Shown here piece after piece: positions 1-64,000 of a stretch of 64,000 nucleotides of DNA. The notes below the pieces were generated by a model, which saw only the letters and a list, made by a program, of their open reading frames with translations, ran no database searches and was not told the origin of the DNA. The translations under genes and the position numbers were made by a program. Positions within the stretch are counted from its first letter, which is position 1; the number at the start of each line of letters is the position of its first letter. The DNA is taken from the IMG/VR virus record IMGVR_UViG_3300027816_000051, positions 224,261-288,260 of that record; one strand, given 5' to 3'.

Positions 1-407
1 GTGTCCTTACACTTTACAAAGTGAACATTATCTGGTCTACGCCAACCAAATTCTGCACCTTCACCCCAAACATTTCCTTTTACTTCATAAAGTTCGTAGG
101 TGTCCTCAAAGTTTTTCTTAATGAGTTCACCATTCTCACCAACCCAAAATGTTTCTTTTGAAATCGTTTCGGACTTAATAAGTGTGGGGTTCACTTCTTT
201 GTAAATGTTTTCCAAACCCAAACAACCTACGGCGATACGCCTCTGTTCAATGTTTTGAATTTCGGTTGTAATTTCTTTGAAAGTAATAGGAACAATATCT
301 TCCCAAATATCTTCCAAACCATTAAAGGGTGTATTACGATATTTTGTTTTTAATAAACGACAACCAATGTTGTAGTCAAAACGAGTGTTTTCAATTATGA
401 TTTTCAT
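1..407 (-). CDS. Hypothetical phage protein, partial (runs off window start); possibly DUF6745-associated family
   Basis: Not in ORF track; ATG at 407 gives MKIIIENTRFDYNIG...EQRRIAVGCLG...VHFVKCKDT, open to position 1; last visible gene of a tight 4-gene operon. Confidence 0.7.
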   Translation of the reverse strand, partial: MKIIIENTRFDYNIGCRLLKTKYRNTPFNGLEDIWEDIVPITFKEITTEIQNIEQRRIAVGCLGLENIYKEVNPTLIKSETISKETFWVGENGELIKKNFEDTYELYEVKGNVWGEGAEFGWRRPDNVHFVKCKD

Positions 408-427
408 TTCTTTTACTTTTTAATTGT

Positions 428-1081
428 TTACATATCACTTTCAGTCAATACCAAAAATTGTCTTGTTAGTGAAACGAATAATGTGTTATCTACAATTTTA
501 GGTAATACATCACTATCCACTTCTTCTGTGTTGAATTGAAACCAATCCTCTTGTTCGCCGTCTGCGTTTTCAAATTCGTGGTTCTCAACAACATCAGTAA
601 TCTTTTCCAATAATGTATCAGAAATCTGTTCTTCCTCATCATTGAGAATACAATCACCTTTGTAGTTAATTGAACTTCCGTCTTGACTGCCAACCAAATT
701 AAGGACTTTGGTTCTAATAAACTCAACCTCTTTTTCTGTGAGTTCAACAACAACTTCTTCTGTAAAACTCTCTGACCATTCCGCCTGTGCAGATTTGTAA
801 TACGAGAAAGTGGGGTTTTCCTCATCATCTTCATCAAGTGTAATCTCAACACTTCCAAATTCACCAATGTAGTGTCCGTCAGAGTTCACATAAAATTCTA
901 CTCTACGGAAAACATCATCATCAAAGAAACTATCAAGTTCACCACTCTCAACATCTTTGTTTTCTGAATTGTAAAAATTAAAGTGATAATCATTCATACT
1001 ATCACCACCACAACTAAATTCCATAGTTGCGCTTGTAATACCTAACTCTTTCCAGAGTGCGATTGCTTCATTAGTTTGCAT
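428..1081 (-). CDS. Acidic protein, DUF6878-like
   Basis: GITSATMEFSCGGDS resembles the DUF6878 N-terminus; overlaps the stop of the DUF6915-like gene. Confidence 0.6.
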   Translation of the reverse strand: MQTNEAIALWKELGITSATMEFSCGGDSMNDYHFNFYNSENKDVESGELDSFFDDDVFRRVEFYVNSDGHYIGEFGSVEITLDEDDEENPTFSYYKSAQAEWSESFTEEVVVELTEKEVEFIRTKVLNLVGSQDGSSINYKGDCILNDEEEQISDTLLEKITDVVENHEFENADGEQEDWFQFNTEEVDSDVLPKIVDNTLFVSLTRQFLVLTESDM

Positions 1082-1475
1082 ATTCGTGGATTTTTTGGTT
1101 TAATTGTTTAACTACTTCGTACGCTTCGGGGTTGTCTAAATCTTTTACCCCATTACACATCCAGGGTTGAACCTCTAAATGTTTAAGGTAATCTTGTGGG
1201 GTTGGAACGAACTTCATTCTAAAATCTTCTGCGATATGTAACATCGCAATATCAACAACATCAACTGACTTACCATCACTATTAGTAATGTTGTAACCGA
1301 AGATTTTTGGAATGATAGTGTATGCGAACCAAGTGTTGTGGGTGAGTAACCGAGAACTATTATTGTTCATTGTCGCTTTCGGACTATCAATAAGTTCGTG
1401 GATAGGTAAATAATCTTCTACCTTACCACCCCAACGCTTGACGCTGCTCTTTGAGTGAATTAGTGGGTTCGCCAT
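1071..1475 (-). CDS. DUF6915-like protein
   Basis: MANPLIHSKSSVKRWGGKVEDYLPIHELID...HIAED; start moved to ATG 1475. Confidence 0.7.
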   Translation of the reverse strand: MANPLIHSKSSVKRWGGKVEDYLPIHELIDSPKATMNNNSSRLLTHNTWFAYTIIPKIFGYNITNSDGKSVDVVDIAMLHIAEDFRMKFVPTPQDYLKHLEVQPWMCNGVKDLDNPEAYEVVKQLNQKIHEYAN

Positions 1476-1477
1476 AG

Positions 1478-1756
1478 TTAATCCCAAATTTGAGTGATAG
1501 TACCTTCAAACGGATTGTACTCAACTTGTTTTCCCATAACCCAATCACCTTGCTCAACTTTGAGTGGTTTGTGTTCGTTTGAGAAACTTCCATCGGGTTG
1601 TTCGTGTCTTAATACACTATCCTTTCTAACTTCAACTTCTGCGAAATCTGTTTGTGTTTCATCAACAATGAAATCACCATACAGAGTGTGCTGGTTAACA
1701 CCCTCACCCTTTAAGAGTGTGTGTTTTTTCTTCGGAGTTACTTTCTTGTTTTTCAT
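1478..1756 (-). CDS. Small conserved phage protein (GE..H / HE...EH / Q.EY family)
   Basis: LKGEGVNQH...LRHE...EHKPL...KQVEYNP...WD; first gene after promoter 1777-1784. Confidence 0.65.
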   Translation of the reverse strand: MKNKKVTPKKKHTLLKGEGVNQHTLYGDFIVDETQTDFAEVEVRKDSVLRHEQPDGSFSNEHKPLKVEQGDWVMGKQVEYNPFEGTITQIWD

Positions 1757-1859
1757 TTTTAGATTGTTTTATGGTACAAATATAAATCTATTTTTTGTAT
1801 AAGTGAATTTTTTTTTTATTTTTTTCGCCAAACAAAAATCACCCGTGAAGGTGATTTCG

Positions 1860-2081
1860 TCATTCGTTTCGTACAATATCTAATAGGTCATTCACAATTT
1901 CTTTTTTGGTTAATGAAAGAAGTTGATTACCTCTGAACGACAACAACTTAAAGGTATTCATTCCTTTAATACCTTTTTCACCCTCTACATAGTAATCCAT
2001 TTTCCACTTACCCAAATACTTAACATTCCCTATGTGTTTTACATAGTAGACATTACCGATAGTTAGTTTTTCTAAAACCAT
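1860..2081 (-). CDS. Hypothetical protein
   Basis: Start moved to ATG 2081 (MVLEKL), downstream of promoter 2100-2107; terminator follows. Confidence 0.7.
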   Translation of the reverse strand: MVLEKLTIGNVYYVKHIGNVKYLGKWKMDYYVEGEKGIKGMNTFKLLSFRGNQLLSLTKKEIVNDLLDIVRNE

Positions 2082-2203
2082 ATAAATTAATTTAGAACAC
2101 AAATATAAATCTATATTTTGTATAATCCAAATTTATTTTTATATTTCTTGCCAAACAAAAGTTATCCTGTGCTGCATCATCACCATCTTGGATACTTATT
2201 ATT

Positions 2204-2335
2204 ATGATAGAAGGGATACTTTATACATTAGGAGTTGAGTTCGTATTAGTCATTATATTGTTTTGTTATGAGTTAAGAAGACAACTAAAAGAAGATTATC
2301 AAGAGAAACCATTTAGATTCTGGGAAGATACATGA
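2204..2335 (+). CDS. 43-aa single-TM membrane peptide
   Basis: MIEGILYTLGVEFVLVIILFCYELRRQLKEDYQEKPFRFWEDT*; preceded by ATACTTATT, similar to RTATTTAT. Confidence 0.5.
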   Translation: MIEGILYTLGVEFVLVIILFCYELRRQLKEDYQEKPFRFWEDT

Positions 2336-2516
2336 ACATCTCCTGGTTGCGCGCAGCCCTCGATTTTGGTTGGCTCGAACCCAAAGTATTGATTTTATTG
2401 GGTTTAGAGTTTGCCAAACAATTTTCACTGTTTGCGCGTAGCTCACCATCAACTTTGGAGCAATAAAAAACCCCACATTTCTGTGGGGTTCTTATTAATT
2501 GAGTACCTAACCAATC

Positions 2517-3371
2517 TTAAACCAACTCAACCAATTCTTTGAAAATTTGACGTTCCCTTTGTCCATAGGTTCCAAACATCTTGTTTTCAGAGTTATCACC
2601 TTTACTTAAGGAATGTGTGGTGTACTTAGTAACCCCACTGAACAATCCCCAAAGGTTATCACCTTTCTCTTTTACTTCACCATTAAGGTCTACGTAGAAA
2701 CGAGAAAGACGATTACGAGTCACGGTCGACACATCTTTGTCACTATTCAAATCAACATCTTTCATGATATTGAACAATGTACGTGTAACCCAATCCTCTT
2801 GTTTCTTGGTCATCTTCGTTTCAGAAAGTTTCTTAATGTCTTCGAACATTTCTTTTTCTTCCACGAGTACCCCCTCCAAACCACGACAGATATCATCGAT
2901 TCTCATCTCCATGTTTTTGGTGTGACGAATTTTCGCATTCAAGTTACGGAACGCTGCGAAGAATGAATTCTGACAACTGATTGTAATATTACTTGGACCG
3001 AATGCCAAACTAGTTGACCCATCGAAGGAATTCACACCAGTGATGAAACCCTCAACTCTGTCATTGCCCAATTTCAAATCATTTGATTTCAATTGAAGGT
3101 ATACTTTCTCACCCCCACCAAAGTAACCACCTTTGTGAATTGGTAAACCAACCTGTTGAGATACCTTGTCTAGTAAATCAACCATCTGATGATTTTGATA
3201 AGGAAAGTAACCATCACCATGTACAGACAAAACAGTGTTTGTGTCCTCACGGATGATTGCTTTACTCTTAGGAACAATGATACCACTTTCTGTAGTGATA
3301 CTTTCTTCTCTTACGGTCCAATTTAGGCCGACTTTGTTGAGAACTTGCTGTGTGCGATTTTCTTGTGACAT
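2517..3371 (-). CDS. DUF932 (phage/plasmid-like TIGR03299-type) protein
   Basis: GLNWTV, Y.PYQN, NSFDGS, ISCQN, IRHTKN, NLWGLFSGVTKYTTH motifs; start moved to 3371. Confidence 0.85.
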   Translation of the reverse strand: MSQENRTQQVLNKVGLNWTVREESITTESGIIVPKSKAIIREDTNTVLSVHGDGYFPYQNHQMVDLLDKVSQQVGLPIHKGGYFGGGEKVYLQLKSNDLKLGNDRVEGFITGVNSFDGSTSLAFGPSNITISCQNSFFAAFRNLNAKIRHTKNMEMRIDDICRGLEGVLVEEKEMFEDIKKLSETKMTKKQEDWVTRTLFNIMKDVDLNSDKDVSTVTRNRLSRFYVDLNGEVKEKGDNLWGLFSGVTKYTTHSLSKGDNSENKMFGTYGQRERQIFKELVELV

Positions 3372-3633
3372 ATGGATGTTTTTTAATTTGATACAAATGT
3401 AATACACTTTTCATTATAATCCAAATAAATCTTTATTTTTTTTTTCTGACCCCAGAATTCACCGTACCATCTCAGAAATTGGTTGGCATCTGTCATACAC
3501 CCGCCAAACTAAATTGAACACGGGATTTGCCGGCGACGAATTTTTTTAGCAAACAAAAAACCCCCACATTTCTGTGAGGGTTCCTTAACCAAATAAAACT
3601 AATCTATGAACGACAAATCAAGTGTATTACACT

Positions 3634-3774
3634 TTAACCAAATATAGGAATTAAAACAAACATTGTCAATAGGAAAAACATAAGTATTACAATGCCACCC
3701 AAAATTCCATCCCAAAATTCCTTTCGGTCTTCTTGGTAAACTTCTTTGAAAGTTGAAAACATTTCCTTTAACAT
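3634..3774 (-). CDS. 46-aa membrane peptide
   Basis: MLKEMFS...GILGGIVILMFFLLTMFVLIPIFG; starts right after the upstream stop. Confidence 0.6.
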   Translation of the reverse strand: MLKEMFSTFKEVYQEDRKEFWDGILGGIVILMFFLLTMFVLIPIFG

Positions 3775-3775
3775 A

Positions 3776-4135
3776 TCAATAATTGTTTTGATTATCGTAG
3801 TTGTCTCGGTAAACTCTTTTACGAGGTTGGTTGGTTCGTTGACCATTCCAATGGCGGTCTCCATTACCACCATTTTCGTAGTATGAGTTATTAATCATTT
3901 CATCAACCGATGGAACTTCAAAGTCCATATCACAACTTCCATTCATCATCTTCCACTGAATTTCATAAATGGTTTTAATGTCTTCTTCAACATTGACATA
4001 TGTACCATCTATGTATTCAATCTTCGTTGCTATCTTGTCGTTTCTTTTATCCAAGATACTAAAAATGTTTTTGACATTTTGTAGATTGACAAGTGTTGGG
4101 GTTCCTTTACCTTGATAAGTGAGTTTAATTAACAT
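3776..4135 (-). CDS. Hypothetical protein, weak FlbD-like N-terminus
   Basis: MLIKLT...LVN...TKIEYIDGTYVNVEEDIKTI; own promoter 4159-4166. Confidence 0.6.
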   Translation of the reverse strand: MLIKLTYQGKGTPTLVNLQNVKNIFSILDKRNDKIATKIEYIDGTYVNVEEDIKTIYEIQWKMMNGSCDMDFEVPSVDEMINNSYYENGGNGDRHWNGQRTNQPRKRVYRDNYDNQNNY

Positions 4136-4228
4136 TTTTTGTTTTTTTAATTATTGGACAAATATACAAATGAATTTTTGGAATATACAAACGATTGTGC
4201 CAATCAAAATCGGCGGTTCACCATCTCC

Positions 4229-4474
4229 TCAGATATTTCCCGAAAAGACAAGAAAATTGTTGGGTGGTAAATAAGTGTCGGGAGTGTCAATGATTTCATA
4301 TTCATCTTCACCCTCAACTACACCAAGAGTCCTACCACTATCCCAACGGACATTGATAACACCATGACCAACATGATAAATTGTTCCCATTGAACCTTCC
4401 TCAACGGGGTTAGGGTCGTTCTCCATTGAAACGAGACGAATTCTTTTTCCGATTAATTTTTCGTTTATTTTCAT
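4229..4474 (-). CDS. DUF4314 domain protein
   Basis: GKRIRLVSMENDPNPVEEGSMGTI...VRWDSGRTLGVVEGED. Confidence 0.8.
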   Translation of the reverse strand: MKINEKLIGKRIRLVSMENDPNPVEEGSMGTIYHVGHGVINVRWDSGRTLGVVEGEDEYEIIDTPDTYLPPNNFLVFSGNI

Positions 4475-4549
4475 ATCTGTATTAGTTTATTAATACAAAT
4501 ATACAACTTATTTTATGATATCCAAATTTTTTTTAGGATATTTTGCCAA

Positions 4550-4855
4550 TCAAATTGATGTCAATCTGAATATTCGTTTGAACTCTTTTTCAATTCTTCT
4601 GAATCTTATTTCGTCTTTTTCTCTAACATAACGCGATATTGTTTTGTTAAATTGAAAGTTAGAACGAGTAAGAAGATAGATAAATTTTCTCCTCTCCACT
4701 TTGTGACCTTCAAAGTTGTATGCCCATTCAACATCAACCGAAATATAATTTTCAGTTTCAATGATGTCACACACTTTACCTTCTTTTTCCGATTTTTTTA
4801 GGTAGTTCATTACTTCCTCATCGGTATTCAATGATATGTCGTTATAGTTTTTCAT
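4550..4855 (-). CDS. Hypothetical protein, possibly leaderless mRNA
   Basis: ATG 4855 lies 5 nt from the -7 box at 4860-4867. Confidence 0.65.
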   Translation of the reverse strand: MKNYNDISLNTDEEVMNYLKKSEKEGKVCDIIETENYISVDVEWAYNFEGHKVERRKFIYLLTRSNFQFNKTISRYVREKDEIRFRRIEKEFKRIFRLTSI

Positions 4856-5090
4856 AATACAAATATACAATTCATTTTATGATATCCAAATTTATTTTAA
4901 AATATCCAATAACACCATCTACTGTTTCACCCGGCGTCGTAAAAATTTTGGTTGGCTGACCACATAAAACACTTAAATATAATAGGTTATCCGCCAAACA
5001 AAATCCCCACCAGGCGTGGGCTGGGCGAATTCTGGTATAAAAAAAAATCCCCGACTTTCGCCGAGGACTTTTCACCTAACCAAACAAAAT

Positions 5091-5498
5091 CTATTCGTAT
5101 TCTTCTGCGTACAATTCACCCGTGAGGTACATGTCGTAAGTTTTTACTTCACCCTCCAACACTTCGGTTACTTTGTCAATAAGACTTTGGGTAATTTTCT
5201 TTACTCCATATTCTTCACGGACTTTCTTCTTTGAAACAAAGTACCAACCAACTTGTCCACTATCCCAACGACAACTGAACGGACTTGTGTTCATTGTAAT
5301 TCCCGAGTGGTCGTACAAGTAAAGAGGTAAGATAACACAAACATCTTCTTCTTTGATGATTGCGTTTTTCATTTCTTCCCAACCATTGTAGTTATTGTGG
5401 TTGTAGTCGTGTTTGTCTCCAAGGTCGTAACGTCCGTGAAAACACACCATTTTTCCGAGGTTGTCCCAACTCCGTGGGTTGTCAAAATCTTGATACAT
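5091..5498 (-). CDS. Conserved phage/mobile-element hypothetical protein
   Basis: NPRSWDNLGKMVCFH...LPLYLYDHSGITM...WDSGQVGW; own promoter and terminator. Confidence 0.75.
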   Translation of the reverse strand: MYQDFDNPRSWDNLGKMVCFHGRYDLGDKHDYNHNNYNGWEEMKNAIIKEEDVCVILPLYLYDHSGITMNTSPFSCRWDSGQVGWYFVSKKKVREEYGVKKITQSLIDKVTEVLEGEVKTYDMYLTGELYAEEYE

Positions 5499-5539
5499 AG
5501 TCGTTATTATTTATTGGTTTATACAAATATATAACAATT

Positions 5540-5698
5540 TTATTCGTTTACCAAATCTTTTTTGCCAAACTTTATTCGTCTGTACGCCTTCGCCGAAGGT
5601 TTCGACTTCTGTAACATTTTCCTACGGACTATTTGTGCGACGTGTCTCACACTTAATCCATTAAGGGTTTCATTCTTCATAGTTAAATTCGGTTTCAT
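5540..5698 (-). CDS. Small basic protein
   Basis: Not in track; (MKPNLT)MKNETLNGLSVRHVAQIVRRKMLQKSKPSAKAYRRIKFGKKDLVNE*; alternative start 5680. Confidence 0.55.
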   Translation of the reverse strand: MKPNLTMKNETLNGLSVRHVAQIVRRKMLQKSKPSAKAYRRIKFGKKDLVNE

Positions 5699-5831
5699 CT
5701 TCTATTTCTTTAAGTTTTTGTTCAAACTCATTTCTCATTTCATCGGTATCAAAGATTGGTTGTTTAGTTTCATCATCAATGTAATAGTAAACACCGACTT
5801 TGATTTCCGTTGGGATTGATTTCTTACTCAT
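5670..5831 (-). CDS. 53-aa acidic protein
   Basis: Not in track; MSKKSIPTEIKVGVYYYIDDETKQPIFDTDEMRNEFEQKLKEIEDETEFNYEE*; promoter 5852-5859. Confidence 0.7.
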   Translation of the reverse strand: MSKKSIPTEIKVGVYYYIDDETKQPIFDTDEMRNEFEQKLKEIEDETEFNYEE

Positions 5832-6107
5832 AGTAATTATGTATTACGATACAAATATAAAACTATATTCAGTATAATCCAAATTTTTTTTCATACCTGT
5901 CGTCTCCATCCCACAAATTGTTTGGCGTGTTGTTTAATGTTTTGACCGAAAGATTAAACAAAACATATAGTGTAATACGCCTTTATTGAGTGTCATACAG
6001 TGCCAACCAAATTTAGGATACAGCACGTGCTGTGAGGTGAAACTAAAACGCAACAAAAAAGGGTAACATTTCTGCTACCCTTTTCCACCGCAACCGAGTT
6101 AAACCAA

Positions 6108-6656
6108 TTAAATCGACAAGTACAGGCGGTTGTGGTTGTATAGTGCGACTGGGTTTTCTTCCGCAATCTTACCATATTCCTTTTTAATGATTTCGTACAT
6201 TCTATCTTGTGGTTCGTTAATACACTCCGATAAAAGTTCACAAAAACCATAGTTACTTTCATCAACTACTTCTTGTTCGGTACCAGGTAAACCACAATAG
6301 TACGCTTCCCCTACTTCGGAAATAAACATTCCCGAATAAAAACCTTTCAACTTAAAGTGATTAACGAATTTGTCCGCGTTACACCAAATAAAAATTGAAT
6401 TGTCTTTTTCTTTTAATAGGTACACCATACTTTCATCAATGATGAAACCATTTGAACCAGGAAATTGTCCAACCGAGAACAATCCCATAGGTGCTCCGTG
6501 TCCACACATTATTACTCTGTCGTGGGCGTCGATAAGTTTTCTAACTTCTTCTTTTGTTACCCCACCCGTGATAATTGTCTTATTCGGTATAGGTTCGTAC
6601 ACAATATCTAAAAATTGTGTCGATTTGTCTTTTGGATGAATTACAAGTGTTTTCAT
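6108..6656 (-). CDS. Hypothetical protein with caspase/gingipain-like His-Gly...Cys motifs
   Basis: VIMCGHG and IFIWCNA; start moved to 6656. Confidence 0.55.
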   Translation of the reverse strand: MKTLVIHPKDKSTQFLDIVYEPIPNKTIITGGVTKEEVRKLIDAHDRVIMCGHGAPMGLFSVGQFPGSNGFIIDESMVYLLKEKDNSIFIWCNADKFVNHFKLKGFYSGMFISEVGEAYYCGLPGTEQEVVDESNYGFCELLSECINEPQDRMYEIIKKEYGKIAEENPVALYNHNRLYLSI

Positions 6657-6926
6657 TATTTTGTCGATTTTATGATACAAAGATATAACGAGTTTTTTAT
6701 TCTACCAAATTTATTTTTATTTTTCTTGCCAACTAACCAAATAGTAACTTACCATTCGGTAACATCTCAGAACCGCTGCGTCGGGAAAATTTTGGTTGGC
6801 GTTCTTACAATCTGTAAAGTAAAAACCTACTAATCTGTAAAGTGGATGCCAAACAATTTTCACCCTGAACCGTGACTCAGGACTTCAGGTCATAAAAAAA
6901 CCCCAACTTTCGTTGAGGTCTTGTCT

Positions 6927-7139
6927 TTACTCTTCTTCACTATCCCGAAAAATTTGAATCGCTTCGTTGAACAATTCATTCTGTAATTGAAATAGTGTAT
7001 ATCCACTCTTAATACATTCATCTACCCAATCATTATCACCTTCAAAAATTCCTTCCCAACTTCTATTCGGTGGTAAACCCATTTCGTTTTCGGTTTGAAT
7101 ATGTTGGTAAATTAAACCAACAACTTCTTGTCTTGTCAT
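6927..7139 (-). CDS. Hypothetical protein
   Basis: Start 7139 (MTRQEV) after promoter 7162-7169; flanked by direct repeats at 6848 and 7212. Confidence 0.7.
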   Translation of the reverse strand: MTRQEVVGLIYQHIQTENEMGLPPNRSWEGIFEGDNDWVDECIKSGYTLFQLQNELFNEAIQIFRDSEEE

Positions 7140-7292
7140 TTTAATTAGTTTTGGTGAAACACAAAGATAAAACATTTTTTCGTATAATCCAAATTTTTTT
7201 ATATCTTTCTTGCCAACCAATTTTCACCCTGAACCGTGACTCAAGTTCTTCAGGTCATAAAAAAACCCCCACCTTTCGGTGAGGGTTCGTTG

Positions 7293-7595
7293 TTAAAAAA
7301 CTTCGGGTTCAAACTCAATTTGTGGGATACCCAATAGTTCGTAATCATCAAATTCCCCCCAATCGGGTTCATTGAAATAACGAAAACGGACATCCATAGT
7401 TCCATCTTCGTTCCACCAAATACGGACTTGGGTTCGGTGGTCGGAAATAAAAAACCCTTCAAGTTGTTCCAACTTCTCAATTAGAGGTTGAACATCCGAA
7501 TCGTCAATAGTTACTTCTTCGTTATTAACGAGGAAATCATCAACACATTCACAATTACCATCGTAGTCGATAGAGAAATCAATGTACTTTTCCAT
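7293..7595 (-). CDS. Highly acidic hypothetical protein
   Basis: Own promoter and terminator; D/E-rich. Confidence 0.75.
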   Translation of the reverse strand: MEKYIDFSIDYDGNCECVDDFLVNNEEVTIDDSDVQPLIEKLEQLEGFFISDHRTQVRIWWNEDGTMDVRFRYFNEPDWGEFDDYELLGIPQIEFEPEVF

Positions 7596-7884
7596 TTTGT
7601 TTTTTTTGTTTTATTGGTTTAACAATACAAATATAAATCAAATTTTAATATACACAACATTTGAGTATATTTTTTTTTATCTATTTTGCCAAACTACCAC
7701 GAAACAGATGACCACCTGTCGTCAAATCCGAAAAATTGTTTGGCGTAGGTGTAATACAATGTATGATAGTGTCATACAACGCCAACCAAAATTCCGAGCT
7801 GCAACTGTGCAGCTCCACTGCACACATCCGAGCAAAAAAAATCCCCGACTTTCGCCGAGGACTTTCCACCTAACTAAACCAAAC

Positions 7885-8259
7885 CTAATATGAACCAAAC
7901 CTTTCTTTTAACGCCACGTCAAACGCGGACATAAATGTTACTTGTTCTTTGACTTCTTCAAGTGAAAGTTTGGTATCACCATTTTCACCCGTTTCATCAT
8001 CGTAACCCATTATCAACCCATTACCCGATAGAGGTTGTCGGTAATTTTTCAACTTGAAAAACTTTGTGTTTTCATCAACACTCATTATACCTTCTTCATC
8101 AACATACACATCGTTTTCGTTGTTGTAACTAACAATCTCAAAAATAGAACACTTTAAGTGTCCATAGATACTTGGTAACTGACTACCAGTTTCATCACGA
8201 ACAACTTCAACTTCGGAAATTGTTTTGTTTTCTACGTCGATTAAAATTCCTCTTGACAT
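7885..8259 (-). CDS. DUF3846 domain protein
   Basis: VYVDEEG...LSGNGLIMGYD..GE. Confidence 0.75.
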   Translation of the reverse strand: MSRGILIDVENKTISEVEVVRDETGSQLPSIYGHLKCSIFEIVSYNNENDVYVDEEGIMSVDENTKFFKLKNYRQPLSGNGLIMGYDDETGENGDTKLSLEEVKEQVTFMSAFDVALKERFGSY

Positions 8260-8354
8260 TTCTTTTTTGTTTTATTGGTTTAACGATACAAATATAATAC
8301 TATTTCTTTTATATTCCAAATCTTTTTTTGCCAATCAAATTCCAACATCTCCCG

Positions 8355-8570
8355 TCAGGAGGTCAGGTATTTCTTGTCTTTGACAAATTTGAGGTGTCTA
8401 CATTCCTCAATAGTCAATCCCACAAATTCGTTGGGAGTGAAACTGATTTCATCGGGATAGTAGTCGAACAAAAATTCTTCTTGTCCATTTTCCATTGTAA
8501 CCCACACTTGGGGCATCGGGTCGAACAAACTCTTTGGTTGTTCCGTAATACGAGATGAGATAACTTTCAT
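8355..8570 (-). CDS. Hypothetical protein
   Basis: LFDYYPDEISFTPNEFVGLT; promoter 8596-8603. Confidence 0.75.
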   Translation of the reverse strand: MKVISSRITEQPKSLFDPMPQVWVTMENGQEEFLFDYYPDEISFTPNEFVGLTIEECRHLKFVKDKKYLTS

Positions 8571-8838
8571 GATTTTGTCTATTGGTTTAACTATACAAAT
8601 ATAAAACTATTTTTCTTATATACCAAATTTATTTTTATTTTTCTCAGAACCGTCGTCCGTATCCAAAAATTGGTTGGCGTAGGTGTAATACGATACTCAC
8701 TATTTGTCATACGGCGCCAAACAATTTTCCTTCAGGGCCCTGACTCAAGTCCTGAAATGTTCACCTTATCAATAAGGGAAACAAATAAAAAACCCCCACC
8801 ATTACTGATGAGGGTTAGTCTGAACCAACAAACTAAAT

Positions 8839-9243
8839 TCAATTTAAACAAAGATTTTTCATAAGGTCGGAAACTTGGTAAGGTTTATAAAAATCAAAAA
8901 CCTCTTGATGTTTTTCATCGGTTACAAAATTGTGGAACTCAACATTCAAAACGCCCTTGTCAAAGGTTGTTTCAACACTACACAAAATTTCGTGTCCATC
9001 CCTTTCAATGATTTGTGGAACAACTCGGTCGTACACCATTCTACCGATTGGGTCGTTTGGTACTGGTCCACCACCAACACCATACTCGGTTTCCCCTTCT
9101 TCGTTTACTTTTTTCAAAAGGTACATTTTTACATTGGGTACACTATCGTTTGTTCCCAACATTTCTTCGGTACTCACTTTTGCGGAGTGTGTCATTCCTT
9201 GAATAAAATCTCTGATTTCTTCAATGTCTTTGTAATTGTTCAT
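8839..9243 (-). CDS. Hypothetical protein
   Basis: Start moved to 9243 (MNNYKD); promoter 9273-9280. Confidence 0.7.
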   Translation of the reverse strand: MNNYKDIEEIRDFIQGMTHSAKVSTEEMLGTNDSVPNVKMYLLKKVNEEGETEYGVGGGPVPNDPIGRMVYDRVVPQIIERDGHEILCSVETTFDKGVLNVEFHNFVTDEKHQEVFDFYKPYQVSDLMKNLCLN

Positions 9244-9513
9244 ACTTGTTCTTTTTATTTGGTTTAACAATACGAATATAATATGATTAAACGGATATTC
9301 CAAATAAATTTATATTTTTTTTGCCAACTTACGATACAAGATGTCGAGGGACAGAAGACGGATTTTGATTTTTGGTTGGCGAGCGTAATACGATAATACC
9401 AATGTGTAATACCCCGCCAAACAATTTTCTACGCTGCTCAAATCCACCACAGAACCTCGTGTAAATAAAAAACCCCCAACTTTCGTTGAGGGTTAATTAC
9501 CATTTTGGAATTT

Positions 9514-9720
9514 TTAGAACCTTTGAGGTTGTGGTTTCTTTTTACTCTTGATGTAATTTTTGATGTCCTCAAACAAAATGATAAAGAACATACCAATACC
9601 CATACAAGAAAATAAGAACATACCCATTTGATTGTCTACGGGAATATCCCAAGTTAATGATACCCACATTGAGTAAACAATGAACCCGATGATTGCGATG
9701 TAAGGAAATAACTTTTTCAT
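9514..9720 (-). CDS. Small 2-TM membrane protein
   Basis: Two hydrophobic segments, basic C-tail; own promoter and terminator. Confidence 0.75.
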   Translation of the reverse strand: MKKLFPYIAIIGFIVYSMWVSLTWDIPVDNQMGMFLFSCMGIGMFFIILFEDIKNYIKSKKKPQPQRF

Positions 9721-9818
9721 AATTGTTTCTTTTGTTTGGTTTAACGATACAAATATAATATAAGTTTCAATATAAACAACATTTTTTTATATCTATTTTG
9801 CCAACTTGATAACACCAA

Positions 9819-10016
9819 CAACTTCTCCTTCGAGCAACAGCGCATGGTTGGAAATTAGATTGGCGGTTTTAGCAACACCTAAAGCATTTAGCAACTTCTC
9901 CTTCGAGCAATTGCGCATGAGGGAAATTAGATTGGCGGTTTTAGCAACACCTAAAGCATTTAGCAACTTCTCCTTCGAGCAATTGCGCATGAGGGAAATT
10001 AGATTGGCGGTTTTAG
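9819..10016. repeat. 72/73-bp tandem repeat, about 2.7 copies
   Basis: Units start at 9819, 9892, 9964 (caacttctccttcgagcaa...gaaattagattggcggttttag...); each carries a TTGGC box. Confidence 0.95.
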
Positions 10017-10219
10017 TCCGTGTCGGCGCATTTGCAACAAACTCGCCAAACAATATCTAACAGCGCAGCCCGGGTGAAATTCTGTTCCCAAATTTTTTCT
10101 TACTTTTTTTATTCGTTCCCGCCAAACAACATTCCCGATGGTTCACGGGGTTCGGAAAATTTCACACACAAAAAAAGGGGATACTTTCGTACCCCCTTCG
10201 GTTTTTCTTTCGGTGTGTG

Positions 10220-10783
10220 TTACTCCTTTACAATTTCGTACCTATCTCCGTTTACCGAAATTTCAAGTACATTGTCAAGGTCGGGTGTTATCGGTTTAAC
10301 CTCTCTATCCAAACCTTGTTTTTCGTTACTACTCTTTCTATCACTTATCCACTTTTCAAACAATGTTTTGTCTATTGAGTTACCACGAAATTCGTACTCC
10401 GTTGTTCCTTTGATTTCGGGAAACCACTCTACCATAAGGTAGGTTTTTGTTTCGGTGTCGGTGTCAGTCAGTAATGATTTACTGATATGTTTTTTACCCG
10501 TTGGACTTTCAACCTTAAAGGTGTTCGGGTCTTTACCCTCTTTCATAAGGTTGTTGTGTACCCTCTTTTCGTAGTCAGTTACCAAACGATAAGTTTTAGA
10601 TGATACCTTAAAGATTTCCTTATAGTAAGGGTTTAATTCTTTGGTGTCCTTTGTCTTTTGTAAAACTTCTTTGTAAAGGGTTTTCATTTTTACCCCTACA
10701 AAAGTGTTAGGACTTTTTTCCTCAATCTCTTTGATGATACTGATGATTTCGGACTTCGTTACTTTTTTGATTTCTTTGTTCAT
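10220..10783 (-). CDS. Lys-rich hypothetical protein
   Basis: Start moved to 10783 (MNKEIK); promoter 10814-10821. Confidence 0.75.
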   Translation of the reverse strand: MNKEIKKVTKSEIISIIKEIEEKSPNTFVGVKMKTLYKEVLQKTKDTKELNPYYKEIFKVSSKTYRLVTDYEKRVHNNLMKEGKDPNTFKVESPTGKKHISKSLLTDTDTETKTYLMVEWFPEIKGTTEYEFRGNSIDKTLFEKWISDRKSSNEKQGLDREVKPITPDLDNVLEISVNGDRYEIVKE

Positions 10784-11044
10784 ACTTTTATTTTTTAGTT
10801 TGTTAGGAATACACAAATATAAAACACTATTTCATATAAACAAAACTTTTTTTTATTTATTTCGCCAGACTACCACGAACCCGATGACCACCTGTCGTCC
10901 GTATCCGAAAATTGGTTGGCGAGTCGGTGCAATTATGGTCTATTCGCCAATCAAATTTCCACCTGAACCATCTCCTCAAGTTCACACAAATCTTCTTGGA
11001 CAAAAAAAATCCCCACCTTTCGGTGAGGACTTTCGGTGTGGTGT

Positions 11045-11302
11045 TTAATCTTCTTCACCCTCTTCAATTCCCGACATTACAACTTCGGTCAAGTGATTAA
11101 CAAAGGTTTCGTACAACTTGTAATCCAACATAACCTTTTGTCTTGTGTGTACAAGGGTTACGTTCTTTTCGTTTTTTTCATCGTACAACTCATTTGTTAG
11201 GTCATTCGTGAAATCAGTACCATTCCACTCGTAGTCAATTTGGTTTGACAATAACTGGTCAATTTTACTTTTAACCAAGTTTTTAACTTTTTGTGTGTCC
11301 AT
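11045..11302 (-). CDS. Hypothetical protein
   Basis: Start 11302 (MDTQKV); promoter 11328-11335. Confidence 0.7.
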   Translation of the reverse strand: MDTQKVKNLVKSKIDQLLSNQIDYEWNGTDFTNDLTNELYDEKNEKNVTLVHTRQKVMLDYKLYETFVNHLTEVVMSGIEEGEED

Positions 11303-11409
11303 ATTTTTATTAATTGGTTTGTGGGTACAAAGATATAACAATTTTAAAATAATACAAGTGAAAGTTATTCACATCCTGAATGTGGATTTTGACCACCCTG
11401 AACCTGACG

Positions 11410-11680
11410 ACCCCCATCCCACAAATTGTTTGGCATACCCCCTATACCTACCCCCTCCCCTCAAACCATACCCCCCTCCCTCCCGTATCCCCCCTTAATA
11501 TAGGGTATTTTGGGTGTCTGTAGAGGGGGGACAATACCTTAACAGAAATTTTTCCGGAAAAAATCTGAAAAATCGGAAAGTACCCCCTTTTCTGAAAAAA
11601 AAATTTTGGGAAAAAATCTAAAAATCTGAAAAAAGGTCAAAAACCGTTTCTGGAATTTCCGGAAAATTTTTCAAAAAATT
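11410..11680. other. Non-coding boundary: C-tracts (G-quadruplex potential on minus), palindromes and phased A-tracts
   Basis: Seven C-runs in 11438-11494; TTTTTCCGGAAAAA at 11549-11562 and TTTCCGGAAA at 11656-11665; A-tracts at 11558, 11568, 11611, 11620, 11629, 11639. Confidence 0.8.
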
Positions 11681-11710
11681 TGGAATATTCAAAAAGATAT
11701 CATAACTTCG
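11679..11710 (+). promoter_or_regulatory. Bacteroidota-type promoter
   Basis: TTTG (11679)-N20-TAACTTCG (11703). Confidence 0.6.
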
Positions 11711-11732
11711 TATCAACATAAGAAAAGAAGTC

Positions 11733-12350
11733 ATGAAAAAAGTTTTTTATTTATTACCACTCGTGGTATTCGTCACAATCGGAGCGGTCCTTTCATTTAC
11801 CACCGAGGGTCAAACAATCGTTCAACAGATAAAACCAAATAAGGTTATCTACATACAACCAATGGGTGATGTGAAACAAGAGTATTTGGAATTGGTAGAA
11901 AAGACCGTGGAATCTTTTTATGGTTTTGAATGTATTGTAAATCCTAAGGACCCTTTAACCAATAATCTTTTGGCCGAAAGTAAAACAAGGTATTCTGCCA
12001 ATAAGATACTAAGACAATATAGAGGGAAAGATAACTATCTAATTTTAACCGAGAAGGATATTGCAACACCAAGTCGTGGATATCCTGAATGGGGTGTGTT
12101 AGGATTGGGTTACAGACCTGGTAGTGTATGTGTGGTATCAACGTTCAGAATGAAACGTAATGTTAGTGTGGATGTAATTAAGGAGAGAATAAAAAAAGTG
12201 TCCATACATGAAGTTGGACACAATTTAGGTTTGGACCACTGTACAAATCATCCTGAATGTTTAATGAATGATGCCAATGGTACAATCAAACAAGTTGATA
12301 GAGAAAAGATGTGGTTGTGTGATAGATGTAAACAGATTATTGGTATGTAA
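11733..12350 (+). CDS. Archaemetzincin-like Zn metalloprotease (M54) with N-terminal signal/anchor
   Basis: HEVGHNLGLDHC...CLM...LCDRC; hydrophobic N-terminus. Confidence 0.85.
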   Translation: MKKVFYLLPLVVFVTIGAVLSFTTEGQTIVQQIKPNKVIYIQPMGDVKQEYLELVEKTVESFYGFECIVNPKDPLTNNLLAESKTRYSANKILRQYRGKDNYLILTEKDIATPSRGYPEWGVLGLGYRPGSVCVVSTFRMKRNVSVDVIKERIKKVSIHEVGHNLGLDHCTNHPECLMNDANGTIKQVDREKMWLCDRCKQIIGM

Positions 12351-12352
12351 CC

Positions 12353-13936
12353 TTAGGTTGATACCATCTGAATTTTATATGTCCTTGCAATCTGTTCGTA
12401 ATTGTTCTTATTGATATTTTTAAAGACCGACCTCTTATATACAACTTTGTTGGTTTGACTATCTCGGATTGGTCCTTGGAAATTCCAAACAATTAAATCT
12501 TTTTTAGTGGTTGGGTCTTCTATGGTCATACCAACTTCTCCGTCTATATAACTAAGACCTTTAACACGGAATTGCATTACCATATCATCCTCAACATTTG
12601 CTTCGGCTTTAAAGTTTGATAGTACATTGGATAATACCTTTTTGATAGATTCACTAATAATACTTTCAGCCATGGTTGAAGTTTCATCATTTCCACTCAA
12701 TTGTTGGGCTAACATCATAGGACTTTTACAAACTTCACCATCACCACCCAATTGTTCGAAATATGTTGGTGCGTTTTGAACGAGATAACTTGTTCCTTTA
12801 TCACCCATTGCAAATACTCTTGCACCTTTGGCTAATTTTTGAACCCTTGGGTCTTCAATGAATTTAGCGGGAACCCCAACACATCCATAACTTTGATTCG
12901 CATTTGCGATTAATTTAATTGAGTTCAAATATTCTTTTGGTACCTTACCCGCAGATAAGTCGGCTTTTAATACGTTTCTTAAATCTTCACTGGCTGTTAG
13001 TCTCCCTTCAATATTGGGAATACCGTGAATCGCGGCAGCCATTTGTTTACCCCCTTGGTCTTTCAAATTGAATACATTTTTACCTTTACCAGTATATCCC
13101 GTATTACTACCTAAACTTGATATGTTATAAATGCCCTTTGCTAAAAAACGTTCTTTGTAGTGGTCAACAACAAAATAAGCAGCATCGGCTATACATATTT
13201 TTGATGACTCATCCCATCTTCTTCTTGAGTCTTTTACACAGGATTCTTTTGTTGTAAAATTACTTGCGGTACAAAGACGAGGAGACGCTTCTAATTTTTG
13301 ACCTTTTGCGTCATCACCGGGTACCGGACTATTTTTACACCAATCCGCGTGAGTATAACTTTTACTATCTGATATTGATTTTTGTTCATTAGCACCATCA
13401 ACAACTTGGGTGTGAAGTACGTATTTACTACCTGTATCAAAAAGATATATCAAATTGTACTTTGGGTCGTAAACGAAAAACGGTTTGTCGTTTAATTTTC
13501 TTTTTTCAATGTATGTTAATTCAGCATCGATTCTTGGGGTATAGTTATATTTTGTACCTACAGTTTCGGATTTCTTTTCCAATTCTGATTTTTGTTTAGC
13601 AACTGGATTTACAACAATTGGTTTGGTTTGTAGATTGTCTTGATATCCAGCATAACCTCCTTGTTGACCAAGTCTACCCGTATTTAAACCCGTAAATTTC
13701 TTCACAGGTTCCACCGGTTTTGTTGAACCGAATACTTTTGTTTTGATTGCTTCTTTTCCCGTACCGGTGGCTAATCTATATGTTTTTTGGTTTTTTAATT
13801 TATAATAGTAGTTGTCACCATCTTTCATGTAATCGTACTTACCATCATAATTGGTGACATAGGTTTTCTGTTCGTTGATAACTGATTCGACAATATTAAC
13901 TAAATCCGACTCAGTGAGTCTTATTACTTTTCCCAT
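12353..13936 (-). CDS. Putative virion protein with YkuD/L,D-transpeptidase-like domain
   Basis: Leader VIRLTESDL; AIHG...SYGCVGV His/Cys motif. Confidence 0.55.
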   Translation of the reverse strand: MGKVIRLTESDLVNIVESVINEQKTYVTNYDGKYDYMKDGDNYYYKLKNQKTYRLATGTGKEAIKTKVFGSTKPVEPVKKFTGLNTGRLGQQGGYAGYQDNLQTKPIVVNPVAKQKSELEKKSETVGTKYNYTPRIDAELTYIEKRKLNDKPFFVYDPKYNLIYLFDTGSKYVLHTQVVDGANEQKSISDSKSYTHADWCKNSPVPGDDAKGQKLEASPRLCTASNFTTKESCVKDSRRRWDESSKICIADAAYFVVDHYKERFLAKGIYNISSLGSNTGYTGKGKNVFNLKDQGGKQMAAAIHGIPNIEGRLTASEDLRNVLKADLSAGKVPKEYLNSIKLIANANQSYGCVGVPAKFIEDPRVQKLAKGARVFAMGDKGTSYLVQNAPTYFEQLGGDGEVCKSPMMLAQQLSGNDETSTMAESIISESIKKVLSNVLSNFKAEANVEDDMVMQFRVKGLSYIDGEVGMTIEDPTTKKDLIVWNFQGPIRDSQTNKVVYKRSVFKNINKNNYEQIARTYKIQMVST

Positions 13937-14042
13937 GTTTTTTTTCTATATAAATATCATAATCAGTCAGAAATTATGAACCTCGTACGCCGGAACCGGG
14001 AATTTTCTTAAAACGTAATATTTATTGGAAATAAAGATTAAT

Positions 14043-14321
14043 ATGAAAAAAAGTATAAAATTAACCGAAGCCGAATTGATAAAGGTGATAAAAAAGGTTA
14101 TTAAAGAATCGAATCTTTCTGAATCCATGTTACCAGGAACTTACGCCATGATGGCAGCAGAAGAAGCCGCATCTAAAGTTTCACAAATGTTAATGAACGA
14201 ATATTCAAGATTTGCCGGACCTGAACAAAAAGGGTCTATTAAGAATATGTTTTTGAAAATGTTTTGTGAACGTCTTGAAAGTATCATCTTGAATAAAGAT
14301 GAAGAAATGGGTCAAGATTAA
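14043..14321 (+). CDS. Hypothetical protein with leader motif
   Basis: MKKSIKLTEAELIKVIKKVIKE; start moved to 14043. Confidence 0.75.
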   Translation: MKKSIKLTEAELIKVIKKVIKESNLSESMLPGTYAMMAAEEAASKVSQMLMNEYSRFAGPEQKGSIKNMFLKMFCERLESIILNKDEEMGQD

Positions 14322-14333
14322 AAAGAAATAATC

Positions 14334-14456
14334 ATGGCAAAGGCAAGAAAAGAACACCCCAAACCCAAAAGTAGAAAATCAGTAAAAAAGACATCTCGTA
14401 GAATCGAAAAGAACAATGAGATGTTGAGAAAGATTTGGGAAGAAATGCGTAAATAA
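14334..14456 (+). CDS. 40-aa basic peptide
   Basis: Not in track; MAKARKEHPKPKSRKSVKKTSRRIEKNNEMLRKIWEEMRK* fills the gap. Confidence 0.6.
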   Translation: MAKARKEHPKPKSRKSVKKTSRRIEKNNEMLRKIWEEMRK

Positions 14457-14471
14457 AAACTATTTGTAAAC

Positions 14472-14948
14472 ATGGGACAAAGAATTATCATATCAGAAGA
14501 AGATAAAAACCGTATAAAAGGTTTATACGAACAAACCAGTAGTAAACCATTTAATTTCTTCACATATAAGGACACCGTACACAATATGATTGAATCCATG
14601 ACATCTTTAATGGAAAACATTGAGAGGTCAAAACTGTGTCAATCATTGGACAATCAACTCCAACCGACTTTTGGTTTGGTGGACGATTTGGTTGCAAGAA
14701 TGGCGGCAGATAATGGTATGAGTGAAGGTGAGTCTATTAAGTATGTTTACGATACTTGGAAACAACAAAAAACAGGTGGTATGCCACTTTTAATGAAACT
14801 AATTGGTGGTAACGTAAGTGTCTCAAAAGAAATGGTGGACAAATTATATGCCCACATTAGAACCAAACAAAACGGAGCGTTATTAACCTCCATCATATCG
14901 GACATATTTGGAAGTGCCGGTATTAAACAAATACCAATGTGTTCTTAA
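14472..14948 (+). CDS. Hypothetical protein with leader motif
   Basis: MGQRIIISEEDKNRIKGLYEQ. Confidence 0.75.
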   Translation: MGQRIIISEEDKNRIKGLYEQTSSKPFNFFTYKDTVHNMIESMTSLMENIERSKLCQSLDNQLQPTFGLVDDLVARMAADNGMSEGESIKYVYDTWKQQKTGGMPLLMKLIGGNVSVSKEMVDKLYAHIRTKQNGALLTSIISDIFGSAGIKQIPMCS

Positions 14949-14961
14949 AATATTTATATAC

Positions 14962-15522
14962 ATGGGACAAAGAATTATCATATCCGAAGGGGACAGAAAA
15001 CACATAAGAGGTTTGTACGAACAACCAACTTCAACACCTGAAGAAAACACACCATTTTTAGAGTGGGCGGAAAACGCTGAGATTACACCATTTATTGCAC
15101 CAAACCCATATAGTGGTGGTGATTTGAAATTAGGTGTACAAATTAAAAGTTCAACCGGTGAGGATTTATCTAAAATAAGTCAAACCGCAAACCAAAAGAC
15201 AATCATAAACCTAATTGAAAGAATGGATATCATTACCGAAAACGGACAGGTTGTTCATACTTTCACAACCGAAGAACAAGATGGAAGTGGTAGTGGTTTA
15301 TTTAATTTCTCAACGTTTAAACCCACATATGAAATAATCGATAACTCATTTGTTGTTTACACCACCATAAGTGAAAATTCTGAGGTGATTCAAAAACTTA
15401 AACAGTTTACAAATAAAACAAATAAATTCATTGTTACTGTTACCCCTCGTCTATCAAACGATTTATTAAAGACTGGTTCCAAATTATTCAAAACCAAGTC
15501 AAACATATTAATGGTAAACTAA
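14962..15522 (+). CDS. Hypothetical protein with leader motif
   Basis: MGQRIIISEGDRKHIRGLYEQ; start moved to 14962. Confidence 0.75.
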   Translation: MGQRIIISEGDRKHIRGLYEQPTSTPEENTPFLEWAENAEITPFIAPNPYSGGDLKLGVQIKSSTGEDLSKISQTANQKTIINLIERMDIITENGQVVHTFTTEEQDGSGSGLFNFSTFKPTYEIIDNSFVVYTTISENSEVIQKLKQFTNKTNKFIVTVTPRLSNDLLKTGSKLFKTKSNILMVN

Positions 15523-15548
15523 TATTTATAAAAAAACATTAAAAAATT

Positions 15549-15875
15549 ATGGCAAACAAAATTGAATTAATTGATTTATTGACAAGACTATATGATTACA
15601 TGGAAAATCGTGCGGATGCAGACGGTAGTTCAGAAGGGTATGTTGCAAACGAGGAAATGGGTTTAATGGGTGAAATTGATGATATGTTACATGCGTTGGG
15701 TCAAAAAGGTTTTGGTAGTGATGTCAGAGCGTCCCTTGATTCAAAATACAAATTCGGTGGTTTCAGTTTAAATGAAAACTCAAAAAACAGTAGTAAGAAA
15801 AAGGTTATTAAATTAAACGAATCAGAACTGATTAAGGTGATTAAAAAAGTTATTAAAGAAAACTCAAAAATATGA
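15549..15875 (+). CDS. Hypothetical protein with the leader-like motif at its C-terminus
   Basis: ...KKVIKLNESELIKVIKKVIKEN. Confidence 0.7.
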   Translation: MANKIELIDLLTRLYDYMENRADADGSSEGYVANEEMGLMGEIDDMLHALGQKGFGSDVRASLDSKYKFGGFSLNENSKNSSKKKVIKLNESELIKVIKKVIKENSKI

Positions 15876-16534
15876 AACCAAAAACATTAAACGAAGAGAT
15901 TAACCGTATTAAAAACATCATGGGTTTCATTAATGAATCCATGGATGAACCTACTGGTGAAACTCAAGAATTTAACGGTAAAACCTATCCAAGTCACCAC
16001 GGTAGTCCCTTTGATAGAGGTAGTGCTGATAGTTGGTATAGCCGTGGAACCAACCCACATAAAAACCATCCTGAATATTCCGAAGATTTAACCCCCGAGG
16101 AAATCGATGCGTATTATGCTGGATTCTATTGGAATGAGAGACATGGTGACCATAAAGATTATGGTGATGATGACGATAGAATGAGAGATGATGATTTGGA
16201 TGAATCTAATCATGAATTAAATGAAGATGAGGTAAACTATAATATTAATCGAGCTATCCAATGTTTCTTAAATAAGAAAGGTATTAAAGATGATGCCGGT
16301 CAACCACTAAAGATTGATGGTTCTATTGGTAGATTACCTAATTCAAAATCAGCTCAAGCCATTGCAAAATACCAAGAAAAACTTGGTGTTTATCCTGTGG
16401 ATGGTGTTTGGGGTCCTGATACCATGGAAAAAATGCCACCGAAAGATTTGGCGATGTATAAAGATTGTAAATCTGAATATGGTGACATATTCGATAAGGG
16501 TCTCCACATGTTGGGACTCGACGAAGAAAAATAA
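15872..16534 (+). CDS. Protein with HGSPFDRGSADS motif and C-terminal peptidoglycan-binding-like domain
   Basis: IQCFL...IDG..G...AIAKYQ...VDGVWGPDT. Confidence 0.6.
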   Translation: MKPKTLNEEINRIKNIMGFINESMDEPTGETQEFNGKTYPSHHGSPFDRGSADSWYSRGTNPHKNHPEYSEDLTPEEIDAYYAGFYWNERHGDHKDYGDDDDRMRDDDLDESNHELNEDEVNYNINRAIQCFLNKKGIKDDAGQPLKIDGSIGRLPNSKSAQAIAKYQEKLGVYPVDGVWGPDTMEKMPPKDLAMYKDCKSEYGDIFDKGLHMLGLDEEK

Positions 16535-16540
16535 AATTGA

Positions 16541-16565
16541 AACCCTCCACTCGGAGGGTTTTTTA
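16541..16565 (+). terminator. Intrinsic terminator
   Basis: aaccctcc-actc-ggagggtt then T-tract. Confidence 0.75.
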
Positions 16566-16588
16566 TTTGTAAAACTATTTATGGTGAG

Positions 16589-17740
16589 ATGAAAATAATT
16601 ATTTCAGAATCACAATTCATAAAACTTAATCAATCAATATCACAAGAAAGTGAATTGAATGAGAACCTATTGAGGTATTTTATGGGTGGTTATAAATCCG
16701 CAAAAGATTTCGCGAAACTATTAAGAACAAATAAAACGATTTCATCAGAAATTCAAAACGTATTCAAGGACCCCGTCATGTATGGGAAATTTAATTTAGT
16801 TGGTGTTAAAACAGTAGACGATTTCGCAAAATTAATTGAGTCTAATAGATATACACCAAAATTGAAAGGTCAGTTTGAACTTTTTATTTTAAAATCCCCG
16901 AAAGTTTATCCAAATCTAGTGGATATTTCCGCAAATTCTTTAGTGAAGAACAAAACGTTTTTAGAAAAATTTAGACCAGAGATGATGCAAGGTGAATCGG
17001 AATTTAGAATACAATTAAAAAAATCACGATACAACGATTATGCTATAAATAAAATTGTTGAGAAAACTAAACATCTAATCAAAAAATCAACAAATCAATT
17101 TACATCAGCATTAGCACCAATTCAAGCCGAAATCGGGACATTAAAACCCGATTATGTAAAACTTTTTGGTATTGAGAAGTATGATAACTTGGTATCAGCA
17201 CTATTGACTAATAAAATAAATCAGACTCAATTCATCAATACTTTAAGAAGAACAACCGGTAATACCAAAAAAGTTGGTAGTAATATGGTTAAAGTGTTTA
17301 GGGCGGGACCTAAGAAAGATAATTTTTTCTATGTTAGTCCTAGTAAAAAATATGTTACAAAAAACTATGCGTCAAATAATCCAAACGCTGTTCAACCTAT
17401 GTATGTTAATTTGGGTAGAACTTTAGATTTAACTCGTTTAGACCCAAGAGCGGTGAAGATGGACTCTTTTGTAAAATATTTAAAAGATTCGGGTGTAAAA
17501 TTCACAAAAGAAGAAGAAATTAAATTATTAGGTAAATTCCTCAAACCACAAAGTAAAACATCATTTGGAAAAAGTTACCATGACGTACAACTGTGGCACA
17601 TAATTAACACATCACCCGAAATCGCGAGTGCAGCATCAAGAAGTGGTTTTAATTCAATTAAACAATTTGAAACATCATCATTCGCACCAGATGCGTGGAA
17701 TAAAGGTGACTTTTCATATTTTATTTTGAAACAACCTTAA
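16589..17740 (+). CDS. Putative virion protein with C-terminal ADP-ribosyltransferase-like (ART-PolyVal-like) domain
   Basis: Leader MKIIISESQF; VFRAG...FFYVSPSKKYVTKNYA...QPMYVNLGRTLDL...GFNSI. Confidence 0.5.
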   Translation: MKIIISESQFIKLNQSISQESELNENLLRYFMGGYKSAKDFAKLLRTNKTISSEIQNVFKDPVMYGKFNLVGVKTVDDFAKLIESNRYTPKLKGQFELFILKSPKVYPNLVDISANSLVKNKTFLEKFRPEMMQGESEFRIQLKKSRYNDYAINKIVEKTKHLIKKSTNQFTSALAPIQAEIGTLKPDYVKLFGIEKYDNLVSALLTNKINQTQFINTLRRTTGNTKKVGSNMVKVFRAGPKKDNFFYVSPSKKYVTKNYASNNPNAVQPMYVNLGRTLDLTRLDPRAVKMDSFVKYLKDSGVKFTKEEEIKLLGKFLKPQSKTSFGKSYHDVQLWHIINTSPEIASAASRSGFNSIKQFETSSFAPDAWNKGDFSYFILKQP

Positions 17741-17973
17741 TCTTATTTTATTTGTTTTTATTGTATTGGTCAAAAAAGACCATTCCCCATCCGATAAAGA
17801 CAACCCCTAAAATAATATACGGTAAAATCATAACATTTGTTTTTACATAAGATATCAATATTATTTTAATAAACAAAACAATTCTCAATCTACGTAATTA
17901 AGAAACAATAAAAAGACCGTCTTTGAAAGATTTTTTTTGTTTTACCTAATATTTATTAGAAAAGAAAATTATC

Positions 17974-18504
17974 ATGTATAAAAATTTTAGAGTTTCAGAA
18001 GAGGAGAAAAAACAAATTCTTGAAATGCACCAATCAAATGGATATAACGCCGCAAGTAATTTAATTAACGAACAAGGTGGACAAGACCCCGCTTGGATTA
18101 AACAATCCGACTCAAATCTTAATTTTACTTCAAAAGCAAAAATGGGAATTGAGGATGGAACTCAGGCGACTTATGTGGCTGGTGGGTCGGGAGACGACAG
18201 TTTTGTAATTATTATCCCAAAAGGAAGTAAATTTAAAGTATCTCCAAGTGGTTCATTCCTTTTGTCAATAGGATATCTTGTGAGTAAAACCGCACTATTT
18301 CAAAATGGACTTCAACCCGCAACACTTTTCACTGATAATTTAGCAGTGTCAAAAGCACTTCATAGTGGTAAATTAAATGCAAGGGCGGTTAATATTGCAG
18401 GAACTGTTGATGGAAATATAATTTATGAGGGGGGTTCAACAGCGTTTAGATTACCTAACACTGGTGAAGCTTTATCTCAGAGAATTCAAAAATCTTTTGC
18501 ATAA
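17974..18504 (+). CDS. Hypothetical protein with leader motif
   Basis: FRVSEEEKKQILEMH...LINEQ. Confidence 0.75.
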   Translation: MYKNFRVSEEEKKQILEMHQSNGYNAASNLINEQGGQDPAWIKQSDSNLNFTSKAKMGIEDGTQATYVAGGSGDDSFVIIIPKGSKFKVSPSGSFLLSIGYLVSKTALFQNGLQPATLFTDNLAVSKALHSGKLNARAVNIAGTVDGNIIYEGGSTAFRLPNTGEALSQRIQKSFA

Positions 18505-18526
18505 GTAAAAACATTTATTAAATATA

Positions 18527-18553
18527 AAAGGGGAGTTAAACTCCCCTTTTTTT
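18527..18553. terminator. Bidirectional terminator
   Basis: aaaggggag-ttaaa-ctcccctttt between convergent genes; near copy at 20527-20549. Confidence 0.8.
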
Positions 18554-19095
18554 TATTTTACCAATATCATAAAATTATAGGTCTTATCACTGTAATTCTG
18601 TGAGAAAAAAACACCAACCGTTTTTGAAGACGGATTTGTTAAATCGGAAAACAAATCAGAATCTAACGACATAACATCTAATAGATAATCACAAAACTTT
18701 AATTCTTTATTTTCAAAGTGCGCAACATACCCATACTCACTGAACAATCCGTATGTTCCCCATGTAAATCCTTGAGATAAAGGTAAACCATTTAAATTGG
18801 ATACTGTGAGATAATCACTAATATCACAACTGAAGGTCACCTCATTTACACCGTTTTCACTTCTTAAGTTATTAATTGACGTTAGAACACTTTGAATAAC
18901 TAATTGTTGGTTGAGACCATATTCGGTGATTGGGGATGTCTTATCTTCTTGTAAAGGTATAATCTTAATCGACCAATCACCGTTATCCACATATGTAATA
19001 ATATCTGATTTAAATCTTTTCTGAATATCAGAAGTTTGACCAAAAGAGTTTAGTACCATTACCAAACTAACACACAAAACAACTACATTTTTCAT
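18553..19095 (-). CDS. Secreted protein, degenerate CAP/SCP-like domain
   Basis: Signal peptide ending SFG-Q; INNLRSENG; host-type promoter 19118-19148. Confidence 0.6.
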   Translation of the reverse strand: MKNVVVLCVSLVMVLNSFGQTSDIQKRFKSDIITYVDNGDWSIKIIPLQEDKTSPITEYGLNQQLVIQSVLTSINNLRSENGVNEVTFSCDISDYLTVSNLNGLPLSQGFTWGTYGLFSEYGYVAHFENKELKFCDYLLDVMSLDSDLFSDLTNPSSKTVGVFFSQNYSDKTYNFMILVK

Positions 19096-19231
19096 AACTT
19101 TTGTTTTAATATTTGAACAAAGTTATATATATTTTTAATATATCCAAATTTTTTTTGAAATATTTTTAAAAAAAAATAATCATGGGTGTCTAATATATTT
19201 CTTGATATTTATATTATAAAGAAGAAAATTC

Positions 19232-20524
19232 ATGAGAAAAGTAATACGATTAACAGAATCGGACTTAGTGGAGGTTGTTAAAAATATTTTATTAGAACAA
19301 AATTATTCAGAGATACAAGGAACCACTGACCCTACACCAATTGCAAAACTTTCGGTTTTAACTGATGCTGGTCTACCGGCTGATAATAATAATTTTAGGG
19401 GGAGATGGGTTTTAGAACAACCAAACATAGGTAAAACTTTTAGTGAAACAAAAAATTTAAGTCTATTTAGAAATTTAACACCAAAATCACCCGCTGGTGG
19501 TGAGAATTATATTGAGATGATGGTACAAAAATTTATACCTAATGAACTAAATCCTGATAAAACAATTAAAAAGAAAGGTTATCCCGATACGAGTACCCCA
19601 CCTGTTGTAGAATCTTTAACTAATAGTGGTTCAAAAACATTTAATGTTAAATACAAAGACCCCGATGGTAAACATACTTGGAGTCTCATTAGGATAGTAG
19701 CATCAGGTAATGGTTTGTTAGCCTTATCTAGAGCGTTATTAGAAGCTCAAGGAACACCAAATAAAATTACAATTGGTATGTCACAAACTAAAAGGGCTAG
19801 CGGTAGTTATGTATATAATGCGGCAAAAATTGGTAATATCACACCAACGTTGAATCTAATATCGAATATGGTAACCGCATCCATTATTACTAAGAGTGGG
19901 TTACTTTCTCCAACATTAAAACAATACGTCAGTGGTGATATGGTTAGTATTGGTACATATTTTAACAGGTCTAACGAAGACATTGCAAAATTAATCGCGA
20001 ATTCGTTATACTTTTTTGATACATTTTTTATTCCCGAAAACGAAATTCAGGTTTTCAGAAAAAAAACAGATTCGTCAGGAAAGTTACTTTTACCAAACTA
20101 TAATTCTCAACCTTTTTTAGATTTGATAAACACAATGCCAGTGTTTAATGACATCCAAGGGTTGGTGGATGGACAAGGTGGATACCAAAAATGGAAAAAT
20201 GTTGAACCAGAGGTTATAAAATTATATGACAAATATAATGAATTAATTAAAAATGCTGTTGTTGAACAATACAAGAAAAGATTATTAGCATTTTTTACTG
20301 ATGTTTATAAAGACGCAAATCAAGCAAATCAACTTGTAAGTTCGACACAATTTAGGTCTGCTAGTATAAAAATTGAGGGTGCATTTAACAACGCGGTCGA
20401 AGGTGTGAAATACACAGGTACGGTAAAAATTGATAATGCAACATCAAAAACAACGGCTAACACCTATGAAGTCGGTAAATCAAAACCTATTACAAATACC
20501 CCAAAACAACCTAACCAAAAATAA
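19232..20524 (+). CDS. Putative virion protein with leader motif
   Basis: MRKVIRLTESDLVEVVKNILLEQ. Confidence 0.75.
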   Translation: MRKVIRLTESDLVEVVKNILLEQNYSEIQGTTDPTPIAKLSVLTDAGLPADNNNFRGRWVLEQPNIGKTFSETKNLSLFRNLTPKSPAGGENYIEMMVQKFIPNELNPDKTIKKKGYPDTSTPPVVESLTNSGSKTFNVKYKDPDGKHTWSLIRIVASGNGLLALSRALLEAQGTPNKITIGMSQTKRASGSYVYNAAKIGNITPTLNLISNMVTASIITKSGLLSPTLKQYVSGDMVSIGTYFNRSNEDIAKLIANSLYFFDTFFIPENEIQVFRKKTDSSGKLLLPNYNSQPFLDLINTMPVFNDIQGLVDGQGGYQKWKNVEPEVIKLYDKYNELIKNAVVEQYKKRLLAFFTDVYKDANQANQLVSSTQFRSASIKIEGAFNNAVEGVKYTGTVKIDNATSKTTANTYEVGKSKPITNTPKQPNQK

Positions 20525-20554
20525 AAAAAGGGAGTTTAAACTCCCTTTTGTTTT

Positions 20555-20995
20555 TTATAAACCGGCTTCCCAAGTTATAAGATGGTCATCTTGGGGTAAA
20601 GAAACTTTCACAGAGTCCTGTCCAATAAATTTAATGTAACCATTTAACTTATCACCGATAATTTGAATGGTTATGGTATTCATGTCGTCATTTTTGTAGT
20701 ATTGTGAAACTTTATAACCACGACATTCACCTTTTAGGTTCATAACAATCACGGAATCTGGTTTGATATCCATGGGTGTTTTACGTCTCACCAAAATACG
20801 GTCGGCATAAATCAATGGGTCAGTTATTCTTTCTTCAAGATTATCATCCTCCATTGGGGTTATCTTCAACCCATTCTTGATTTCAACCAACTTAATTGGA
20901 TAAATCAAATCCACCGATGAATCGGTTTCGTTTTCTTGTCCAAACAATACCACTGAAGACAAGATGAAGACGGCGATTAATGATAATTTTTTCAT
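20555..20995 (-). CDS. Secreted hypothetical protein
   Basis: Signal peptide ending LFG-Q; host-type promoter 21018-21049. Confidence 0.75.
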   Translation of the reverse strand: MKKLSLIAVFILSSVVLFGQENETDSSVDLIYPIKLVEIKNGLKITPMEDDNLEERITDPLIYADRILVRRKTPMDIKPDSVIVMNLKGECRGYKVSQYYKNDDMNTITIQIIGDKLNGYIKFIGQDSVKVSLPQDDHLITWEAGL

Positions 20996-21118
20996 GACTT
21001 TAATTAATTTGTTGATTCAAAGGTATGGCGACTTTTAGAATATTCCAAATTTTTTTCAAATATTTTTAAAAAAAAATCGTAACTAATTCAAAATCAACTT
21101 ATTAAATTTGAAAATATT

Positions 21119-21457
21119 TTACCAAAATAGTTGTATACATATCATTGCCACTGCTAAAATCAAGGTAATTACGGTCTTTAAAGTCATAACCTCGGAAAAT
21201 AACCACATAGACATAAAGGTGAAAACAATCATTCCTGACGCAAAACCTATAAGTCTCGCTGGCCATAACTGAAACCCAAAATATGTTACAATAAGTCGAA
21301 CTGATTCTAAGGTCAGTAACATTGCGGGTACCCCAAAAATAAAAAGACTAATTATTTTGTTATCGTTCATCCATTTATATTTCAAAGGTCCCTGATATTG
21401 TATAAATGTTAAAATGTGAGCACAAATAGCATAGACTAGTCCTAAAATTAAATTCAT
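21119..21457 (-). CDS. 4-TM membrane protein (DMT-like size and topology)
   Basis: Four hydrophobic helices in 112 aa. Confidence 0.6.
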   Translation of the reverse strand: MNLILGLVYAICAHILTFIQYQGPLKYKWMNDNKIISLFIFGVPAMLLTLESVRLIVTYFGFQLWPARLIGFASGMIVFTFMSMWLFSEVMTLKTVITLILAVAMICIQLFW

Positions 21458-21552
21458 GTATTAAAGATACGAATTATTTCTATCAAATCAAAATATAAAA
21501 AATATTTTAAAATTTTTTTGGATATTCCAAAAATATGTTTTATGTTTGTGGT

Positions 21553-22224
21553 ATGAAAAGATTGATTCTGATATTATTATTGGTGAAGTCACAAATTGTT
21601 GTCTCTCAAACAAATCGTATCTCACAAGACTCTATTAATATCTATTTTCAAAATATTGTCAACGAGTATAGGGTTAACAATAACCTAAGTAGTTTATCTA
21701 TTGATACCACATTAAGTCCTTTTACAAAAAATTGGTCGGAGTACATGTTTAAACAAAATTATTGTGGACATGGTGTTGGCGACGAATCATTTGAAAATCG
21801 AGCAATTAATTTTGTATCTATAAGAGAACTTTATTGTGTTGAAAACGTGGCGGGTCCGTGGGATTTTACCAAAGACTTACCATATGATGTTGAAGACCCA
21901 AGTTACACATATTATACTAAAATTGGATTGGATGGTCTCGATTACAAATACAAATTAACCAGCACCGAAATACACACTTTATTGGATGTTGAAAATAAAA
22001 TAGGTGAAGGTGTAAACACCAACAAAAATATTGCAGTTTTCGTTTTTTATCTATGGAAAAACTCACCATCTCACAACGAAGCGTTATTAGATTATCAAAC
22101 AACTAAATTCTATGTTTCCATAACATATGTTGGTACAAAAATAACAGCGTCGTATTTAGCCACAAGTTCCCCGAAACCAATAAGTAAAAAAAGACAGGGA
22201 TGGTTAAGTAAATTATGTCGTTAG
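21553..22224 (+). CDS. Secreted CAP/SCP domain protein
   Basis: VNEYRVNNNL...GH...ENVA...WKNSPSHNEALL; signal peptide; TATGTTTG at 21541-21548. Confidence 0.8.
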   Translation: MKRLILILLLVKSQIVVSQTNRISQDSINIYFQNIVNEYRVNNNLSSLSIDTTLSPFTKNWSEYMFKQNYCGHGVGDESFENRAINFVSIRELYCVENVAGPWDFTKDLPYDVEDPSYTYYTKIGLDGLDYKYKLTSTEIHTLLDVENKIGEGVNTNKNIAVFVFYLWKNSPSHNEALLDYQTTKFYVSITYVGTKITASYLATSSPKPISKKRQGWLSKLCR

Positions 22225-22265
22225 ATTTATAACAATTAAATGAGATATTTATAAATAAAAAAGTC

Positions 22266-22727
22266 ATGACCCAAATTATAGTAACAGAAACGCAGTTAAA
22301 GAACCTCACAAGAAGATTAAACGAAGATTCTATGGATAGTAAGTATAGAATGGAATGTAAAGCCGACGTTGATTATTATAAAGTAATGTACAACGGTATG
22401 GAAATTGAATATGTATATCCATTAAATATTAACGTAAATTTTGACATCGATTTAGAGGGAAGAAGTTATGGTATTAAAAGTGTATCCGTATATAATATCG
22501 TTGGTCCATCTGAAGTAGAAATGGAGATAGAATACTACCCTGAAAATAGTGATGATTCAGTAGATGAAACCGTTGTTGTGCCACTAAATTGGGATAATGT
22601 TGTAATAGATAAGGATGAGAATTTGGGTTATATTGGTATTGGTGATATTATACAAATTTCATTGAAAAATGATGAGAGTGGTAAAATCGTTTGTGATACC
22701 ATTACAGTAAGTAGTTTCTCTATATAA
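22266..22727 (+). CDS. Hypothetical protein with leader motif
   Basis: MTQIIVTETQLKNL...LNED. Confidence 0.75.
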   Translation: MTQIIVTETQLKNLTRRLNEDSMDSKYRMECKADVDYYKVMYNGMEIEYVYPLNINVNFDIDLEGRSYGIKSVSVYNIVGPSEVEMEIEYYPENSDDSVDETVVVPLNWDNVVIDKDENLGYIGIGDIIQISLKNDESGKIVCDTITVSSFSI

Positions 22728-22762
22728 TCTTTACATTTTTTTAAAGTAATCGTATACTTATA

Positions 22763-22850
22763 ATAGACCTTGTGGTTGAAGTCGAAGTGTCCTCGTGATA
22801 TTTGAGTTGGAATTGATACCAACGAATTCGGGTTCAAATACAAAAAAATA
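22763..22850 (+). promoter_or_regulatory. Structured 5' leader complementary to the gene's 3' UTR
   Basis: 22763-22778 pairs with 23661-23676; internal hairpin ~22799-22840; TTTACA-N17-TATACT at 22730-22758. Confidence 0.55.
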
Positions 22851-22858
22851 TAAGGAAT

Positions 22859-23653
22859 ATGAATTACACAACCTCAAACAGGTATGCTGTACCTCAATCT
22901 TTTATTACAAGAAGTAAACAAAGATTAAAACAGCACGTAGACACCGTATACATGAATAACGGTGATGAGTTCGAAATCGAACTTTACAATCCCACACAAA
23001 ATAAAGTTTTAGCTAAGATTGAACTGAATGGTAAATCCATCGGTAATGGTATCATAGTTCGTCCTGGTGAAAGAGTTTTCCTCGAAAGGTACTTAGACGA
23101 AGCGAGAAAGTTTTTGTTTGAAACTTATGTTGTAAATGGGAATAATGAAGAAGTCCAAAAATCCATAGAGAATAATGGTGACGTTGTTGTCAGATTTTAC
23201 GATGAAGTATCAACATACCCGTATTATGGTAGTATTCCCACTTGGAATAGTAATTGGAATAATAGTGGAACCCTTAGTTATCCACCGGGTGTAAGAACCT
23301 TTACAACAAATAATATGAATTCTATTAGTTCTTCATCATCTAATTATTCATATGTGAATGATACCATCACCAGTAGTATTGATGTGAACCTTAACATTCC
23401 AAAATTAAAAAAGAGTAAAGAAAGACACATTGAAACTGGTAGAGTTGAGAAAGGTTCTGAGTCAAACCAAACTTTTGTTTATGACAACAGTAATTTTAAC
23501 TCTTTTCCATGTAAAACAAATTGGTGGAAAATAAAACCAAATTCAACCAAAGTGATGGTTCGGGAAGATTTAACTGTTTACTGTACTGAATGTGGCTCAA
23601 AAAGAAAAAAAGATTCTCATAAATTTTGTCCCCATTGCGGAACAAAATATTAA
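22859..23653 (+). CDS. Conserved phage protein with C-terminal zinc ribbon
   Basis: EFEIELYNPT...FLERYLD...; CTECG...FCPHCG. Confidence 0.75.
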   Translation: MNYTTSNRYAVPQSFITRSKQRLKQHVDTVYMNNGDEFEIELYNPTQNKVLAKIELNGKSIGNGIIVRPGERVFLERYLDEARKFLFETYVVNGNNEEVQKSIENNGDVVVRFYDEVSTYPYYGSIPTWNSNWNNSGTLSYPPGVRTFTTNNMNSISSSSSNYSYVNDTITSSIDVNLNIPKLKKSKERHIETGRVEKGSESNQTFVYDNSNFNSFPCKTNWWKIKPNSTKVMVREDLTVYCTECGSKRKKDSHKFCPHCGTKY

Positions 23654-23677
23654 AATAAACTAATCACAAGGTCTATG

Positions 23678-23703
23678 AAGGGGTTACAGGTTGTAACCCT
23701 TTC
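23678..23703. terminator. Terminator hairpin
   Basis: gggttac-aggtt-gtaaccc between convergent genes. Confidence 0.7.
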
Positions 23704-23997
23704 TTATTTAAAATCAACAGGTATTGATTTTATATCACTAATCGTGATATTTTTTAAACCCAACGTACCGTGTGAAATTGGTGCGAATACACCTTGGGTA
23801 TGTAGGAATTGAAAATAATAATATAGGTACGTTGGGTCAATTTTGTTAAGGTATTCTTCTTTTACTTTAACACCAATGTTCTCTTCATAAAACTCCTTTG
23901 AGGGTTTACCGACACTTTGTTCGGAACCTTTTCTTTGTAACCAAAAATCGGCTTCGGGAAAATTGGTTTTAAATATACATACATCTCCTATTCTCAT
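23704..23997 (-). CDS. Small protein resembling a type I R-M HsdS target-recognition fragment
   Basis: IDPTYLYYYF...GT...NITISDIKSIPV. Confidence 0.45.
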   Translation of the reverse strand: MRIGDVCIFKTNFPEADFWLQRKGSEQSVGKPSKEFYEENIGVKVKEEYLNKIDPTYLYYYFQFLHTQGVFAPISHGTLGLKNITISDIKSIPVDFK

Positions 23998-25598
23998 AAT
24001 TCTGAAAGTCTATCGTTTAAATAACTGTTGAAATCGTTATCATCAATATCTGGTGACCATCTGTCGTCAATATAGAATCTTGGTTTTTCATAGTACTCAC
24101 CTAGTAATTCATGAAAAACACATTGGGCATCATCGTCACATTTTTCAAAAAACTCATCCATTTCATCTTCACCATAACCCATGTTATCTATTATGTTTTT
24201 TAAATTAATTCGTATGGTTGCACCTCTATCATTTAGACTTAAAACATCTCCGTAATCACTAAGTGCGTTTCGTAGTTGCTTCATTGCATAATCATAGTAA
24301 GATGAATTTGCGGAATCGGAAAACGCCGAACCTAATGCACCTCGAACTTCATAGTTATCGTCATACTCTTCTATTAATTCATCTATAGACATGTTTGGTT
24401 CAAATTCTTCACCTGCTCTATCTCTAAGATAATCAATGATTGTTCTTTTATTATCTTCGTCTGCATGGTATTCTAACGCAGATTTCCAATCATCATAATA
24501 CCCATCAGTTAATTCCCATATATCACCTGATAATAAAGTCTCGATAAAACCTATTTTTTTTGTACGACCACTGGCATCTCTCGATTGTCTAATGGTCCAA
24601 TCCCCCTCAACGTAATATGGAACAGAATCCGGTTCAATATCCCAATCAAAAACCGTATCGGGTTCTTGAAAATCTTGGGTTATACCCATCTTCTGTAGTT
24701 TTCTTTTTAGTTTACGAGTGTTGAATATTTCAGGTTTAGATTGATATATCTGTGTAATTTGTTCATCAGATAAATCGGCAATACTGAAATCATCACCACT
24801 ATTGTATTCACTACCAAAACCTTTTACGATGTCTGTATTTAAAATTAAATCAACAACATAGGGATAAAATTCTGGTTTTGGTTTACTATTTTTAGGACCT
24901 TTTAATTGATAAACAATCCCATCCTCATCACCAATCGCGGCGGTTAAATGACTTTTGTTGACTGTGTAATTATCTTTAAGTTTTTTTGTTTCTCTTAACG
25001 AGAATATCGTGTTACTTGAATTTGTTCTACCACAGTGACCCATGCGGTTACATTCTTCTCTTGAATCATTCGTATTTAAATCCACCCAATAGAAACCAAC
25101 ACCGTCTTTATTTCTGTAGTCTTTTACGATGTCGTTTTTTTCAACATAATTAATATCTCCTTCTCCTGAAGTTAACTCTTGGTGCCACTTTCTTGATTCA
25201 TTGTAAAGTTGACCAAAATTTAAGTTTTTATTATCACCCAAATTTCCGTTTAAACCAATGCGTATCCAGTCCATTATTGATACGATATTACTTCTCATAC
25301 CTCTAACACCAGCACTTTTATTTATTGCGTCGATACCCATTTTTCTTCTATACTCAGGGTCTTTTCTAAAAGTTTCTCTGGCTTGTTTTTCTTCATCTTC
25401 AGGTACCGCACTCATCATATGTTCTAATCTTTGTTGTGCGAATACATCGATTAATTTATTGGCTAATATGATTGATAACGGACCCCCCAATTCTTCTATT
25501 TGGTCAGCATTATCTTGACTCAAACCAAGTTTGTTTACCAATATATCTTTCCTATTGGCTTCAAGAATTAATTGCTCAATTAAATTTATTGTCTTCAT
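23994..25598 (-). CDS. PcfJ-like domain protein with acidic C-terminal region
   Basis: ECNRMGHCG...IFSLR...VYQLKGPKNSKP. Confidence 0.55.
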   Translation of the reverse strand: MKTINLIEQLILEANRKDILVNKLGLSQDNADQIEELGGPLSIILANKLIDVFAQQRLEHMMSAVPEDEEKQARETFRKDPEYRRKMGIDAINKSAGVRGMRSNIVSIMDWIRIGLNGNLGDNKNLNFGQLYNESRKWHQELTSGEGDINYVEKNDIVKDYRNKDGVGFYWVDLNTNDSREECNRMGHCGRTNSSNTIFSLRETKKLKDNYTVNKSHLTAAIGDEDGIVYQLKGPKNSKPKPEFYPYVVDLILNTDIVKGFGSEYNSGDDFSIADLSDEQITQIYQSKPEIFNTRKLKRKLQKMGITQDFQEPDTVFDWDIEPDSVPYYVEGDWTIRQSRDASGRTKKIGFIETLLSGDIWELTDGYYDDWKSALEYHADEDNKRTIIDYLRDRAGEEFEPNMSIDELIEEYDDNYEVRGALGSAFSDSANSSYYDYAMKQLRNALSDYGDVLSLNDRGATIRINLKNIIDNMGYGEDEMDEFFEKCDDDAQCVFHELLGEYYEKPRFYIDDRWSPDIDDNDFNSYLNDRLSEL

Positions 25599-27412
25599 CT
25601 AAATCTCTTAAAAGAAAGAATACTTTCAAATAGTTTATAATTAGTTCCGTAAGATGCTAAATTTTCCACCTTTACCGGCCCATCAAACCTTTCTCCCGTA
25701 TTTTTATTATAGTAAGTTATATTAATACTTTCTTTTTCACAGTCAATTTTTAATGATGGGATGGATATTAAAAACTCGTCGTTATCTATTCTTGTTTGAC
25801 CTTTAAAAACATTTTGGATGGTGTTATTTAATATGTTTCTGAGTTCACCACATCTTTTAATACCCTCACTGTTTTCTATTATGTTTTCAAAATAATTCTC
25901 AATAAAAGTTTTCATTTCATCGTAGGTTACGTTTTCTTGTTGGTAATCCCAAATACCTTCATAATCGTTATCTATGTCATAATAACTTACATATTCGTTT
26001 AAAACGTCTTCCATAAGTTCATTAGTCCCGTCAATTGACGTATATCCTTTTTTAACTAAGAACAATAAAAAATAAGGTATTCTAACAATGACTTTATCCT
26101 CTCTATATCTGTAATCAAAATCTATATATTTTTCAATAGCATCAACTTCGAGTTGAACCGCATCCTCATAAAAACCATAATTTTTATTAACAAACAATGA
26201 TGAGTAATCATCCCATAAACTTTCACTCTCAACAAAATTATCGTATTGTTCTGATTTAAATTGTTCAAAATTCAAATAACCAAGATTTGATTTTATTTCA
26301 CTTTCATTTTGTTTATAATATTCCTCTAAATATTCTTCGAGGGTTGACTTGATATAATCACCGTCTTCGTTATTCATCCTATCCCACAACATCTCATATC
26401 CTGATTGTGCTTCAGCTTGGTAATAAGTTAAAGTATCTTTTGTTGTTTGAAGACTACCGCCGTAGTCTGACTTAAATGATAATATAAAATTTTCTCTATC
26501 TATTTCAAAATCACTAATGTCATTATCGGTTATTAACTCTCTTAATTTATCTTCATCTTTTTGAACAAAAGCCATAATCAAAGGATTTGATTGTGCCGTT
26601 TTTGAGATTATTTTGTTTACAAGAATACCGGCATCATCTTCGTCCAATGCGTTCATTCTTGCGATTTGTTGTTTTACAATATCTTCGGGTTGGTTATCAC
26701 TTACCAAAGAAGGGAAAAAGAAATTTTTAATATCGGGATTTTCATTTAAAAATTCAGTAACATCAATTCTTTTATCATCTCGGTCCATATATTGTTTCGA
26801 TTCGAAATGGAATTGATACTTATCATTTACATCCGAATCGGATATCAAAATATATAATGGACCCTGAGTGTGGTAACGATTGAAAAGACTACCTCTGTCT
26901 TTGTGTTTTGGATTTAATGATTCTGGTCCCCACGTTGTACACCACTCGGTATTAACACCCAAAGTACACGAAGCTTTTTCTGTAAAAGGTGTAAATATTG
27001 TGAATTTTCTACCTCTGAAAAGTTCTTTATATTCTTTTTCATTGAGTGCGGAAATAATTGAACCTAAATCTTTTGTGTCTCTTGTGTAATAGTTTTTAAC
27101 AACATCATAAAGGTCTGTTAGGGATTTGATTTTAGTAACATCTAAAGCAACATTGTGTTTATAAACATATTCTAAGTACTCTTTTGCTCTTGGTAAATCT
27201 TCGAGTTTTAACCCTTTCTTTCTGTATAAGTTAATTAAAAGTTTTGCATATTTACCAATTCTTTTTAAACCTGTGTCATTTGAGATTGACATTGGGTCAG
27301 CAATCACGATTTGGTTAAACTCATCTCTTGGCAAATCATTATAATACGAATTATAAATTTCGTCAGGAGTGGCCTCCAATATAATAGACTCAATTAATTT
27401 TAATATTTTCAT
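25595..27412 (-). CDS. Large phage protein with T.WC motif
   Basis: ASCTLGVNTEWCTT...GPLYILI...KYQFHFE...MDRDD; leader LIESIILEA. Confidence 0.6.
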   Translation of the reverse strand: MKILKLIESIILEATPDEIYNSYYNDLPRDEFNQIVIADPMSISNDTGLKRIGKYAKLLINLYRKKGLKLEDLPRAKEYLEYVYKHNVALDVTKIKSLTDLYDVVKNYYTRDTKDLGSIISALNEKEYKELFRGRKFTIFTPFTEKASCTLGVNTEWCTTWGPESLNPKHKDRGSLFNRYHTQGPLYILISDSDVNDKYQFHFESKQYMDRDDKRIDVTEFLNENPDIKNFFFPSLVSDNQPEDIVKQQIARMNALDEDDAGILVNKIISKTAQSNPLIMAFVQKDEDKLRELITDNDISDFEIDRENFILSFKSDYGGSLQTTKDTLTYYQAEAQSGYEMLWDRMNNEDGDYIKSTLEEYLEEYYKQNESEIKSNLGYLNFEQFKSEQYDNFVESESLWDDYSSLFVNKNYGFYEDAVQLEVDAIEKYIDFDYRYREDKVIVRIPYFLLFLVKKGYTSIDGTNELMEDVLNEYVSYYDIDNDYEGIWDYQQENVTYDEMKTFIENYFENIIENSEGIKRCGELRNILNNTIQNVFKGQTRIDNDEFLISIPSLKIDCEKESINITYYNKNTGERFDGPVKVENLASYGTNYKLFESILSFKRFR

Positions 27413-28116
27413 TTTTTTATACCGAATTGAGGTGGGGTTAACGGTCTTACATAGGTATTATCTCTTTGTACTTGATATTGATTTTGATACAACTGAACTG
27501 TTGATGTAGGTGTTGGTGTGGGTGTTTTAATTTGTGCAGCAAATTGTTTATTTAGGTTATCTATTGAGGATTTCCATTTTGGATTTGAAGATAAATCAAA
27601 TTCCACATTTTTAGCAACATTTTTTGTATACCATTTTCCATCTTTGTAACCATATACATAAGCTTTATCACCGGGATAATTGTATTTGTAATCAACACCG
27701 AATTTACTTGTTGTGGTCGTACCTGTAGTAGTTGTTGTTTGTTTTTGTACAGGTGCCGCGACCACAGTTTCAGGTTTAAAAAATTTCTTACGGTCTAAAA
27801 CATCTTTACCCCCACCATTATAAAACTTATCATATGTACCCTGACCAAATTCTTTATCAATTTCTTGTTGTTGTAAGGGGAAAAGATATGAACCTTTAAG
27901 TCCTTTTTTATTCTGTGCCGAAACAATTAATATTTTATTAATGGCGTTTTTACTAACACCAGCAGGATACGGAATTTGTAATTTTTTAGCTTCCACATCT
28001 GTAATAGGTCCAAAACCCGCATCTAACGCCGCTTGTTGTTCTGGTGTTACATTTTCTGAAATAACTTCCCTAAGTATTCTTCTTATGGTTAAATCTATGT
28101 TTTTGTGTGATTTCAT
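27409..28116 (-). CDS. Putative virion protein with Thr-rich linkers
   Basis: IRRILREVISE; QTTTTTGTTTTS; TPTPTPTS. Confidence 0.7.
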   Translation of the reverse strand: MKSHKNIDLTIRRILREVISENVTPEQQAALDAGFGPITDVEAKKLQIPYPAGVSKNAINKILIVSAQNKKGLKGSYLFPLQQQEIDKEFGQGTYDKFYNGGGKDVLDRKKFFKPETVVAAPVQKQTTTTTGTTTTSKFGVDYKYNYPGDKAYVYGYKDGKWYTKNVAKNVEFDLSSNPKWKSSIDNLNKQFAAQIKTPTPTPTSTVQLYQNQYQVQRDNTYVRPLTPPQFGIKK

Positions 28117-28204
28117 ATTTGCACAATATATCTATAAATACCTTAAACAATATCTTTTTTCCACACTATTTATTAGTAATAATAAAACCTAATTAAATTT
28201 TAAA

Positions 28205-28795
28205 ATGAGCTACAAAAGAGAACAAATTGAACAAACCGTTAAATCAAAAGGATACGTGTGGTTTGAGGGTACTAAAGATTTTGATGTCAACATTGTTGGT
28301 GTTAGAAATTCAAGTACGGGTGATAAAGTAACGAATGTGTTTGATGATTTTTTAACCGTCTCTTATAAGGAGGGTGGTGAATGGAAATTTCAAATTTGGC
28401 CAGCAACAACTGACCCCGGTAAAAAGGGTGTCATGGAGTACCATAATGCCGCGGGGGTGGCAAGATTAGTACCAGGTCAATATAGAGGTTCACACACAAT
28501 AGGTTTACACCAAGGAAAATATGAAGCATTGAAACAACAAAAACCTGTAAAGGTCTATCGTGATAAAGATAAAGATATGCAATATGACGAAAACATAATC
28601 CAAGAGGGTGTTTTTGGTATTAACATTCACAAAGCAGGTGCAGATTCTACGTATGTTGAAAACTGGTCAGAAGGTTGTCAAGTATTTAAAAAGTCGGCGG
28701 ATTTTGATAGTTTTATGAAAATCATGAATAAAGCTGCGACGATACACGGTAAATCTTTCACATACACTCTTATAGAATCAAAAGACATTAAATAA
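28205..28795 (+). CDS. Putative peptidoglycan-acting enzyme (YkuD-like His/Cys motif)
   Basis: ATTDPG...GINIHKAG...NWSEGCQVF. Confidence 0.55.
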   Translation: MSYKREQIEQTVKSKGYVWFEGTKDFDVNIVGVRNSSTGDKVTNVFDDFLTVSYKEGGEWKFQIWPATTDPGKKGVMEYHNAAGVARLVPGQYRGSHTIGLHQGKYEALKQQKPVKVYRDKDKDMQYDENIIQEGVFGINIHKAGADSTYVENWSEGCQVFKKSADFDSFMKIMNKAATIHGKSFTYTLIESKDIK

Positions 28796-28799
28796 TTTT

Positions 28800-29396
28800 A
28801 TGGAAAAACTCATAAAGAAAATATTAAAAGAATACGTTGAGAAGTCATTAGAAGAACTAATGCCAACATACCATTATGAAAAAAATATAAACGTAAGATT
28901 CAAAGGTGCCACCGAATATACCGTAAGAAAATATACAAAAACTAATGACCGAATATCAACTAGAGATGTGGGTACATATGTTTTATCTAAAAGGGAAAAA
29001 TCTGAAGCGGAAGCTAATATTATGGAAGTGATGAATGTTGATGTACCAATAGACTTACATTTGGGTATTGTTGTGTATAAAGTTGATATTAATACGGAGA
29101 GAATAAACTATTTTTCTAAGGACGATAAGTACGAAACTTTAAGAGACACACTAAAGGATGATAATCCCGCAAACCTTTACTTAATGGACCCTGAAACACA
29201 ATCAGTTGGAGACATTTTGTTTTTTATTGTTAAAGAAAACAAAGTTGTAACAACTTTTTGGGAAAGGTCTTTTAATTTAGAATCAGTTAAAGAAAAGAGA
29301 AATTTAGATGTTGTAATAACTGCAGACCAAATTCATGATTATGCGGTAAAAAAGAAAGATGATTCTTTTGATTTTAATAAATGGAGAAGACAATAA
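28800..29396 (+). CDS. Hypothetical protein
   Basis: Leader LIKKILKE. Confidence 0.7.
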   Translation: MEKLIKKILKEYVEKSLEELMPTYHYEKNINVRFKGATEYTVRKYTKTNDRISTRDVGTYVLSKREKSEAEANIMEVMNVDVPIDLHLGIVVYKVDINTERINYFSKDDKYETLRDTLKDDNPANLYLMDPETQSVGDILFFIVKENKVVTTFWERSFNLESVKEKRNLDVVITADQIHDYAVKKKDDSFDFNKWRRQ

Positions 29397-29476
29397 AAAG
29401 GGGGAAGAGTAGCGAACCTTCCCCCAACTCCGTGAACTAGTCCCGGTCCTAAGTGGGATTTCAACCCCAACTATCT
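29397..29476 (-). other. Terminator hairpin plus GC-rich putative structured RNA element
   Basis: gggggaag-N10-cttccccc 29400-29425; CCCCAACT at 29422 and 29465; second small hairpin 29455-29468. Confidence 0.4.
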
Positions 29477-29830
29477 TTATTTTTCTTTGATTAATAATTC
29501 ACCCAATACTTCAATTTTACCAACCAATTCTTGAAATGGTATCTGTTTAATATTCATACCATCCTTTGTTGATTCATATAATTTTTCTAAAAGTTTTTTG
29601 TATTCTTTTTCCATTGTTTCTTTGGTGAGTTTACCTTCAGATGCTTTTTTGTAATAAGGTAATTTAACAACAAAGTGATGATACGTCAATAACGAGATAC
29701 CACCTTTTTCTTTTGCGGTATCACTAATTTTTTTTGCACCACCCATTCGGGTTTCAGCAAATTTTTCAAATTCGGTTAATTCCGATTCGATTAGTCTTTT
29801 TAATTGGGATTCAGATAAAAGTATTTTCAT
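29477..29830 (-). CDS. Hypothetical protein with leader motif
   Basis: MKILLSESQLKRLIE. Confidence 0.75.
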   Translation of the reverse strand: MKILLSESQLKRLIESELTEFEKFAETRMGGAKKISDTAKEKGGISLLTYHHFVVKLPYYKKASEGKLTKETMEKEYKKLLEKLYESTKDGMNIKQIPFQELVGKIEVLGELLIKEK

Positions 29831-29832
29831 AA

Positions 29833-30465
29833 TTACATAAAGTTTCCATCAAAACCAAATTTTCTAACCAATTTTCTTCTTCGTTTACAACCTGGATTTA
29901 CACCACTTCTTGAACGACCTCCAAAAATTAATTTACCTAATTTGACAACAATTATTAATGCTATTACACCCGCAACAATTACCACGGCAACACCCGGTAC
30001 AGATACTCCTGCAATAATTACGGGAGCGAGTTGTTCTTGAGTTGGTTGTGGTGATTTAGATTTTTTCTGAATTGATAACACTTGTTTTAAAGTGTTAACC
30101 AAACCGTTTTTATCCATTTTATCTAAATTTTGTTTGATGACATCAACAATTTTAGAATACTGTGAAGGAGTTTCATACTCCTCACAATTTGGTTGGATTT
30201 CTGATTTTTCTTCGGGTGTGAGAATAACACCTGCAGACATTAAAAGAGAATCGAATTCTTGTTCCTGCGGTGAAACGTCTTCTTCTTTAATGTCTTTAAT
30301 ATTTTTCACTTCTTTATCGTACTCCTTAAATCTATCGGGATTTGACATTAAAGCACTTTTTGGAAATATTCTTTTTTTACGAGTGTTCGCGAGAGTTCTC
30401 GACCTCTCATCAATTTCACTGTCTATAATCTTCTTTAATTGAGATTCTGTGATAATGTATTTCAT
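29833..30465 (-). CDS. Leader-motif protein with C-terminal TM helix
   Basis: MKYIITESQLKKII; VIIAGVSVPGVAVVIVAGVIALIIVV then basic tail. Confidence 0.75.
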   Translation of the reverse strand: MKYIITESQLKKIIDSEIDERSRTLANTRKKRIFPKSALMSNPDRFKEYDKEVKNIKDIKEEDVSPQEQEFDSLLMSAGVILTPEEKSEIQPNCEEYETPSQYSKIVDVIKQNLDKMDKNGLVNTLKQVLSIQKKSKSPQPTQEQLAPVIIAGVSVPGVAVVIVAGVIALIIVVKLGKLIFGGRSRSGVNPGCKRRRKLVRKFGFDGNFM

Positions 30466-30545
30466 ATCATATAAATACTTTAAGTTTCAATATAAGGGCA
30501 TAAAAAAACCCCAATAAGGGGTTCTTTTTATCTTAATGTAATTTC

Positions 30546-30983
30546 TTATTTTATTTTTGAACTTAAACTATCGATGATGGGATTTCCCATGTATTTGTTA
30601 AATGTTTTCTTAAGATTTTTTTGTCCTTCGTTTAACATAAAATCATCTTCCATTGTCATACCTGTTTCCATATCAATTTGTGCATCAACCGGTACATCTG
30701 AATAGTCATCTTCTTCTAAATCTACATCAATTTCTTGAGGTGGATTTGGTAATTGGTTGGGTCTATTCATGCCCATGTTGTAGTCAACAAATTTACCATC
30801 CTCTACGTCTAAATTTAATTTAATTTCAGCTGGTGGATTAGGTAGTTGATTTTCATCATCACTCTTACCCATATTGTAATCAATCGGTTCAATATCTTCT
30901 AAACTTTCTTTTAGTTTTTGTTTTGTTGTATATTGAATTAGTCTTTTTAATTGTGACTCTCTAAGTATAACATTTTTTCCCAT
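30546..30983 (-). CDS. Acidic leader-motif protein with internal repeat
   Basis: VILRESQLKRLI; DYNMG...NQLPNPP.EI twice. Confidence 0.75.
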   Translation of the reverse strand: MGKNVILRESQLKRLIQYTTKQKLKESLEDIEPIDYNMGKSDDENQLPNPPAEIKLNLDVEDGKFVDYNMGMNRPNQLPNPPQEIDVDLEEDDYSDVPVDAQIDMETGMTMEDDFMLNEGQKNLKKTFNKYMGNPIIDSLSSKIK

Positions 30984-31022
30984 TGTTGTGATTTGTTTAA
31001 TATAAATATCAAGTATTTTTAA

Positions 31023-31280
31023 TTAGTACCTACCATTTAGGTAAACATATAAAACTTCAGGTATTTTTGTACATGTTTGTTTATTACCTTGTTGGTCATA
31101 ACAATCTAAATAAGGTAATTTTTCAATGATGTCCCTAATTTCTTTAGGTGCAACAAAATAACCTTTTTGGTTTTTTACCAAAAGTCTTTTTACCAAACTC
31201 TCTCTGTGATATAATTTATCTCGTTCATAGTATTCCTTAAGAACGTTTTTATATTGGGATTCGGATATTAAAATTTTCAT
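31023..31280 (-). CDS. Hypothetical protein with leader motif
   Basis: MKILISESQYKNVLKE. Confidence 0.75.
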   Translation of the reverse strand: MKILISESQYKNVLKEYYERDKLYHRESLVKRLLVKNQKGYFVAPKEIRDIIEKLPYLDCYDQQGNKQTCTKIPEVLYVYLNGRY

Positions 31281-31399
31281 ACTATGTAATTCTTAAATTG
31301 ATTAAACAGTTTCATAGCGGAATAATAAACCGTAAATGAAAAAAGTATTGTTAGATAAAAAATACTATTTAAGATTCTCACTATATGGATAAATATCCG

Positions 31400-31582
31400 T
31401 TAACCAACCTTTTCATTTACTGTTTGTAAAAAATACCTTACACCATCATGAATGATGTATTGTACAGGAAATACCGTAACAGTGCTTAAATTAGGTGTCC
31501 ATGTTTCTGTGATTCCAATTTTGTTTTGTGGTTTCATTACCACTTTTTTATTGGAGAATTTAATAGTTCTTAGGTTTTTCAT
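31400..31582 (-). CDS. Hypothetical protein
   Basis: 60-aa ORF co-oriented with neighbours. Confidence 0.55.
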   Translation of the reverse strand: MKNLRTIKFSNKKVVMKPQNKIGITETWTPNLSTVTVFPVQYIIHDGVRYFLQTVNEKVG

Positions 31583-31646
31583 ATATTTTACTCACCTATA
31601 GTTGGTGATTAGTAAAATATAAAGTAATTAAATCAAAATCTGTACC

Positions 31647-32222
31647 TTATTCAACTTCTGGTTCATTAACCATTTGGTCTTGAGCTAAAGCGTTTTTCAT
31701 CGATTTAGTTAATGAATTATATACTTGTTCACCAAATCGGTCCATGATTTCATTTTCATCTCTAAGGTCAATAAAATTACCTCTAACCATAAAACCTAAA
31801 ACATTTTCTAAATTAATACTTCTCCAAGCTCCTTTTGCCGCTTCCATCTTAGCTTGTTCGTCATCAACCCCCATACCTCTTAATTCTTTTAATTTTTTAA
31901 TATAAGAGTTTACGTCAACAACTTTTTTAATGTTGTTATTCATTTCAACATTCATTTGTTTTTCAGTTTTTTCTCTGTCACTTCCAACATAAGAACTTAA
32001 ACTTTTTTTGATGGACATGTGACGAACTGAACCATCTTTTTTAACAAATGCCACACTTACAAGTATGTTATTGTCGATGGTATCTCTCAGTTGTTGTAAC
32101 TCATCACCCCCACTAAATCTTTCATAATCTAATTTTTCTTCAACGTCCATAGTTGATTCGTTAATCATTCTATCTAACAGACGTTTTAATTGTGACTCAG
32201 TAACTATAATTTTTCTACTCAT
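31647..32222 (-). CDS. WYL-like/SH3 beta-barrel (DUF2693-type) protein with leader motif
   Basis: VAFVKKDGSVRHM...AWRSINLEN; start moved to 32222 (MSRKIIVTESQL). Confidence 0.6.
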   Translation of the reverse strand: MSRKIIVTESQLKRLLDRMINESTMDVEEKLDYERFSGGDELQQLRDTIDNNILVSVAFVKKDGSVRHMSIKKSLSSYVGSDREKTEKQMNVEMNNNIKKVVDVNSYIKKLKELRGMGVDDEQAKMEAAKGAWRSINLENVLGFMVRGNFIDLRDENEIMDRFGEQVYNSLTKSMKNALAQDQMVNEPEVE

Positions 32223-32319
32223 GATTTTTTTTATATATAAATACCTCAATTTATTAAGTTAACCAACTTCCGTGTTTTAAAATATTTATAAGAAAATAAC
32301 TAAACTTAAAAAAACAACT

Positions 32320-33147
32320 ATGTTACTCAAAAAAGGTTCTACAGGAGAAGATGTAAAAAAATTACAAGAAAAATTAGGATTGGCCGCGGATGGTGTGTTT
32401 GGTTCAGGCACCGAACTTGCAGTTAAAGGATGGCAGTCAACCCACGGTCTAACCGCTGATGGTATTGTTGGGGATGGTACTTGGTCTAAAATGTTTGCAA
32501 CACAAACAGTTATTACTGAACCGTCACCCGTACCAAACGTCGGTGGTTTGAAATTAGAAAAATTAAAGGGTCATATACCTGATGCGGTAATTGCGATGAT
32601 TCCCGATACGGCACAAAAATTTCAAATTAATACACCCTTAAGATTAGCTCACTTTTTGGCTCAATGTGGTCATGAATCTGGTGGGTTTAAAGCAACACAA
32701 GAAAATTTAAACTATTCGGCAAAAGGACTTAGAGGTATTTTTGGAAGATACTTTCCAACAGATGCGTTGGCTGAACAATATCAAAGAAAACCTGAGGCAA
32801 TAGCGTCTCGTGTTTATGGTGGTAGAATGGGTAACGGTCCCGAAGCAACGAAAGAAGGTTATAAATTTCGTGGCAGAGGATATATCCAATTAACCGGAAA
32901 AGATAACTATACCGCATTCGGTAAAGCCATTAATGAAGATGTGATTTCAAATCCTGATTTAGTTTCATCAAAATATGCTTTGTTATCTGCAGCATGGTTC
33001 TTTAGTAAAAATGGTTTACACAAAATGGCGGATGAGGGTGCAAGTGATACTGTGGTGACGAAAATAACAAAAAGAGTTAATGGTGGAACAATCGGTTTAC
33101 CTGACCGTATCAAACATTTCAAAGAATACTATTCTTTGTTATCATAA
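32320..33147 (+). CDS. Endolysin: peptidoglycan-binding domain + GH19
   Basis: LKKGSTGEDVKKLQ...ADGIVG; AHFLAQCGHESGG, ENLNYS, FRGRGYIQLTGKDNY, ITKRVNGG. Confidence 0.92.
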   Translation: MLLKKGSTGEDVKKLQEKLGLAADGVFGSGTELAVKGWQSTHGLTADGIVGDGTWSKMFATQTVITEPSPVPNVGGLKLEKLKGHIPDAVIAMIPDTAQKFQINTPLRLAHFLAQCGHESGGFKATQENLNYSAKGLRGIFGRYFPTDALAEQYQRKPEAIASRVYGGRMGNGPEATKEGYKFRGRGYIQLTGKDNYTAFGKAINEDVISNPDLVSSKYALLSAAWFFSKNGLHKMADEGASDTVVTKITKRVNGGTIGLPDRIKHFKEYYSLLS

Positions 33148-33178
33148 AAAAAAGGGGTTTAATAACCCCTTTTTTCTT
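33146..33178. terminator. Bidirectional terminator
   Basis: A-tract-ggggtt-taat-aacccc-T-tract between convergent genes. Confidence 0.75.
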
Positions 33179-34754
33179 TTATGTCCGTGTAATCACCCGG
33201 TTTGTCTGTTTCGGGTTCACTACCATCATCGGGCGACAATTCCTTCATTAATATTTTAAATTGTTTTGACGACATGAAGTGTGCGTTGTACTCAGGATTC
33301 TCGTCTCCAATACTGTAAACTGAATAAAAAGAAGAATCATCTGGTTGTGTGCTGGTACCATACACATCTACAACGTATGTGTTACCTTCACTATCGGCAT
33401 AAACTTCAGTATCGATGTGTGAATATTTTGGTTCATATATTTTACCATCTTTTTCAATCCAAGAATTAGTTGTAACATTGAAAAGGCCTGATTTACCATT
33501 AATTTTACTTTCGTATAGTCTGATTTTTTTATTATCACCACTAACTCTGGCGATTTTAAATTCATTAGCCATTAAGAAATCTACAATAGTACCTACACCA
33601 TCACCAATTCCTTTATTTTTTAAAGTTCTGTCTAATAAATTAAATTGGTTACCTACTTTTTTGATTTCACTTAAGAAATCGAAATTACCATATCTCTCTT
33701 TAACATTGTATTGATTAACATTTGGAAAAATAATATATAGGTTACGTAATTCTTCATCCATTGACCTCCATGATTCAGGTTTTGCTAAAGTACCACCATT
33801 ATCAATGTATGCCTTTTTATAAGATTTATCCATTCTCTTAAATTCATATTGGTTACCTTCTCTTTCGGTAATTTGACCAACAACATCTTTTATAGATAAT
33901 TCTTCAGTGGAATATGGTTTGTTTTGTATTAAATTCTTCTCACCACTAAGTTGGGGGTAAATTTGTGTAATTTCGTCCCAGGTCTTTGGTTTGTCTCCAC
34001 CATTAAACATATCGGTAATTCTGTAACCTACAGAAACACTTGGGTCCCTTTGTATAGTGCTCATGTGGTACATATCCGTTTCACTTTTGTTTTCATCAAT
34101 AACAAAATAAAACGTCCTACCTTGACCTCTATAAGTTCCCCATTGATTTGACCTGTTATACGTGTCGGGTCTCCATGTTACACACCAAGGAAAGAATTTA
34201 CTACTTTTGTAGTACGGAGTTTCCCTTTCCATTTCAGGTATGCCCATAGATTTGGCGTAAATGGTGTGATAATAATAACTCCATTTTATTGCCTCTTGTT
34301 GGTTATTTATCGAATAAACCCTAAGACCATCTTTTTGAAAAATTAAATTATTGTTACCGTACCAAAGATTTCTAGATGCTTCAACTTTTTCAGGAGTTGG
34401 TTTCGTATCGGGACCGGTAAAAACGTCTCTTTGTACTTCTCTTGCATCACTACTAAACTCATTCAATAAAAACATTAATTGAGAATACGAATATTTCGCA
34501 ATTTGTTTTATATTGTTTGGGTCAAATTTTGGGTATCCGTGTAATCCGTCGTATCTACTTAAAAAGGTAAACACTTGAGGACGGTCAGGTCTTAAACCAT
34601 CTTGTATTCTTGCAAACTCATAAAAAAGTTTTTCACCTTCTTCATCTGTGATATTTGGTTTCTCCGTTTTCCAAATATCCATAAGAGTGTTGAAGAGCTT
34701 TTTGTTTTTTACCTCCTCTAATAATGTGTCAAACAGTATTTCTGTGAATCTCAT
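33159..34754 (-). CDS. Large phage protein with WC motif, related to 25595-27412
   Basis: PWCVTW...WGTYR...TFYFVIDE. Confidence 0.6.
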   Translation of the reverse strand: MRFTEILFDTLLEEVKNKKLFNTLMDIWKTEKPNITDEEGEKLFYEFARIQDGLRPDRPQVFTFLSRYDGLHGYPKFDPNNIKQIAKYSYSQLMFLLNEFSSDAREVQRDVFTGPDTKPTPEKVEASRNLWYGNNNLIFQKDGLRVYSINNQQEAIKWSYYYHTIYAKSMGIPEMERETPYYKSSKFFPWCVTWRPDTYNRSNQWGTYRGQGRTFYFVIDENKSETDMYHMSTIQRDPSVSVGYRITDMFNGGDKPKTWDEITQIYPQLSGEKNLIQNKPYSTEELSIKDVVGQITEREGNQYEFKRMDKSYKKAYIDNGGTLAKPESWRSMDEELRNLYIIFPNVNQYNVKERYGNFDFLSEIKKVGNQFNLLDRTLKNKGIGDGVGTIVDFLMANEFKIARVSGDNKKIRLYESKINGKSGLFNVTTNSWIEKDGKIYEPKYSHIDTEVYADSEGNTYVVDVYGTSTQPDDSSFYSVYSIGDENPEYNAHFMSSKQFKILMKELSPDDGSEPETDKPGDYTDIKEKRGY

Positions 34755-34808
34755 TGTTAAAAATAATTATATACATATAAATACCCAATAATTTGGGTTT
34801 GTACATAA

Positions 34809-35153
34809 TTATTCCACAACTTCACTTTCTGTTTTTACAAAACTACGTTTTAAATTTTCAACCTCTTCTAATACAGATTTGCACATTTTCTCAATCATAA
34901 GGATTTTCATGAGGTTATCCGCTTGTGGCGATGTGTTCTCTTGTTGGTAGTTGTTCAAAATAACCATTTTTAAAAGGTTTTCGTTTTCCACCTTATAGGT
35001 ACGTTCTTTCTTCCTTTGGAAGTACTTCTTTGAATTTACTTTGGTACAGTCAATACAATAGTTACTGTGACCATCGTGAATCAACTTGTTTTTGTAGAAA
35101 TTAGACAAAGGGAACTCCCCTTTACATCCCGTGCACTTCTTGTGTTTTTCCAT
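34809..35153 (-). CDS. Zinc-finger protein
   Basis: KKCTGC...FYKNK...NYCIDC; host-type -7 box at ~35174. Confidence 0.7.
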   Translation of the reverse strand: MEKHKKCTGCKGEFPLSNFYKNKLIHDGHSNYCIDCTKVNSKKYFQRKKERTYKVENENLLKMVILNNYQQENTSPQADNLMKILMIEKMCKSVLEEVENLKRSFVKTESEVVE

Positions 35154-35250
35154 TGATGATTGTTAATTTTATACAAAGATAGTACTTTTTTTGATATATT
35201 TTGTATATTTCAAATAAAATATGAAATATGTATAATTTAAATAAATTTAT

Positions 35251-35817
35251 ATGGATAGACTAATCTTAAAGGTGGGGTTTTACTCAATATACGAAAAGGT
35301 AATTAATAATCGTAAAATTTACACCGTTGACAACGGTAAAATTATCTATTCAAATAGATTTAAAAAGTATTTTCCCAATCCAAATAGGGATGTTAAGGAA
35401 TTTAGTAATTTGGATGACGCCAAAAAATATGCCCAAGGTAAAATCAAGAAACACGCATTGAGTAAAAAGAAAAAAATAGAAAAATTGCCAAAATCTCTAT
35501 ACTTGATTCTAATGAAGGAGGAGAAAACAGGTAAAACTTTTGTAAAAGTTGGTATAACATCAAAAAGATTTATTTTACGTAGATTTAGTAAAGATTATGG
35601 TTATGAGGGATATACTTTAGAAACAATATTAAGGAGAATCGACACTAAAGACGCTGAAAAACTAGAAGAAACGATAAAAGAAAAACTAAATAAAAAAAGG
35701 GGTGTAAAAAAATTTAAACCCCTATTAGAAAATTTTTCCGGTTACTCAGAATGTTTTTCTTACGACTCTGTAAACGAAATTATAAGCATATTTGATTCAC
35801 TAACAAAAGATTGTTAG
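35251..35817 (+). CDS. GIY-YIG superfamily (T5orf172-like) protein
   Basis: LYLI...FVKVGIT...RRF...LEE...GYSECF. Confidence 0.6.
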   Translation: MDRLILKVGFYSIYEKVINNRKIYTVDNGKIIYSNRFKKYFPNPNRDVKEFSNLDDAKKYAQGKIKKHALSKKKKIEKLPKSLYLILMKEEKTGKTFVKVGITSKRFILRRFSKDYGYEGYTLETILRRIDTKDAEKLEETIKEKLNKKRGVKKFKPLLENFSGYSECFSYDSVNEIISIFDSLTKDC

Positions 35818-36161
35818 ATTGATTTTGGTTTTCTACCTCTTTTTACTGGTGTTACAGGCGGAACAACTTCTGTTTTCTTTTTTAATTCCTTGTTTTTGTT
35901 TTCTAAGAACTCAACTTTTACTCTAAGTTCCGCAACTTCTCTGGTCAAATCTAAAATTTTTGACCTCAAGTCATCTTTTTCGGAGGATGACCTCTCTAAA
36001 AGGACTTCTAACTTTGCTATTCTTTCTCTACATTCGTCTTTCATGTAATCTTCTGATTTTTCTTTTCTCATGGCTCTTTTTTCATAGTATCTCCATGCAC
36101 TTGCGGAACCTAAAACCGTAATCGTGGTGATAAGTACCGTGTAAAATGAGTTGACATCCAT
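35814..36161 (-). CDS. N-terminal TM + coiled-coil protein
   Basis: VLITTITVLGSASAW then heptad repeats. Confidence 0.7.
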   Translation of the reverse strand: MDVNSFYTVLITTITVLGSASAWRYYEKRAMRKEKSEDYMKDECRERIAKLEVLLERSSSEKDDLRSKILDLTREVAELRVKVEFLENKNKELKKKTEVVPPVTPVKRGRKPKSI

Positions 36162-36244
36162 TATTTGGTTTTTTATACTATAAATATACCAATTTTACGT
36201 ATTATTTTATTTTTTATTTAGTCAATTTTGTTTATATTAATAAA

Positions 36245-36799
36245 ATGAGTGTCATTATAAATTTTTTTGGCGGTCCAGGCATTGGTAAATCAACACAAAG
36301 TGCAGAATTATTTACCTTGATGAAGAAAAACCACATGGACGTGGAACTTACCTTTGAATATCCTAAAATAGTTGCGTGGGAAGAAAATTACTCAACGATA
36401 AAGGACCAATTTTTTGTTACAGCCAACCAACATAGAAATATTAGTAGACTTTATGGTAAGGTTAAGTATATAATCGTAGATTCGCCAATAATATTGGGTA
36501 CGGTATACAAAGATTTATACAACGAAAAACCAGAATACCCCGCAAGTTTTTATGACGACTCATTCGATTATTTTATTTTTCAGTTGTTTAAGAAATATAA
36601 TAATTTCAATATACTTTTAAACAGGGATGATACCATTTTTAATGAAAACGGTAGATTTCAAAATTTAAGTGAATCAATTGTAATTGATAATGTAATAAAA
36701 GATAAATTAGAAAGACATTCGATACCATTTGTTGAATTTTCAGTTGGAGAAAACACGGCTAAGGATATATTTAGTTATATACTTAAAAACCAACTATGA
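36245..36799 (+). CDS. P-loop NTPase/kinase (AAA_28/NadR-like)
   Basis: GGPGIGKST Walker A; IIVDSP. Confidence 0.8.
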   Translation: MSVIINFFGGPGIGKSTQSAELFTLMKKNHMDVELTFEYPKIVAWEENYSTIKDQFFVTANQHRNISRLYGKVKYIIVDSPIILGTVYKDLYNEKPEYPASFYDDSFDYFIFQLFKKYNNFNILLNRDDTIFNENGRFQNLSESIVIDNVIKDKLERHSIPFVEFSVGENTAKDIFSYILKNQL

Positions 36800-37398
36800 A
36801 AAAACTCTCTATCCTTGCTATTTTATCGTTTTCGTTACTAATAGCCACTTCATCAACAACACAAAAAGATGTTGTTCACGTAAAAAATAACGTATTTGAA
36901 GTACACTATTCACAAACGTTAGAGGAACCTGTTTGGTTGATTTATAAATCAACAAATAGACCAACAAATGTTAATAGGGGTTCAATGGACTTTTACACTG
37001 AAAAAGGTATTCACACTTCTGACGGTGGTGATTACAAAAGTAATGTTTGGGATAAAGGACATTTGGCACCCGCGGCCACCTTTTCCGATAATATAGAAAA
37101 TTTGAAACAAACTTTTAGTTATTTAAATTGTGCACTACAACACCAAGACCTAAACAGGGGCGAATGGAGACTTTTGGAAGAACAAGAAAGAAATTGGGAC
37201 GATAAAGAACCGTTAACAATTAAAATAGACTTGATTTTTGACAAAAATTCTCAGAAATTAGAGACAGGTGCGACAGTACCCAGTTTTTTTATCAAACATA
37301 TACACTTTGACAAAAGTAATAAGTGGTCTTGTTATAAGTTTGAAAACAAGAAACCTGTAAAAAAATGGGGTGAGCATTTAATAACATGTAAACACTAA
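36796..37398 (+). CDS. DNA/RNA non-specific endonuclease (NucA-like) with signal peptide
   Basis: DKGHLAPA...TF...N...Q...LNRGEWRLLE. Confidence 0.88.
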   Translation: MKKLSILAILSFSLLIATSSTTQKDVVHVKNNVFEVHYSQTLEEPVWLIYKSTNRPTNVNRGSMDFYTEKGIHTSDGGDYKSNVWDKGHLAPAATFSDNIENLKQTFSYLNCALQHQDLNRGEWRLLEEQERNWDDKEPLTIKIDLIFDKNSQKLETGATVPSFFIKHIHFDKSNKWSCYKFENKKPVKKWGEHLITCKH

Positions 37399-37399
37399 T

Positions 37400-37609
37400 A
37401 TGCTCTGTAAAGAATTATTTAATTTTCAAGACAAACTTTACTTCATTGAAAGAAAATTCAACGAATCTCGTATTAAACCGGAATCTATTGAGGACTTAAA
37501 AAAATATTGGGGGTGTGATAATGTTGTTCGTCAAATGAATAGACAAACAAATGAAAATTATCTATTATTTCTGAAGGAAATACCTGAAGCGGAAATCTTA
37601 CCTGATTAA
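37400..37609 (+). CDS. Hypothetical protein
   Basis: Abuts upstream gene. Confidence 0.65.
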   Translation: MLCKELFNFQDKLYFIERKFNESRIKPESIEDLKKYWGCDNVVRQMNRQTNENYLLFLKEIPEAEILPD

Positions 37610-37996
37610 CTTCTTTAATTCTTTTATACACTCTTTAGTGTATTTTATTTCGTTTCTCTTTGCTTGTCTTTCACAAGGATTTTGAGAATAATAATAACAT
37701 TTCGCATAATAACGATACAACGTACTAGATTGTAGATAATGTGTGTACTCGTGAATCATTGTCGATATTACATCATCAATAGTTTCACAGTTTGTAATGT
37801 ATATTATTATTTTGTTTTTATTAAAACAGTATTTTCCGTAATAAACCATTCGACCATCCGAAAAATTTTTATGATTAATTTCAAGAATTAATTTTTTTCT
37901 TTTTCGGTTGTTAATACCTAAATTCTCAACACACCAATCGAGAGCCATTTTGGTGTAAGAGATTTTTAACTCCTCGTCAATATTCCTTTTAGACAT
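37598..37996 (-). CDS. Zincin-like HExxH metallopeptidase domain protein
   Basis: TMIHEYTHYLQ...NPCERQA. Confidence 0.7.
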   Translation of the reverse strand: MSKRNIDEELKISYTKMALDWCVENLGINNRKRKKLILEINHKNFSDGRMVYYGKYCFNKNKIIIYITNCETIDDVISTMIHEYTHYLQSSTLYRYYAKCYYYSQNPCERQAKRNEIKYTKECIKELKKLIR

Positions 37997-38345
37997 CGCT
38001 AGGGTTGTTTGTCTTAATGGTTCTCTTTTTTCTAATGTTTGTTTTTGTCATATCTAACAAAGTTTCCAAGTTAGATTCGATATTTTTCAAGACCTCCGCG
38101 AATTCATAATTCTCTAAGTCTTCGTTTCTATTTTTTAATGATTTTAATAAATTTGGTAAGATAGCGTCATTTGTATTTAATTTAACGCCCATAGATTTGA
38201 TTATCATTTTGAGTATTAAAAATTGGGTTGTCATTTTCTTCTCTTTTGAGAATGTGAAATAATTTTCAACTGATACGTTTAAAAGTACGCTTTTACTTAT
38301 TGAATCTAAGAATTTAATTACTGCCGCCGATTGTTTTGTTTTCAT
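37989..38345 (-). CDS. Hypothetical protein
   Basis: UVR-like ENYEFA motif. Confidence 0.65.
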   Translation of the reverse strand: MKTKQSAAVIKFLDSISKSVLLNVSVENYFTFSKEKKMTTQFLILKMIIKSMGVKLNTNDAILPNLLKSLKNRNEDLENYEFAEVLKNIESNLETLLDMTKTNIRKKRTIKTNNPSDV

Positions 38346-38491
38346 TTTGACCTCCCGTTTCCATATAAATATTTTATTCTTTTATTTTGAAATTAGAAAG
38401 GGGGTTACCCCCCCTCTCCAAATCTAACCAAAATGTTGACAATCAACATATTAAACATGTTTTATTTGATATGTGATTGATTTTCAAATAA

Positions 38492-38851
38492 TTACTTAGC
38501 CCACTTACCTCTACTTACTATTTGGGCGATTACTCCATATACAGATAGGTCTGAATAGGTGTCTTGAACACTTTCACCCACAGTATCCTCTCTACCCAAC
38601 AACACTAACTGTTTAAGTCTCTGTATCTTATCATTCATTCTAAACCACAAACCTGTTTGGGATAATTTTATTTCCTCAGGAGTTTCTAATCTTGTACCGA
38701 CCGAAATATTATCGGGTCCGTAGTTCATTTGTTTTTTACAAAACAGTTCGTACTGTTCTTTTAGGATTTTTTTAAATTCTGCGGTGGTTTCGGGATATCG
38801 TTCCTCACACGATTTAATTGCCGAAGATGGTTCTGTTTTTCCTGTTGTCAT
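38492..38851 (-). CDS. DUF1599 / nucleotide-modification-associated domain 1 protein
   Basis: LFCKKQMNYG...RMNDKIQRL...ESVQDTYSDLSVYG. Confidence 0.8.
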   Translation of the reverse strand: MTTGKTEPSSAIKSCEERYPETTAEFKKILKEQYELFCKKQMNYGPDNISVGTRLETPEEIKLSQTGLWFRMNDKIQRLKQLVLLGREDTVGESVQDTYSDLSVYGVIAQIVSRGKWAK

Positions 38852-38926
38852 ATTACGTTTGATTTATTATTTAAATGATAAACAAAAAAACCTGAAAAAC
38901 CAAATATTTATATAAAAATCCCAAAG

Positions 38927-39160
38927 ATGGAAAATACAGAATTTAACGAAGAATTGAAAAAACCTGACGCACCAAAATCAAAACAATTGGTTCAGATGTT
39001 GTCCTTTAGAGTGGTACCGGCATATTTCAGAGAAATAGAAAAAGTTGCAAGTAAAAAAAAGATGAGTGTGTCTAAATTAATACGTACCTATATTAAAGAG
39101 GGTATGAAAAGAGACAACGCAATTAGTCATAGTGAAGACCAAGAATTTAGAGTAGAGTAA
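38927..39160 (+). CDS. Ribbon-helix-helix DNA-binding protein
   Basis: MLSFRV...IEKVA...MSVSKLIRTYI. Confidence 0.7.
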   Translation: MENTEFNEELKKPDAPKSKQLVQMLSFRVVPAYFREIEKVASKKKMSVSKLIRTYIKEGMKRDNAISHSEDQEFRVE

Positions 39161-39161
39161 C

Positions 39162-40226
39162 CTATTTATCAAATCGTTTAAAAGCATTCATTGATATGTG
39201 ATTATATTTAACTCCACCAATAAAATGGTGGAGTTCTTTTTTTCCTGTATAACTCATTGCGGATTTCAAGTAAGATTCAAAATTATTAACCCACCCTTGA
39301 ATGGTGTATTCAACTTGTTGAGTTCTCACAACGCCTTCCGAAGTTGTTAGATTTTCCTTCCCCCAACTCATTTGGACTTCTTTGGTTGACATACCCCTGA
39401 AAGTTTTAAATAAACTAATATCTGCGTCAAACATTTCTTTTGTTTCTTTTGAATATTGGTCTACTTTTTCATAAACACTAATCATTGAGGTTCCAGTTTT
39501 TTTACTTGTTTCGCCAGCACTTTCTAAACACTTGTTTAAAATGGAACCTAACATTACAAAATCCGCACCTAGAGCCAACGCTTTGACGACATCTGAATAT
39601 TTTTTAAACCCACCATCTGCCACTATCTGAGTATTAGAAACAAATGGTCTTAAATTTTTAATTTTACGACATTCGGAAATCAGAGATGCCATAGGATAAC
39701 CAACACCTGTTTGGACAGTAGTTAAACACCCATTACCGTTACCAATACCAATTCTTACATAATCCGCACCAACTTTGGCGTATTCATAATAAGTTTCAGG
39801 ATTAGCAACATTACCAACCATTAATTTTATGTTTGAATTGTACTTTTGTTTAGCTCTATATGTCATATCTAATAAATCCGACATATGACCATTAGCAACA
39901 TCAATAAGAACCATCATTGGTTGACCTTCAGAATATTCTGTTCTTGTTGATTCTAAAAACAGTTTTTCAAAATCTGACATACTATAAGAGAGGAAAATAT
40001 CGCAATCCACCCACGATGAATCGGGGTTTTTGATTCGTGGAAGTACCGGTAGAATACCTTCTTTTTTAAATAAATTAAAATTATTTTTATCAACAACCGT
40101 ATCCATTGGTGCGGTCATTAATGGTAACATACCATTTTTTAATCTACAATTAATTTCACTACGTGAACGAATACTAGATATTATAGTTGGTTCAATTAAT
40201 AAATCGTCAAAATCGAACAGTTCCAT
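39162..40226 (-). CDS. GMP reductase / IMP dehydrogenase family protein (no CBS domains)
   Basis: FDFDDLL, APMDTV, IDVANGH, GNVA, GIGNGNGCLT, ADGG, KALALGADFVMLG, FRGMS, SEG. Confidence 0.88.
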   Translation of the reverse strand: MELFDFDDLLIEPTIISSIRSRSEINCRLKNGMLPLMTAPMDTVVDKNNFNLFKKEGILPVLPRIKNPDSSWVDCDIFLSYSMSDFEKLFLESTRTEYSEGQPMMVLIDVANGHMSDLLDMTYRAKQKYNSNIKLMVGNVANPETYYEYAKVGADYVRIGIGNGNGCLTTVQTGVGYPMASLISECRKIKNLRPFVSNTQIVADGGFKKYSDVVKALALGADFVMLGSILNKCLESAGETSKKTGTSMISVYEKVDQYSKETKEMFDADISLFKTFRGMSTKEVQMSWGKENLTTSEGVVRTQQVEYTIQGWVNNFESYLKSAMSYTGKKELHHFIGGVKYNHISMNAFKRFDK

Positions 40227-40312
40227 TTTTTTTTGTGTTTTTAGTTATTTATTAAAAAGGTAAGTAAAATAAATCAAAATACCAAACGGTTAAACAAAGA
40301 TATTTATAGGAT

Positions 40313-40645
40313 ATGGAATCAAACAAAATCAATGAAAGTAACGTGTTGAGTATACTCAGAGGTATTCTTTCTGAGGAAGTTTCTAAAGTTAATAGGAATG
40401 ACTACAACAGGGTTCAGTTCAAAATGGATGAATTAGAATCTCAACTCGCTGAAACCATTAAAGAGTTAAGACAATTACAAGATTCTATACCTGATGGTTT
40501 AAAAACAGTAACTAATGGTAGAGTGAAAATAATATCAGATAATTTAAACGATGCTCACTCAACCCTTAAAGTTTTAAAAAATAAAGTTAGAAGTCACAGA
40601 AAATCTTCAAATCAGAGTCAGGTTGAGGAGAAAAAAACAAAGTAA
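40313..40645 (+). CDS. Coiled-coil hypothetical protein
   Basis: INES...ILSEE leader-like. Confidence 0.7.
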   Translation: MESNKINESNVLSILRGILSEEVSKVNRNDYNRVQFKMDELESQLAETIKELRQLQDSIPDGLKTVTNGRVKIISDNLNDAHSTLKVLKNKVRSHRKSSNQSQVEEKKTK

Positions 40646-41014
40646 TTATTCTTCATCTAAGTTCTCACCAATATTTTTTGCAATTTCTTTTCCTTTATCG
40701 GTCAAAAAGAATCTTTCTTCATTGTTTTCATCTTCAATTGAATCTATAATTCCCTTTGCTTGTAGTTCATATAAAAGACTACCGGCTATGATTTCTTTTA
40801 GAAATTGGTCCATATCTTCTCCATTGAACAGATGTTCTAATGAATCTTCATCCAACTCACCATTAATAAATTTTGTTGTAAGTTTATCACAGAAGTACTC
40901 TAACGCGTAAGACTCGTCTTCAATCTCATACTCATTAAAAAAATCAGATTCTCTTAGTATCAATACAATCTGATTGGCCTTTTCAAGTACGATGGGTTGA
41001 TAAATGTTTTTCAT
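40646..41014 (-). CDS. Acidic hypothetical protein
   Basis: C-terminal FFLTDKGKE wing-like motif. Confidence 0.7.
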   Translation of the reverse strand: MKNIYQPIVLEKANQIVLILRESDFFNEYEIEDESYALEYFCDKLTTKFINGELDEDSLEHLFNGEDMDQFLKEIIAGSLLYELQAKGIIDSIEDENNEERFFLTDKGKEIAKNIGENLDEE

Positions 41015-41068
41015 TTGTTAAATATGTAACTAAAGTATAAGAAATAAAGATGAAAAAACAAAGACCCC

Positions 41069-41097
41069 TTGACATTGAGGTGATAAATTATTATTTT
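41069..41097 (+). promoter_or_regulatory. Sigma70-like promoter for the glycosylation island
   Basis: TTGACA-N17-TATTTT. Confidence 0.45.
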
Positions 41098-41114
41098 TTA
41101 GAAAAGTTTATAAT

Positions 41115-42371
41115 ATGTCTGATAATGGAAAAATTTTTATACAGATGGCTGCGTACAGGGATAAAGAACTGTTACCAACACTTAGAGATTGTATAGAGAA
41201 AGCTAAACACCCCGAAAATCTTGTATTTTCAATTGCATGGCAACATTCACAAGATGATGAGTGGGATAATTTAGATGAATTTAAATGTGACCCTCGATTT
41301 AAAATAATCGATATTAATTATACAAAAGCTAAAGGACCTTGTTGGGCTAGATACATGTTACAGCAACAATATGGTGGTGAACAATATACATTACAATTGG
41401 ATTCCCATCATAGGTTTATTCAAAATTGGGATTCGGAGTTGATAGAGGAATTAACAAAATTACAAGACAAGGGTTATAAAAAACCCATGTTAACAGGATA
41501 TATTCCATCATACGAACCCGAAAATGAACCAAATGGTAGATTGAATGTTCCGTGGAAAATGAATTTTGATAGATTCAGTCCCGATGGTAACGTACATTTT
41601 TTACCATCATCAATCGATGATTTTAAAGAAAGAGTTGAACCTGTCAGGGCTAGATTTTATTCGGCACACTTTTGTTTTACACTTGGACAATTTGCATTAG
41701 AAGTACAACACGACCCTGATTATTATTTCCATGGTGAGGAAATATCAATTTCTGTTAGGGCATATACTCATGGGTACGACCTCTTTCATTTACATAGGGT
41801 GATTATATGGCACTACTACACAAGAAAAGGTTCAACAAAACAATGGGATGATGACCCTGTATGGCACAAAAGAAACGAATATAGTCACTATAAAAATAGA
41901 AAACTATTTGGAATGGAAGACGATGGGAATAGTATCGATTTTGGTGATTTCGGGTTTGGTAAAAACAGAACATTAGACCAATACGAAAGGTATGCGGGTA
42001 TTTCATTTAGTAAGAGAGCCATCCAAAAATTTACATTGGAATATAATCACCCGCCAAATCCACATATTGAGGACCAAGTTGAGTATGATAATTCGTTTAC
42101 ATTCCAATTTAAACATTGTATTGATGTGGGATTCCATGACGTTCCACATGATGACTACACATTTTGGGCTGTAGCATTTTTAGATGAAAATGATAATGAA
42201 ATTTTTAGACAAGATGCTGGTTCTGATGAAATTAAGAGAATGAAGAATGACCCTGATGGGTATTGTAAAATATGGAGGACGTTTGAAACGACCGTAAAAC
42301 CTCATAAATGGATTGTTTGGCCATGTTCCGAAAAACATGGGTTTGGTGAAAGATTAGAAGGAAAACTTTAA
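41115..42371 (+). CDS. GT60-like GlcNAc-transferase (Skp1 Gnt1-like)
   Basis: IFIQMAAYRD, GPCWAR, QLDSHHRF, FHGEEI, WHYY. Confidence 0.85.
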   Translation: MSDNGKIFIQMAAYRDKELLPTLRDCIEKAKHPENLVFSIAWQHSQDDEWDNLDEFKCDPRFKIIDINYTKAKGPCWARYMLQQQYGGEQYTLQLDSHHRFIQNWDSELIEELTKLQDKGYKKPMLTGYIPSYEPENEPNGRLNVPWKMNFDRFSPDGNVHFLPSSIDDFKERVEPVRARFYSAHFCFTLGQFALEVQHDPDYYFHGEEISISVRAYTHGYDLFHLHRVIIWHYYTRKGSTKQWDDDPVWHKRNEYSHYKNRKLFGMEDDGNSIDFGDFGFGKNRTLDQYERYAGISFSKRAIQKFTLEYNHPPNPHIEDQVEYDNSFTFQFKHCIDVGFHDVPHDDYTFWAVAFLDENDNEIFRQDAGSDEIKRMKNDPDGYCKIWRTFETTVKPHKWIVWPCSEKHGFGERLEGKL

Positions 42372-42381
42372 AATATAAAAT

Positions 42382-43647
42382 ATGGAAAAAATACTAGTTC
42401 ATTTACCCGCATACAGAGAACCTGAATTAATACCAACAATAAAAAGTGCTTTGGAAAATGCACAATACCCCGAAAGAATACATTTTGGTATATGTAGACA
42501 ATTTAATCCTGATGATGGATTTGATAATGTTGATGAATATAGAGATGACCCAAGATTTAAGATTAAGGACATTCTATATACTGAAGCAAAAGGACTAGCA
42601 TATGCTAGGTCGGTAATAAACGAAGAATTATTAACCGATGAAGATTTTGTTTGTCAATTAGACTCACATCATAGATTCTCGGAAAATTGGGATTCTAAAT
42701 TAATCGGGTGGTACAATCAGTTAAAGGAAGAAGGTAATAATCCATTAATTTGTGGTTACCTACCATACTACGACCCTTTCAATGACCCTGAGAAAAGAGT
42801 ACAGGAACCATGGTTTTCAAGAGCTGAGTGTTTTTACCCTCACGGTACCATTTTTATACGACCATCAGCGGTCCGTGGTGGGTGGCAACATTTAACAAAA
42901 CCATACCCCGCTAGATTCATAAGTGGACATTTTTGTTTTGGTCCGAATAAATGGGCTAAAGAAGTTAGACACGACCCAAATATCTTTTTTGCTGGTGAAG
43001 AGATTAATCTATCAGTAAGGAGTTTTACTTATGGGTATGATTTGTTCCACCCACATGAGGTTGTAATATGGCACGCAACTATGAGAGAAGAAAGGGCGGG
43101 TATGTTGGTTTGGGATGACCAACACAAAAGAGGTGAAGGAACTTGGTGGAAAGGAAATGATATTGCTCGGTCTAGAATTAGACAATTATTAGGTACAGAA
43201 GATAATGGTCACGATTTGGGACCGTATGGTTTAGGTACGGTTAGAACAATACGTGATTATGAAAAATACGCTGGTATACATTTCAAAAAAAGAGCGTTTC
43301 AAAAATGGACCATTGATGATAAATTTCCACCAAATCCTCAATATGAGAATGAAGAAGAATGGGAAAATTCATTTACAAAATCTTTTTATTATTTGGTGAA
43401 TGTTGAAAGACAAGATTTACCTGAAAATGACTATGATTTTATTTTGATAGCGTTTGACGATGAAAATGGTATATCAATGTTTAACAAATATATTGACGGA
43501 CATAATTTAACAAGATTTTTAAATGGAGACGGTCCAATTCATTATGAAGAAATGTTCCATGTGGAAACAGAACCATCTAGAGTGGTTTATTGGGCACACT
43601 CACCTGAAAGAGGTTGGGTAGAAAAAAAACAAATAAATTTAAAATAA
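42382..43647 (+). CDS. GT60-like GlcNAc-transferase, paralog 2
   Basis: AYREPE, QLDSHHRF, FAGEEI; shared C-terminal domain. Confidence 0.85.
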   Translation: MEKILVHLPAYREPELIPTIKSALENAQYPERIHFGICRQFNPDDGFDNVDEYRDDPRFKIKDILYTEAKGLAYARSVINEELLTDEDFVCQLDSHHRFSENWDSKLIGWYNQLKEEGNNPLICGYLPYYDPFNDPEKRVQEPWFSRAECFYPHGTIFIRPSAVRGGWQHLTKPYPARFISGHFCFGPNKWAKEVRHDPNIFFAGEEINLSVRSFTYGYDLFHPHEVVIWHATMREERAGMLVWDDQHKRGEGTWWKGNDIARSRIRQLLGTEDNGHDLGPYGLGTVRTIRDYEKYAGIHFKKRAFQKWTIDDKFPPNPQYENEEEWENSFTKSFYYLVNVERQDLPENDYDFILIAFDDENGISMFNKYIDGHNLTRFLNGDGPIHYEEMFHVETEPSRVVYWAHSPERGWVEKKQINLK

Positions 43648-43657
43648 AAAAAAATAT

Positions 43658-44356
43658 ATGAGCAAATTTGTAGAATTACTAAAAGCATGTGACAATTTTA
43701 AGAAGACCACATACTATTGGGACCACGATGTCCTATTACCACACGAGAATAGTATTAGAAATTATCCGGCGCCTTGGATTATAAAGACTATTGAGTTATT
43801 AAAAATCATTGACGGAAAAGTCGTTGTTGAAATTGGTTCAACGAGGAGAGAATTGACACAAAACTGTATTTCATATCACGATAATTCAATGAAATTAGAA
43901 AGTAAAGACGGTCCTGCATGTTGTCAGGATGGTCACTCAACTTATTATTGGGCGAGAGAGGGTTTTGAAGTTCATACGGTAGATGTTGATGAATATTGTA
44001 AAACTCAAATTGAAAATGAATACAAATATCATATTCATGAACCTATACCTGATAATTTACACATACATATACCTCAAGACGGTATTGAATTTCTTAAAAA
44101 TTTTCAAGGTAAAATTGATTTATTGTTTTTAGACGGATGGGATAAAGGTACCCACGAATACGCGGAAAAACATTTAGAAGCGTTCATGGCCGCTCAAGAT
44201 AAATTATCCGATTTACATTTAATATCAATTGATGATACCGATTTTGACACTGAATCAGCGGGTAAGGATAAATATTTGACACCATACCTACTTGAAAATG
44301 GATATATCAGAGTACTTTGGGGTAGACAAACAGTTTATGTAAAAAATAGACCATAA
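43658..44356 (+). CDS. Class I SAM-dependent methyltransferase-like protein
   Basis: VVEIGS...IDLLFLDG...ISIDD. Confidence 0.75.
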   Translation: MSKFVELLKACDNFKKTTYYWDHDVLLPHENSIRNYPAPWIIKTIELLKIIDGKVVVEIGSTRRELTQNCISYHDNSMKLESKDGPACCQDGHSTYYWAREGFEVHTVDVDEYCKTQIENEYKYHIHEPIPDNLHIHIPQDGIEFLKNFQGKIDLLFLDGWDKGTHEYAEKHLEAFMAAQDKLSDLHLISIDDTDFDTESAGKDKYLTPYLLENGYIRVLWGRQTVYVKNRP

Positions 44357-44382
44357 AAGATAATTTTAGATAATTATTTGAT

Positions 44383-45744
44383 ATGGTAAAGTTAATTATA
44401 TTTGATTTAGATGGTGTTTTAGTTGAAACAAAAGAACTACATTTTAACACTTTGAATAATGCTCTGAGAGAAGTTGATGAAAAATATGTAATAACTTCTG
44501 AGGAACATTTATCGATATATGATGGATTAAAGACAACAGAAAAATTAGAGATATTAACTAAATATAAAGGTTTACCTGTTGAATTATATAATAAAATTTG
44601 GAGAAGAAAACAGGAGCTAACGATTGATGAATTAAATCATTTAGAAAAGGATAATAGACTTATTGAAATATTTAAAGAATTAAAACGTAAAAAATACAAA
44701 CTTATATGTTGTTCTAATTCTGTTAGGTCCACATTATTTGTTGTACTTTCTAAATTAGGTTTAATTGAATTTTTAGATTTAGTACTATCAAACGAAGATG
44801 TTAAAACAGGTAAACCCCATCCTGAAATTTATTGGAAGGGGATAAGTACTATGGGGGTTTTACCTGAGGAGTCTTTAATAATTGAAGATTCACCTTACGG
44901 TCTTCAATCCGCAAATAGAACATCGGCTCATGTACTTAGAGTTAATAATCCGAATTCATTAACACTTGAAACAATAGAAAAAAAATTGGAACAGATTAAA
45001 GAAAAAAATAAATTACAGTGGCCGGGTAATGATTTAAATATTCTCATCCCAATGGCGGGTGCAGGAAGTAGATTTCAAAAAGCTGGATTTAAATTACCTA
45101 AACCATTAATTGATGTTTTAGGTGAACCGATGATAAAAAAAGTAATAGATAGTCTTAATATCCAAGGTAATTACATTTTTATAGTACAAAAAGAACATCG
45201 CGAAAAATACAATTTGGATGTGATGTTAAATTTAATTGTACCTGGATGTAAAATAATAGAAACGGACGGTTTAACTGAAGGTGCCGCATGTACAACATTA
45301 TTAGCCAAAGACTTAATCAATAATGATAGTCCTTTATTGATTGCAAATTCAGACCAATACATTGAATGGGATAGTGTAAACTTCATGTATCTTATGAATG
45401 AGCAATCGTTAGATGGGGGTATATTAACATTTACTGCAGATAACCCAAAATGGTCTTTTGTTAGAACAAATGACACGGGATTAGTGACCGAAGTTGCTGA
45501 GAAGAAACCAATATCCAATCAAGCAACTGTAGGTGTTTATTATTGGGGTAAAGGTTCAAATTACGTAGAATGTGCCGAAAAAATGATTAGTAAAAATATT
45601 AGAGTAAACGATGAGTTTTATGTTTGTCCTGTTTACAATGAATCAATAGAAAATGGTGATAGAATTAAACCATACAATATTCAAAATATGTATGGTTTAG
45701 GCACACCTGAAGATTTAGAGAATTTTATTAATTTGAAAAAATGA
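44383..45744 (+). CDS. HAD phosphatase fused to sugar-phosphate nucleotidyltransferase (BcbE-like)
   Basis: FDLDGVL, KPHP, IEDS; IPMAGAGSRF, PKPLI, GAACT, NSDQ, EFYVCP, GLGTPEDL. Confidence 0.88.
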   Translation: MVKLIIFDLDGVLVETKELHFNTLNNALREVDEKYVITSEEHLSIYDGLKTTEKLEILTKYKGLPVELYNKIWRRKQELTIDELNHLEKDNRLIEIFKELKRKKYKLICCSNSVRSTLFVVLSKLGLIEFLDLVLSNEDVKTGKPHPEIYWKGISTMGVLPEESLIIEDSPYGLQSANRTSAHVLRVNNPNSLTLETIEKKLEQIKEKNKLQWPGNDLNILIPMAGAGSRFQKAGFKLPKPLIDVLGEPMIKKVIDSLNIQGNYIFIVQKEHREKYNLDVMLNLIVPGCKIIETDGLTEGAACTTLLAKDLINNDSPLLIANSDQYIEWDSVNFMYLMNEQSLDGGILTFTADNPKWSFVRTNDTGLVTEVAEKKPISNQATVGVYYWGKGSNYVECAEKMISKNIRVNDEFYVCPVYNESIENGDRIKPYNIQNMYGLGTPEDLENFINLKK

Positions 45745-46187
45745 TACTGATTTCACATAGAGGAAACATTGATGGTCCCAACGATGTAAGGGAAAATTCA
45801 CCATTTTATATTATGGAGGCCATTACCATGGGTTTTGATGTTGAGGTTGATATTTGGTATAAAAATGGTGATTTGTGGTTAGGTCACGACAAACCCGAAT
45901 ATAAAACATCAGAAGAGTGGTTAAAAGAAAGAAGTAATAATTTATGGATACATTGTAAGAATGTTGAGTCACTTTGTTTTTTTAATTCTTTGTCATATAA
46001 GTTTAATTATTTTTGGCATCAAGAGGATGTCGTGACCTTAACGTCATTAAATTTTATGTGGGTATATCCAGGAAAACAACCAATAAAAAATAGTATAGCA
46101 GTACTACCAGAAATCTTTAATGATGATATTAAAGATTGTACAGGTATATGTAGTGATTTTATAAAAAAATATAAAGAAGGGAATTAA
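45741..46187 (+). CDS. Short GDPD/PLC-like phosphodiesterase
   Basis: ISHRGN, DVEVDIW, LGHD, WIHCKN, GICSD. Confidence 0.75.
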   Translation: MILISHRGNIDGPNDVRENSPFYIMEAITMGFDVEVDIWYKNGDLWLGHDKPEYKTSEEWLKERSNNLWIHCKNVESLCFFNSLSYKFNYFWHQEDVVTLTSLNFMWVYPGKQPIKNSIAVLPEIFNDDIKDCTGICSDFIKKYKEGN

Positions 46188-46188
46188 A

Positions 46189-46992
46189 ATGAGAGTGGCG
46201 GTATGTTATTCGGGAATGTTTAGAAACTTTAACGAGACTATAGAAAATCACAAAGAGCATTTATTCTCGAAATATGATTGTGATGTTTATTTTAGTTTTT
46301 GGGATGTCTATGGTGATGGTGGGTTTACGTCAAAATATAGTACAAGTAAAAGAAAAACTTGGGATTTTAAAACAAATCAATTTATTGAAACAGAAGTATC
46401 AAACGATAAAATATTACAATCGGACATTGATGATGTTTTAACAAGATTAAATCCTGTAAAATATGAATTTGAGGAGTTTTCAAATTTTGAACCACTTTTT
46501 AATGCGAAATCCGAATTGATGAATCTTGTTTATAAAGAAAAACATGATTGGTTACCTCATTTACCAAATATTATGTCAATGTACTATAAAGTATATCGTT
46601 GTAATTACTTGGTTAAGTATTCAGGTAGAGAGTATGATTGTGTTTTAAGGTTACGACCTGATTTAATGTTTCATGATTTTGGATTAGAATTATTGAAACC
46701 TGAAACAAATACAATCAACATTAATTCATGGGGTTCATTTGAAAAAAATTATCAGGACATGTTTATATATGGTGATACAATTTCAATGGGTAAATTATCT
46801 AGATTATATTTTAATTTAGAAAAAATATGGCATGAGGCAGGAAGAAAATCAGGAAATGAACACGTTTTGTATTATTATCTTAATAATGTTACAGATGTAA
46901 ATATCAATATGGATACCTCGATTGAATTTTATAAAGTAAATAGAGGTCAATTAGGTTCCATGGCTGGATATTATTTACCCAACACACAATAA
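46189..46992 (+). CDS. Putative glycosyltransferase (VAVCYSG..R family), paralog 1
   Basis: VAVCYSGMFR...SMYYKV...YDCVLRLRPD. Confidence 0.65.
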   Translation: MRVAVCYSGMFRNFNETIENHKEHLFSKYDCDVYFSFWDVYGDGGFTSKYSTSKRKTWDFKTNQFIETEVSNDKILQSDIDDVLTRLNPVKYEFEEFSNFEPLFNAKSELMNLVYKEKHDWLPHLPNIMSMYYKVYRCNYLVKYSGREYDCVLRLRPDLMFHDFGLELLKPETNTININSWGSFEKNYQDMFIYGDTISMGKLSRLYFNLEKIWHEAGRKSGNEHVLYYYLNNVTDVNINMDTSIEFYKVNRGQLGSMAGYYLPNTQ

Positions 46993-46998
46993 AAAAAG

Positions 46999-47697
46999 AT
47001 GATAACATTAAAAAATTTAGAAATAACAGAAACACCTCAAGAATTCTTTGATGCATTTAATAAATTCATGTTAAGTGGTGACAAAAAAGTCTTCAATAAA
47101 TTGATTGCGCGAACATTATTATACAATGAGGTTAAGGATATTCCTGGTGACATTGTAGAATGTGGTGTTTTTAAAGGAACGGGATTGTATACATTTTTAA
47201 AATTAAGAAATCTATATAACCCTAATTCTGTTAAAAAAGTAATCGGATTTGATTTTTTTGATACTGAAAATTTAATCAATTCAATCACAGATAAATTCGA
47301 TAAGGAAACAATGAACACTCTATTTGAGGGTAGAAACTTTAGTCACGAAAATTCATTTAAAGATAATTTTAGAAATCAAATTTTATCTCATGGTTTTTCT
47401 GAATCAGAATTTGAATTAGTTGAGGGTGATGTTTCATCAACAACAAAGAAATTTTCACAAGAAAATCCTGGATTTAAAATATCATTACTTTACATGGATT
47501 TGGACTTGGAGGAGCCGACTTATAACACTTTAGTCAATTTGTGGGACAATATCACTAAGGGTGGTATCGTTGTATTTGATGAATATGGGTACCATAAATG
47601 GAGTGAATCTAAAGCGGTAGATAGGTTTATCCAAGAAAAGAATTTAGAATTAAAAACATTAAACTATTCGGCACCAACCGCATACATTAAAAAATAA
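46999..47697 (+). CDS. TylF/MycF-family O-methyltransferase-like protein
   Basis: GDIVECGVFKG, GFDFF, MDLDLEEPT, GGIVVFDEY. Confidence 0.82.
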   Translation: MITLKNLEITETPQEFFDAFNKFMLSGDKKVFNKLIARTLLYNEVKDIPGDIVECGVFKGTGLYTFLKLRNLYNPNSVKKVIGFDFFDTENLINSITDKFDKETMNTLFEGRNFSHENSFKDNFRNQILSHGFSESEFELVEGDVSSTTKKFSQENPGFKISLLYMDLDLEEPTYNTLVNLWDNITKGGIVVFDEYGYHKWSESKAVDRFIQEKNLELKTLNYSAPTAYIKK

Positions 47698-47700
47698 TTT

Positions 47701-48390
47701 ATGCAAGTAGTAATATTGGCGGCAGGTCGTGGTACAAGATTTAACGGGTCAGAATTTGATAATCCTAAACCTTTAATAGAATGGGATGGTAAAACCATGA
47801 CTAATCACGTAATAGAAAACTTTAAGGGTGATAACGTAAAGATTATTCTAATTAAAAGGGACGAACACCCAATACATCACAAAGATGTAAACATTATCAA
47901 TATTGATTGGATTACTGAAGGCCCAGCATGTACTGCACATCTGAGTAAAGATATTGTTGACATGGATTCTGAATTAGTAATTGTGAACTGTGACCAAATA
48001 ATTTTAGATTGGGACAAAACGATGTTTTTAAATTTTGCAAGAAACTTTGATGCTGTGATTGGTTGTTTCATTTCAAATAAACCAAATAATTCATATGTTA
48101 AATTAAATAATGAAAATTTGGTTACCGAAGTAAAGGAAAAAGAAGTCATCTCAAATATCGCAACGAATGGTTTACATTATTGGAAAAAAGCGAGATATTT
48201 TTTTGAATCATTTGAAGAAATGTTCACTAATAAAGATACAACCAATAAAGAATATTACGTCGCACCAACTTATAACTACCTAATTAAAAATGGGTATAAG
48301 GTTGGTATCTTTATGTTTAACCAACATCACCCAATTGGGACACCTGAAGATTTAAAAAAATACCTAAGCATAAAGAAAACACAAATATGA
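47701..48390 (+). CDS. Sugar-phosphate nucleotidyltransferase (BcbE-like), paralog 2
   Basis: ILAAGRGTRF, PKPLI, GPACT, NCDQ, EYYVAP, IGTPEDL. Confidence 0.85.
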   Translation: MQVVILAAGRGTRFNGSEFDNPKPLIEWDGKTMTNHVIENFKGDNVKIILIKRDEHPIHHKDVNIINIDWITEGPACTAHLSKDIVDMDSELVIVNCDQIILDWDKTMFLNFARNFDAVIGCFISNKPNNSYVKLNNENLVTEVKEKEVISNIATNGLHYWKKARYFFESFEEMFTNKDTTNKEYYVAPTYNYLIKNGYKVGIFMFNQHHPIGTPEDLKKYLSIKKTQI

Positions 48391-48710
48391 AAATAACAAA
48401 ATTTGACGAATACAAAGGTGGATGGTTCATTGGTGATTTTGAGCCTGCCGCGTTTAAAACAAAGGATTTTGAGGTTTGTTTTAAACACCACACCAAAGGT
48501 GAAAAATGGGACACTCACTATCACAAACAAGGGACTGAAATAAATTACTTGGTTAAAGGTAAAATGATGATACAAAATACCGAATTAAATGAGGGAGATA
48601 TTTTTATTCTTTACCCATACGAAGTTGCAGACCCTGAATTTTTAGAAGATTGTACCGTATTAATTGTTAAAACACCATCAGTAAAAGGAGATAAATTTAT
48701 AATACCATGA
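48387..48710 (+). CDS. Cupin domain protein
   Basis: GGWFIGDFEP; HYHK..TE..Y...GK. Confidence 0.8.
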   Translation: MKITKFDEYKGGWFIGDFEPAAFKTKDFEVCFKHHTKGEKWDTHYHKQGTEINYLVKGKMMIQNTELNEGDIFILYPYEVADPEFLEDCTVLIVKTPSVKGDKFIIP

Positions 48711-49936
48711 TTAACATATTCACAAAAGATATTGATTTAGAAAAGTACTTTGTTGTTACATACTTTTTAGAATCAAAAACATCATTAAGAGAGGCTGCAT
48801 GGAATTTGGCTATTGGTCAAAGTATTGGTAACCCTAACAATAGAAGCGTGTGGGAAACTGAAGAAATGTTTTTGAACCATAGTTGTTTTATAATGGAGGA
48901 TGAAGATTATTTAAAATCTTTAAAAGAAGGTATTGTAAAATTTGCATTCCCATTGTCAAACATTAATTTGGAAGAAGATGGTATTTCACAAATACTCTGT
49001 CATATAGCTGGAGGTCAAGTAGATATTTTAGAAATTCAAAAATGTCAAATACTAAATGTTGAATTACCTGAAAAAATAGAAGTTAAATTTAAATTAAAAC
49101 CCGCATTTGGTATAGATGGTTTTAGGGAATTTAATGGTGTAAACGGTAAACCTTTTTTTGGTGGTATAATTAAACCCAAAGTTGGTATGTCACCTGAAGT
49201 TTTGTTAGAAGCCGTAAAAGAAATGGTACAAGGTGGTGTTAACTTCATTAAAGAAGATGAGTTATTAGCCAATCCCGACCATTGTCCTCTTGAAAAAAGA
49301 GTTCCATTAATCACTAATTGGTTAAGAGAAAACGCTCCAAATGTGATTTATTGTTTTTGTATTAATGGTGATAGTCCATATGCACTAGAAAGAGCAAAAT
49401 TTGTTTCAGATAATGGTGGTAATGGTATACACATAAATGTTTGGAGTGGATTGGGGGTGTATAGAGCAATCAGAAAACAAAATCCTAATTTGTGGATACA
49501 TTTCCAAAAAAGTGGTGATAAATTTTTTACAGATAAAAGAGCACCATTTCACATTTATTGGCCGGTTATCTGTAAAATCGCTGGTTGGTCTGGTGTTGAT
49601 TCTATACACGCTGGTATGATTGGTGGTTACATGAATCAAGACGAAAAAGAATTAGAAGATTCTTTAAATGTTTTATGGAATTACAATATTGTACCCGCAT
49701 TAAGTTGTGGTATGCATCCCGGATTGGTACAATACATAAATGAATTGTTAAATAGTTTTGATTGGATGGCTAATGTTGGTGGTGCAATGCACGGACACCC
49801 AATGGGTACTCTATCAGGTGGTTTAGCTATGAAACAAGCAATTAACAAAGAATTCGACAAAATAGAATATAAAACAGCCATTGAAAAGTGGGGAAATAAA
49901 GAATTTAATCCCGATTTGGCTTACAGATTTTTTTAA
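48707..49936 (+). CDS. RuBisCO-like protein (Form IV, non-carboxylating)
   Basis: IIKPKVG, FIKEDE, DSIHAG, ALSCG, GGAMHGHP; equivalents of E60, N123, H294, K334 appear substituted. Confidence 0.9.
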   Translation: MINIFTKDIDLEKYFVVTYFLESKTSLREAAWNLAIGQSIGNPNNRSVWETEEMFLNHSCFIMEDEDYLKSLKEGIVKFAFPLSNINLEEDGISQILCHIAGGQVDILEIQKCQILNVELPEKIEVKFKLKPAFGIDGFREFNGVNGKPFFGGIIKPKVGMSPEVLLEAVKEMVQGGVNFIKEDELLANPDHCPLEKRVPLITNWLRENAPNVIYCFCINGDSPYALERAKFVSDNGGNGIHINVWSGLGVYRAIRKQNPNLWIHFQKSGDKFFTDKRAPFHIYWPVICKIAGWSGVDSIHAGMIGGYMNQDEKELEDSLNVLWNYNIVPALSCGMHPGLVQYINELLNSFDWMANVGGAMHGHPMGTLSGGLAMKQAINKEFDKIEYKTAIEKWGNKEFNPDLAYRFF

Positions 49937-49942
49937 AATAAA

Positions 49943-50641
49943 ATGAGAATATTAATTACAAAATACCATAAAGCCGGTGATGTAATCGGATGGGAGAATG
50001 GAGTCGATAAACTTACAAACGGTGAGGATGTTTATATTGATGTAGAAGAGCAACCAACAACAATACCTGGTTTAAAATTTAAACCTCAAATGATTGGTTA
50101 TGATAATGATAATGAAGATTATTTTTGGAAGTTTTGTACTGCCGAAGTCTCTCAACAAAGTTACGATTTAGTAAAAGAAATCACAAAGGATTATATGACA
50201 CATGGTATATTAGAAATTGGAGTTTCAAGAAATTCTGATGGTTCTTTTTGCCACGCAATGTTGTTTAATAAGCCTGACCACATACCTTATTTAGGTGTCG
50301 ATTTAGATGATAAATCTTATTTAAATAACTCATCTAAAAAAATACATACCATTCAAGAAAATTCATATAACCAAGAATTGATTAGAAATTACATGAAAGA
50401 AATTGGTATAGATAAAATATCAATTCTTTTTATTGATGGTCACCATTCGGTGAACACAGTTATTAATGATTGGTTATATTCAGATTTATTATCTGATAAT
50501 GGTATTGTTATTTTTCACGACACTAATTTTCATACAGGACCTACAATCTTTATCGAAGCAATTGACAGGAATCAATATGATGTGGTGAAATATTTTGAAG
50601 AGTATAACGATTACGGAGTGTCTATTGCGTATAAAAAATAA
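49943..50641 (+). CDS. Class I SAM-dependent methyltransferase (Methyltransf_24-like)
   Basis: ILEIGV...LFIDGHH...GIVIFHD. Confidence 0.8.
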   Translation: MRILITKYHKAGDVIGWENGVDKLTNGEDVYIDVEEQPTTIPGLKFKPQMIGYDNDNEDYFWKFCTAEVSQQSYDLVKEITKDYMTHGILEIGVSRNSDGSFCHAMLFNKPDHIPYLGVDLDDKSYLNNSSKKIHTIQENSYNQELIRNYMKEIGIDKISILFIDGHHSVNTVINDWLYSDLLSDNGIVIFHDTNFHTGPTIFIEAIDRNQYDVVKYFEEYNDYGVSIAYKK

Positions 50642-50644
50642 TTT

Positions 50645-51484
50645 ATGAAAGTAGCGGTTTGTTATTCTGGAATGATTAGAGGGTTTTTAGGGAATATTGA
50701 AAACCACAAAGAATTTTTATTGTCAAAATATGATTGTGATGTTTACCTCAGTTTTTGGGATGTTTATGGATTTGGTTATTTACCATTTTCAAGATATAAA
50801 TCTGATAAACACATTAGATTCAACATTGAAGAAAATAAGTGTGAAGTAATTCCAATTATTGAGTCTGACTTGATTAGTGAATCAATTAAAAAAGAAATAA
50901 TACATAAATTAAATCCTAAAAATTACATATTTGAATCATTCAAATCATATGAACCAACACTACAAGAAAGGGAAAAACCTTTAATTGAAAAATATGAATA
51001 CAATGAAACAAATTGTAATATCGGTCAACTATTGGCTTGGAATACCTTAGGTGGTTATTATAGAATATACAAATGTGGTGAAATGGTTAAAAATTCTAAC
51101 ATTAATTACGATGTTGTTGTTAGAATGAGACCTGATAGTATTTTAGAAAATACGGTGATTTTACAAAAACCGGAAAATAGTATCATATATGGTAATCAAC
51201 ACGCATCTTGGGGTAATGACACAATAAATGATTCTTTATTATATGGTAATATGGAATCGATGGAAATCTATAGAAATATGCACAATCATTTAATAGACAT
51301 ATTTCACAAGACCCAAGGACCCGGTAACGCTGCTGAACATTTATTGTATGTTTATTTAACAAGTATGGGTTTAAAAATAAACAAAGATTTATATGCACCA
51401 ACACACAGTTATCACAATTATAGAGAAAAAGAAAAGTCTGAAGAATTACAAAATTCAATTTGGTTTAAAGAATTAGGAAAATAA
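50645..51484 (+). CDS. Putative glycosyltransferase (VAVCYSG..R family), paralog 2
   Basis: VAVCYSGMIR...YDVVVRMRPD. Confidence 0.65.
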   Translation: MKVAVCYSGMIRGFLGNIENHKEFLLSKYDCDVYLSFWDVYGFGYLPFSRYKSDKHIRFNIEENKCEVIPIIESDLISESIKKEIIHKLNPKNYIFESFKSYEPTLQEREKPLIEKYEYNETNCNIGQLLAWNTLGGYYRIYKCGEMVKNSNINYDVVVRMRPDSILENTVILQKPENSIIYGNQHASWGNDTINDSLLYGNMESMEIYRNMHNHLIDIFHKTQGPGNAAEHLLYVYLTSMGLKINKDLYAPTHSYHNYREKEKSEELQNSIWFKELGK

Positions 51485-52287
51485 TGAAAGTTGCTGTTTG
51501 TTATTCTGGTATGTTGAGGGGATTTGAAGATTTTATAAAAAATCATCATGACTTTTTATTGTCAAAATATGACTGCGATATCTACTTGAATTTTTGGGAC
51601 GTATATGGGTATGGTGTTCAACCATATTCTAAGTATACATCCAAAAATCATTATCGATTTACAGGATTTCATGGTGAAAATAAAAATAAAATCGAAGTCA
51701 TACCAATAACAGAATCTGAATTAATAGACGATGAAACAAAAGATAGGATAATATCAAAACTAAAACCAAAAGATTTTGTTTTTGACTCATTTGTTTCAAT
51801 GGAGCCATTTTTTGAAGAAAAGGAAAAATATTTTTACAAAAGGTGGGATTTAGATTCTATGAGTTTGCAATTACCATCACTATTAATGATGAATGTCATG
51901 GGAATGTATTATCGAATATATAAATGTGGTGAAATGGTACAAAATTCTGGTGTAAAATATGATATTGTTGTTAGAAATAGGACTGACACGACCTTTACAA
52001 GCGAATTGATTTTACAAAAACCCGAGCCAAATACAATTTACACTAATTCAGTACAATCTTGGCCCGAAGCAGTAAATGATACACTACTTTATGGTAACAT
52101 GGATGTAATGTGGAAATATCAAAAAATGTATCTTGATTTATTTTCACTTTGGGATGAAGTGGCGGTGTGGAATTCTGCAGAACATTTATTATACAAGTAT
52201 TTAAAGACAAACAATTTTATAATAAATTCAGATTTGTCAATGATGACACATAATGAGAATACATACAAACTAAGGAAATCGAAATGA
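51484..52287 (+). CDS. Putative glycosyltransferase (VAVCYSG..R family), paralog 3
   Basis: VAVCYSGMLR...YDIVVRNRTD; closely similar to 50645. Confidence 0.65.
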   Translation: MKVAVCYSGMLRGFEDFIKNHHDFLLSKYDCDIYLNFWDVYGYGVQPYSKYTSKNHYRFTGFHGENKNKIEVIPITESELIDDETKDRIISKLKPKDFVFDSFVSMEPFFEEKEKYFYKRWDLDSMSLQLPSLLMMNVMGMYYRIYKCGEMVQNSGVKYDIVVRNRTDTTFTSELILQKPEPNTIYTNSVQSWPEAVNDTLLYGNMDVMWKYQKMYLDLFSLWDEVAVWNSAEHLLYKYLKTNNFIINSDLSMMTHNENTYKLRKSK

Positions 52288-53195
52288 ATTTTATAAATAG
52301 ACTATTCAATAATAAAAATGATAAAGACATGATTCAAAATTTGAGATTTTTAATTAATACTCATGATAAAAACTTGTCTTTAGCGGAATTGTCTTTAAAA
52401 CATTTTTTTAAACATAATAAAAGAGATGATTTAAAAATAACAATTGTAAGTAATAAATTTAATACGGAAGATTTAAAATATTCCGATAAAGTCACATATT
52501 ATAGTAGTAATATTAACTTACATTGTCAAGGATATCATTTTAAAGAAACTATGCTTAGTGCTTTAAAAGAAATAAGTGAGGATTACATTTTCTTTTTATT
52601 AGATGATTATTTTTTTATTGAAGAAATAAAATACCATGATTTAAACGATGCATTGAATTTAATTAAATGTGAAAATATTGACTATTTTGGTTTTGATGAT
52701 ATTGGTGGTATTTTAAAACTTAGCGATTTTGAAAAATTAAATAGTTCTTGTGAAAGTAATATTAAGGATGAACTTTATTTAAGACATAAGGATTATCAAT
52801 ATTTGTTTAGCGTACAACCATGTATTTGGAAAAGAAAATCACTAATTGAATTATTGGAAAGTCATGAAAATATATCATTACATGATTTGGATGAGACGAA
52901 ACCATATATTAGAGAGTCCGGTTTAAAATTTAAAAGTACAATGTCAGGATTAAGGTCCTGTTTTGATTATGCTTTTAATATTGATTTACAAAAAAGACCT
53001 GATGATTATTATATTATCGCATACACTGAGATAGTAAGACACGGGTGTTTTAACATACCTGAAAACGGTAAACCAGTAAGTCCAAATGACTATAGTGTAA
53101 GATTTACATATAACTTAATTGAAGAGGAGGATTTGGGTAGTAAAAAAGAATTTAGACACCTGTTACCACCTTCTCTACACAAACTAAACAATTAA
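52284..53195 (+). CDS. Putative GT-A glycosyltransferase
   Basis: YIFFLLDDYF; SVQPCIWKR. Confidence 0.6.
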   Translation: MNFINRLFNNKNDKDMIQNLRFLINTHDKNLSLAELSLKHFFKHNKRDDLKITIVSNKFNTEDLKYSDKVTYYSSNINLHCQGYHFKETMLSALKEISEDYIFFLLDDYFFIEEIKYHDLNDALNLIKCENIDYFGFDDIGGILKLSDFEKLNSSCESNIKDELYLRHKDYQYLFSVQPCIWKRKSLIELLESHENISLHDLDETKPYIRESGLKFKSTMSGLRSCFDYAFNIDLQKRPDDYYIIAYTEIVRHGCFNIPENGKPVSPNDYSVRFTYNLIEEEDLGSKKEFRHLLPPSLHKLNN

Positions 53196-53196
53196 A

Positions 53197-54222
53197 ATGA
53201 AAGTAACTTGTTATTTTGAAAGAGGTGCGTTACATTGGTCTAATATCAGTGCACATAATTTTGTTTATAACAAATTGGTGGAGATGTATCCTGAGATTGA
53301 ATTTAATGCGGTACACACCGCGTGTGATATAATCACACAACCTGATGGTTCCCAACAATCAATGAGAAGTTATACAAACTATACCGGACCCGCTTGTAGA
53401 TATGGTCCTTTTTGGATGGTTATTCAAAACGTAGAAAACAAAAAATATTTCGTTGTTTCATATTGGGACAAATTAAATGATTTTTTTCACACCAACTGGG
53501 ATACAGAAAACTGTGTTGAGATTTTTACAAGTATTGGGTTACATAAGGACGACATTTTTTATAAAAAACTTGATTTACCATATACTCCAACTTCCTTTGT
53601 TGGTTCTACTTTGGAAAATGAAAGAAGAATTGAAAATCTATATTCTAATAGGTTATCAATGAACAAGACCAGTATTATCGATAAGACAAAGAGGAAATTA
53701 GGTCTACATAATATAAAAGATTCTTATGGTAGGTTGTATCCTGATAAATTAATTTTTAGAGGTTATACTTACCTTTTTAGAAAACACTTAATTAATGACA
53801 GTAGATTTGACATTAGAGTGGATAAAGTAGATGAACCAACCTATTTAAGTGAATTAGATTCCTATGCTTTAAATTTTAGTCCAAATGGTGCCGGTGAAAT
53901 ATGTTTTAGAGACTTTGAAATTATGGGTTTAGGTTCCGCACTGTTTAGACAAAAGTTAGGTGTGGAGTTTCACAATAAATTAATACCAAACTACCATTAT
54001 ATATCTGTAGATTTTGATGATATACCCACTAACACCGACTATGTTACATATTGGTACAAATTAGCAGATAGGATTCACTCAAGATTTGAAGAAGTTAAAG
54101 GTGATTATGATTTTATTGACTTTGTTGCAGAAAATGGTAGAAAATGGTACGAGGAAAACGGTACCGCGGAAAAAAACGCAGAAATAATTGTAAATCTAAT
54201 TGATTTTAATAAAATTAAGTAA
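53197..54222 (+). CDS. Putative GT-B glycosyltransferase (GT90/exostosin-like C-terminus)
   Basis: LIFRG...SPNGAGEICFRDFE...LIPNYHYI...AENGRKWY. Confidence 0.6.
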   Translation: MKVTCYFERGALHWSNISAHNFVYNKLVEMYPEIEFNAVHTACDIITQPDGSQQSMRSYTNYTGPACRYGPFWMVIQNVENKKYFVVSYWDKLNDFFHTNWDTENCVEIFTSIGLHKDDIFYKKLDLPYTPTSFVGSTLENERRIENLYSNRLSMNKTSIIDKTKRKLGLHNIKDSYGRLYPDKLIFRGYTYLFRKHLINDSRFDIRVDKVDEPTYLSELDSYALNFSPNGAGEICFRDFEIMGLGSALFRQKLGVEFHNKLIPNYHYISVDFDDIPTNTDYVTYWYKLADRIHSRFEEVKGDYDFIDFVAENGRKWYEENGTAEKNAEIIVNLIDFNKIK

Positions 54223-54273
54223 ATAGACCATTTATTTTCAGACTAAAAATTATTAAATTTTGAAAAAATACTT

Positions 54274-55107
54274 ATGAATAACCCAAATATTGTTGTCACA
54301 TTTACCACAATACCTTCAAGATTAATCAGTAATCACCAATTCGACATGAGATATTGTTTGGATTCGTTGTTAAATCAATCCTATGAGGGAGAATATGAGG
54401 TACATCTAAACATTCCATATGTTTGTAAAAAAATAAACACTGAGTACGTTATACCAGAATGGTTGACAGAACTTGAAACTTCAAACAAAAGATTAAAAAT
54501 TTTTAGAACCGAAGACTACGGACCACTAACAAAATTATTACCAACTTTAGAGAGAATTGAAGAGGATGAAACTATAATTATTGTTGTTGATGATGATTTG
54601 GTTTACCATTCGGATATGGTAAAAGAACATGTAAACAATCAAAGTAAATGGTTAGATTCTCCTGTTGGGTATGATGGTATGCGTTCTAGAAATGAAGACG
54701 GGACTTTCTCAAATTTCTTTGGTGACACGAGGGACCATTATTACTCAGGTACTCACAGAGATTCTAGAGTTGATATCCTACAACATTACAAAACAATCTC
54801 GTACAAAAGAAGATATTTTGGTGACGACTTTAAGGAGTTTGTTGAAAAATATTACACATGGAACGATGACCTTTTTGTTTCGGCGTATTTTGCGAGTAAA
54901 AAAATTGATAGATACACCACATATTATGAAAACGATGTGGTTTACGGACCTTATGATGAATGGTTAGCAAATGTTGGTAAAACATTCCCATTAATTCAAA
55001 GTACACATCACGAATCCATTGAAGGGTGTAACCTTTTTAGGAGAGATAACGATGATGATAATTCTTCACAATTATATAAATTCATCGATTCAGGATATCA
55101 AAAATAA
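54274..55107 (+). CDS. GT2-like glycosyltransferase
   Basis: VVTFTTIPSR, DYGPLTKLLP, VVDDD, NDD. Confidence 0.7.
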   Translation: MNNPNIVVTFTTIPSRLISNHQFDMRYCLDSLLNQSYEGEYEVHLNIPYVCKKINTEYVIPEWLTELETSNKRLKIFRTEDYGPLTKLLPTLERIEEDETIIIVVDDDLVYHSDMVKEHVNNQSKWLDSPVGYDGMRSRNEDGTFSNFFGDTRDHYYSGTHRDSRVDILQHYKTISYKRRYFGDDFKEFVEKYYTWNDDLFVSAYFASKKIDRYTTYYENDVVYGPYDEWLANVGKTFPLIQSTHHESIEGCNLFRRDNDDDNSSQLYKFIDSGYQK

Positions 55108-55115
55108 TAAAAAAC

Positions 55116-57488
55116 ATGCTAGGTAATTTACACAAGATAATGTCATTTGAAAATAAAATGGTAGAACCAACTATCATTGATTCAAATCAAATTGAAAAAT
55201 TAGTACACGGATTATTAAATGTACACGAAAATAATATTGAAGGTGATGTAGTTGAATTTGGTTGTTTTGTTGGTGAGTCATCAAAATACCTTATGAAAAC
55301 GTTAGTTGAATTAAATTCAAATAAAAAACTATACGTTTACGATTCATTTGAAGGGTTACCTGATTTAACCAAATGGGAAGAAAATAGTGGATGGAGAGCA
55401 GGAACATTGAAAACAAGTGAAGAGGTTCTTATTAGTAATTTTGAAACAAATGGTTTACCGTTACCTATAATTCATAAGGATTGGTTTTCAAATGTTCCTC
55501 AGGAAAATATACCTGAGAAGATATCTTTCGCTTTTTTAGATGGAGACTTCTATAATTCAATATACGATAGTCTAAGTAAAATTTATGACAAAGTTGTTGA
55601 TGGTGGTTTTATTTTCTTTCATGATTATAAAAGACCTGACTTACCAGGTGTTGATGCCGCGATAAGAGATTTCTTACAAGAAAGAGGTTTAGAATACCAT
55701 GTGATAGAGGTTACAAACCAAGTAGGTTTAATGATTAAAAATAGACAAAACCTAAACGTAGAAGAAATATTTCCAGGTAAAAAAACATTTGAACCTAATA
55801 AAAATTTAACAATAGTTACAGGATTATGGAATATTAATAGAGTTGGTAGACCTTTTGACCACTACATAACTCATTTTAAAAAATTCTTGGAGATACCTCA
55901 AAATTTATTCATTTACATCCCTAAAGAGTATGTGGACATGGTTTGGGAGGTTAGAAGTAAAGAAAACACTTTTGTTAAAATTTACGAACTTGACGATGTT
56001 AAAAATCTTTATGCACCATTTTGGGATAAAACTCAAGAAATTAGAACAAGTCCTGAATGGTTAAGTTTAGCGGGTTGGTTACCGGAATCACCACAAGCAA
56101 AATTAGAATGGTATAATCCAATTGTACAATCCAAAATGTTTATGTTACATGACGCATCAATTTGGAATCCTTTTGGTACTGAATATTTCTTTTGGTTAGA
56201 TGCCGGAATCACTAACACAGTTCCAAGTACTCATTTAATTGAAAATAATGTTCTTCATAAATTAACCGATTTTGGTAACCCGTTTTTATTCTTAAGTTAT
56301 CCATATGAAGCAGAAAACGAAATACATGGTTTCAAATTTGATATGATGAATGAATTATCACACGACACTGTTAAATACGTTTGTCGTGGAGGATTGTTTG
56401 GTGGACATAAAGACCAATTACACGAGGCGAATTCAACTTATTATCCAACTTTAACAAGGACATTGAATGCAAATTATATGGGAACCGAAGAAAGTATTTT
56501 TACTATCATGTCCTATAATGAACCACACATCTATAAAAGATATGAATTAGATGCAAACGGTTTAATTGGTAAATTCACACAAGCGATTATTGATAATAAT
56601 GTAAATCTTACAGTATCAGATAAAATTAAACCTCAAACAAATGTAAAAAAATATACAGATAATGATGTTAGTAATTATAAAACTAACTTATATATTTTAA
56701 CATTCAATTTTCCCGAACAGGTTTTACATACCATATCATCTATGGAAAAAACACCTGATTGGTTAAATAGACCTCATTTAGTACTGTTAGATAATTCAAC
56801 CACCGAAGAAGTTAGAGAACAAAATAGAGAAATTGCTCAACGTTATAATTTCGAGTATATTAGTTTAGGTGGTAATACTGGAATATGTGGTGGACGACAA
56901 GCAGCTGCGGAACATTTTCATGAATCAGATGCGGACTTTATGTTTTTCTTTGAAGATGACATGACGGTAAATCCACCCGAATACGAAGGTCAATTCTGTA
57001 GAAATGGTTTTAGAAAATACATACCAAATCTTTACAATTTATTACATAGAATAATGTTAAAAGAAGAATTTGATTTTTTGAAACTAACGTTTACTGAAGT
57101 ATATTTTGATAACGATAAACAATGTTCTTGGTACAACGTGCCTCAACACGTTAGAACAAAATATTGGCCAAACTATGATAAATTACCGGTTAGTGGTTTA
57201 GACCCTAATGTACCTTTAACCGATTTTAAAAATATTAGAGTTATGGATGGATTATCATATATAGATGGTGACATATATTATGCTAACTGGCCAATGATTG
57301 TGAGTAAATCAGGTAATCAAAAAATGTTTATTGATGTAAAATGGGGACACCCTTTTGAGCAAACTTGGATGTCTCATAATTTTCAACAAACAAGAGAGGG
57401 TTCTTTAAAACCGGCGGTTTTGTTAGCATCACCAATTTGGCACGATAGGATTAAACATTATAGTGCTAGTGAAAGAAGAGAAAATTAA
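55116..57488 (+). CDS. Fusion: TylF methyltransferase + HtrL/YibB-like + GT2-like domains
   Basis: GDVVEFGC/DSFEGLP/LDGDFY; TIVTGLWNI/FWLDAG/GGLFGG/GTEE; FFFEDD. Confidence 0.75.
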   Translation: MLGNLHKIMSFENKMVEPTIIDSNQIEKLVHGLLNVHENNIEGDVVEFGCFVGESSKYLMKTLVELNSNKKLYVYDSFEGLPDLTKWEENSGWRAGTLKTSEEVLISNFETNGLPLPIIHKDWFSNVPQENIPEKISFAFLDGDFYNSIYDSLSKIYDKVVDGGFIFFHDYKRPDLPGVDAAIRDFLQERGLEYHVIEVTNQVGLMIKNRQNLNVEEIFPGKKTFEPNKNLTIVTGLWNINRVGRPFDHYITHFKKFLEIPQNLFIYIPKEYVDMVWEVRSKENTFVKIYELDDVKNLYAPFWDKTQEIRTSPEWLSLAGWLPESPQAKLEWYNPIVQSKMFMLHDASIWNPFGTEYFFWLDAGITNTVPSTHLIENNVLHKLTDFGNPFLFLSYPYEAENEIHGFKFDMMNELSHDTVKYVCRGGLFGGHKDQLHEANSTYYPTLTRTLNANYMGTEESIFTIMSYNEPHIYKRYELDANGLIGKFTQAIIDNNVNLTVSDKIKPQTNVKKYTDNDVSNYKTNLYILTFNFPEQVLHTISSMEKTPDWLNRPHLVLLDNSTTEEVREQNREIAQRYNFEYISLGGNTGICGGRQAAAEHFHESDADFMFFFEDDMTVNPPEYEGQFCRNGFRKYIPNLYNLLHRIMLKEEFDFLKLTFTEVYFDNDKQCSWYNVPQHVRTKYWPNYDKLPVSGLDPNVPLTDFKNIRVMDGLSYIDGDIYYANWPMIVSKSGNQKMFIDVKWGHPFEQTWMSHNFQQTREGSLKPAVLLASPIWHDRIKHYSASERREN

Positions 57489-57551
57489 AGTATTTATAAT
57501 AAATCGACTTGAAGTCATAAATGTTTTAATACCCCTATATGGACCCCGATA

Positions 57552-57779
57552 GTGATAAGCAAACTGAAACACAAGGAGACGAGATTGACCCTTTATCGAG
57601 ATACATCTCTAATGTTAGCGATGTTCTTTCTCCCCTTTGGGTACGACGCTTTATTCAAGTTATTGATGGAGGTCACTGGCTCGTATTGGGTTGCAGATAT
57701 AATTTTCTACTTCATTTCAGGATGTTTTTGGTTATCGTATATATTGTTTTCACGAACAATATCTAAAAAAACTAATTAA
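57552..57779 (+). CDS. Small 2-TM membrane protein
   Basis: Hydrophobic segments; FLPFGYDALF. Confidence 0.6.
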   Translation: MISKLKHKETRLTLYRDTSLMLAMFFLPFGYDALFKLLMEVTGSYWVADIIFYFISGCFWLSYILFSRTISKKTN

Positions 57780-58098
57780 TGTCTTTTAATTTAGATTCCA
57801 ATAATCTAAAACATTCGTAAAACCCTTCTATTTCAATCAACTCTCTATTTGGTTGGGAATTCTGGCACGGATAAAATATCTTTCCTTCGTTAAGTGAAAC
57901 ACTATATACCCAATTGTTCTTAGTCATCATTTCTACGGTTAGATAGATACCATTTTTATCAAAAAATTTATATAATTTCTTAATATCGTAATATTGTAAT
58001 ATGGATAAGCACGGTAAACCAACGTTGGGAAACATCATTTTTGAAAAGACGCTCAACGCTCTCGGATACAAATATTCAATAGTGTACCAATCCATCAT
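57772..58098 (-). CDS. Hypothetical protein
   Basis: LYKFFDKNGIYL motif. Confidence 0.65.
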   Translation of the reverse strand: MMDWYTIEYLYPRALSVFSKMMFPNVGLPCLSILQYYDIKKLYKFFDKNGIYLTVEMMTKNNWVYSVSLNEGKIFYPCQNSQPNRELIEIEGFYECFRLLESKLKDIN

Positions 58099-58178
58099 AC
58101 CAGTAATTATGTCAATTAAGATATTAATTCAAAATTATTTTCAAAGGATAAATTACTTAATTAATAATATTTATTGAT

Positions 58179-58547
58179 ATGGATTTTTTAAGTGACAACA
58201 AAAAAGAAAAGATTAGTGAGTTTGTCAAGTTTGTTAAAAGTGAACTTGATTTAGAAAAGTGCCCTGTTGTTATTTTACAAAATGGTAGAGGTGAATTAAA
58301 AACAACCGCGAGTTACAATCATTCAAAAGAGACTAAAGTAATTCGTGTAAATGTAAAAAATAGAGCTCTTGTTGATGTATTGAGGAGTATTGCACATGAA
58401 ATGGTACATCACAAACAATTTGAACAAGGTAGACTAAAAGTACAACCACCTGATATTGGTGGTGAAATTGAAGATGAGGCCAATTCTAAGGCGGGTCAAT
58501 ATATTAAGATGTTCTCCAAGAAGGATAACACTATATATGATGAATAA
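58179..58547 (+). CDS. Zincin-like HExxH protein
   Basis: RSIAHEMVHHKQ...IEDEANSKAG. Confidence 0.7.
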   Translation: MDFLSDNKKEKISEFVKFVKSELDLEKCPVVILQNGRGELKTTASYNHSKETKVIRVNVKNRALVDVLRSIAHEMVHHKQFEQGRLKVQPPDIGGEIEDEANSKAGQYIKMFSKKDNTIYDE

Positions 58548-58548
58548 T

Positions 58549-59139
58549 TTATCTCAAAAAGGTTAAAATTACTTTTACAGTAACAGCCTTCTCCCTTGTT
58601 CCATCCGACAGATACAAATCGGTAATTATTTCAGGACTCATTAAAATTAACTCATTAGGTGGTGCAACACCAACGTTATTGGTTTTAAAAGTGTAATCAG
58701 TTTTTAATCCAAAAGTGTGGTCTAAGATTGACATTCTTGTGTAGTTTGTGTATAAACCATTTGATGGGTAAGAAACCCAAAATGGTTCATGAGAGGGTTT
58801 TTGACCTCCTGGTTGAAACGACCAATCACAATACAGATTATACCCATCAAACTCCCACATTGTCTTATTCTTTATAAATCTACGCGATAATGCGGTGTTT
58901 TTATAGTTTTGAGACATTAAGGTCCCTCCACTAATAAAACTTTGTTGGTTAAATGAATTAATACAAATTGTATCGTTTTTGATAACGTCAACACTACTTT
59001 GTGAATTAACAATCACAATATCATAATCAACAAAAGTCCATTTACCACCACCCATAAACAAAACGGGTTCAGTAATTTCTTCGTATTTCTGACAACCAAC
59101 TATAAAAAAGAAAATAAAAACATAAAGTATATTTTTCAT
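58549..59139 (-). CDS. Lipoprotein
   Basis: MKNILYVFIFFFIVG-C lipobox; start moved to 59139. Confidence 0.7.
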   Translation of the reverse strand: MKNILYVFIFFFIVGCQKYEEITEPVLFMGGGKWTFVDYDIVIVNSQSSVDVIKNDTICINSFNQQSFISGGTLMSQNYKNTALSRRFIKNKTMWEFDGYNLYCDWSFQPGGQKPSHEPFWVSYPSNGLYTNYTRMSILDHTFGLKTDYTFKTNNVGVAPPNELILMSPEIITDLYLSDGTREKAVTVKVILTFLR

Positions 59140-59223
59140 GATATTCAAATTTTGAGCTAAAATAGGTATATTTTTATACAATACAAGAAAATTTTAAACA
59201 TTTTTTTTGGTATTTATAGGGAT

Positions 59224-59478
59224 ATGAACATTATAATCTCAGAAAAACAATATAAACATTTATTTGGTGGTAACCAATTAGATGAACAAGGTGATGACCC
59301 GGCCGCAGCTCAACCATCGAGCGGTGTTGGTAGTTCAGGTAGTAAAGAAGGTTATCCTGAGGTTGGAAAATGGGAAAGTGGTGTAACCCGAGGTCCAGCC
59401 AATCAAGTCGGAGTCACAAAATGGTCCGACGTTGTTGGTTCACTTTTAAAAAGGAGTCATGCAAATCCACTCAAATAA
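59224..59478 (+). CDS. Small protein with leader motif
   Basis: MNIIISEKQY...LDEQ; KWESGVTRGPANQ. Confidence 0.75.
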   Translation: MNIIISEKQYKHLFGGNQLDEQGDDPAAAQPSSGVGSSGSKEGYPEVGKWESGVTRGPANQVGVTKWSDVVGSLLKRSHANPLK

Positions 59479-59511
59479 AAAGGTATTTATTAGATATTTA
59501 TAGATTAAAAT

Positions 59512-60807
59512 ATGATGTACAACAATAAATTAGTGATATCTGAGTCTGAAAGAAGAAGAATCTCAAACATTTATGAAAATTCTTTTTCTTTGGATTATGT
59601 GATTACAGATTGGGTATCACCTGATGAAAAGTATGTTATCTTTCTTGATGAACTTTTCGATATTGAAAACAAAACCAAATTAGGTAATGTTTGGGAAAAT
59701 TTTGACAACTTTAAATTTTTCTTAAGACATTCATTTGAAGTTTCAACAACAGTACCTCAACAAATCAAAGAAGAAGCACTTCAAACCTTAGATTCATTTA
59801 TTTTAACTGAGTCAACACAAAATTTTACACACTTAAAGCCGATATTCAAACAATTACTCCAAGAAGATTGGGGTATTCTTGGTGATTTAGCTAATTGGGC
59901 TAAAGATACCGCTGTAAGTGCTTACACGGGATTTACAGATTTTGTTTCTACAAGTTATGAAGGGGCAAAAAAATTAATTGGGGCAATATCAAAGGGTGAA
60001 TGGTCTCGTGTATTAGATTTAGTTAAAAAAGGCGCTTTATATGTAGCAAGAAAAGTTAGAGGGATGTTATACCATCCTGTTGGTTTAGCTTTAGATGCAA
60101 TATTAGTTGCCACAGGTATAGGTAAGGGTATCGCTTGGATACCATGGGCAATTGCGGTTGGTTTAGACATTTACGAATTTATTTCAGGTGACTATGAAGA
60201 CCCTGAATTACATTGGGGGTGGAGATTATTATTCTTTGCCTGTGATATTTTAGGGTTAGTAGTGACGGGAATGGCGGCCAAAGTACCAAGACAATTATTG
60301 TTAGGTTTAGTAAGTAGATTTGGTAAGACTCAACAAGGTTTAAAATTGGCGGTACAAAGCTCACCAAAAATACAGTCATTTTTAAAAAGTGTCAGTGAAG
60401 GTTTATCAAGTGTTAAAGGTTTTATGGGAAAAGCACTATCGTATTTCCAAGTTAAATCACCTTTTATGTATAAATTCTTTTCAGGTATTATGGGTGGTAT
60501 TGGTAAATTTATAACAAAACTCACAAATTTAATTTCTTTCTTACTTGGGGCAACTTTAAAAGGTGCCGTGAAATTAGGTAAAGGAGCATTGAATGTTCTT
60601 AATACACCCGGTAAACTCGCAATGAAATTAGGTGGTGGAAAGGGAACCGCCGCCGCGGCAAACGTATTAGTCCCCGCTGCGGCTATTGGTACAGCTGGAG
60701 AATATATGAAAAGAAAAGAAATGGAGAAATCCGTAGAACAAGAAAAGAAGGTTGAAGCTGGTCTTACTTCGGGCCCTCCTTCTGAATATAACCCTAAAGA
60801 TTTATAA
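59512..60807 (+). CDS. Leader-motif protein with hydrophobic/amphipathic helices
   Basis: LVISESERRRI; LALDAILVATGIGKGIAWIPW; LLFFACDILGLVV. Confidence 0.7.
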   Translation: MMYNNKLVISESERRRISNIYENSFSLDYVITDWVSPDEKYVIFLDELFDIENKTKLGNVWENFDNFKFFLRHSFEVSTTVPQQIKEEALQTLDSFILTESTQNFTHLKPIFKQLLQEDWGILGDLANWAKDTAVSAYTGFTDFVSTSYEGAKKLIGAISKGEWSRVLDLVKKGALYVARKVRGMLYHPVGLALDAILVATGIGKGIAWIPWAIAVGLDIYEFISGDYEDPELHWGWRLLFFACDILGLVVTGMAAKVPRQLLLGLVSRFGKTQQGLKLAVQSSPKIQSFLKSVSEGLSSVKGFMGKALSYFQVKSPFMYKFFSGIMGGIGKFITKLTNLISFLLGATLKGAVKLGKGALNVLNTPGKLAMKLGGGKGTAAAANVLVPAAAIGTAGEYMKRKEMEKSVEQEKKVEAGLTSGPPSEYNPKDL

Positions 60808-60828
60808 TAAAAAAAAACAATCATAAAA

Positions 60829-62964
60829 ATGGAAAATAAAAATGCAGAATTAATTAGAAAAATGATGACTCTAATGGAAAATGTAGAGTCTAAAATAGTT
60901 TCTAAAGAAATGGAAGATGTGCATGAAACATCGACCGAAAATGAATTGGAAGAAAATGCTATAGTAAAGAGTATTGCTGCCGATTTAAAAACTTTACAAG
61001 GTGCTGAAAGAGCAGCCGCAATGGCGAAATTGAGTGCTGAATTTGAAGGTCCTTTAAAAAATTTATTAAAGGATGCCGAGGCGGCATCGATGTTAAAACA
61101 GTCTAATATTAGAACAGCAGAAGAACTTGTAACTGCGGTGGCTAAAGGTCTTAATTCTGAATTAAAAGGTAAATTAGATATAACAATTTTAAGATATAAT
61201 AGTAGTCCAAGATTAGTCAATGCTGCGGCTGAAAATTTAACACAAAACAAAACTTTTTTATCGAAATATAAAGACCAAATTAATGGGGGTCAACCGGCTT
61301 TTGAAAGAGCCCTAATGGACTCTAAAAAATATAGTAAAGACGCAATCACCAAGATTGTTGAGAAAGTTAACTCTAAGTATGGTATGAAGGTTACTGACGA
61401 CATGGTTAAAGGTATCAAGGTAAAAGAACCAGTTAAAACAACCACAAAAACAGCAACCGGTGGTGCCGATGCCGCCAAATCCGTAGATGATGCTGCTAAA
61501 ATTAAACAAGGTAAAGACATACTAAAAACAGGTGGTGGTAAAAAATATTACGAGTGGTTAAAGAAAATGTTCGAAAAATTTGGAAAAGATAGTAAAACCG
61601 TTGTTCAAAACGGTGTTAAGAAAGTATCCGTTTCTAAAAGACTCCTACAATGGGCATTAGTCGCTGGAGGTGCGTACCTTTTATATTCCTTTTTCACTGA
61701 TTCCGACGGTAATGATGTTGTAGTTACGGATGAAGGAGGTAAAGTTATCGACCCTAAATTAACCGACGGTATGACAGATTGTTTGAGAAATCTTATCGAT
61801 AAAGGTATGGGTAGATTAACCCAAAGTAGTTCAGGTGGTCCTGTTGTTGTGGTTGAAAAAACCGGTAATGCTGATTATGATAGTGTAGGTGGTTTGATGT
61901 TCTTTATGAATGGTAGAGTAATATCTGGCGACGGTGCAACAAAACGTGGTAATTGGAAGTGTAAAGGTGGTCAAGTTCAAAAAGTGGATGAGACTTCAAT
62001 GATTAATGAACAATCTGAAACCGAAATGGTGAATGACGTTGAGACAATGATTGATTTATTAGATTTTCCAGTTTCAGGTAGTGATTTATCACAAGCAAGA
62101 ACATTATTATCAAAATATGCAAATAGTTCAAAAGGAAAAGAATTTTTACAGCTGTATAAAAACACTGGTTTAGGTAGTGGTTCATTACAAAAATCTTTAG
62201 ATTATATTGCAACATTCCAAGCGGGTTCTGTTTTATCTAAAAATAAAATGTACGAACTTATTAAACAAATTGAATCCGGTAAATCGGGTGGTGGTGAAAA
62301 TCAAGGAGGTAATCAAACCGCAGATTTATCTGGTATTGAAATTACATGGGACGGCGACAAAAAGATAGAAGATGGAGATGGTGATAAACCAGTACCAGTA
62401 CCTCAACCTCAAAAATATTATCAATGTGACGCGTTTCCGTTTAGATTTGGTTGTAAAAATGAAAAAATTAGAGAAGTACAAAGATGTTTAGGAATGGAAT
62501 CAAAATACCAAACAGGTAATTTTGGTCCATTGACCTTATCTCAAATGAGAAACAAATTTGGTATGGATGTTATTGATGAAATTACTTACAATGGTATTAT
62601 CAGTAAGTGTAAGGGTTCGACACCAAAACCTCAAACAGGTTCAACGGTAACAACTGGTTCAACGGTAACAACAACTGGTTCAACGGTAACTCCACCTAAA
62701 CCAACCGAACCAAGTAATGTTGAATCACCAAAAGTTGCAAGTGCAACAAAAGCAACACAATTAAATCGTGAAGGTTGTAAAGCTCTATTCAAAACTATTG
62801 ACGAAAGAGACCAATCTCAAGGAAAGGCAACCGCCACAAGTTCGGAAAAAGAACAACTTAAGTTCTGTATGCAACAATATAACTTTGGTGTAGGTAGTGG
62901 TGTAGGTAGAATGAAAAGAAGATATGGTTTAACATCTTCAGGTGGTGATAGAGGTATTAGATAA
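60829..62964 (+). CDS. Large putative virion protein: domain shared with 16589, one TM, PG-binding-like domain, Thr-rich repeat
   Basis: LLQWALVAGGAYLLY; GCKNEKIREVQRCLG...GNFGPLT; (TGSTVT)x3. Confidence 0.7.
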   Translation: MENKNAELIRKMMTLMENVESKIVSKEMEDVHETSTENELEENAIVKSIAADLKTLQGAERAAAMAKLSAEFEGPLKNLLKDAEAASMLKQSNIRTAEELVTAVAKGLNSELKGKLDITILRYNSSPRLVNAAAENLTQNKTFLSKYKDQINGGQPAFERALMDSKKYSKDAITKIVEKVNSKYGMKVTDDMVKGIKVKEPVKTTTKTATGGADAAKSVDDAAKIKQGKDILKTGGGKKYYEWLKKMFEKFGKDSKTVVQNGVKKVSVSKRLLQWALVAGGAYLLYSFFTDSDGNDVVVTDEGGKVIDPKLTDGMTDCLRNLIDKGMGRLTQSSSGGPVVVVEKTGNADYDSVGGLMFFMNGRVISGDGATKRGNWKCKGGQVQKVDETSMINEQSETEMVNDVETMIDLLDFPVSGSDLSQARTLLSKYANSSKGKEFLQLYKNTGLGSGSLQKSLDYIATFQAGSVLSKNKMYELIKQIESGKSGGGENQGGNQTADLSGIEITWDGDKKIEDGDGDKPVPVPQPQKYYQCDAFPFRFGCKNEKIREVQRCLGMESKYQTGNFGPLTLSQMRNKFGMDVIDEITYNGIISKCKGSTPKPQTGSTVTTGSTVTTTGSTVTPPKPTEPSNVESPKVASATKATQLNREGCKALFKTIDERDQSQGKATATSSEKEQLKFCMQQYNFGVGSGVGRMKRRYGLTSSGGDRGIR
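62638..62690 (+). repeat. Coding tandem repeat GGTTCAACGGTAAC x3
   Basis: Copies at 62638, 62656, 62677. Confidence 0.9.
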
Positions 62965-62975
62965 AATTAATCATA

Positions 62976-63578
62976 ATGGAATTAAAAAATTATATTAAAG
63001 AAACTTTATTAGAGGAAAGAGAAAGAAAACTTTATTCATCTTTTGACGAATTAAACAACATTAGAGATAAAGAATATTTTCTTGAGAGATATTTTATTAT
63101 CACCTCAAATTTACTTAACGAGGGATACTCGTTTGAGGAAGTTGAATCCGCAATGAACGAAATTGAAAATCCATTATCTGGTCTTGACCTAACTGGTGAT
63201 GATTTATTAAGTGCGGGTGGTTCACAATTGAAAGAGTACGCAATCAATCTATTATTAACATTTATTTTTGGTGGTAAGAATCAAGGAATGATTACAACCA
63301 TCTCAGTGGTTTTTGCCGATTACGATGTTAGAGATATACTCAAACCTTTTAAAGATGAACCAAATTGTATGTCTCATATGCCAAAAATGATTGATGGAGT
63401 ATTAGAAGCTTTATCAAGATATGTGGCAGGTTCTGCTGTTGGTGTAGATAGGAATAATTACGGATTAAATTTAGGAGGTTTAACTTCAGGATTTGCTGGA
63501 AATATATTTGGTGAGGTAATAAAAGATTCTAATATAGGTGAAACCATATCGGACAAAATATGTAAATTTATTCATTAA
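62976..63578 (+). CDS. Hypothetical protein
   Basis: Leader YIKETLLEE. Confidence 0.7.
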   Translation: MELKNYIKETLLEERERKLYSSFDELNNIRDKEYFLERYFIITSNLLNEGYSFEEVESAMNEIENPLSGLDLTGDDLLSAGGSQLKEYAINLLLTFIFGGKNQGMITTISVVFADYDVRDILKPFKDEPNCMSHMPKMIDGVLEALSRYVAGSAVGVDRNNYGLNLGGLTSGFAGNIFGEVIKDSNIGETISDKICKFIH

Positions 63579-63579
63579 C

Positions 63580-64000
63580 ATGAAACTTACAAAAAAAGAA
63601 ATATTAGAAAATAAAAAAGTATTAAAAGAGGACACTCTTGAAAATATTTTAATGATTGCGGGATTTGTACCTGTAATTGGTGAAATTGCTGACATTATAT
63701 TGATTATTAGATATATCTATAAAAAAGAATATTTATACGCGGCATTGATGTTAGTGGCTTTAATACCAACCGTGGGTGATTTCATTGTAAAACCATTCAT
63801 AAGAGTATTAAAAGGTGCAGGTATTGCAGGTAAAACAGCACTAAGAAGTAGTGACGATTTAGCTAAATATTTAATGCAAAATCCAAGTGCAAAAGAACAA
63901 TTCTTAAAAATGTCCAAACACTTTGACGATGCTGGTGTTAAACAAACAATTAACTCAGTTGGTGGAATCAATAAAGGTTGGGCACAAAAAATGACTGATG
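63580..64000 (+). CDS. Partial protein with pre-toxin TG (PT-TG)-like hydrophobic hairpin
   Basis: Not in track; MKLTKKEILE...LMIAGFVPVIGEIADI...AALMLVALIPTVGD; open to window end. Confidence 0.6.
   Translation, partial: MKLTKKEILENKKVLKEDTLENILMIAGFVPVIGEIADIILIIRYIYKKEYLYAALMLVALIPTVGDFIVKPFIRVLKGAGIAGKTALRSSDDLAKYLMQNPSAKEQFLKMSKHFDDAGVKQTINSVGGINKGWAQKMTD

What the first reader, a model, noticed from the sequence alone, without database searches (positions are those of the whole stretch)
2360..10960. Ten inverted TTGGC...GCCAA pairs with quantised spacers and an inner TGT(A/C)ATAC double box
Seen: between cassettes, AAATT(G/T)GTTGGC-like and GCCAA(A/C/T)CAA-like arms face each other with spacers of 38 (2370/2413), 15 (3483/3503), 36 (4952/4993), 75 (5922/6002), 47 (6796/6848), 36 (7740/7781), 37 (8674/8716), 35 (9376/9416), 36 (10004/10045) and 25 bp (10916/10946), roughly 15+10.5n with 75 the worst fit. 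Several spacers hold a second motif as a direct pair 20-21 bp apart (5971/5991, 7750/7770, 8684/8705, 9384/9405; single at 3491; variant TGTAAAGT at 6813/6836), ending 3-4 bp before GCCAA. Inference: a composite two-protein site repeated roughly every kb, for DNA wrapping/looping, genome entry or anchoring, or site-specific recombination. A hairpin-RNA role is less favoured because spacer length tracks DNA pitch.
Basis: partly seen in the sequence, partly recalled or inferred. Interest (0 to 1): 0.8.

Follow-up and report, generated by a model that had tools for sequence, protein, structure and literature searches.

The report
Phased inverted repeats between phage cassettes
Between the small early genes of an uncultured freshwater jumbo phage sits a repeated DNA site: two inverted 12-base arms whose spacing follows the turn of the double helix. 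It is most likely a docking site for regulatory proteins, not an RNA hairpin, and it marks where gene cassettes are gained, lost and flipped.

Summary
All ten TTGGC...GCCAA pairs lie at the stated coordinates (9 with 10-40 bp spacers against 0.35 expected), and the inner TGT(A/C)ATAC boxes are there too.

The window is a 32% GC jumbo phage (identical IMG/VR contigs up to 288 kb) with Bacteroidota-type promoters. Positions 1-11.4 kb are a minus-strand array of small gene cassettes, each with its own promoter, gene(s) and intrinsic terminator.

The arms are a 12-nt motif, A-W-W-T-T-G-K-TTGGC.
- The first arm lies 41-51 nt (once 66) after every one of the 11 terminators.
- A single copy lies 13, 23-24 or 34 nt upstream of the -33 box of many array promoters.

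Across 42 unrelated spacer classes the lengths cluster at 4, 15, 25, 36, 46 and 76 bp (period about 10-10.5 bp, p about 1e-5). A lineage with different arms repeats 4/15/27. One lineage (20-22 bp) does not fit.

The arms show no compensatory change, the spacers do not fold, and Rfam finds nothing.

Sister lineages keep the layout but change the arm sequence. Spacers are inverted between orthologous loci, and cassette indels end at arms.

Best reading: phased protein-binding DNA operators, or architectural sites, of an early-cassette regulon. A ParB-fold protein encoded in the array is an untested candidate binder. The closest known analogues are PeSL cassettes, BIME-1 elements and KorB operators.

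The parts
2361..2426 (.). Inverted pair 1 (TTGGC 2370 / GCCAA 2413, spacer 38). The spacer holds the class C core AATAAAATCAA-N3-TTT, which fits the IHF consensus.
3474..3516 (.). Inverted pair 2 (spacer 15) with a single GTATGACA box at 3491-3498 (minus strand). The orthologous locus in relatives has spacers of 15, 25, 38 and 76.
4943..5006 (.). Inverted pair 3 (spacer 36). The spacer sequence is unique.
5913..6015 (.). Inverted pair 4 (spacer 75). Two boxes (5971, 5991) plus an inner AT-rich hairpin at about 5935-5965.
6787..6861 (.). Inverted pair 5 (spacer 47). Two CTTTACA boxes, 23 bp apart. The spacer is inverted in relative L143.
7731..7794 (.). Inverted pair 6 (spacer 36). Boxes at 7750 and 7770.
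8665..8729 (.). Inverted pair 7 (spacer 37). Boxes at 8684 and 8705.
9367..9429 (.). Inverted pair 8 (spacer 35). Boxes at 9384 (variant) and 9405.
9995..10058 (.). Inverted pair 9 (spacer 36, unique spacer). A further arm lies at 10121-10125, 44 nt after the terminator.
10907..10959 (.). Inverted pair 10 (spacer 25, unique spacer). Its left arm is one breakpoint of a cassette indel.
1827..1831 (-). Promoter-proximal single arm, read on the minus strand as ..TTGGCGAAAA. Further copies have their GCCAA at 2150, 4199, 4545, 5564, 6728, 7212, 7688, 8330, 9323 and 9800, and a CTGGC variant lies at about 10862. Each sits 12-14 or 22-24 nt upstream of the -33 TTTG.
7212..7221 (-). One arm that is both the terminator-coupled arm (42 nt after the T-run) and the promoter-proximal arm. 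This is the minimal form of the intergenic module, with no second arm.
11425..11434 (+). Solitary arm at the head of the array, next to the C-rich tract. It is the second breakpoint of the 10922/11435 cassette indel.
2465..2488 (-). Intrinsic terminator (GC hairpin plus T6-9). Ten more lie at 3555-3580, 5039-5067, 6055-6080, 6894-6918, 7259-7285, 7834-7861, 8787-8814, 9467-9492, 10170-10196 and 11002-11029. Each is followed by an arm 41-51 nt after its T-run (once 66).
8590..8627 (-). Example of the Bacteroidota-type promoter (TTTG, about 20 nt, TAnnTTTG) that heads each cassette. In all, 12 regex matches on the minus strand in 1-11.45 kb have their -33 box at 2159, 3425, 4191, 4526, 4890, 5555, 5883, 6709, 7193, 8320, 8627 and 10844.
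9819..10016 (.). 72-bp tandem repeat, 2.7 copies. Each unit carries an arm (TTAGATTGGCGG).
428..11341 (-). Array of about 20 small genes (53-284 aa, mostly acidic; DUF6915, DUF932, DUF4314, DUF3846) arranged as cassettes of promoter, gene(s) and terminator.

Best explanation
The pairs are double-stranded-DNA protein-binding sites that belong to a repeated intergenic control module of the phage's early-gene cassette array.

Each arm is a 12-nt recognition motif (A-W-W-T-T-G-K-TTGGC) for a sequence-specific DNA-binding protein. That protein is probably phage-encoded and specific to the lineage. In its minimal form the two arms make an ordinary palindromic operator with a 4-bp centre. In the expanded forms, whole helical turns are inserted (4 + about 10.5n bp), so both arms stay on the same face of the helix and one protein multimer can still hold both.

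The inserted DNA carries sites for a second factor that bends or bridges it: GTATKACA boxes at a 21-bp pitch, CTTTACA boxes, or a site matching the IHF consensus.

One arm is fixed about 45 bp behind each terminator. Another copy sits 13, 24 or 34 bp upstream of the -33 box of the next promoter. The bound complex therefore marks each cassette boundary. Most likely it sets or shuts off the whole promoter class together, acting as an auxiliary operator and insulator, much as the KorB operators do across plasmid RK2.

Because the same short motifs recur at every boundary, they also serve as portable homology where cassettes are gained, lost and flipped.

Shown here: motif, positions, phasing, absence of RNA-type covariation, lineage-specific arm replacement, and recombination footprints.
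Inferred: protein binding, the identity of the protein, and the direction of regulation.
For: Sequence, not pairing, is conserved. The arm logo from 57 elements is the same on both sides. At the variable arm positions, complementarity equals random re-pairing (6.78 against 6.91 +/- 0.18, 67 elements). RNAalifold gives a covariation term of +0.31, and the arm pairs never vary. Spacers fold no better than shuffles, except class C and one inner hairpin. Rfam finds no family.

Position. Every one of the 11 intrinsic terminators is followed by an arm at 41-51 nt (one at 66). The same holds for 44 of 57 elements in six loci and again in L027 and L180. The single promoter-side copy lies 12-14, 22-24 or 33-36 nt from the -33 box, at 65 of the 67 promoters that carry a copy. 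It is present at 6-8 of the 12 array promoters in the window and at 0 of 8 promoter-like matches elsewhere.

Helical register. Spacers fall at 4, 14-15, 23-28, 31-38, 44-47, 72-77 bp in 42 unrelated spacer clusters, with R about 0.5 at P = 10-10.5 and p about 1e-5. One orthologous locus shows 15, 25, 38 and 76 in different phages. Lineage L180, which has different arms (TTGTTSGGC), has 4, 15 and 27, and L185 has 4 and 4.

Specificity changes by lineage within the same layout: TTGGC, TTGATTGGC, TTGTTSGGC, TTATTSGGC and TTACTGGG arms.

The element is phage-specific. A scan of 185,579 species genomes gave only chance hits.

Second factor. The class C core is conserved at exactly the specified positions of WATCAANNNNTTR and varies at the N positions. 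A similar site occurs in L183.

Candidate binder. A ParB/Srx-fold protein with a GxxRxxA motif is encoded in the array in the window's clade and in L180, L183 and L185.
Against: No binding experiment exists, and no DNA-binding protein has been tied to the motif.

The ParB-fold family is large and also sits in replication modules of small Flavobacterium phages that lack such repeats.

Lineage L027 has four single-box spacers of 20-22 bp, out of register. The non-window lineages alone (n = 11) do not reach significance.

The quantisation could arise from the modular make-up of the spacer (box units of about 10.5 or 21 bp) rather than from selection on helical face.

The distances from the distal arms to the promoter, and from the second arm to the promoter-side arm, show no clear 10.5-bp periodicity.

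The fixed 45-bp distance from the terminator has no ready explanation in an operator model.

Four of the 12 window promoters lack the promoter-side arm.

A protein that bridges half-sites 15-120 bp apart is unusual for a simple dimer.
Confidence: 0.5

Rival explanations
1. The arms are crossover sites of a dedicated cassette-exchange system, comparable to an integron or a transposon. An unidentified recombinase or HUH enzyme recognises the arms and moves promoter-gene-terminator cassettes between phages. The element exists for mobility, not for regulation.
For: - Cassette indels between the window and its relatives end at arms or at promoter-side arms.
- The 10922/11435 indel shares only the 12-nt arm as homology. 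It is seen both in L016 and in an independent contig.
- Contigs from four sequencing runs show several alternative cassette junctions.
- Spacers are inverted at three orthologous loci.
- The inner box contains GTATTAC/TTAC, reminiscent of HUH nick sites. This resemblance is recalled from memory and is a lead only.
Against: - No integrase, serine recombinase, transposase or HUH protein turned up among the array proteins or 33 further ORFs.
- Most indel junctions lie inside 50-70 nt of repeated promoter or terminator sequence, as expected for ordinary homologous recombination.
- Spacers of 4-47 bp are too short for intramolecular synapsis. Small hairpin-loop inversions happen without any recombinase.
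- The helical register of the arms and the fixed distances to terminator and -33 box are not expected for crossover sites.
- Spacers are not self-complementary, unlike attC sites.
Confidence: 0.13
2. The element works as a nucleic-acid hairpin. One version is RNA in read-through transcripts, acting as a back-up terminator, a 3' stabiliser or a processing site. The other is an extruded DNA cruciform.
For: - The arms can pair: the whole elements fold with z-scores of about -2 to -5.
- The arm is T-rich and in compact intergenic regions directly follows a GC hairpin like a terminator U-tract.
- The 30 nt before the first arm are GC-rich and fold somewhat better than shuffles (-5.9 against -4.4 kcal/mol).
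- Contigs in RNA-library runs run from a gene across its terminator into pair 4.
- Spacer flips are typical of hairpin loops.
Against: - The arms show no compensatory substitutions. The K position is complementary no more often than by chance, and positions -5/-6 are anti-correlated.
- RNAalifold finds no covariation.
- Loops of 15-120 nt with no internal structure.
- The flank beyond the second arm folds no better than shuffles.
- Loop length has no reason to follow a 10.5-nt period.
- The element lies after a strong terminator and before the next promoter.
- The same motif works as a single copy beside promoters.
- Rfam finds nothing.
Confidence: 0.08
3. The pairs are selfish or neutral mosaic repeats of the REP/BIME/REPIN or MITE kind. 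They spread within the array and are kept alike by gene conversion, with no function for the phage.
For: - Two inverted units around a spacer that in one class fits the IHF consensus, at the 3' end of transcription units, as in BIME-1 (PMC2817692).
- The arms are heterotypic: X pairs with Y.
- Several spacer families share the same arms.
- Solo arms exist.
Against: - The arms are 12-nt non-palindromic motifs, not about 35-nt GC-rich palindromes.
- No RAYT or transposase was found.
- There are no copies in cellular genomes.
- The layout, with its fixed distances, is kept in phages whose shared proteins are only 44-78% identical, while the arm sequence itself is replaced. That points to selection.
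- No target-site duplications were seen.
Confidence: 0.08

Closest known systems
PeSL regulatory cassettes (promoter-early stem-loop) of T4-type phages (PMC2839356, PMC4122927)
   Same: Both are repeated composite terminator-plus-strong-host-promoter modules between small non-essential genes in a hyperplastic region. In both, indels and replacements between close relatives are bounded by the modules, which act as portable homology.
   Different: This is a different phage group with a Bacteroidota-type promoter. The module here is about 200 bp and holds extra conserved parts that PeSLs lack: the phased inverted arms, the inner boxes, and a promoter-upstream arm. Mini-circles were not tested.
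BIME-1 / RIB elements of enterobacteria (two inverted REPs around an IHF site; PMC2817692)
   Same: Both have two inverted units separated by a short motif that binds, or here fits the consensus of, IHF. Both lie at the 3' end of transcription units, use heterotypic units, and have a mosaic make-up.
   Different: The units here are 12-nt non-palindromic arms, not REP hairpins. Only one of about six spacer classes has the IHF-like site. The elements are confined to one phage gene array, are absent from cellular genomes, and have no RAYT.
KorB (ParB family) operators OB with KorA operators OA on plasmid RK2 (PMC11790492)
   Same: Both have about a dozen copies of a T-rich...A-rich palindrome spread over a mobile element's genome, beside and at a distance from promoters. 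Both have a second motif for a partner protein. A ParB-fold gene is encoded in the same array here.
   Different: OB is a contiguous 13-bp palindrome, whereas here the halves are split by 4 to about 120 bp. Binding, CTP dependence and a partner protein are all untested, and the ParB-fold protein is only a candidate.
Cooperative operators separated by integral helical turns (lambda CI, Lac/Gal/AraC loops; own knowledge; minimal lac loops, PMC3001091) and P1 parS (two box types around an IHF bend; own knowledge)
   Same: The relative helical face of two sites is preserved while their distance varies. A bending site lies between the arms.
   Different: Those systems have one or a few sites per genome, and the phasing was shown by experiment. 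Here it is a natural series of more than 40 elements with no known protein.
Integron attC sites
   Same: Both are imperfect inverted repeats of variable length that separate gene cassettes.
   Different: The core sequence differs, the spacers are not self-complementary, the cassettes carry their own promoters and terminators, and no IntI was found.

Membership tests
PeSL-type regulatory cassette | A strong host-type early promoter combined with a stem-loop terminator in one short intergenic module | tested here: met
   11 intrinsic terminators (dG -9 to -15 kcal/mol, T6-9) and 12 TTTG-N19-21-TAnnTTTG promoters alternate on the minus strand. The promoter consensus is that of flavobacterial sigma-A (PMC9723704).
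PeSL-type regulatory cassette | Lies in a hyperplastic region of small ORFan genes; indels between close relatives are bounded by the modules | tested here: met
   Cassettes at 1860-2102, 4550-4855, 6927-7151 and 11045-11341 are present or absent between the window and L013/L016, with junctions in the repeated modules. Alternative junctions occur in four sequencing runs.
PeSL-type regulatory cassette | Member of the T4-type phages; formation of encapsidated mini-circles | not testable with these tools
   No T4-like core genes were seen in the window. Mini-circles need PCR on virion DNA.
BIME-1 / REP | Each unit is a GC-rich imperfect palindrome of about 35 nt | tested here: not met
   The arms are a 12-nt non-palindromic motif. 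The GC-rich flanks fold only slightly better than shuffles (first flank) or no better (second flank).
BIME-1 / REP | The sequence between the units binds IHF | tested here: inconclusive
   The class C core fits WATCAANNNNTTR in 11 of 11 copies at WATCAA and varies at the N positions. Other spacer classes lack it. Binding was not tested, and the host's IHF/HU specificity is unknown.
BIME-1 / REP | High copy number over a cellular chromosome, with an associated RAYT transposase | tested here: not met
   Only chance matches among 185,579 species genomes. No IS200/RAYT-like protein in the ORFs scanned. The rest of the phage genome was not seen.
Integron attC | Conserved R''/R' core (RYYYAAC / GTTRRRY) and a self-complementary, foldable bottom strand | tested here: not met
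   The arms are TTGGC/GCCAA. Spacer z-scores are around 0.
Integron attC | An adjacent IntI integrase with attI; promoterless cassettes | tested here: not met
   No integrase in the window or flanks. Every cassette has its own promoter.
ParB/KorB-type operator (parS / OB) | A cognate ParB-family protein encoded by the same element | tested here: inconclusive
   A 251-aa protein with a ParB/Srx-type N-domain lies in the array. Matches: GmrSD_N 1.3e-4; parB_part 5e-3; family members hit ParB_N 2e-5; a PDB profile search hits ParB 4UMK at 7e-4, plus SbnI, Srx and Noc. The model has pLDDT 96.6. No link to the arms has been shown.
ParB/KorB-type operator (parS / OB) | A contiguous 13-16 bp palindrome bound by one dimer | tested here: not met
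   Only the minimal form (4-bp centre; L138:17470, L180 x3, L185 x2) is a contiguous palindrome. All ten window copies are split by 15-75 bp.
Structured RNA / intrinsic terminator | Base pairs kept by compensatory change; the element lies inside a transcript | tested here: not met
Phased cooperative operators | Site-to-site distance restricted to whole helical turns | tested here: met
   Exception: L027, with 20-22 bp.
Phased cooperative operators | A protein that binds the sites cooperatively | not testable with these tools
   Needs EMSA, footprinting or ChIP.

The most novel reading that the evidence does not exclude
The array could be run by a phage version of the KorB/KorA logic. A ParB-fold, possibly CTP-dependent, protein would load at split parS-like half-sites that are kept in helical register. 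A second protein on the GTATKAC boxes, or an IHF-like bend, would hold it in place. Together they would silence and insulate a dozen strong early promoters of an anti-defence-like cassette array. The same sites would serve as the joints at which cassettes are exchanged between jumbo phages. That would be a combined regulatory and cassette-shuffling platform not yet described for any phage.
Probability: 0.15. Interest if true: 0.85.

Novelty: new variant of a known kind. Interest (0 to 1): 0.62.

Why it matters
Early regions of large phages are where host-takeover and anti-defence genes turn over fastest. How dozens of independent cassettes are switched together and exchanged is known only for T4-type phages (PeSLs).

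This study finds a more elaborate intergenic module shared by several lineages of uncultured freshwater Bacteroidota phages. The module offers three things:
- A natural allelic series of more than 40 operators whose half-site distance varies by whole helical turns. That is a ready-made test bed for DNA bridging or looping by a still unknown protein.
- Lineage-specific arm sequences, which should allow the binding protein to be found by co-variation.
- Defined boundaries for predicting cassette units and early promoters in metagenomic phage genomes.

If the ParB-fold protein is the binder, it would extend ParB/KorB-type global silencing to phages.

Tried and rejected
**Searches that found nothing useful**
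- Megablast of the region against 50,697 GenBank phage records: no match.
- Rfam on the whole window: nothing.
- A loose pattern scan of viral contigs returned mostly single chance hits. Only L027, L035, L073, L110 and L121 were relevant.
- The exact-pattern scan of GTDB genomes gave 23 loci, all chance, so the element is not a host repeat family.
- Literature searches for such repeats in Bacteroidota or jumbo phages, and for the DUF combination, found nothing.

**Read and contig data**
- Contigs from four RNA-library runs came from related strains with different cassette neighbours. Coverage is gene-centred and asymmetric around gene 6108-6656, but contig ends cannot be read as RNA ends. No further read-laying run was available.

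**Ideas tested and dropped**
- "Two convergent terminators", each a GC hairpin plus a T-rich arm. The first flank folds only modestly better than shuffles and the second not at all.
- Helical phasing of the distal arms relative to the promoter, and of the second arm relative to the promoter-side arm: not significant.
- The attC-like reading.
- A small ORF starting at the conserved ATGTCC after the terminators: not conserved.
- Resemblances of the box to T7-type promoters, Zur/Fur boxes and the CRESS nonanucleotide were judged coincidental and not pursued.

**Protein annotation**
- Pfam, PHROGs and NCBIfam on 30 array proteins and 33 further ORFs found no HTH regulator, recombinase, HUH enzyme or HU/IHF.
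- The protein atlas gave nothing for the two basic array proteins.

Full report
**What the window is.**
The window is 32% GC. Positions 1-11.4 kb carry about 20 small genes, all on the minus strand. The rest holds larger genes, including a cluster of glycosyl- and methyl-transferases.
It has no near match among GenBank phages. It is 100% identical to parts of several IMG/VR viral contigs of 81-288 kb. It is 67-95% identical to other contigs. So it is an uncultured jumbo phage recovered repeatedly.
Upstream of each small gene lies TTTG, about 20 nt, then TAnnTTTG. This is the sigma-A promoter form of Flavobacteria/Bacteroidota (PMC9723704 read). No Shine-Dalgarno sequence is present.
The closest cultured relatives of one array protein are Flavobacterium phages. 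The host is therefore most likely a member of the Bacteroidota.

**Check of the observation.**
All ten pairs are at the stated places with the stated spacers.
- The pattern TTGGC-N10-40-GCCAA occurs 9 times against 0.35 expected. The hit at 11970 is a chance match inside a gene.
- The extended arm occurs 16 times against 1.4 expected, with 12 copies in the array.
- The inner box occurs 15 times against 6.1 expected, with 8 copies inside pairs.
- Box spacing (20-21 bp) and the 3-4 bp gap to GCCAA are as described.
- Two more pairs lie just beyond the window's left end.

**Anatomy of the intergenic module, read in the direction of the genes (minus strand).**
An alignment of eleven intergenic regions and the catalogue from related loci give this order:
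1. A strong intrinsic terminator.
2. A GC-rich linker of about 45 nt.
3. Arm 1.
4. The spacer.
5. Arm 2, inverted.
6. A GC-rich linker, often 47 nt.
7. A third, single arm copy ending in TTGGCAAaAA.
8. An A-rich stretch.
9. The -33 and -7 boxes.
10. The gene.

Both arms have the same 12-nt logo, A-W-W-T-T-G-K-TTGGC (57 elements).

All 11 terminators of the window's array are followed by an arm 41-51 nt after the T-run, with one at 66. In six loci, 44 of 57 elements obey this rule. The linker sequence is not conserved, and it is 50-60% GC in a 32% GC genome. The same distance of about 45 nt is seen in the separate lineages L027 and L180.

The promoter-side copy lies 12-14, 22-24 or 33-36 nt upstream of the -33 box. 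This holds at 65 of the 67 promoters that have a copy. In the window, 6-8 of the 12 array promoters have the copy, and none of 8 promoter-like matches elsewhere do. These steps of about 10.5 nt go with repeated A-tract units of about 10-11 nt.

In the shortest modules a single arm serves both roles, for example at 7212-7221.

**DNA site or RNA hairpin.**
The element lies after a strong terminator and before the next promoter. Five further results bear on the question:
- Rfam finds nothing.
- The spacers fold no better than shuffles. The exceptions are class C and one inner hairpin in pair 4.
- In 67 distinct elements, the variable arm positions are complementary between the two arms no more often than after random re-pairing (6.78 against 6.91 +/- 0.18).
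- Positions -5/-6 are anti-correlated: an AAAATTGT-type arm tends to sit opposite an ATTTTGG-type arm.
- RNAalifold on nine class A elements gives a covariation term of +0.31, and the arm pairs never vary.

Contigs from four RNA-library runs come from related strains. They cover mainly the genes, and they cover the region downstream of gene 6108-6656 more than the region upstream. Their ends coincide with strain rearrangements, so they cannot be read as transcript ends.
Together these results favour recognition of a double-stranded sequence by a protein.

**Spacer length.**
I clustered the 67 elements of six loci by spacer sequence, which gave 42 unrelated clusters.
- Their lengths are 4, 14-15, 23-28, 31-38, 44-47, 63, 72-77, 85 and 112-120 bp.
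- The Rayleigh statistic peaks at a period of 10-10.5 bp (R about 0.5, p about 1e-5).
- At least five unrelated spacer sequences share 36 +/- 1.5 bp.
- At the single orthologous locus upstream of the DUF932 gene, different phages have 15, 15, 76, 25, 38 and 15 bp.
- L180 has different arms and unrelated spacers and shows 4 (x3), 15 (x5) and 27 bp. L185 shows 4 and 4. L183 shows 35.
- Pooling all lineages keeps the signal, with the same phase of about 4 bp.

The exception is L027, which has four single-box spacers of 20-22 bp. The non-window lineages alone are too few to be significant.

The minimal 4-bp form is an ordinary palindromic operator, for example TTGTTCGGCAATTGCCCAACAA in L180.

Part of the quantisation may reflect how the spacer is built. 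No box gives 4 bp, one box gives 15, and two boxes give 36. In the sister clade the figures are 4-8 without a box and 16-17 with one.

**Spacer content.**
- Class A holds GTATGACA and then GTATTACA, 21 bp apart. The first box is 3-4 bp after arm 1.
- Class B holds two CTTTACA boxes 23 bp apart.
- Class C holds AATAAAATCAA-N3-TTT. This fits the IHF consensus WATCAANNNNTTR (own knowledge). It is invariant at the specified positions and variable at the N positions in 11 copies. A similar site sits beside a box in L183.
- The other spacers are unique sequences.

**Evolution.**
The same layout occurs in lineages whose shared DUF932 protein is 64-78% identical to the window's. The arm sequence differs between them:

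| Arm form | Locus |
|---|---|
| TTGATTGGC | L145 |
| TTGTTSGGC | L180 |
| TTATTSGGC | L183 |
| TTATTTGGC | L185 |
| TTACTGGG / CCCAGTAA | sister clade L147-L152 |

The sister-clade arms include those at the orthologous DUF932 locus and at the head of the array. The GTATKAC box is kept in all of these lineages.

Spacers are inverted between orthologous loci three times, while the flanks stay colinear. Identity is 0.72-0.85 in reverse orientation against 0.53-0.57 forward.

Cassettes differ between close relatives, and the junctions lie in the repeated modules. In most cases 50-70 nt of promoter or terminator homology overlaps the junction. The 10922/11435 indel is different: it shares only the 12-nt arm.

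No related element exists in 185,579 species genomes.

**Candidate proteins.**
Sixteen of the 20 array proteins in the window are acidic. Their Pfam hits are DUF6915, DUF932, DUF4314 and DUF3846. Array genes just beyond the window's left end add gp88, L5 gp82-like and SprT-like. No HTH regulator, recombinase, HUH enzyme or HU/IHF was found in these proteins or in 33 further ORFs.

One gene in the same array encodes a 251-aa protein with a ParB/Srx-type N-terminal domain and a GxxRxxA motif. It lies 2.6-3.4 kb beyond the window's left end, at L138:15977-16729. The evidence for the domain is:
- Pfam and NCBIfam matches.
- Family members hit ParB_N.
- A profile search of PDB sequences hits ParB, SbnI, sulfiredoxin and Noc.
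- The family has more than 5,000 members.
- The model is confident (pLDDT 96.6) and has an all-helical C-terminal part.

The gene is present in the window's clade and in L180, L183 and L185, all of which have GGC-type arms. It was not seen in the 20 kb fetched from the clade with TTACTGGG arms. The same family also sits in the replication module of small Flavobacterium phages that have no such repeats. Structure comparison was not available. The protein is a candidate and no more.

**Most likely mechanism.**
Shown:
- A 12-nt motif conserved as sequence.
- Its three fixed positions: about 45 nt after the terminator; inverted partner at 4 + about 10.5n bp; single copy at about 13, 24 or 34 nt before the -33 box.
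- A second conserved box or an IHF-like site between the arms.
- Replacement of the arm sequence by lineage.
- Recombination footprints.

Inferred:
- A lineage-specific DNA-binding protein recognises the arms.
- The two inverted arms are held by one multimer on one face of the helix.
- The intervening DNA is bent or bridged by a second factor.
- The complex at each cassette boundary, together with the promoter-side copy, controls the whole promoter class in concert and insulates neighbouring cassettes. I think timed shut-off of strong early promoters is the most likely effect. Activation is not excluded.
- The repeated motifs also act as short portable homology for cassette gain, loss and spacer flipping.

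I put this reading at about 0.5, and the ParB-fold protein as the binder at about 0.2.

**Comparison with known systems.**
- As a whole cassette boundary, the element works like the PeSLs of T4-type phages (PMC2839356, PMC4122927). It carries extra conserved parts that PeSLs lack.
- The pair itself resembles BIME-1/RIB in having two inverted units around an IHF site at the 3' ends of transcription units (PMC2817692). It fails the REP-hairpin, copy-number and RAYT tests.
- The distribution of a T-rich...A-rich palindrome beside and away from promoters, with a second motif and a ParB-fold gene, recalls KorB/OB with KorA/OA on RK2 (PMC11790492). The split halves are unlike OB.
- The whole-turn spacing recalls cooperative operators at integral turns and P1 parS (own knowledge; PMC3001091).
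- It is not attC-like.

**Novelty and limits.**
I found no description of such repeats. I rate the element a new variant of a known kind: repeated regulatory cassette boundaries that carry operator-like sites.

The limits are these:
- There is no experiment and no cultured host.
- Only about 85 kb of a 230-290 kb genome was seen.
- Orthologous elements are not fully independent in the statistics, although clustering by spacer sequence reduces this.
- One lineage (L027) is out of register.

Noticed in passing
window 11435-11530 (and L145 about 3700-3830, L148 about 1300-1400): A C-rich tract (G-rich on the gene strand, with G4-like runs) lies at the head of the array. In the gene direction it is followed directly by a solitary arm of the lineage's own type and by the first array promoter. 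This arrangement is conserved in three lineages whose arms differ.
   Followed up: partly
window 11540-11700: A non-coding stretch between the array and the divergent plus-strand gene 11733-12350 (M54-like metallopeptidase). It holds short repeats (GGAAAAAATCTGAAAAATCGGAAA) and a palindrome (TTTCTGGAATTTCCGGAAA). A similar stretch occurs in L145.
   Followed up: no
window 9819-10016: A 72-bp tandem repeat, 2.7 copies at 96% identity, with an arm in each unit. Copy number differs between contigs, and several IMG/VR contigs of the same phage end here. This looks like an assembly break at the repeat.
   Followed up: partly
L138:15977-16729 (= L121:7355-8107), 2.6-3.4 kb left of the window: A ParB/Srx-fold protein (DGQHR / GxxRxxA motif) is encoded inside the cassette array. 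Its own upstream region has an arm plus a separate perfect palindrome, AGAATACTAGTATTCT, and a GTCATAC box.
   Followed up: partly
window 428-11341: Sixteen of the 20 array proteins are acidic (pI 4.1-5.8). The families (DUF932, DUF4314, DUF3846, DUF6915, and upstream gp88, L5 gp82-like, SprT-like) are ones I recall from leading regions of conjugative elements and from actinophage early regions. That would fit host-takeover or anti-defence roles.
   Followed up: partly
window 41115-57488: A plus-strand cluster of glycosyltransferases (two PF11397 GlcNAc-type), a HAD hydrolase/nucleotidyl-transferase fusion, and a 790-aa TylF-methyltransferase/HtrL/GT2 fusion. Possibly glycan or DNA modification.
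   Followed up: no
terminator hairpins, e.g. window 7259-7285, 9467-9492; L148 9700-9760: The terminator stems are near-identical between cassettes and between lineages (CCCTCA-N2-GAAA-N2-TGGGGG with a GAAA-type loop). Many are followed by ATGTCCAAGAA-like sequence right after the T-run.
   Followed up: no
L027 (2100, 4000), window 3398-3405, L148 DUF932 promoter: The GTATTAC / GTCATAC box also turns up in terminator loops (L027) and at or next to the -7 box and transcription start of some promoters.
   Followed up: no

What the first reader, a model, noticed from the sequence alone, without database searches (positions are those of the whole stretch)
11400..11690. G-quadruplex-competent tract plus bent DNA where the box array ends: candidate genome end, pac site or origin
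Seen: right after the last TTGGC (11430) come seven C-runs (minus strand G6,G3,G3,G6,G4,G5,G5 within 11438-11494), a G6 run at 11525 able to pair with them, two TTTCCGGAAA palindromes and A-tracts about 10 bp apart; transcription diverges here. Such GC tracts are exceptional in this AT-rich window. Inference: a terminus or packaging/entry signal, which would place the early cassettes at the first-entering end.
Basis: partly seen in the sequence, partly recalled or inferred. Interest (0 to 1): 0.65.

Follow-up and report, generated by a model that had tools for sequence, protein, structure and literature searches.

The report
Conserved G-rich control element, jumbo phage
The G/C-run tract is real and is the core of a single-copy, non-coding signal that a whole family of uncultured freshwater jumbo phages keeps almost unchanged at the head of their early-gene block; it is not a genome end, and its most likely job (about 30%) is to start replication, the main alternative being control of early transcription or DNA entry.

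Summary
The window is the last 64 kb of a 288-kb IMG/VR jumbo myophage from lake water. The tract is its only canonical G-quadruplex motif, and the two TTTCCGGAAA palindromes occur nowhere else in the genome. The A-tract phasing ranks first of 1,277 windows.

The tract is not private to this phage. A roughly 150-nt bipartite element (palindrome, C6, a 26-30-nt spacer with a TATA-like box, then the invariant GGGGGGATACGGGAGGG) recurs once per genome. It appears in about 24 viral contigs of 16-357 kb and about 25 metagenome contigs. In 13 of the 16 loci with enough flank, the G-rich strand is the sense strand of the next downstream gene. It keeps 86% identity with a relative whose DNA is otherwise diverged.

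It lies inside every large contig, including a closed 357-kb assembly. A physical terminus is therefore unsupported. Contig breaks near it fall at different offsets and co-occur with strain variants.

No RNA structure, Rfam match or GC-skew turn was found. Perfect DnaA boxes follow the element in 13 of 38 relatives; the window has only degenerate ones. In two relatives homing-endonuclease genes were inserted exactly between the TATA-like box and the G-run, and they carry a spare copy of the upstream half.

Best reading: a transcription-primed (R-loop/G4) origin, confidence 0.3. Rivals: an early-transcription or entry switch, or a pac site.

The parts
11303..11732 (.). Divergent non-coding control region, 430 nt, the fifth largest gap between called ORFs in the 288-kb genome
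   Evidence: It is 100% identical in three other assemblies of the same phage, apart from one base at about 11723.
11328..11358 (-). Promoter of the first early cassette gene (11045-11302). The -7 box TATCTTTG is at 11328-11335. A TTG-type -33 element lies 19 nt upstream; its coordinates (about 11355-11358) are estimated by eye.
   Evidence: Custom TAnnTTTG scan. It belongs to the same promoter family as 10-12 other cassettes (families D1 and D2).
11365..11389 (.). Degenerate inverted pair of DnaA-box-like 9-mers: TTATTCACA (11365-11373, one mismatch, fits the relaxed form TTWTNCACA) and TGTGGATTT (11381-11389, two mismatches)
   Evidence: Relatives carry perfect TGTGGATAA boxes at the homologous place, +60 to +190 from the G6 run.
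11414..11434 (+). Last copy of the cassette box CCATCCCACAAATTGTTTGGC. Unlike the other copies, no closing GCCAA partner follows.
   Evidence: family D12, 100% identical to the copy at 5906-5926.
11438..11494 (-). G-run tract (C-runs on the plus strand), G-quadruplex- and i-motif-capable. The family-invariant core GGGGGGATACGGGAGGG occupies 11478-11494 on the minus strand.
   Evidence: The core is invariant in 28 of 31 aligned relatives, with small changes in the other three. A canonical PQS is kept in 30 of 38 versions.
11495..11524 (-). Variable spacer. It carries a TATA-like box (minus strand TATATT, 11497-11502) and a weak -35-like TCTACA 16 nt upstream.
   Evidence: Relatives have CTATATAA directly before the G6 run. 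The assembly variants in run X1 differ here.
11525..11535 (-). C6 run on the G-rich strand (G6 on the plus strand) with the conserved ATTG(T/A) in front of it. It forms an inverted repeat with the first G6 of the tract (11489-11494).
   Evidence: The C6:G6 pairing is kept in 31 of 31 aligned relatives, but it never varies, so there is no covariation.
11542..11567 (.). Site S1: a 25-bp imperfect palindrome, CAGAAATTTTTCCGGAAAAAATCTG. It contains the conserved 22-mer TTTTTTCYGGAAAAATTTCWGT (minus strand).
   Evidence: The exact 22-mer was found in 31 viral stretches.
11595..11619 (.). Site S2: a degenerate copy (TTTTGGGAAAAAATC), 52-53 bp from both S1 and S3
   Evidence: nhmmer finds a local second match of the upstream half of the model. 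Relatives have TTCTGGAAAATTTTT about 54 nt upstream of S1.
11647..11669 (.). Site S3: the second TTTCCGGAAA palindrome (11656-11665), just upstream of the rightward promoter
11545..11700 (.). Phased A-tract (intrinsically bent, AT-rich) region that embeds S1 to S3
   Evidence: rank 1 of 1,277 windows for both the 10-11-bp periodicity and the number of A5+ tracts.
11679..11732 (+). Rightward promoter (-33 TTTG at about 11679-11682, by eye; -7 TAACTTCG at 11703-11710) and 5' leader of the metzincin-like peptidase gene. A similar promoter-plus-leader stands before two other genes in the window.
   Evidence: Copies with 78-79% identity lie at window 19088-19166 and 20988-21066, both on the minus strand.

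Best explanation
The tract is the core of a single-copy, roughly 300-nt cis-acting region that starts something once per genome. The most likely function is a replication origin of the transcription-primed (R-loop) kind.

Reading the G-rich strand (window minus strand), the region has three parts:
(i) A bent, AT-rich stretch with three copies of a palindrome spaced five helical turns apart (S3, S2, S1). These are presumed binding sites for a dimeric protein and an easily melted zone.
(ii) A promoter-like unit, made of ATTG(T/A)CCCCCC, a 26-30-nt spacer and a TATA-like box.
(iii) Directly after the TATA-like box, the invariant GGGGGGATACGGGAGGG followed by more G-runs.

Inferred mechanism: transcription fired from (ii) runs leftwards, so the G-runs are on the non-template strand. 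The G-rich RNA stays paired with the C-rich template. The displaced G-strand can fold into a quadruplex that locks the R-loop open. The RNA 3' end or the opened strand is then used to load the replication machinery. In about a third of relatives host DnaA may help, through the DnaA boxes 60-190 nt downstream.

Shown here: the anatomy, the single-copy status, the conservation, the fixed orientation relative to the downstream genes, and the internal position in contigs.

Inferred, not shown: promoter activity, R-loop or G4 formation, and priming.
For: 1. Strong, sequence-specific conservation of a non-coding, single-copy element.
- It is 86-95% identical in relatives whose neighbouring 527-aa protein is only 60-76% identical; it is also 86% identical in G001, a relative whose DNA is otherwise diverged.
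- It is one of only nine segments with at least 84% identity between G000 and G001; three of the others are tRNA genes.
- There is one copy each in G000 and G001, and one copy of the 22-mer in each of three further large genomes.

2. Origin-like anatomy.
- Phased A-tracts and AT-rich DNA.
- Three palindromic sites 52-53 bp apart, whose core palindrome occurs nowhere else in the genome.
- An adjacent GC block.
- DnaA boxes enriched 39-fold at +50 to +200 in relatives, 3.3 per kb against 0.085 per kb. The window has a degenerate pair at the homologous place.

3. The G-runs are on the sense strand of the next downstream ORF in 13 of the 16 loci with enough flank. This is the orientation that favours R-loops.

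4. The upstream half behaves as a portable promoter unit. In G003 and L014 two HNH endonuclease genes sit exactly between the TATA-like box and the G6 run. A second copy of the upstream half restores the contiguous unit in front of the G-tract. L069 has a similar lone copy in front of a gene.

5. It is not an RNA gene. There is no Rfam hit and no covariation, and folding z-scores are -0.01 and +1.16. It is not coding either, because indels among relatives break every frame.

ColE1-type origins also have a DnaA box just downstream.
Against: - There is no replication-linked skew signal. The cumulative GC skew simply follows gene direction, and the third-codon skew corrected for orientation shows no turn at 235.7 kb.
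- No initiator, primase or polymerase gene lies next to the element. The DNA polymerase is at G000 54-57 kb and the helicases at about 59 and 193 kb.
- The window itself has no perfect DnaA box, and only 13 of 38 relatives have one near the element.
- The same boxes recur at later cassettes in those relatives. They may therefore belong to the early-promoter array and not to an origin.
- The promoter-like unit matches neither the phage's Bacteroidota-type early promoters (TAnnTTTG) nor its ATATTTATAG class. Promoter activity is unproven.
- Eight of 38 versions lack a canonical quadruplex motif, and the loops are as conserved as the G-runs. Selection is therefore on the sequence, not simply on G4 potential.
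Confidence: 0.3

Rival explanations
1. Master switch or entry-control site for the early block. The three palindromes and the invariant G-rich core are bound by a host or virion-delivered protein. That protein turns the first early promoter and the divergent rightward promoter on or off, or it pauses DNA entry at the inner border of the early region, like the T5 injection stop signal.
For: - The element lies between two divergent promoters and directly upstream (about -100 to -330) of the first early promoter.
- It heads the block of small genes that each have their own promoter and terminator. This holds in the window, G001, G006, L011 and most other loci with enough flank.
- In relatives the DnaA boxes abut the -33 element of the first early promoter, for example in L131 and L075.
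- The T5 iss is likewise an untranslated, repeat- and palindrome-rich, bent region with DnaA boxes beside the pre-early genes. It is far better conserved than the neighbouring coding DNA (preprint 10.1101/866236).
Against: - The palindrome and the G-core occur only once per genome, whereas the roughly 25 other early cassettes do without them.
- No long terminal repeat or nearby genome end has been shown.
- Homologues of the T5 genes A1 and A2 were not looked for.
- In L014 and G003 the element sits between two genes of the same direction, not at the divergence point.
Confidence: 0.25
2. pac site: the place where the small terminase binds (bent A-tract DNA with repeated sites) and the first headful cut is made. 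Packaging would run leftwards into the early block.
For: - It is a single-copy, conserved, bent region with repeats. From my own knowledge, known pac sites such as SPP1 pacL and P1 pac have a similar look.
- In run X1, Logan contig depth is 44 left of the element and 22 right of it.
- The large relatives assemble as circular permutations, as headful phages do.
Against: - The large terminase and portal genes are at G000 23.7-27.4 kb, at least 75 kb away.
- The depth step coincides with several variant contigs at 50.6x, 14.7x and 20.5x. Strains that share the left flank explain it.
- No read-start pile-up could be tested.
- pac specificity usually drifts with the small terminase, whereas here a 17-mer is invariant across very distant relatives (inference).
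Confidence: 0.1
3. Fixed physical genome terminus (cos site, or the inner edge of a long terminal repeat) at the tract.
For: - One viral contig (G002) stops at window 11532.
- About five metagenome or MAG contigs stop within 100 nt of the G6 run.
- There is a 2:1 depth step in X1.
Against: - The stops fall at different offsets and in the variable spacer. That is what a de Bruijn graph does where co-occurring strains share a conserved core.
- One of these contigs, L085, begins with an 18-nt run of G that looks like a sequencing artefact.
- About 24 viral contigs, eight of them 286-357 kb, read through. One is closed by a 127-bp overlap.
- Both ends of G001 lie in the tRNA array and join up on the G000 map.
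Confidence: 0.03
4. A transcribed G-rich (or C-rich) small RNA or leader, whose sequence rather than fold is the functional part, for example pairing with a host or phage RNA.
For: - Conservation is at tRNA level and extends to the loops as well as the G-runs.
- A TATA-like box directly precedes the invariant 17-mer.
- The upstream half drives genes elsewhere.
Against: - No Rfam family matches.
- There is no covariation and no thermodynamic signal.
- No terminator follows the tract before the next promoter.
- No expression data could be obtained.
Confidence: 0.1
5. The conservation is mainly a by-product of homing-endonuclease traffic. The site is a homing target and recombination anchor that gene conversion keeps uniform, without a function of its own beyond a promoter.
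For: - Two HNH or endonuclease VII-like genes are inserted precisely inside the element in G003 and L014.
- The gene content to the right of the element differs between relatives, so it is a mosaic boundary.
- Strain variants branch here.
Against: - Most relatives have no endonuclease gene nearby, yet they keep the element.
- A 40%-GC, 357-kb phage keeps both halves.
- Endonucleases choose conserved functional targets, so the insertion argues for function and not against it (inference).
Confidence: 0.1

Closest known systems
Transcription-primed (R-loop) origins: ColE1 RNA II origin, phage T4 oriF/oriG, mitochondrial LSP-CSBII (from my own knowledge)
   Same: A promoter-like unit is followed directly by a G-rich non-template tract. 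CSBII is also a G6-A-G7-type run. An AT-rich, easily melted flank is present. In relatives a DnaA box lies a short way downstream, as in ColE1-type plasmids.
   Different: No transcript, hybrid or priming has been shown. The promoter type is unknown. No skew signal was found. The tract starts at the presumed transcription start, not about 100-500 nt downstream of it. Three phased palindromes have no counterpart in those systems.
Phage T5 injection stop signal (iss) region (preprint 10.1101/866236)
   Same: Both are untranslated, bent, rich in repeats and palindromes, and associated with DnaA boxes. Both lie at the upstream border of a block of early genes, and both are far better conserved than the adjacent coding DNA.
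   Different: T5 iss lies inside a 10-kb terminal repeat about 9.5 kb from the genome end and has eight ordered DnaA boxes. Here no terminal repeat or nearby end is seen. The window has no perfect box. The hallmark is a G/C-run core that T5 lacks. The phages are unrelated: a jumbo myophage of probable Bacteroidota hosts against a siphophage of E. coli.
Bacterial oriC basal unwinding module (DnaA boxes, GC-rich spacer with DnaA-trios, AT-rich unwinding element; from my own knowledge)
   Same: In the relatives that have boxes, the order of parts is DnaA boxes, then a GC-rich block, then an AT-rich region.
   Different: The boxes are 60-190 nt from the GC block, not adjacent to it. No DnaA-trio repeats are present. 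Boxes are absent or degenerate in most versions, including the window.
pac sites of headful phages (SPP1, P1; from my own knowledge)
   Same: Single-copy, with bent A-tract DNA and repeated protein-binding sites.
   Different: It is far from the terminase genes. No cut site or read pile-up is known. Its conservation is much deeper than is usual for pac sites.

Membership tests
Canonical G-quadruplex motif (PQS) | Four or more G-runs of at least 3 with loops of 1-7 nt on one strand | tested here: met
   Minus strand 11471-11494 with loops of 7 or less; 11438-11494 with loops of 12 or less. It is the only such motif in 288 kb.
Canonical G-quadruplex motif (PQS) | The motif, not merely the sequence, is kept in relatives | tested here: inconclusive
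   30 of 38 versions keep a canonical PQS. However, the loops are as invariant as the runs, and 8 versions replace the later G-runs with C-runs. The sample is also biased by the G-rich search pattern.
Canonical G-quadruplex motif (PQS) | Actual folding into a quadruplex or i-motif | not testable with these tools
   Needs CD or NMR spectroscopy, or chemical probing.
DnaA-dependent origin (oriC-like) | Cluster of consensus DnaA boxes TTATCCACA | tested here: not met
   The window has one box with one mismatch and one with two mismatches. Thirteen of 38 relatives have 1-3 perfect boxes at +50 to +200.
DnaA-dependent origin (oriC-like) | Adjacent AT-rich unwinding region | tested here: met
   11545-11700 is the most A-tract-rich segment of the window. 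This is a statement about composition only.
DnaA-dependent origin (oriC-like) | Strand-skew switch at the site | tested here: not met
   Phages often lack such a signal, so this is weak evidence.
Transcription-primed (R-loop) origin | Promoter reading into a G-rich non-template stretch | tested here: inconclusive
   G-runs are on the sense strand of the next downstream ORF in 13 of 16 loci. A weak sigma-70-like TCTACA-16-TATATT sits directly upstream. The upstream half is duplicated in front of HNH genes. It matches neither of the phage's own promoter classes.
Transcription-primed (R-loop) origin | Persistent RNA:DNA hybrid used as a primer | not testable with these tools
   Needs hybrid mapping and replication-intermediate mapping.
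Physical genome terminus (cos site or terminal-repeat edge) | Independent assemblies end at the same nucleotide | tested here: not met
   About 24 viral contigs read through. The few that stop do so at different offsets.
Physical genome terminus (cos site or terminal-repeat edge) | Pile-up of read starts in virion DNA | not testable with these tools
   The three raw-read runs held no usable reads of the phage (2 partial reads in one run). Logan contigs cannot show ends.
pac site | Lies in or next to the terminase genes | tested here: not met
   The large terminase is at G000 23,722-25,497, whereas the element is at about 235,700. This feature is not obligatory for pac sites.
pac site | Coverage step with decay in the packaging direction | tested here: inconclusive
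   Depth is 44 against 22 in X1, but strain variants are present and only 1.5 kb of left flank is covered.
T5-type injection stop signal | Conserved untranslated repeat and palindrome region at the inner border of the pre-early genes | tested here: met
   compared.
T5-type injection stop signal | Location inside a long terminal repeat a few kb from the entering end | tested here: not met
   No long repeat was found. The element is single-copy, and the contigs behave as circular permutations.
T5-type injection stop signal | Ordered array of paired DnaA boxes | tested here: not met
   Relatives have 0-3 boxes and the window has none that is perfect.
Structured non-coding RNA | Match to a described family, or covariation-supported fold | tested here: not met
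   Rfam gives no relevant hit. Only six invariant C:G pairs are predicted, with no compensatory change. Folding z-scores are -0.01 and +1.16.

The most novel reading that the evidence does not exclude
A family of freshwater jumbo phages initiates replication, or the very first step of infection, at a single conserved site where a dedicated promoter fires straight into an invariant G-run. An R-loop locked by a G-quadruplex would then serve as the start signal. This would be a phage counterpart of the mitochondrial LSP-CSBII primer switch, and the first conserved, functionally required G-quadruplex element described in a bacteriophage.
Probability: 0.2. Interest if true: 0.8.

Novelty: new variant of a known kind. 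Interest (0 to 1): 0.58.

Why it matters
Cis-acting sites (origins, packaging and entry signals) are almost unknown for uncultured jumbo phages. This element gives a sharply defined, alignable landmark: a 17-nt invariant core and a 22-nt palindrome arm. It occurs once per genome in phages found in 20 sequencing runs from 14 studies.

Practical uses:
- It can anchor genome comparisons across the family.
- It flags members of the family in metagenomes.
- It explains recurrent assembly breaks at this locus.
- It marks a homing-endonuclease target.

If the R-loop/G4 reading is right, it would be a rare case of a non-B-DNA structure under strong purifying selection in a virus of bacteria. It would be directly testable with oligonucleotides and with existing lake metatranscriptomes.

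Tried and rejected
- DNA similarity search against 50,697 deposited phage genomes found nothing.
- Rfam gave only chance-level hits.
- A tRNA scan of the window found none.
- Pfam and PHROGs left most neighbouring proteins unnamed. The exceptions are the M54-like peptidase, a peptidoglycan-binding domain, a tail-collar domain and the HNH endonucleases.
- Read laying: the three raw-read runs held essentially no reads of this phage, so no PhageTerm-like test was possible. The Logan contigs showed only strain variants and a depth step that cannot be interpreted.
- Cumulative GC skew and orientation-corrected third-codon skew show no feature at the tract.
- A T7-like RNA polymerase (PF00940) was not found, but the control genomes did not ring either, so the result is uninformative.
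- The idea that CTATATAAGGGG is one of the phage's ordinary promoters was rejected. The two enriched upstream motifs are TAnnTTTG and ATATTTATAG, and the element has neither.
- DnaA boxes as proof of an origin: downgraded. In the relatives that have them, the boxes also recur at later cassettes.
- A host chromosomal counterpart of the 17-mer was not found. The 35 hits in 185,579 genomes are chance matches in GC-rich genomes, apart from two AT-rich phage-like contigs binned with Bacteroidota or Bacteroidia MAGs.
- A literature search for the core sequence found nothing.
- A paper on 'moraphages', freshwater Bacteroidota jumbo phages (PMC12619734), may concern related phages. Membership was not tested, and in the passages I searched it does not mention an origin of replication or this element.
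Full report
**What the window is.** The window is bases 224,261-288,260 of a 288,260-bp IMG/VR virus record. IMG/VR classes it as linear, and CheckV estimates it as 92% complete. It is a jumbo myophage. PHROG hits give:
- large terminase at G000 23.7 kb, portal at 25.5 kb and major head protein at 30.9 kb;
- DNA polymerase at 54 kb;
- tail sheath at 64.9 kb and a baseplate wedge protein;
- ribonucleotide reductase, thymidylate synthase and helicases.

The record starts inside an array of 23 tRNA genes. The same DNA is found almost unchanged in 20 public runs from 14 studies, mostly lake and freshwater metagenomes. Three signs point to a Bacteroidota host: promoter boxes of the Bacteroidota type (TTTG ... 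TAnnTTTG), the absence of Shine-Dalgarno sequences before start codons, and two phage-like contigs binned with Bacteroidota MAGs. This host assignment is inference.

**The observation.**
- The seven C-runs at 11438-11494 read G6,G3,G3,G6,G4,G5,G5 on the minus strand.
- The G6 run is at 11525.
- The two TTTCCGGAAA palindromes are at 11551 and 11656.
- The A-tracts are spaced about 10 bp apart.

The tract is the only canonical quadruplex motif in the 288 kb. One minimal motif would not be remarkable, since 0.47 are expected. Seven runs totalling 32 bases in 60 nt, however, was reached in none of 40 simulated genomes. The palindrome occurs nowhere else in the genome. The A-tract segment ranks first of 1,277 windows for both tract number and 10-11-bp periodicity. 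A degenerate third palindrome copy lies midway, so three sites are spaced 52-53 bp apart, about five helical turns.

**Setting.** The tract lies in a 430-nt gap (11303-11732) between diverging genes. This is the fifth largest gap between called ORFs in the genome.

To the left runs a block of about 25 kb (G000 210,185-235,562) of small leftward genes. Each has its own promoter and hairpin terminator. Between terminator and next promoter stand inverted copies of the box GAAAATTGTTTGGC. The copy at 11414-11434 is the last one, and it is followed by the tract instead of a partner box.

To the right lies a secreted metzincin-like peptidase gene (Pfam M54). Its promoter and leader resemble those of two other genes in the window.

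**The decisive result: conservation.** Three other IMG/VR contigs are the same phage. They carry the whole gap unchanged apart from one base, and in each the gap is internal.

More distant relatives were reached in two ways. The first was through homologues of the neighbouring 527-aa protein (used because Pfam and PHROGs left that protein open). The second was through exact-pattern scans. Relatives whose copy of that protein is only 76% and 60% identical keep the tract and about 90 nt upstream of it at roughly 95% identity. G001, a 310-kb relative, keeps 86% over 133 nt.

A 22-mer from the palindrome arm (TTTTTTCYGGAAAAATTTCWGT) hits 31 viral stretches, many on contigs of 167-357 kb. Roughly four in five of the distinct hits have GGGGGGATACGGGAGG about 69 nt downstream, although that part was not in the query. 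A 22-mer from the G-tract hits 27 metagenome contigs.

The consensus on the G-rich strand is:
- T-rich DNA with one or two TTCTGGAAAA sites;
- GATTTTTTCYGGAAAAATTTCWGT;
- GGYATTG(T/A)CCCCCC;
- a 26-30-nt variable spacer ending in CTATATAA;
- GGGGGGATACGGGAGGG(A)GGGGGG.

After that point the versions diverge. Some continue with G-runs and others switch to C-runs.

Between G000 and G001 only nine segments exceed 84% identity. Three of them are tRNA genes and one is this element. The element is single-copy in both genomes. Even a 357-kb phage with 40% GC keeps both halves, again in front of a long run of small genes.

In 10 of the 16 loci with enough flank, the element sits in a divergent gap. 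In 13 of those 16 the next downstream gene lies on the G-rich strand.

**What it is not.** It is not a structured RNA. There is no Rfam match. The only consensus pairing is the invariant C6:G6, with no compensatory change. Folding energies equal those of shuffled sequence.

It is not coding, because indels among relatives break every frame.

It is not a copy of a host sequence.

It is very unlikely to be a fixed genome end.
- About 24 viral contigs read through it. Eight of them are 286-357 kb, and one is closed by a 127-bp overlap.
- Both ends of G001 lie in the tRNA array and join up on the G000 map.
- One viral contig (G002) and about five small contigs do stop near the element, but at different offsets.
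- In run X1 the Logan contigs branch here into variant forms with different depths. This is what assemblers do where co-occurring strains share a conserved core and differ beside it.
- One of the contigs that stops here begins with an 18-nt run of G that looks like a sequencing artefact.

**Clues to function.** (a) DnaA boxes. Perfect TGTGGATAA boxes lie 60-190 nt downstream of the G6 run in 13 of 38 distinct versions. That is 3.3 per kb against 0.085 per kb elsewhere in the same loci. The window has only a degenerate inverted pair at the homologous place, 11365-11389. In those relatives the boxes recur at later cassettes, and they abut the -33 element of the first early promoter. They may therefore belong to early-promoter control as much as to an origin.

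(b) Homing endonucleases. In G003 and L014 two HNH or endonuclease VII-like genes are inserted exactly between the TATA-like box and the G6 run. The insert carries a second copy of the upstream half, so the contiguous unit is restored in front of the G-tract. The original upstream half now precedes the endonuclease genes. This suggests two things. The upstream half can act as a promoter unit, and its contiguity with the G-tract matters.

(c) The promoter-like unit. In the window it is a weak sigma-70-like TCTACA-16-TATATT. In relatives the spacing is ATTGACC-N27-TATATA. It matches neither of the phage's two enriched upstream motifs, TAnnTTTG and ATATTTATAG.

(d) Skew. There is no skew turn at the site.

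**Best explanation and rivals.** I commit, at about 0.3, to a replication origin of the transcription-primed kind. In this model a dedicated promoter fires into a G-rich non-template tract. The RNA stays hybridised to the C-rich template, and the displaced G-strand can fold into a quadruplex. The neighbouring bent AT-rich DNA, with its three phased palindromes, binds a protein and melts. DnaA helps in the relatives that have boxes. This fits the anatomy, the fixed strand orientation, the single copy and the depth of conservation. Its steps are inferred, not shown.

The main rival, at about 0.25, is a master switch or entry-control site for the early block. It is comparable to the T5 injection stop signal, which is also an untranslated, bent, palindrome-rich, DnaA-box-bearing and unusually conserved region beside the pre-early genes.

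The remaining readings are a pac site (0.1), a sequence-acting small RNA or leader (0.1), conservation driven mainly by homing traffic (0.1) and a fixed terminus (0.03).

**Novelty.** No Rfam family, deposited phage genome or searchable paper contains the element. A recent description of freshwater Bacteroidota jumbo phages does not mention an origin of replication or this element in the passages I searched. I did not test whether that lineage is the same one. In kind, the element is a phage cis-acting control region. Its invariant G-run core, its G4 capability and its breadth of conservation make it a new variant of that kind.

**Limits.**
- Gene calls are my own crude ORF picks.
- Promoter calls are pattern matches.
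- The sample of relatives is partly biased by the search patterns.
- No expression data or read-end data could be obtained.

Noticed in passing
window 9850-10065: Three head-to-tail copies of a 72-nt unit; the first two are identical. Each copy contains a TTGGCG half-box and two TTAGCAAC repeats. The array lies 1.4 kb left of the tract, inside the early block. It could be an iteron-like array or a repetitive small ORF.
   Followed up: no
window 1-11340 (G000 about 210,185-235,562): An early block of about 25 kb. Dozens of small leftward genes each have a Bacteroidota-type promoter (TTTG-N19-21-TAnnTTTG) and a hairpin terminator with a T-run. Inverted pairs of GAAAATTGTTTGGC bracket variable inserts that carry GTAATAC or GTCATAC repeats.
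   Followed up: partly
L034:2637-4101 (G003) and L014:6520-7984: Two adjacent HNH or endonuclease VII-like genes (318 and 172 aa) are inserted between the TATA-like box and the G6 run of the element. The upstream half of the element is duplicated. This looks like a free-standing homing-endonuclease cassette that targets the conserved site.
   Followed up: partly
window 11663-11740 (+), 19088-19166 (-), 20988-21066 (-): A shared promoter-plus-leader module (78-79% identical) stands in front of three unrelated genes, including the secreted M54-like metzincin at 11733-12350.
   Followed up: no
L044:1-5473 (G000 1-5,473): An array of 23 tRNA genes, all on the minus strand. The contig starts inside a tRNA-like sequence, and both ends of the related 310-kb contig G001 fall in the homologous array. 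The array is either a recurrent assembly break or a real junction.
   Followed up: partly
G000 107,949-124,367 (outside the window): A single 5,472-codon ORF made of many diverged internal repeats of about 1.5 kb. It is C-run-rich and produces the largest GC-skew excursion of the genome. Two other assemblies of the phage break inside it.
   Followed up: no
L054:2916-2986 (G000 202,916-202,986): A non-coding stretch of about 70 nt in a 515-nt gap, 85-89% identical to two places in G001. It is followed by a hairpin and T-run. There is no Rfam or tRNA match. It is a candidate small RNA.
   Followed up: partly
whole G000: The motif (G)ATATTTATA(G) is enriched about 13-fold in the 100 nt upstream of roughly 45 genes. 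It is probably the middle or late promoter class of this phage and is distinct from the early TAnnTTTG class.
   Followed up: no
window 12353-13936 (-): A 527-aa protein with no Pfam or PHROG match has 81 homologues. Many of them carry a peptidoglycan-binding domain (PF01471) and lie on 300-kb phage contigs. It is a probable cell-wall-acting protein, and a useful marker for this phage family.
   Followed up: partly
L085:1-40: A metagenome contig begins with an 18-nt run of G, followed by three imperfect repeats of the core (GGATACAGSAGG). It looks like a sequencing or assembly artefact seeded at the G-tract.
   Followed up: no

What the first reader, a model, noticed from the sequence alone, without database searches (positions are those of the whole stretch)
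12353..63640. About 25 unrelated proteins share an N-terminal leader: candidate portable capsid-targeting tag
Seen: variants of [KR]-[IV]-[IRL]-[IL]-[ST]-E-S-[QD]-[LFY]..[LI][IV]...[IL]-x-E start the ORFs beginning at 13936, 14043, 14472, 14962, 16589, 17974, 19232, 22266, 29830, 30465, 30983, 31280, 32222, 59224 and 59512; shorter IL.E leaders occur at 15872, 25598, 27412, 28116, 28800, 34754, 40313, 62976 and 63580; the motif is C-terminal in 15549. The first ~65 nt of 14472 and 14962 are closely similar but the bodies differ. Known: T4 internal proteins carry a short capsid-targeting sequence removed by the prohead protease after Glu. Inference: a modular tag loading diverse cargo (ART-like, YkuD-like, WYL-like, PG-binding, membrane proteins) into the head.
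Basis: partly seen in the sequence, partly recalled or inferred. Interest (0 to 1): 0.72.

Follow-up and report, generated by a model that had tools for sequence, protein, structure and literature searches.

The report
Portable N-terminal tag on phage proteins
An uncultured 288-kb lake phage with a T4-type head puts the same ~22-residue N-terminal peptide, with Glu-ending cleavage-like sites, on about 17 unrelated late proteins; this is most likely an address label that loads them into the capsid and is then cut off, but no virion data exist.

Summary
The shared leader is real, but it marks about 17 genes, not 25. Fourteen N-termini, one C-terminus (15549-15875) and one internal site carry it, and two variants (15872, 17974) are supported by leader swapping. 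An HMM built only from other phages' leaders scores 11 window N-termini at 13-35 bits; the best of 1690 internal windows scores 10.4. The eight "short IL.E leaders" (25598, 27412, 28116, 28800, 34754, 40313, 62976, 63580) score as noise.

- **Selection:** it acts on the peptide. Codons vary freely and the first Glu is invariant in 93 of 93 unique leaders.
- **Carriers:** their bodies show no detectable similarity to one another.
- **Genome:** a 288-kb lake phage with a T4-type head module and an S77 (gp21-family) prohead protease.
- **Cleavage-like sites:** every strict leader has two [ILV]-x-E sites. One body family carries four leader types, all ending in hydrophobic-x-E-[S/D].
- **Expression:** leader genes share a TATTTATA box with the terminase, portal and scaffold genes.
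- **Spread:** relatives carry 8-20 leaders each, on lysozyme, SET, CCA-adding-like and other bodies, some in multi-leader proteins. The motif is almost absent from prokaryotic genomes.

Best reading (about 0.5): a T4-like capsid-targeting and cleavage tag, longer and far more widely used than T4's. No virion data exist.

The parts
12353..13936 (-). 527-aa carrier. N-terminal leader of type B (KVIRLTESDL..IV..VINE). A second, internal leader-like copy starts at an in-frame Met (residue 422, window 12673).
   Evidence: 29.4 bits; 21.4 bits with the independent HMM. Internal copy. TATTTATA box at 13949-13956.
14043..14321 (+). 92-aa carrier, type B leader.
   Evidence: 26.4 bits; 13.3 bits independent. 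TATTTATT box at 14019-14026.
14472..14948 (+). 158-aa carrier, type C leader (RIIISE.D+..I+GLYE).
   Evidence: 25.6 bits, but 8.4 bits with the independent HMM. First 66 nt are 54/66 identical to 14962.
14962..15522 (+). 186-aa carrier, type C leader.
   Evidence: 29.0 bits; 7.0 bits independent. Box at 14951-14958.
15549..15875 (+). 108-aa protein with the leader motif at its C-terminal end (window 15798-15866).
   Evidence: 21.9 bits, residues 85-108. 46/57 nt identical to the leader of 14043. Box at 15523-15530.
15872..16534 (+). 220-aa protein with a variant leader (LNEEI.RIK.IMGFINE). Its body has a borderline PG_binding_1 hit.
   Evidence: Below HMM threshold. The same leader type replaces the standard leader on homologues of the 31647 body. 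Pfam 22.6 bits against a cut-off of 23.
16589..17740 (+). 383-aa carrier, type A leader. C-terminal domain has conserved FRAG / VSPS / QFE motifs (possibly ADP-ribosyltransferase-like).
   Evidence: 29.3 bits; 21.3 bits independent. Homologues keep the leader while residues 20-150 differ. Fold matches Z about 5, mostly ART folds: inconclusive.
17974..18504 (+). 176-aa protein with a variant leader (MYKNF.VSE.E+..ILE.H..GY).
   Evidence: 6.4 bits. The same leader type stands on about 11 homologues of the 31647 body. TATTTATT box at 17950-17957.
19232..20524 (+). 430-aa carrier, type B leader.
   Evidence: 27.2 bits; 19.7 bits independent. Box at 19206-19213.
22266..22727 (+). 153-aa carrier, type A leader.
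   Evidence: 28.8 bits; 16.1 bits independent. Box at 22246-22253.
29477..29830 (-). 117-aa carrier, type A leader. Directly downstream of 29833-30465.
   Evidence: 31.4 bits; 31.2 bits independent. Orthologue with leader in a relative.
29833..30465 (-). 210-aa carrier, type A leader, with C-terminal hydrophobic (membrane-like) segments.
   Evidence: 33.0 bits; 35.2 bits independent. TM-like windows at residues 144 and 163. Box at 30470-30477. Two small contigs of an RNA library lie inside it (weak).
30546..30983 (-). 145-aa acidic carrier, type A leader.
   Evidence: 29.0 bits; 14.1 bits independent. Box at 31001-31008.
31023..31280 (-). 85-aa carrier, type A leader.
   Evidence: 32.7 bits; 29.1 bits independent.
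31647..32222 (-). 191-aa carrier, type A leader, with a widespread body family (phrog_2267).
   Evidence: 35.0 bits; 26.8 bits independent. 120 homologues carry swapped leader types. AF2: leader helix at residues 9-23, linker 19-39 with pLDDT <50, body pLDDT about 90. Box at 32236-32243.
59224..59478 (+). 84-aa carrier, type A leader.
   Evidence: 29.4 bits; 21.9 bits independent. Box at 59211-59218.
59512..60807 (+). 431-aa carrier, type C leader, with glycine-rich hydrophobic segments.
   Evidence: 25.1 bits; 8.6 bits independent. TM-like windows. Weak tape-measure PHROG hit, E=0.0012. Box at 59495-59502.

Best explanation
The roughly 22-25-residue leader has a short hydrophobic strand (consensus M-K-I-I-I-T-E) followed by an amphipathic helix (S-Q-L-K-x-L-I ... 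hydrophobic-x-E). It most likely works as a portable capsid-targeting and processing tag of a T4-type head.

Proposed sequence of events:
1. Late in infection the tagged proteins are made together with the head proteins.
2. The tag binds a component of the scaffolding core or the inner shell, so the cargo is built into the prohead.
3. The S77 (gp21-family) prohead protease cuts after the invariant first Glu (I-[TS]-E) and after the second [ILV]-x-E at the leader/body junction. It also cuts at internal or C-terminal copies.
4. The freed cargo stays in the head and enters the next host cell with the DNA.

Shown here:
- the motif, its portability and its swapping between bodies;
- selection at the protein level;
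- the T4-type head module with the protease;
- the promoter box shared with head genes;
- restriction of the motif to viral sequences.

Inferred only: binding to the core, cleavage, presence in virions, and ejection.
For: 1. **T4-type head.** The genome encodes terminase, a gp20-like portal, an S77 protease (PF03420 E=2.9e-23; T4 gp21 structure 5JBL E=1.9e-12), a scaffold-sized protein and a gp23-like capsid protein, in T4 order.
2. **Invariant Glu and cleavage-like sites.** Glu is invariant in 93/93 unique leaders while its neighbours use all synonymous codons. All 14 strict leaders have two [ILV]-x-E sites, ending at residues 7-11 and 16-26, against 34/349 other N-termini. T4 proteases cut after Glu, and T4 Alt is cut at ITE-6 and LTE-619 (PMC5694885).
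3. **Leader swapping.** On one body family (120 homologues) four leader types or none are found, and the junction stays hydrophobic-x-E-[S/D].
4. **Shared promoter box.** TATTTAT[AT] lies 11-29 nt upstream of 10/14 leader genes against 45/349 others (Fisher p=1.8e-6). It also precedes the terminase, portal and scaffold genes. In relatives the figures are 59/121 against 114/638 (p=5e-12).
5. **Portability.** In 80 loci of other phages 121 of 123 hits are N-terminal, on 53 unrelated bodies that include Phage_lysozyme+LysM, SET and PolyA_pol/CCA-adding domains.
6. **Co-occurrence with the protease.** Four near-complete jumbo relatives (portal 62-82% identical) all have S77 and carry 8-20 leaders each.
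7. **Viral restriction.** The 596-Gb prokaryote collection gave 18 matches, only 2 of them leader-like.
8. **Structure prediction.** AF2 models the leader as a separate helix joined to a confident body by a low-confidence linker.
9. **Precedent.** T4 internal proteins are diverse proteins that share only a capsid-targeting sequence (PMC3012670).
Against: - There is no virion proteome, no isolate and no cleavage data.
- The protease-plus-leader complex prediction gave no answer.
- The tag is about twice the length of T4's ~10-residue CTS (PMC9958956). It is conserved on both sides of the first Glu, so a single cut there would leave half of it on the cargo.
- 45 of 122 database representatives carry two or more copies, some in tandem with almost nothing else. 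That would also suit a multivalent binding or assembly module.
- Some tagged enzymes in relatives (CCA-adding-like, SET) have no precedent as packaged proteins.
- 'Late' timing rests only on sharing a promoter box with head genes.
Confidence: 0.5

Rival explanations
1. The motif is only a processing cassette. It marks cleavage sites for the S77 protease, or another Glu-specific protease, that cut multi-module precursors or activate proteins. It does not direct anything into the capsid.
For: Multi-leader proteins with leader-body-leader-body architecture exist (P0032, P0006, P0012). The Glu is invariant and the junction motif is conserved.
Against: Glu-specific phage proteases use a site of about three residues (PMC5694885). 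Here about 20 residues are conserved, including an amphipathic helix, which points to an additional binding partner. In T4, gp21 becomes active only after the prohead is assembled (PMC9958956), so its substrates would have to be inside anyway.
Confidence: 0.15
2. The motif is a docking or self-association module for a hub other than the head core. Candidates are a tail or baseplate part, a membrane complex, or an intracellular assembly. Multi-copy proteins would act as cross-linkers.
For: 45 of 122 representatives carry several copies, including tandem ones. Some carriers have membrane-like segments. One carrier has a weak tape-measure hit.
Against: No hub is identified. The cleavage-like sites at both ends of the tag and at the junction would be unexplained. 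The enzyme cargo (lysozyme, SET, nucleotidyltransferase) is not typical of tail parts.
Confidence: 0.15
3. The conserved unit is really a DNA-level expression and recombination cassette (promoter box, ribosome site, first codons). It spreads by gene shuffling or favours translation, and the peptide itself is incidental.
For: Promoter box and leader travel together. 14472/14962 and 14043/15549 share leader DNA but not bodies, which suggests recombination at leaders.
Against: Conserved residues are encoded by all synonymous codons (4 Thr, 5 Ser including AGT, 6 Leu). Four of 14 leader genes lack the box. C-terminal and internal copies have no promoter role. Conservation extends 20 residues with helical periodicity.
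Confidence: 0.07
4. The carriers are diverged paralogues of one ancestral gene in which only the N-terminus stayed recognisable, so there is no portable tag.
For: The genes are clustered (13.9-32.2 and 59.2-60.8 kb). Some neighbours share leader DNA.
Against: Bodies differ in length (84-527 aa), in charge (pI 4.1-9.9) and in domain content. In relatives the leader sits on established Pfam families that occur widely without it. One body family carries different leaders or none.
Confidence: 0.03

Closest known systems
T4 capsid-targeting sequence (CTS) of internal proteins IPII/IPIII, and the N- and C-terminal propeptides of Alt
   Same: A short N-terminal peptide is shared by otherwise diverse proteins of a phage with a T4-type prohead and a gp21-family protease. 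Cleavage-like sites end in Glu; Alt is cut at ITE-6 and LTE-619. C-terminal copies also occur. The T4 tag can carry foreign proteins into the head (PMC3012670, PMC5694885, PMC9958956).
   Different: This tag is about 22-25 residues against about 10 in T4. It has two Glu sites with conserved residues between them, and at least four interchangeable sequence types. It stands on about 17 genes here, 8-20 in relatives, and on multi-leader proteins. No experimental evidence of packaging or cleavage exists. Sequence similarity to the T4 CTS was not tested, because no T4 sequence was fetched.
Propeptides of ejection / inner-body proteins of giant phages phiKZ, 201phi2-1 and SPN3US
   Same: In jumbo phages many head-internal proteins are processed after Glu. 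Diverged paralogues keep identical N-termini that were proposed to act as a CTS (PMC5694885).
   Different: Those phages use S80 proteases and A/S/G-x-E sites. Here the protease scores as S77 and the sites are [ILV]-[ST/x]-E. The shared N-termini there link paralogues; here they link unrelated bodies.
P1 DarB N-terminal packaging signal
   Same: An N-terminal stretch of about 30 residues is sufficient to send a reporter into the capsid (PMC9024508).
   Different: It is known for one protein in one phage, is not a family-wide shared motif, and is not tied to Glu-specific cleavage.
Encapsulin cargo-loading peptides (own knowledge, not tested)
   Same: A short terminal peptide addresses diverse enzymes to the interior of an HK97-fold shell.
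   Different: They are usually C-terminal, are not cleaved, and belong to a cellular nanocompartment rather than a virion.

Membership tests
T4-type CTS / internal head proteins | A short terminal peptide shared by proteins that are otherwise unrelated | tested here: met
   14 N-termini score 25-35 bits against a null maximum of 8.0. The independent HMM supports 11 of the 14. Bodies are unrelated by blastp.
T4-type CTS / internal head proteins | The phage builds a T4-type prohead: gp20-like portal, scaffold, gp23-like capsid protein and a gp21-family (S77) protease | tested here: met
   PF03420 E=2.9e-23. PHROG portal, protease and major head hits in T4 gene order. T4 gp21 structure 5JBL E=1.9e-12.
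T4-type CTS / internal head proteins | The tag ends in the protease's Glu-terminated site (L/I-x-E) | tested here: met
   14/14 leaders have two [ILV]-x-E sites. Glu is invariant in 93/93. The junction hydrophobic-x-E-[S/D] is kept across leader types. Only the sequence motif is shown, not cleavage.
T4-type CTS / internal head proteins | The tag is actually removed by the prohead protease | not testable with these tools
   The complex prediction gave no answer. Mass spectrometry of virions or an in-vitro cleavage assay is needed.
T4-type CTS / internal head proteins | Tagged proteins are inside virions, and the tag is sufficient for encapsidation | not testable with these tools
   There is no isolate: nothing was found in 50,697 phage records, and the nearest isolates lack the leader.
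T4-type CTS / internal head proteins | Sequence relationship to the T4 CTS itself | not tested
   No T4 IP sequence was fetched. Length (about 22-25 against about 10 residues, PMC9958956) and architecture differ. Only the ITE site of Alt matches, by the paper's description (PMC5694885).
phiKZ/SPN3US-type ejection-protein propeptides | An S80-family protease with A/S/G-x-E sites | tested here: not met
   The protease passes the Pfam S77 cut-off. The residue two before the Glu is I/L/V in all strict leaders.
Sec / lipoprotein / Tat signal peptides | A hydrophobic core of about 10 or more residues after a basic N-region, with no acidic residues in the core | tested here: not met
   Only 3-4 hydrophobic residues come before an invariant Glu. 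Genuine signal peptides occur on other window proteins, for example 11733, 18553(-), 20555(-) and 36796.

The most novel reading that the evidence does not exclude
An uncultured clade of lake jumbo phages with T4-type heads uses a family of interchangeable address-and-cleavage labels. These labels load dozens of different effectors into the capsid, singly or as multi-module precursors that the prohead protease cuts apart, and the effectors are injected with the DNA. The cargo includes a cell-wall hydrolase, a SET methyltransferase, a CCA-adding/poly(A)-polymerase-like enzyme, ART-like proteins and membrane proteins. If so, the injected-protein repertoire of uncultured phages could be read directly from sequence.
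Probability: 0.4. Interest if true: 0.8.

Novelty: new variant of a known kind. Interest (0 to 1): 0.68.

Why it matters
If the tag works as proposed, it gives a sequence-only way to list the proteins that a large group of uncultured phages carries into the host. Such proteins are the first to act in an infection and are often counter-defence factors. It would also show that the T4 idea of a portable capsid-targeting peptide has been expanded into a large modular system: at least four leader types, 53 or more unrelated bodies in a small sample, and multi-leader precursors. Finally, it would offer a new packaging tag for engineering phage heads as protein carriers. The swapping of leaders on one body, and of bodies behind one leader, is a clear example of modular evolution at a peptide-sized joint.

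Tried and rejected
- **Complex prediction:** S77 protease with residues 1-40 of the 31647 protein gave no answer (score 0.02). It is not evidence either way.
- **Family searches:** Pfam and PHROG searches of the carriers were almost all blank.
- **Isolates:** megablast of the region and tblastn of the 31647 body against 50,697 phage records found nothing.
- **Nearest isolates by capsid protein:** Flavobacterium phage immuto, Rhodothermus RM378 and Microcystis Mel-JY01 have no leader. One 484-kb uncultured phage has two weak hits.
- **ESM Atlas look-up of the leader peptide:** uninformative.
- **Full-text search for the peptide strings:** found no biology paper.
- **ART test of 16589-17740:** AF2 pLDDT 71.5. 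The best Foldseek E-value was 0.17. VIA Z was about 5, almost all ART folds plus a cyanophage pre-ejectosome chain. This is suggestive but below the level that separates true relatives.
- **Fold search of the 31647 body:** no clear match.
- **'Short IL.E leaders':** rejected as members.
- **False friends of the pattern:** an internal site of a ~940-aa protein (KADLRDYD-IIISESQFKLW...) and a fibre-like repeat protein, P0017.
- **RNA evidence:** only two small contigs of one metatranscriptome lie in one leader gene, and DNA carry-over cannot be excluded.
Full report
**Context**

The window is the last 64 kb (224261-288260) of a single 288,260-bp viral contig with 33% G+C. The contig is an IMG/VR record estimated to be 92% complete. 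Identical or near-identical copies occur in several lake and freshwater metagenomes.

The genome carries a T4-type head module at 23.7-32.7 kb. In order, it holds the large terminase, a gp20-like portal (phrog_213, E=1.5e-65), two small unknown proteins, an S77 prohead protease, a 417-aa scaffold-sized protein and a gp23-like major head protein. The protease matches PF03420 at E=2.9e-23 and phrog_207 at E=1.8e-40. It also aligns with the solved T4 gp21 structure 5JBL at E=1.9e-12.

By capsid protein, the nearest cultured phages are Rhodothermus phage RM378, Flavobacterium phage immuto and Microcystis phage Mel-JY01, at 34-41% identity. The phage is therefore an uncultured, distant member of the T4 superfamily.

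**The observation**

Three related forms occur in the window:

| Type | Consensus |
|---|---|
| A | M-K-I-I-I-[ST]-E-S-Q-L-K-x-L-I...x-E |
| B | K-V-I-R-L-T-E-S-D-L-x-x-I-V-x-x-V-I-x-E |
| C | R-I-I-I-S-E-x-[DE]-[KR]-x-x-I-x-x-L-Y-E |

- An HMM of 11 seeds, run on all six reading frames of the whole genome, returned 14 hits at E<=0.02. All lie in window 13.9-59.5 kb. Thirteen begin within four residues of a Met that follows a stop, and one lies at the C-terminus of 15549-15875.
- Across the N-termini of 363 called genes, the 14 leaders score 25-35 bits. The next N-terminus scores 7.8 bits, and the best of 1690 internal windows scores 8.0.
- Those 14 sequences were part of the model, so I built a second HMM from 68 leaders of other phages, none more than 60% identical to a window leader. 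It scores 11 window leaders at 13.3-35.2 bits, against a null maximum of 10.4. The three type C leaders reach only 7-8.6 bits. Type C also occurs in other phages.
- With the leaders removed, the bodies show no pairwise similarity below E=0.001.
- The eight 'short IL.E leaders' score as noise. The similar starts of 25598 and 27412 were found only on their own orthologues.

**Protein or DNA signal?**

Selection acts on the peptide. Among 93 unique 30-nt core segments, from this window and from other phages, the conserved residues use a wide range of synonymous codons:
- Thr uses all four codons.
- Ser uses five codons, including AGT.
- Leu uses six codons.
- Ile uses three codons.
- The Glu is present in all 93.

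Recombination at leaders has nevertheless left traces. 14472 and 14962 share 54 of their first 66 nt, then 19 of the next 66. The C-terminal copy in 15549 shares 46/57 nt with the leader of 14043.

**Regulation**

A TATTTAT[AT] box lies 11-29 nt upstream of 10 of the 14 leader genes, against 45 of 349 other genes (Fisher p=1.8e-6). The same box precedes the terminase, portal and scaffold genes and several very large genes. Of the leader genes without the box:
- 29477 follows 29833 directly, so it may be co-transcribed.
- 14472 and 16589 have near-matches.

In the loci of other phages the box precedes 59/121 leader ORFs, against 114/638 other ORFs (p=5e-12).

The small minus-strand genes at window 4-12 kb use a different repeated intergenic cassette, and none of them has the leader. 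I read the TATTTATA box as the morphogenesis-class (late) promoter. This is an inference from the genes that share it, not a measurement.

**Distribution**

- Closer relatives (portal 86-94% identical) carry 3-11 leader hits on partial contigs.
In the 80 loci returned, most matches sit directly after 'MK' at an ORF start, many on contigs of 100-330 kb.
- Scanning those 695 kb with the leader HMM gave 123 ORFs, 121 with the hit in the first ten residues. Their bodies fall into 53 BLAST-unrelated clusters.
- Representatives of those clusters include Phage_lysozyme+LysM, a SET-domain protein and a PolyA_pol/CCA-adding-type nucleotidyltransferase. In each, the Pfam domain begins after the leader and a linker.
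- Four near-complete jumbo genomes (portal 62-82% identical to this phage) all encode S77 proteases and carry 8, 12, 16 and 20 leader hits.
- A 32-position profile searched against 1.84 billion representative proteins found 122 at E<=0.001. Of these, 110 have an N-terminal copy, 45 have two or more copies and 14 have a copy at the very C-terminus.
- Some of those proteins are leader-body-leader-body chains. One contains a homologue of the 31647 body as its middle module.
- The same DNA pattern found only 18 places in 596 Gb of prokaryotic genomes. Two are leader-like, and both lie on small contigs of metagenome bins.
- The three nearest cultured phages have no leader.

**Leader swapping**

The body of 31647-32222 has at least 145 homologues, of which 120 were examined:

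| N-terminus | Approximate count |
|---|---|
| Type A or B leader, above HMM threshold | 80 |
| Weaker type A/B versions | 14 |
| 'MYKNF-x-L-T-[DE]-x-E...GY..PLNE' (as at window 17974) | 11 |
| 'LNEEI-x-R-I-K-x-M-M-G-K-x-I-x-E' (as at window 15872) | 5 |
| No leader; protein starts at the body | 4 |
| Truncated or otherwise different N-termini | remainder |

In the alignment, every leader type ends in hydrophobic-x-E-[S/D] just before the body. This makes 17974 and 15872 probable members of the same functional class, although the HMM misses them. It also shows that what is conserved is the presence of a leader and the form of its junction, not one particular sequence. Some homologues additionally end in a C-terminal peptide that resembles the 15872-type leader.

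**Shape**

With a 42-sequence alignment, AlphaFold2 models 31647-32222 as follows:
- a helix at residues 9-23 (pLDDT about 65);
- a linker at residues 19-39 with pLDDT below 50;
- a confident body (pLDDT about 90 over residues 41-185).

The leader therefore behaves as a separate appendage.

**Mechanism**

The closest precedent is T4. Its internal proteins are 'a highly diverse set' that share only a capsid-targeting sequence (PMC3012670). That tag takes them into the scaffolding core, and gp21 then cuts it off after Glu (PMC5694885, PMC9958956). T4 Alt is cut at ITE-6 and also at LTE-619.

Here the first site is usually I-[TS]-E at residue 7-9. All 14 strict leaders have two [ILV]-x-E sites, against 10% of other N-termini.

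I therefore favour a capsid-targeting tag that the S77 protease removes. Internal and C-terminal copies would serve as further cleavage or targeting points. The confidence is about 0.5 because no step after translation has been observed.

**Points against, and rivals**

- The tag is longer than T4's and is conserved on both sides of the first Glu.
- Multi-copy and tandem arrangements would equally suit a multivalent docking module.
- Several cargo enzymes have no precedent as packaged proteins.
- A processing-only cassette, a docking module for another hub, a DNA-level cassette and plain paralogy are weighed in the rival list. The last two are contradicted by the codon and body-swapping data.

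**Cargo claims**

|---|---|---|
| YkuD-like | 28205-28795 | phrog_3000, but no leader |
| PG-binding | 15872-16534 | Just under the Pfam cut-off |
| WYL-like | 31647-32222 | Just under the Pfam cut-off |
| Membrane proteins | 29833-30465, 59512-60807 | Have hydrophobic segments |
| ART-like | 16589-17740 | See below |

For 16589-17740, the homologues conserve FRAG, VSPS and QFE motifs. The weak structural matches are nearly all ADP-ribosyltransferase folds (Z about 5). Nothing reaches significance, so this remains a lead only.

**Novelty**

The concept of a capsid-targeting sequence is known. New here are:
- this tag family and its dual-site architecture;
- its interchangeable types;
- its scale, at about 17 genes here, 8-20 in relatives and at least 53 body families in a small sample;
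- the multi-leader proteins.

I found no description of the peptide in the searchable literature.

Noticed in passing
window 41115-57488: A 16-kb plus-strand block of sugar-modification genes. It holds two GlcNAc-transferase-like paralogues (PF11397), a HAD+nucleotidyltransferase fusion, a TylF-methyltransferase+HtrL+GT2 fusion (790 aa) and three paralogous 267-279-aa proteins (46189, 50645, 51484). In the middle sits a RuBisCO-large-chain-like protein (48707-49936, PF00016 E=1e-31), which is unusual for a phage.
   Followed up: partly
window 4000-12000: Nine copies of a 56-77-nt intergenic cassette (plus-strand core ...GGTTTAAC.ATACAAATATAA...CCAAAT...) lie between small minus-strand genes, together with G+C-rich hairpin-like repeats (5040, 7834, 11002). 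This is probably a second (early?) promoter/terminator class, distinct from the TATTTATA box.
   Followed up: partly
window 9819-10016: A 72-bp tandem repeat, 2.7 copies at 96% match, in a stretch without a convincing gene.
   Followed up: no
window 11733-12350, 21535-22224, 36796-37398: Three proteins have hydrophobic N-terminal signal-like sequences: an M54/metzincin-like peptidase, a CAP/SCP-domain protein and a non-specific DNA/RNA endonuclease (Endonuclease_NS, E=6e-23). They may be secreted or periplasmic phage products.
   Followed up: partly
window 39162-40226: An IMPDH/GMP-reductase-family enzyme (PF00478, E=1.8e-43) is encoded by the phage.
   Followed up: no
genome 33533-34561 (minus strand; L002:14533-15561), and L127, L158, L167: A small C-x-C-G-W-x-W...C-x-x-C zinc-ribbon-like element sits next to leader motifs. 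In other phages it comes after the leader. In this genome's 342-aa protein beside the head module, it comes before a leader-like 'MKIYISEEDL'.
   Followed up: no
G005 (IMG/VR contig of 268,739 bp reached through L143): This near-complete relative has two S77 protease genes and two portal genes (62% and 40% identical to this phage's portal). That means either two head modules or a chimeric assembly.
   Followed up: no
P0017, and loci L098, L102, L106 and others: Two unrelated sequence families match the core pattern. One is a 957-aa fibre-like protein with eight repeats of ITITESQV.GL..DLASKSNTGHTH. The other is a ~940-aa protein with a conserved internal IIISESQFKLW...CHKN site, also present in Firmicutes genomes.
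   Followed up: partly
window 23994-25598, 25595-27412, 33159-34754: Three large neighbouring proteins (531-605 aa) have no family match. Two of them (25595 and 33159) share a W-C-[TV]-T-W region (E=0.001), and two (25598 and 27412) share a LIE..ILEA start. Their function is unknown.
   Followed up: partly
genome 186528-186761, 182771-183964, 146760-148085: Three genes outside the window have weak leader-like N-termini: MKKVVKLSIKDLENIVKRTINE at 8.5-10.6 bits, RRIISESY and NIISESLFDEVKRTILKE. Two of them have the TATTTATA box. They may be further diverged members.
   Followed up: partly
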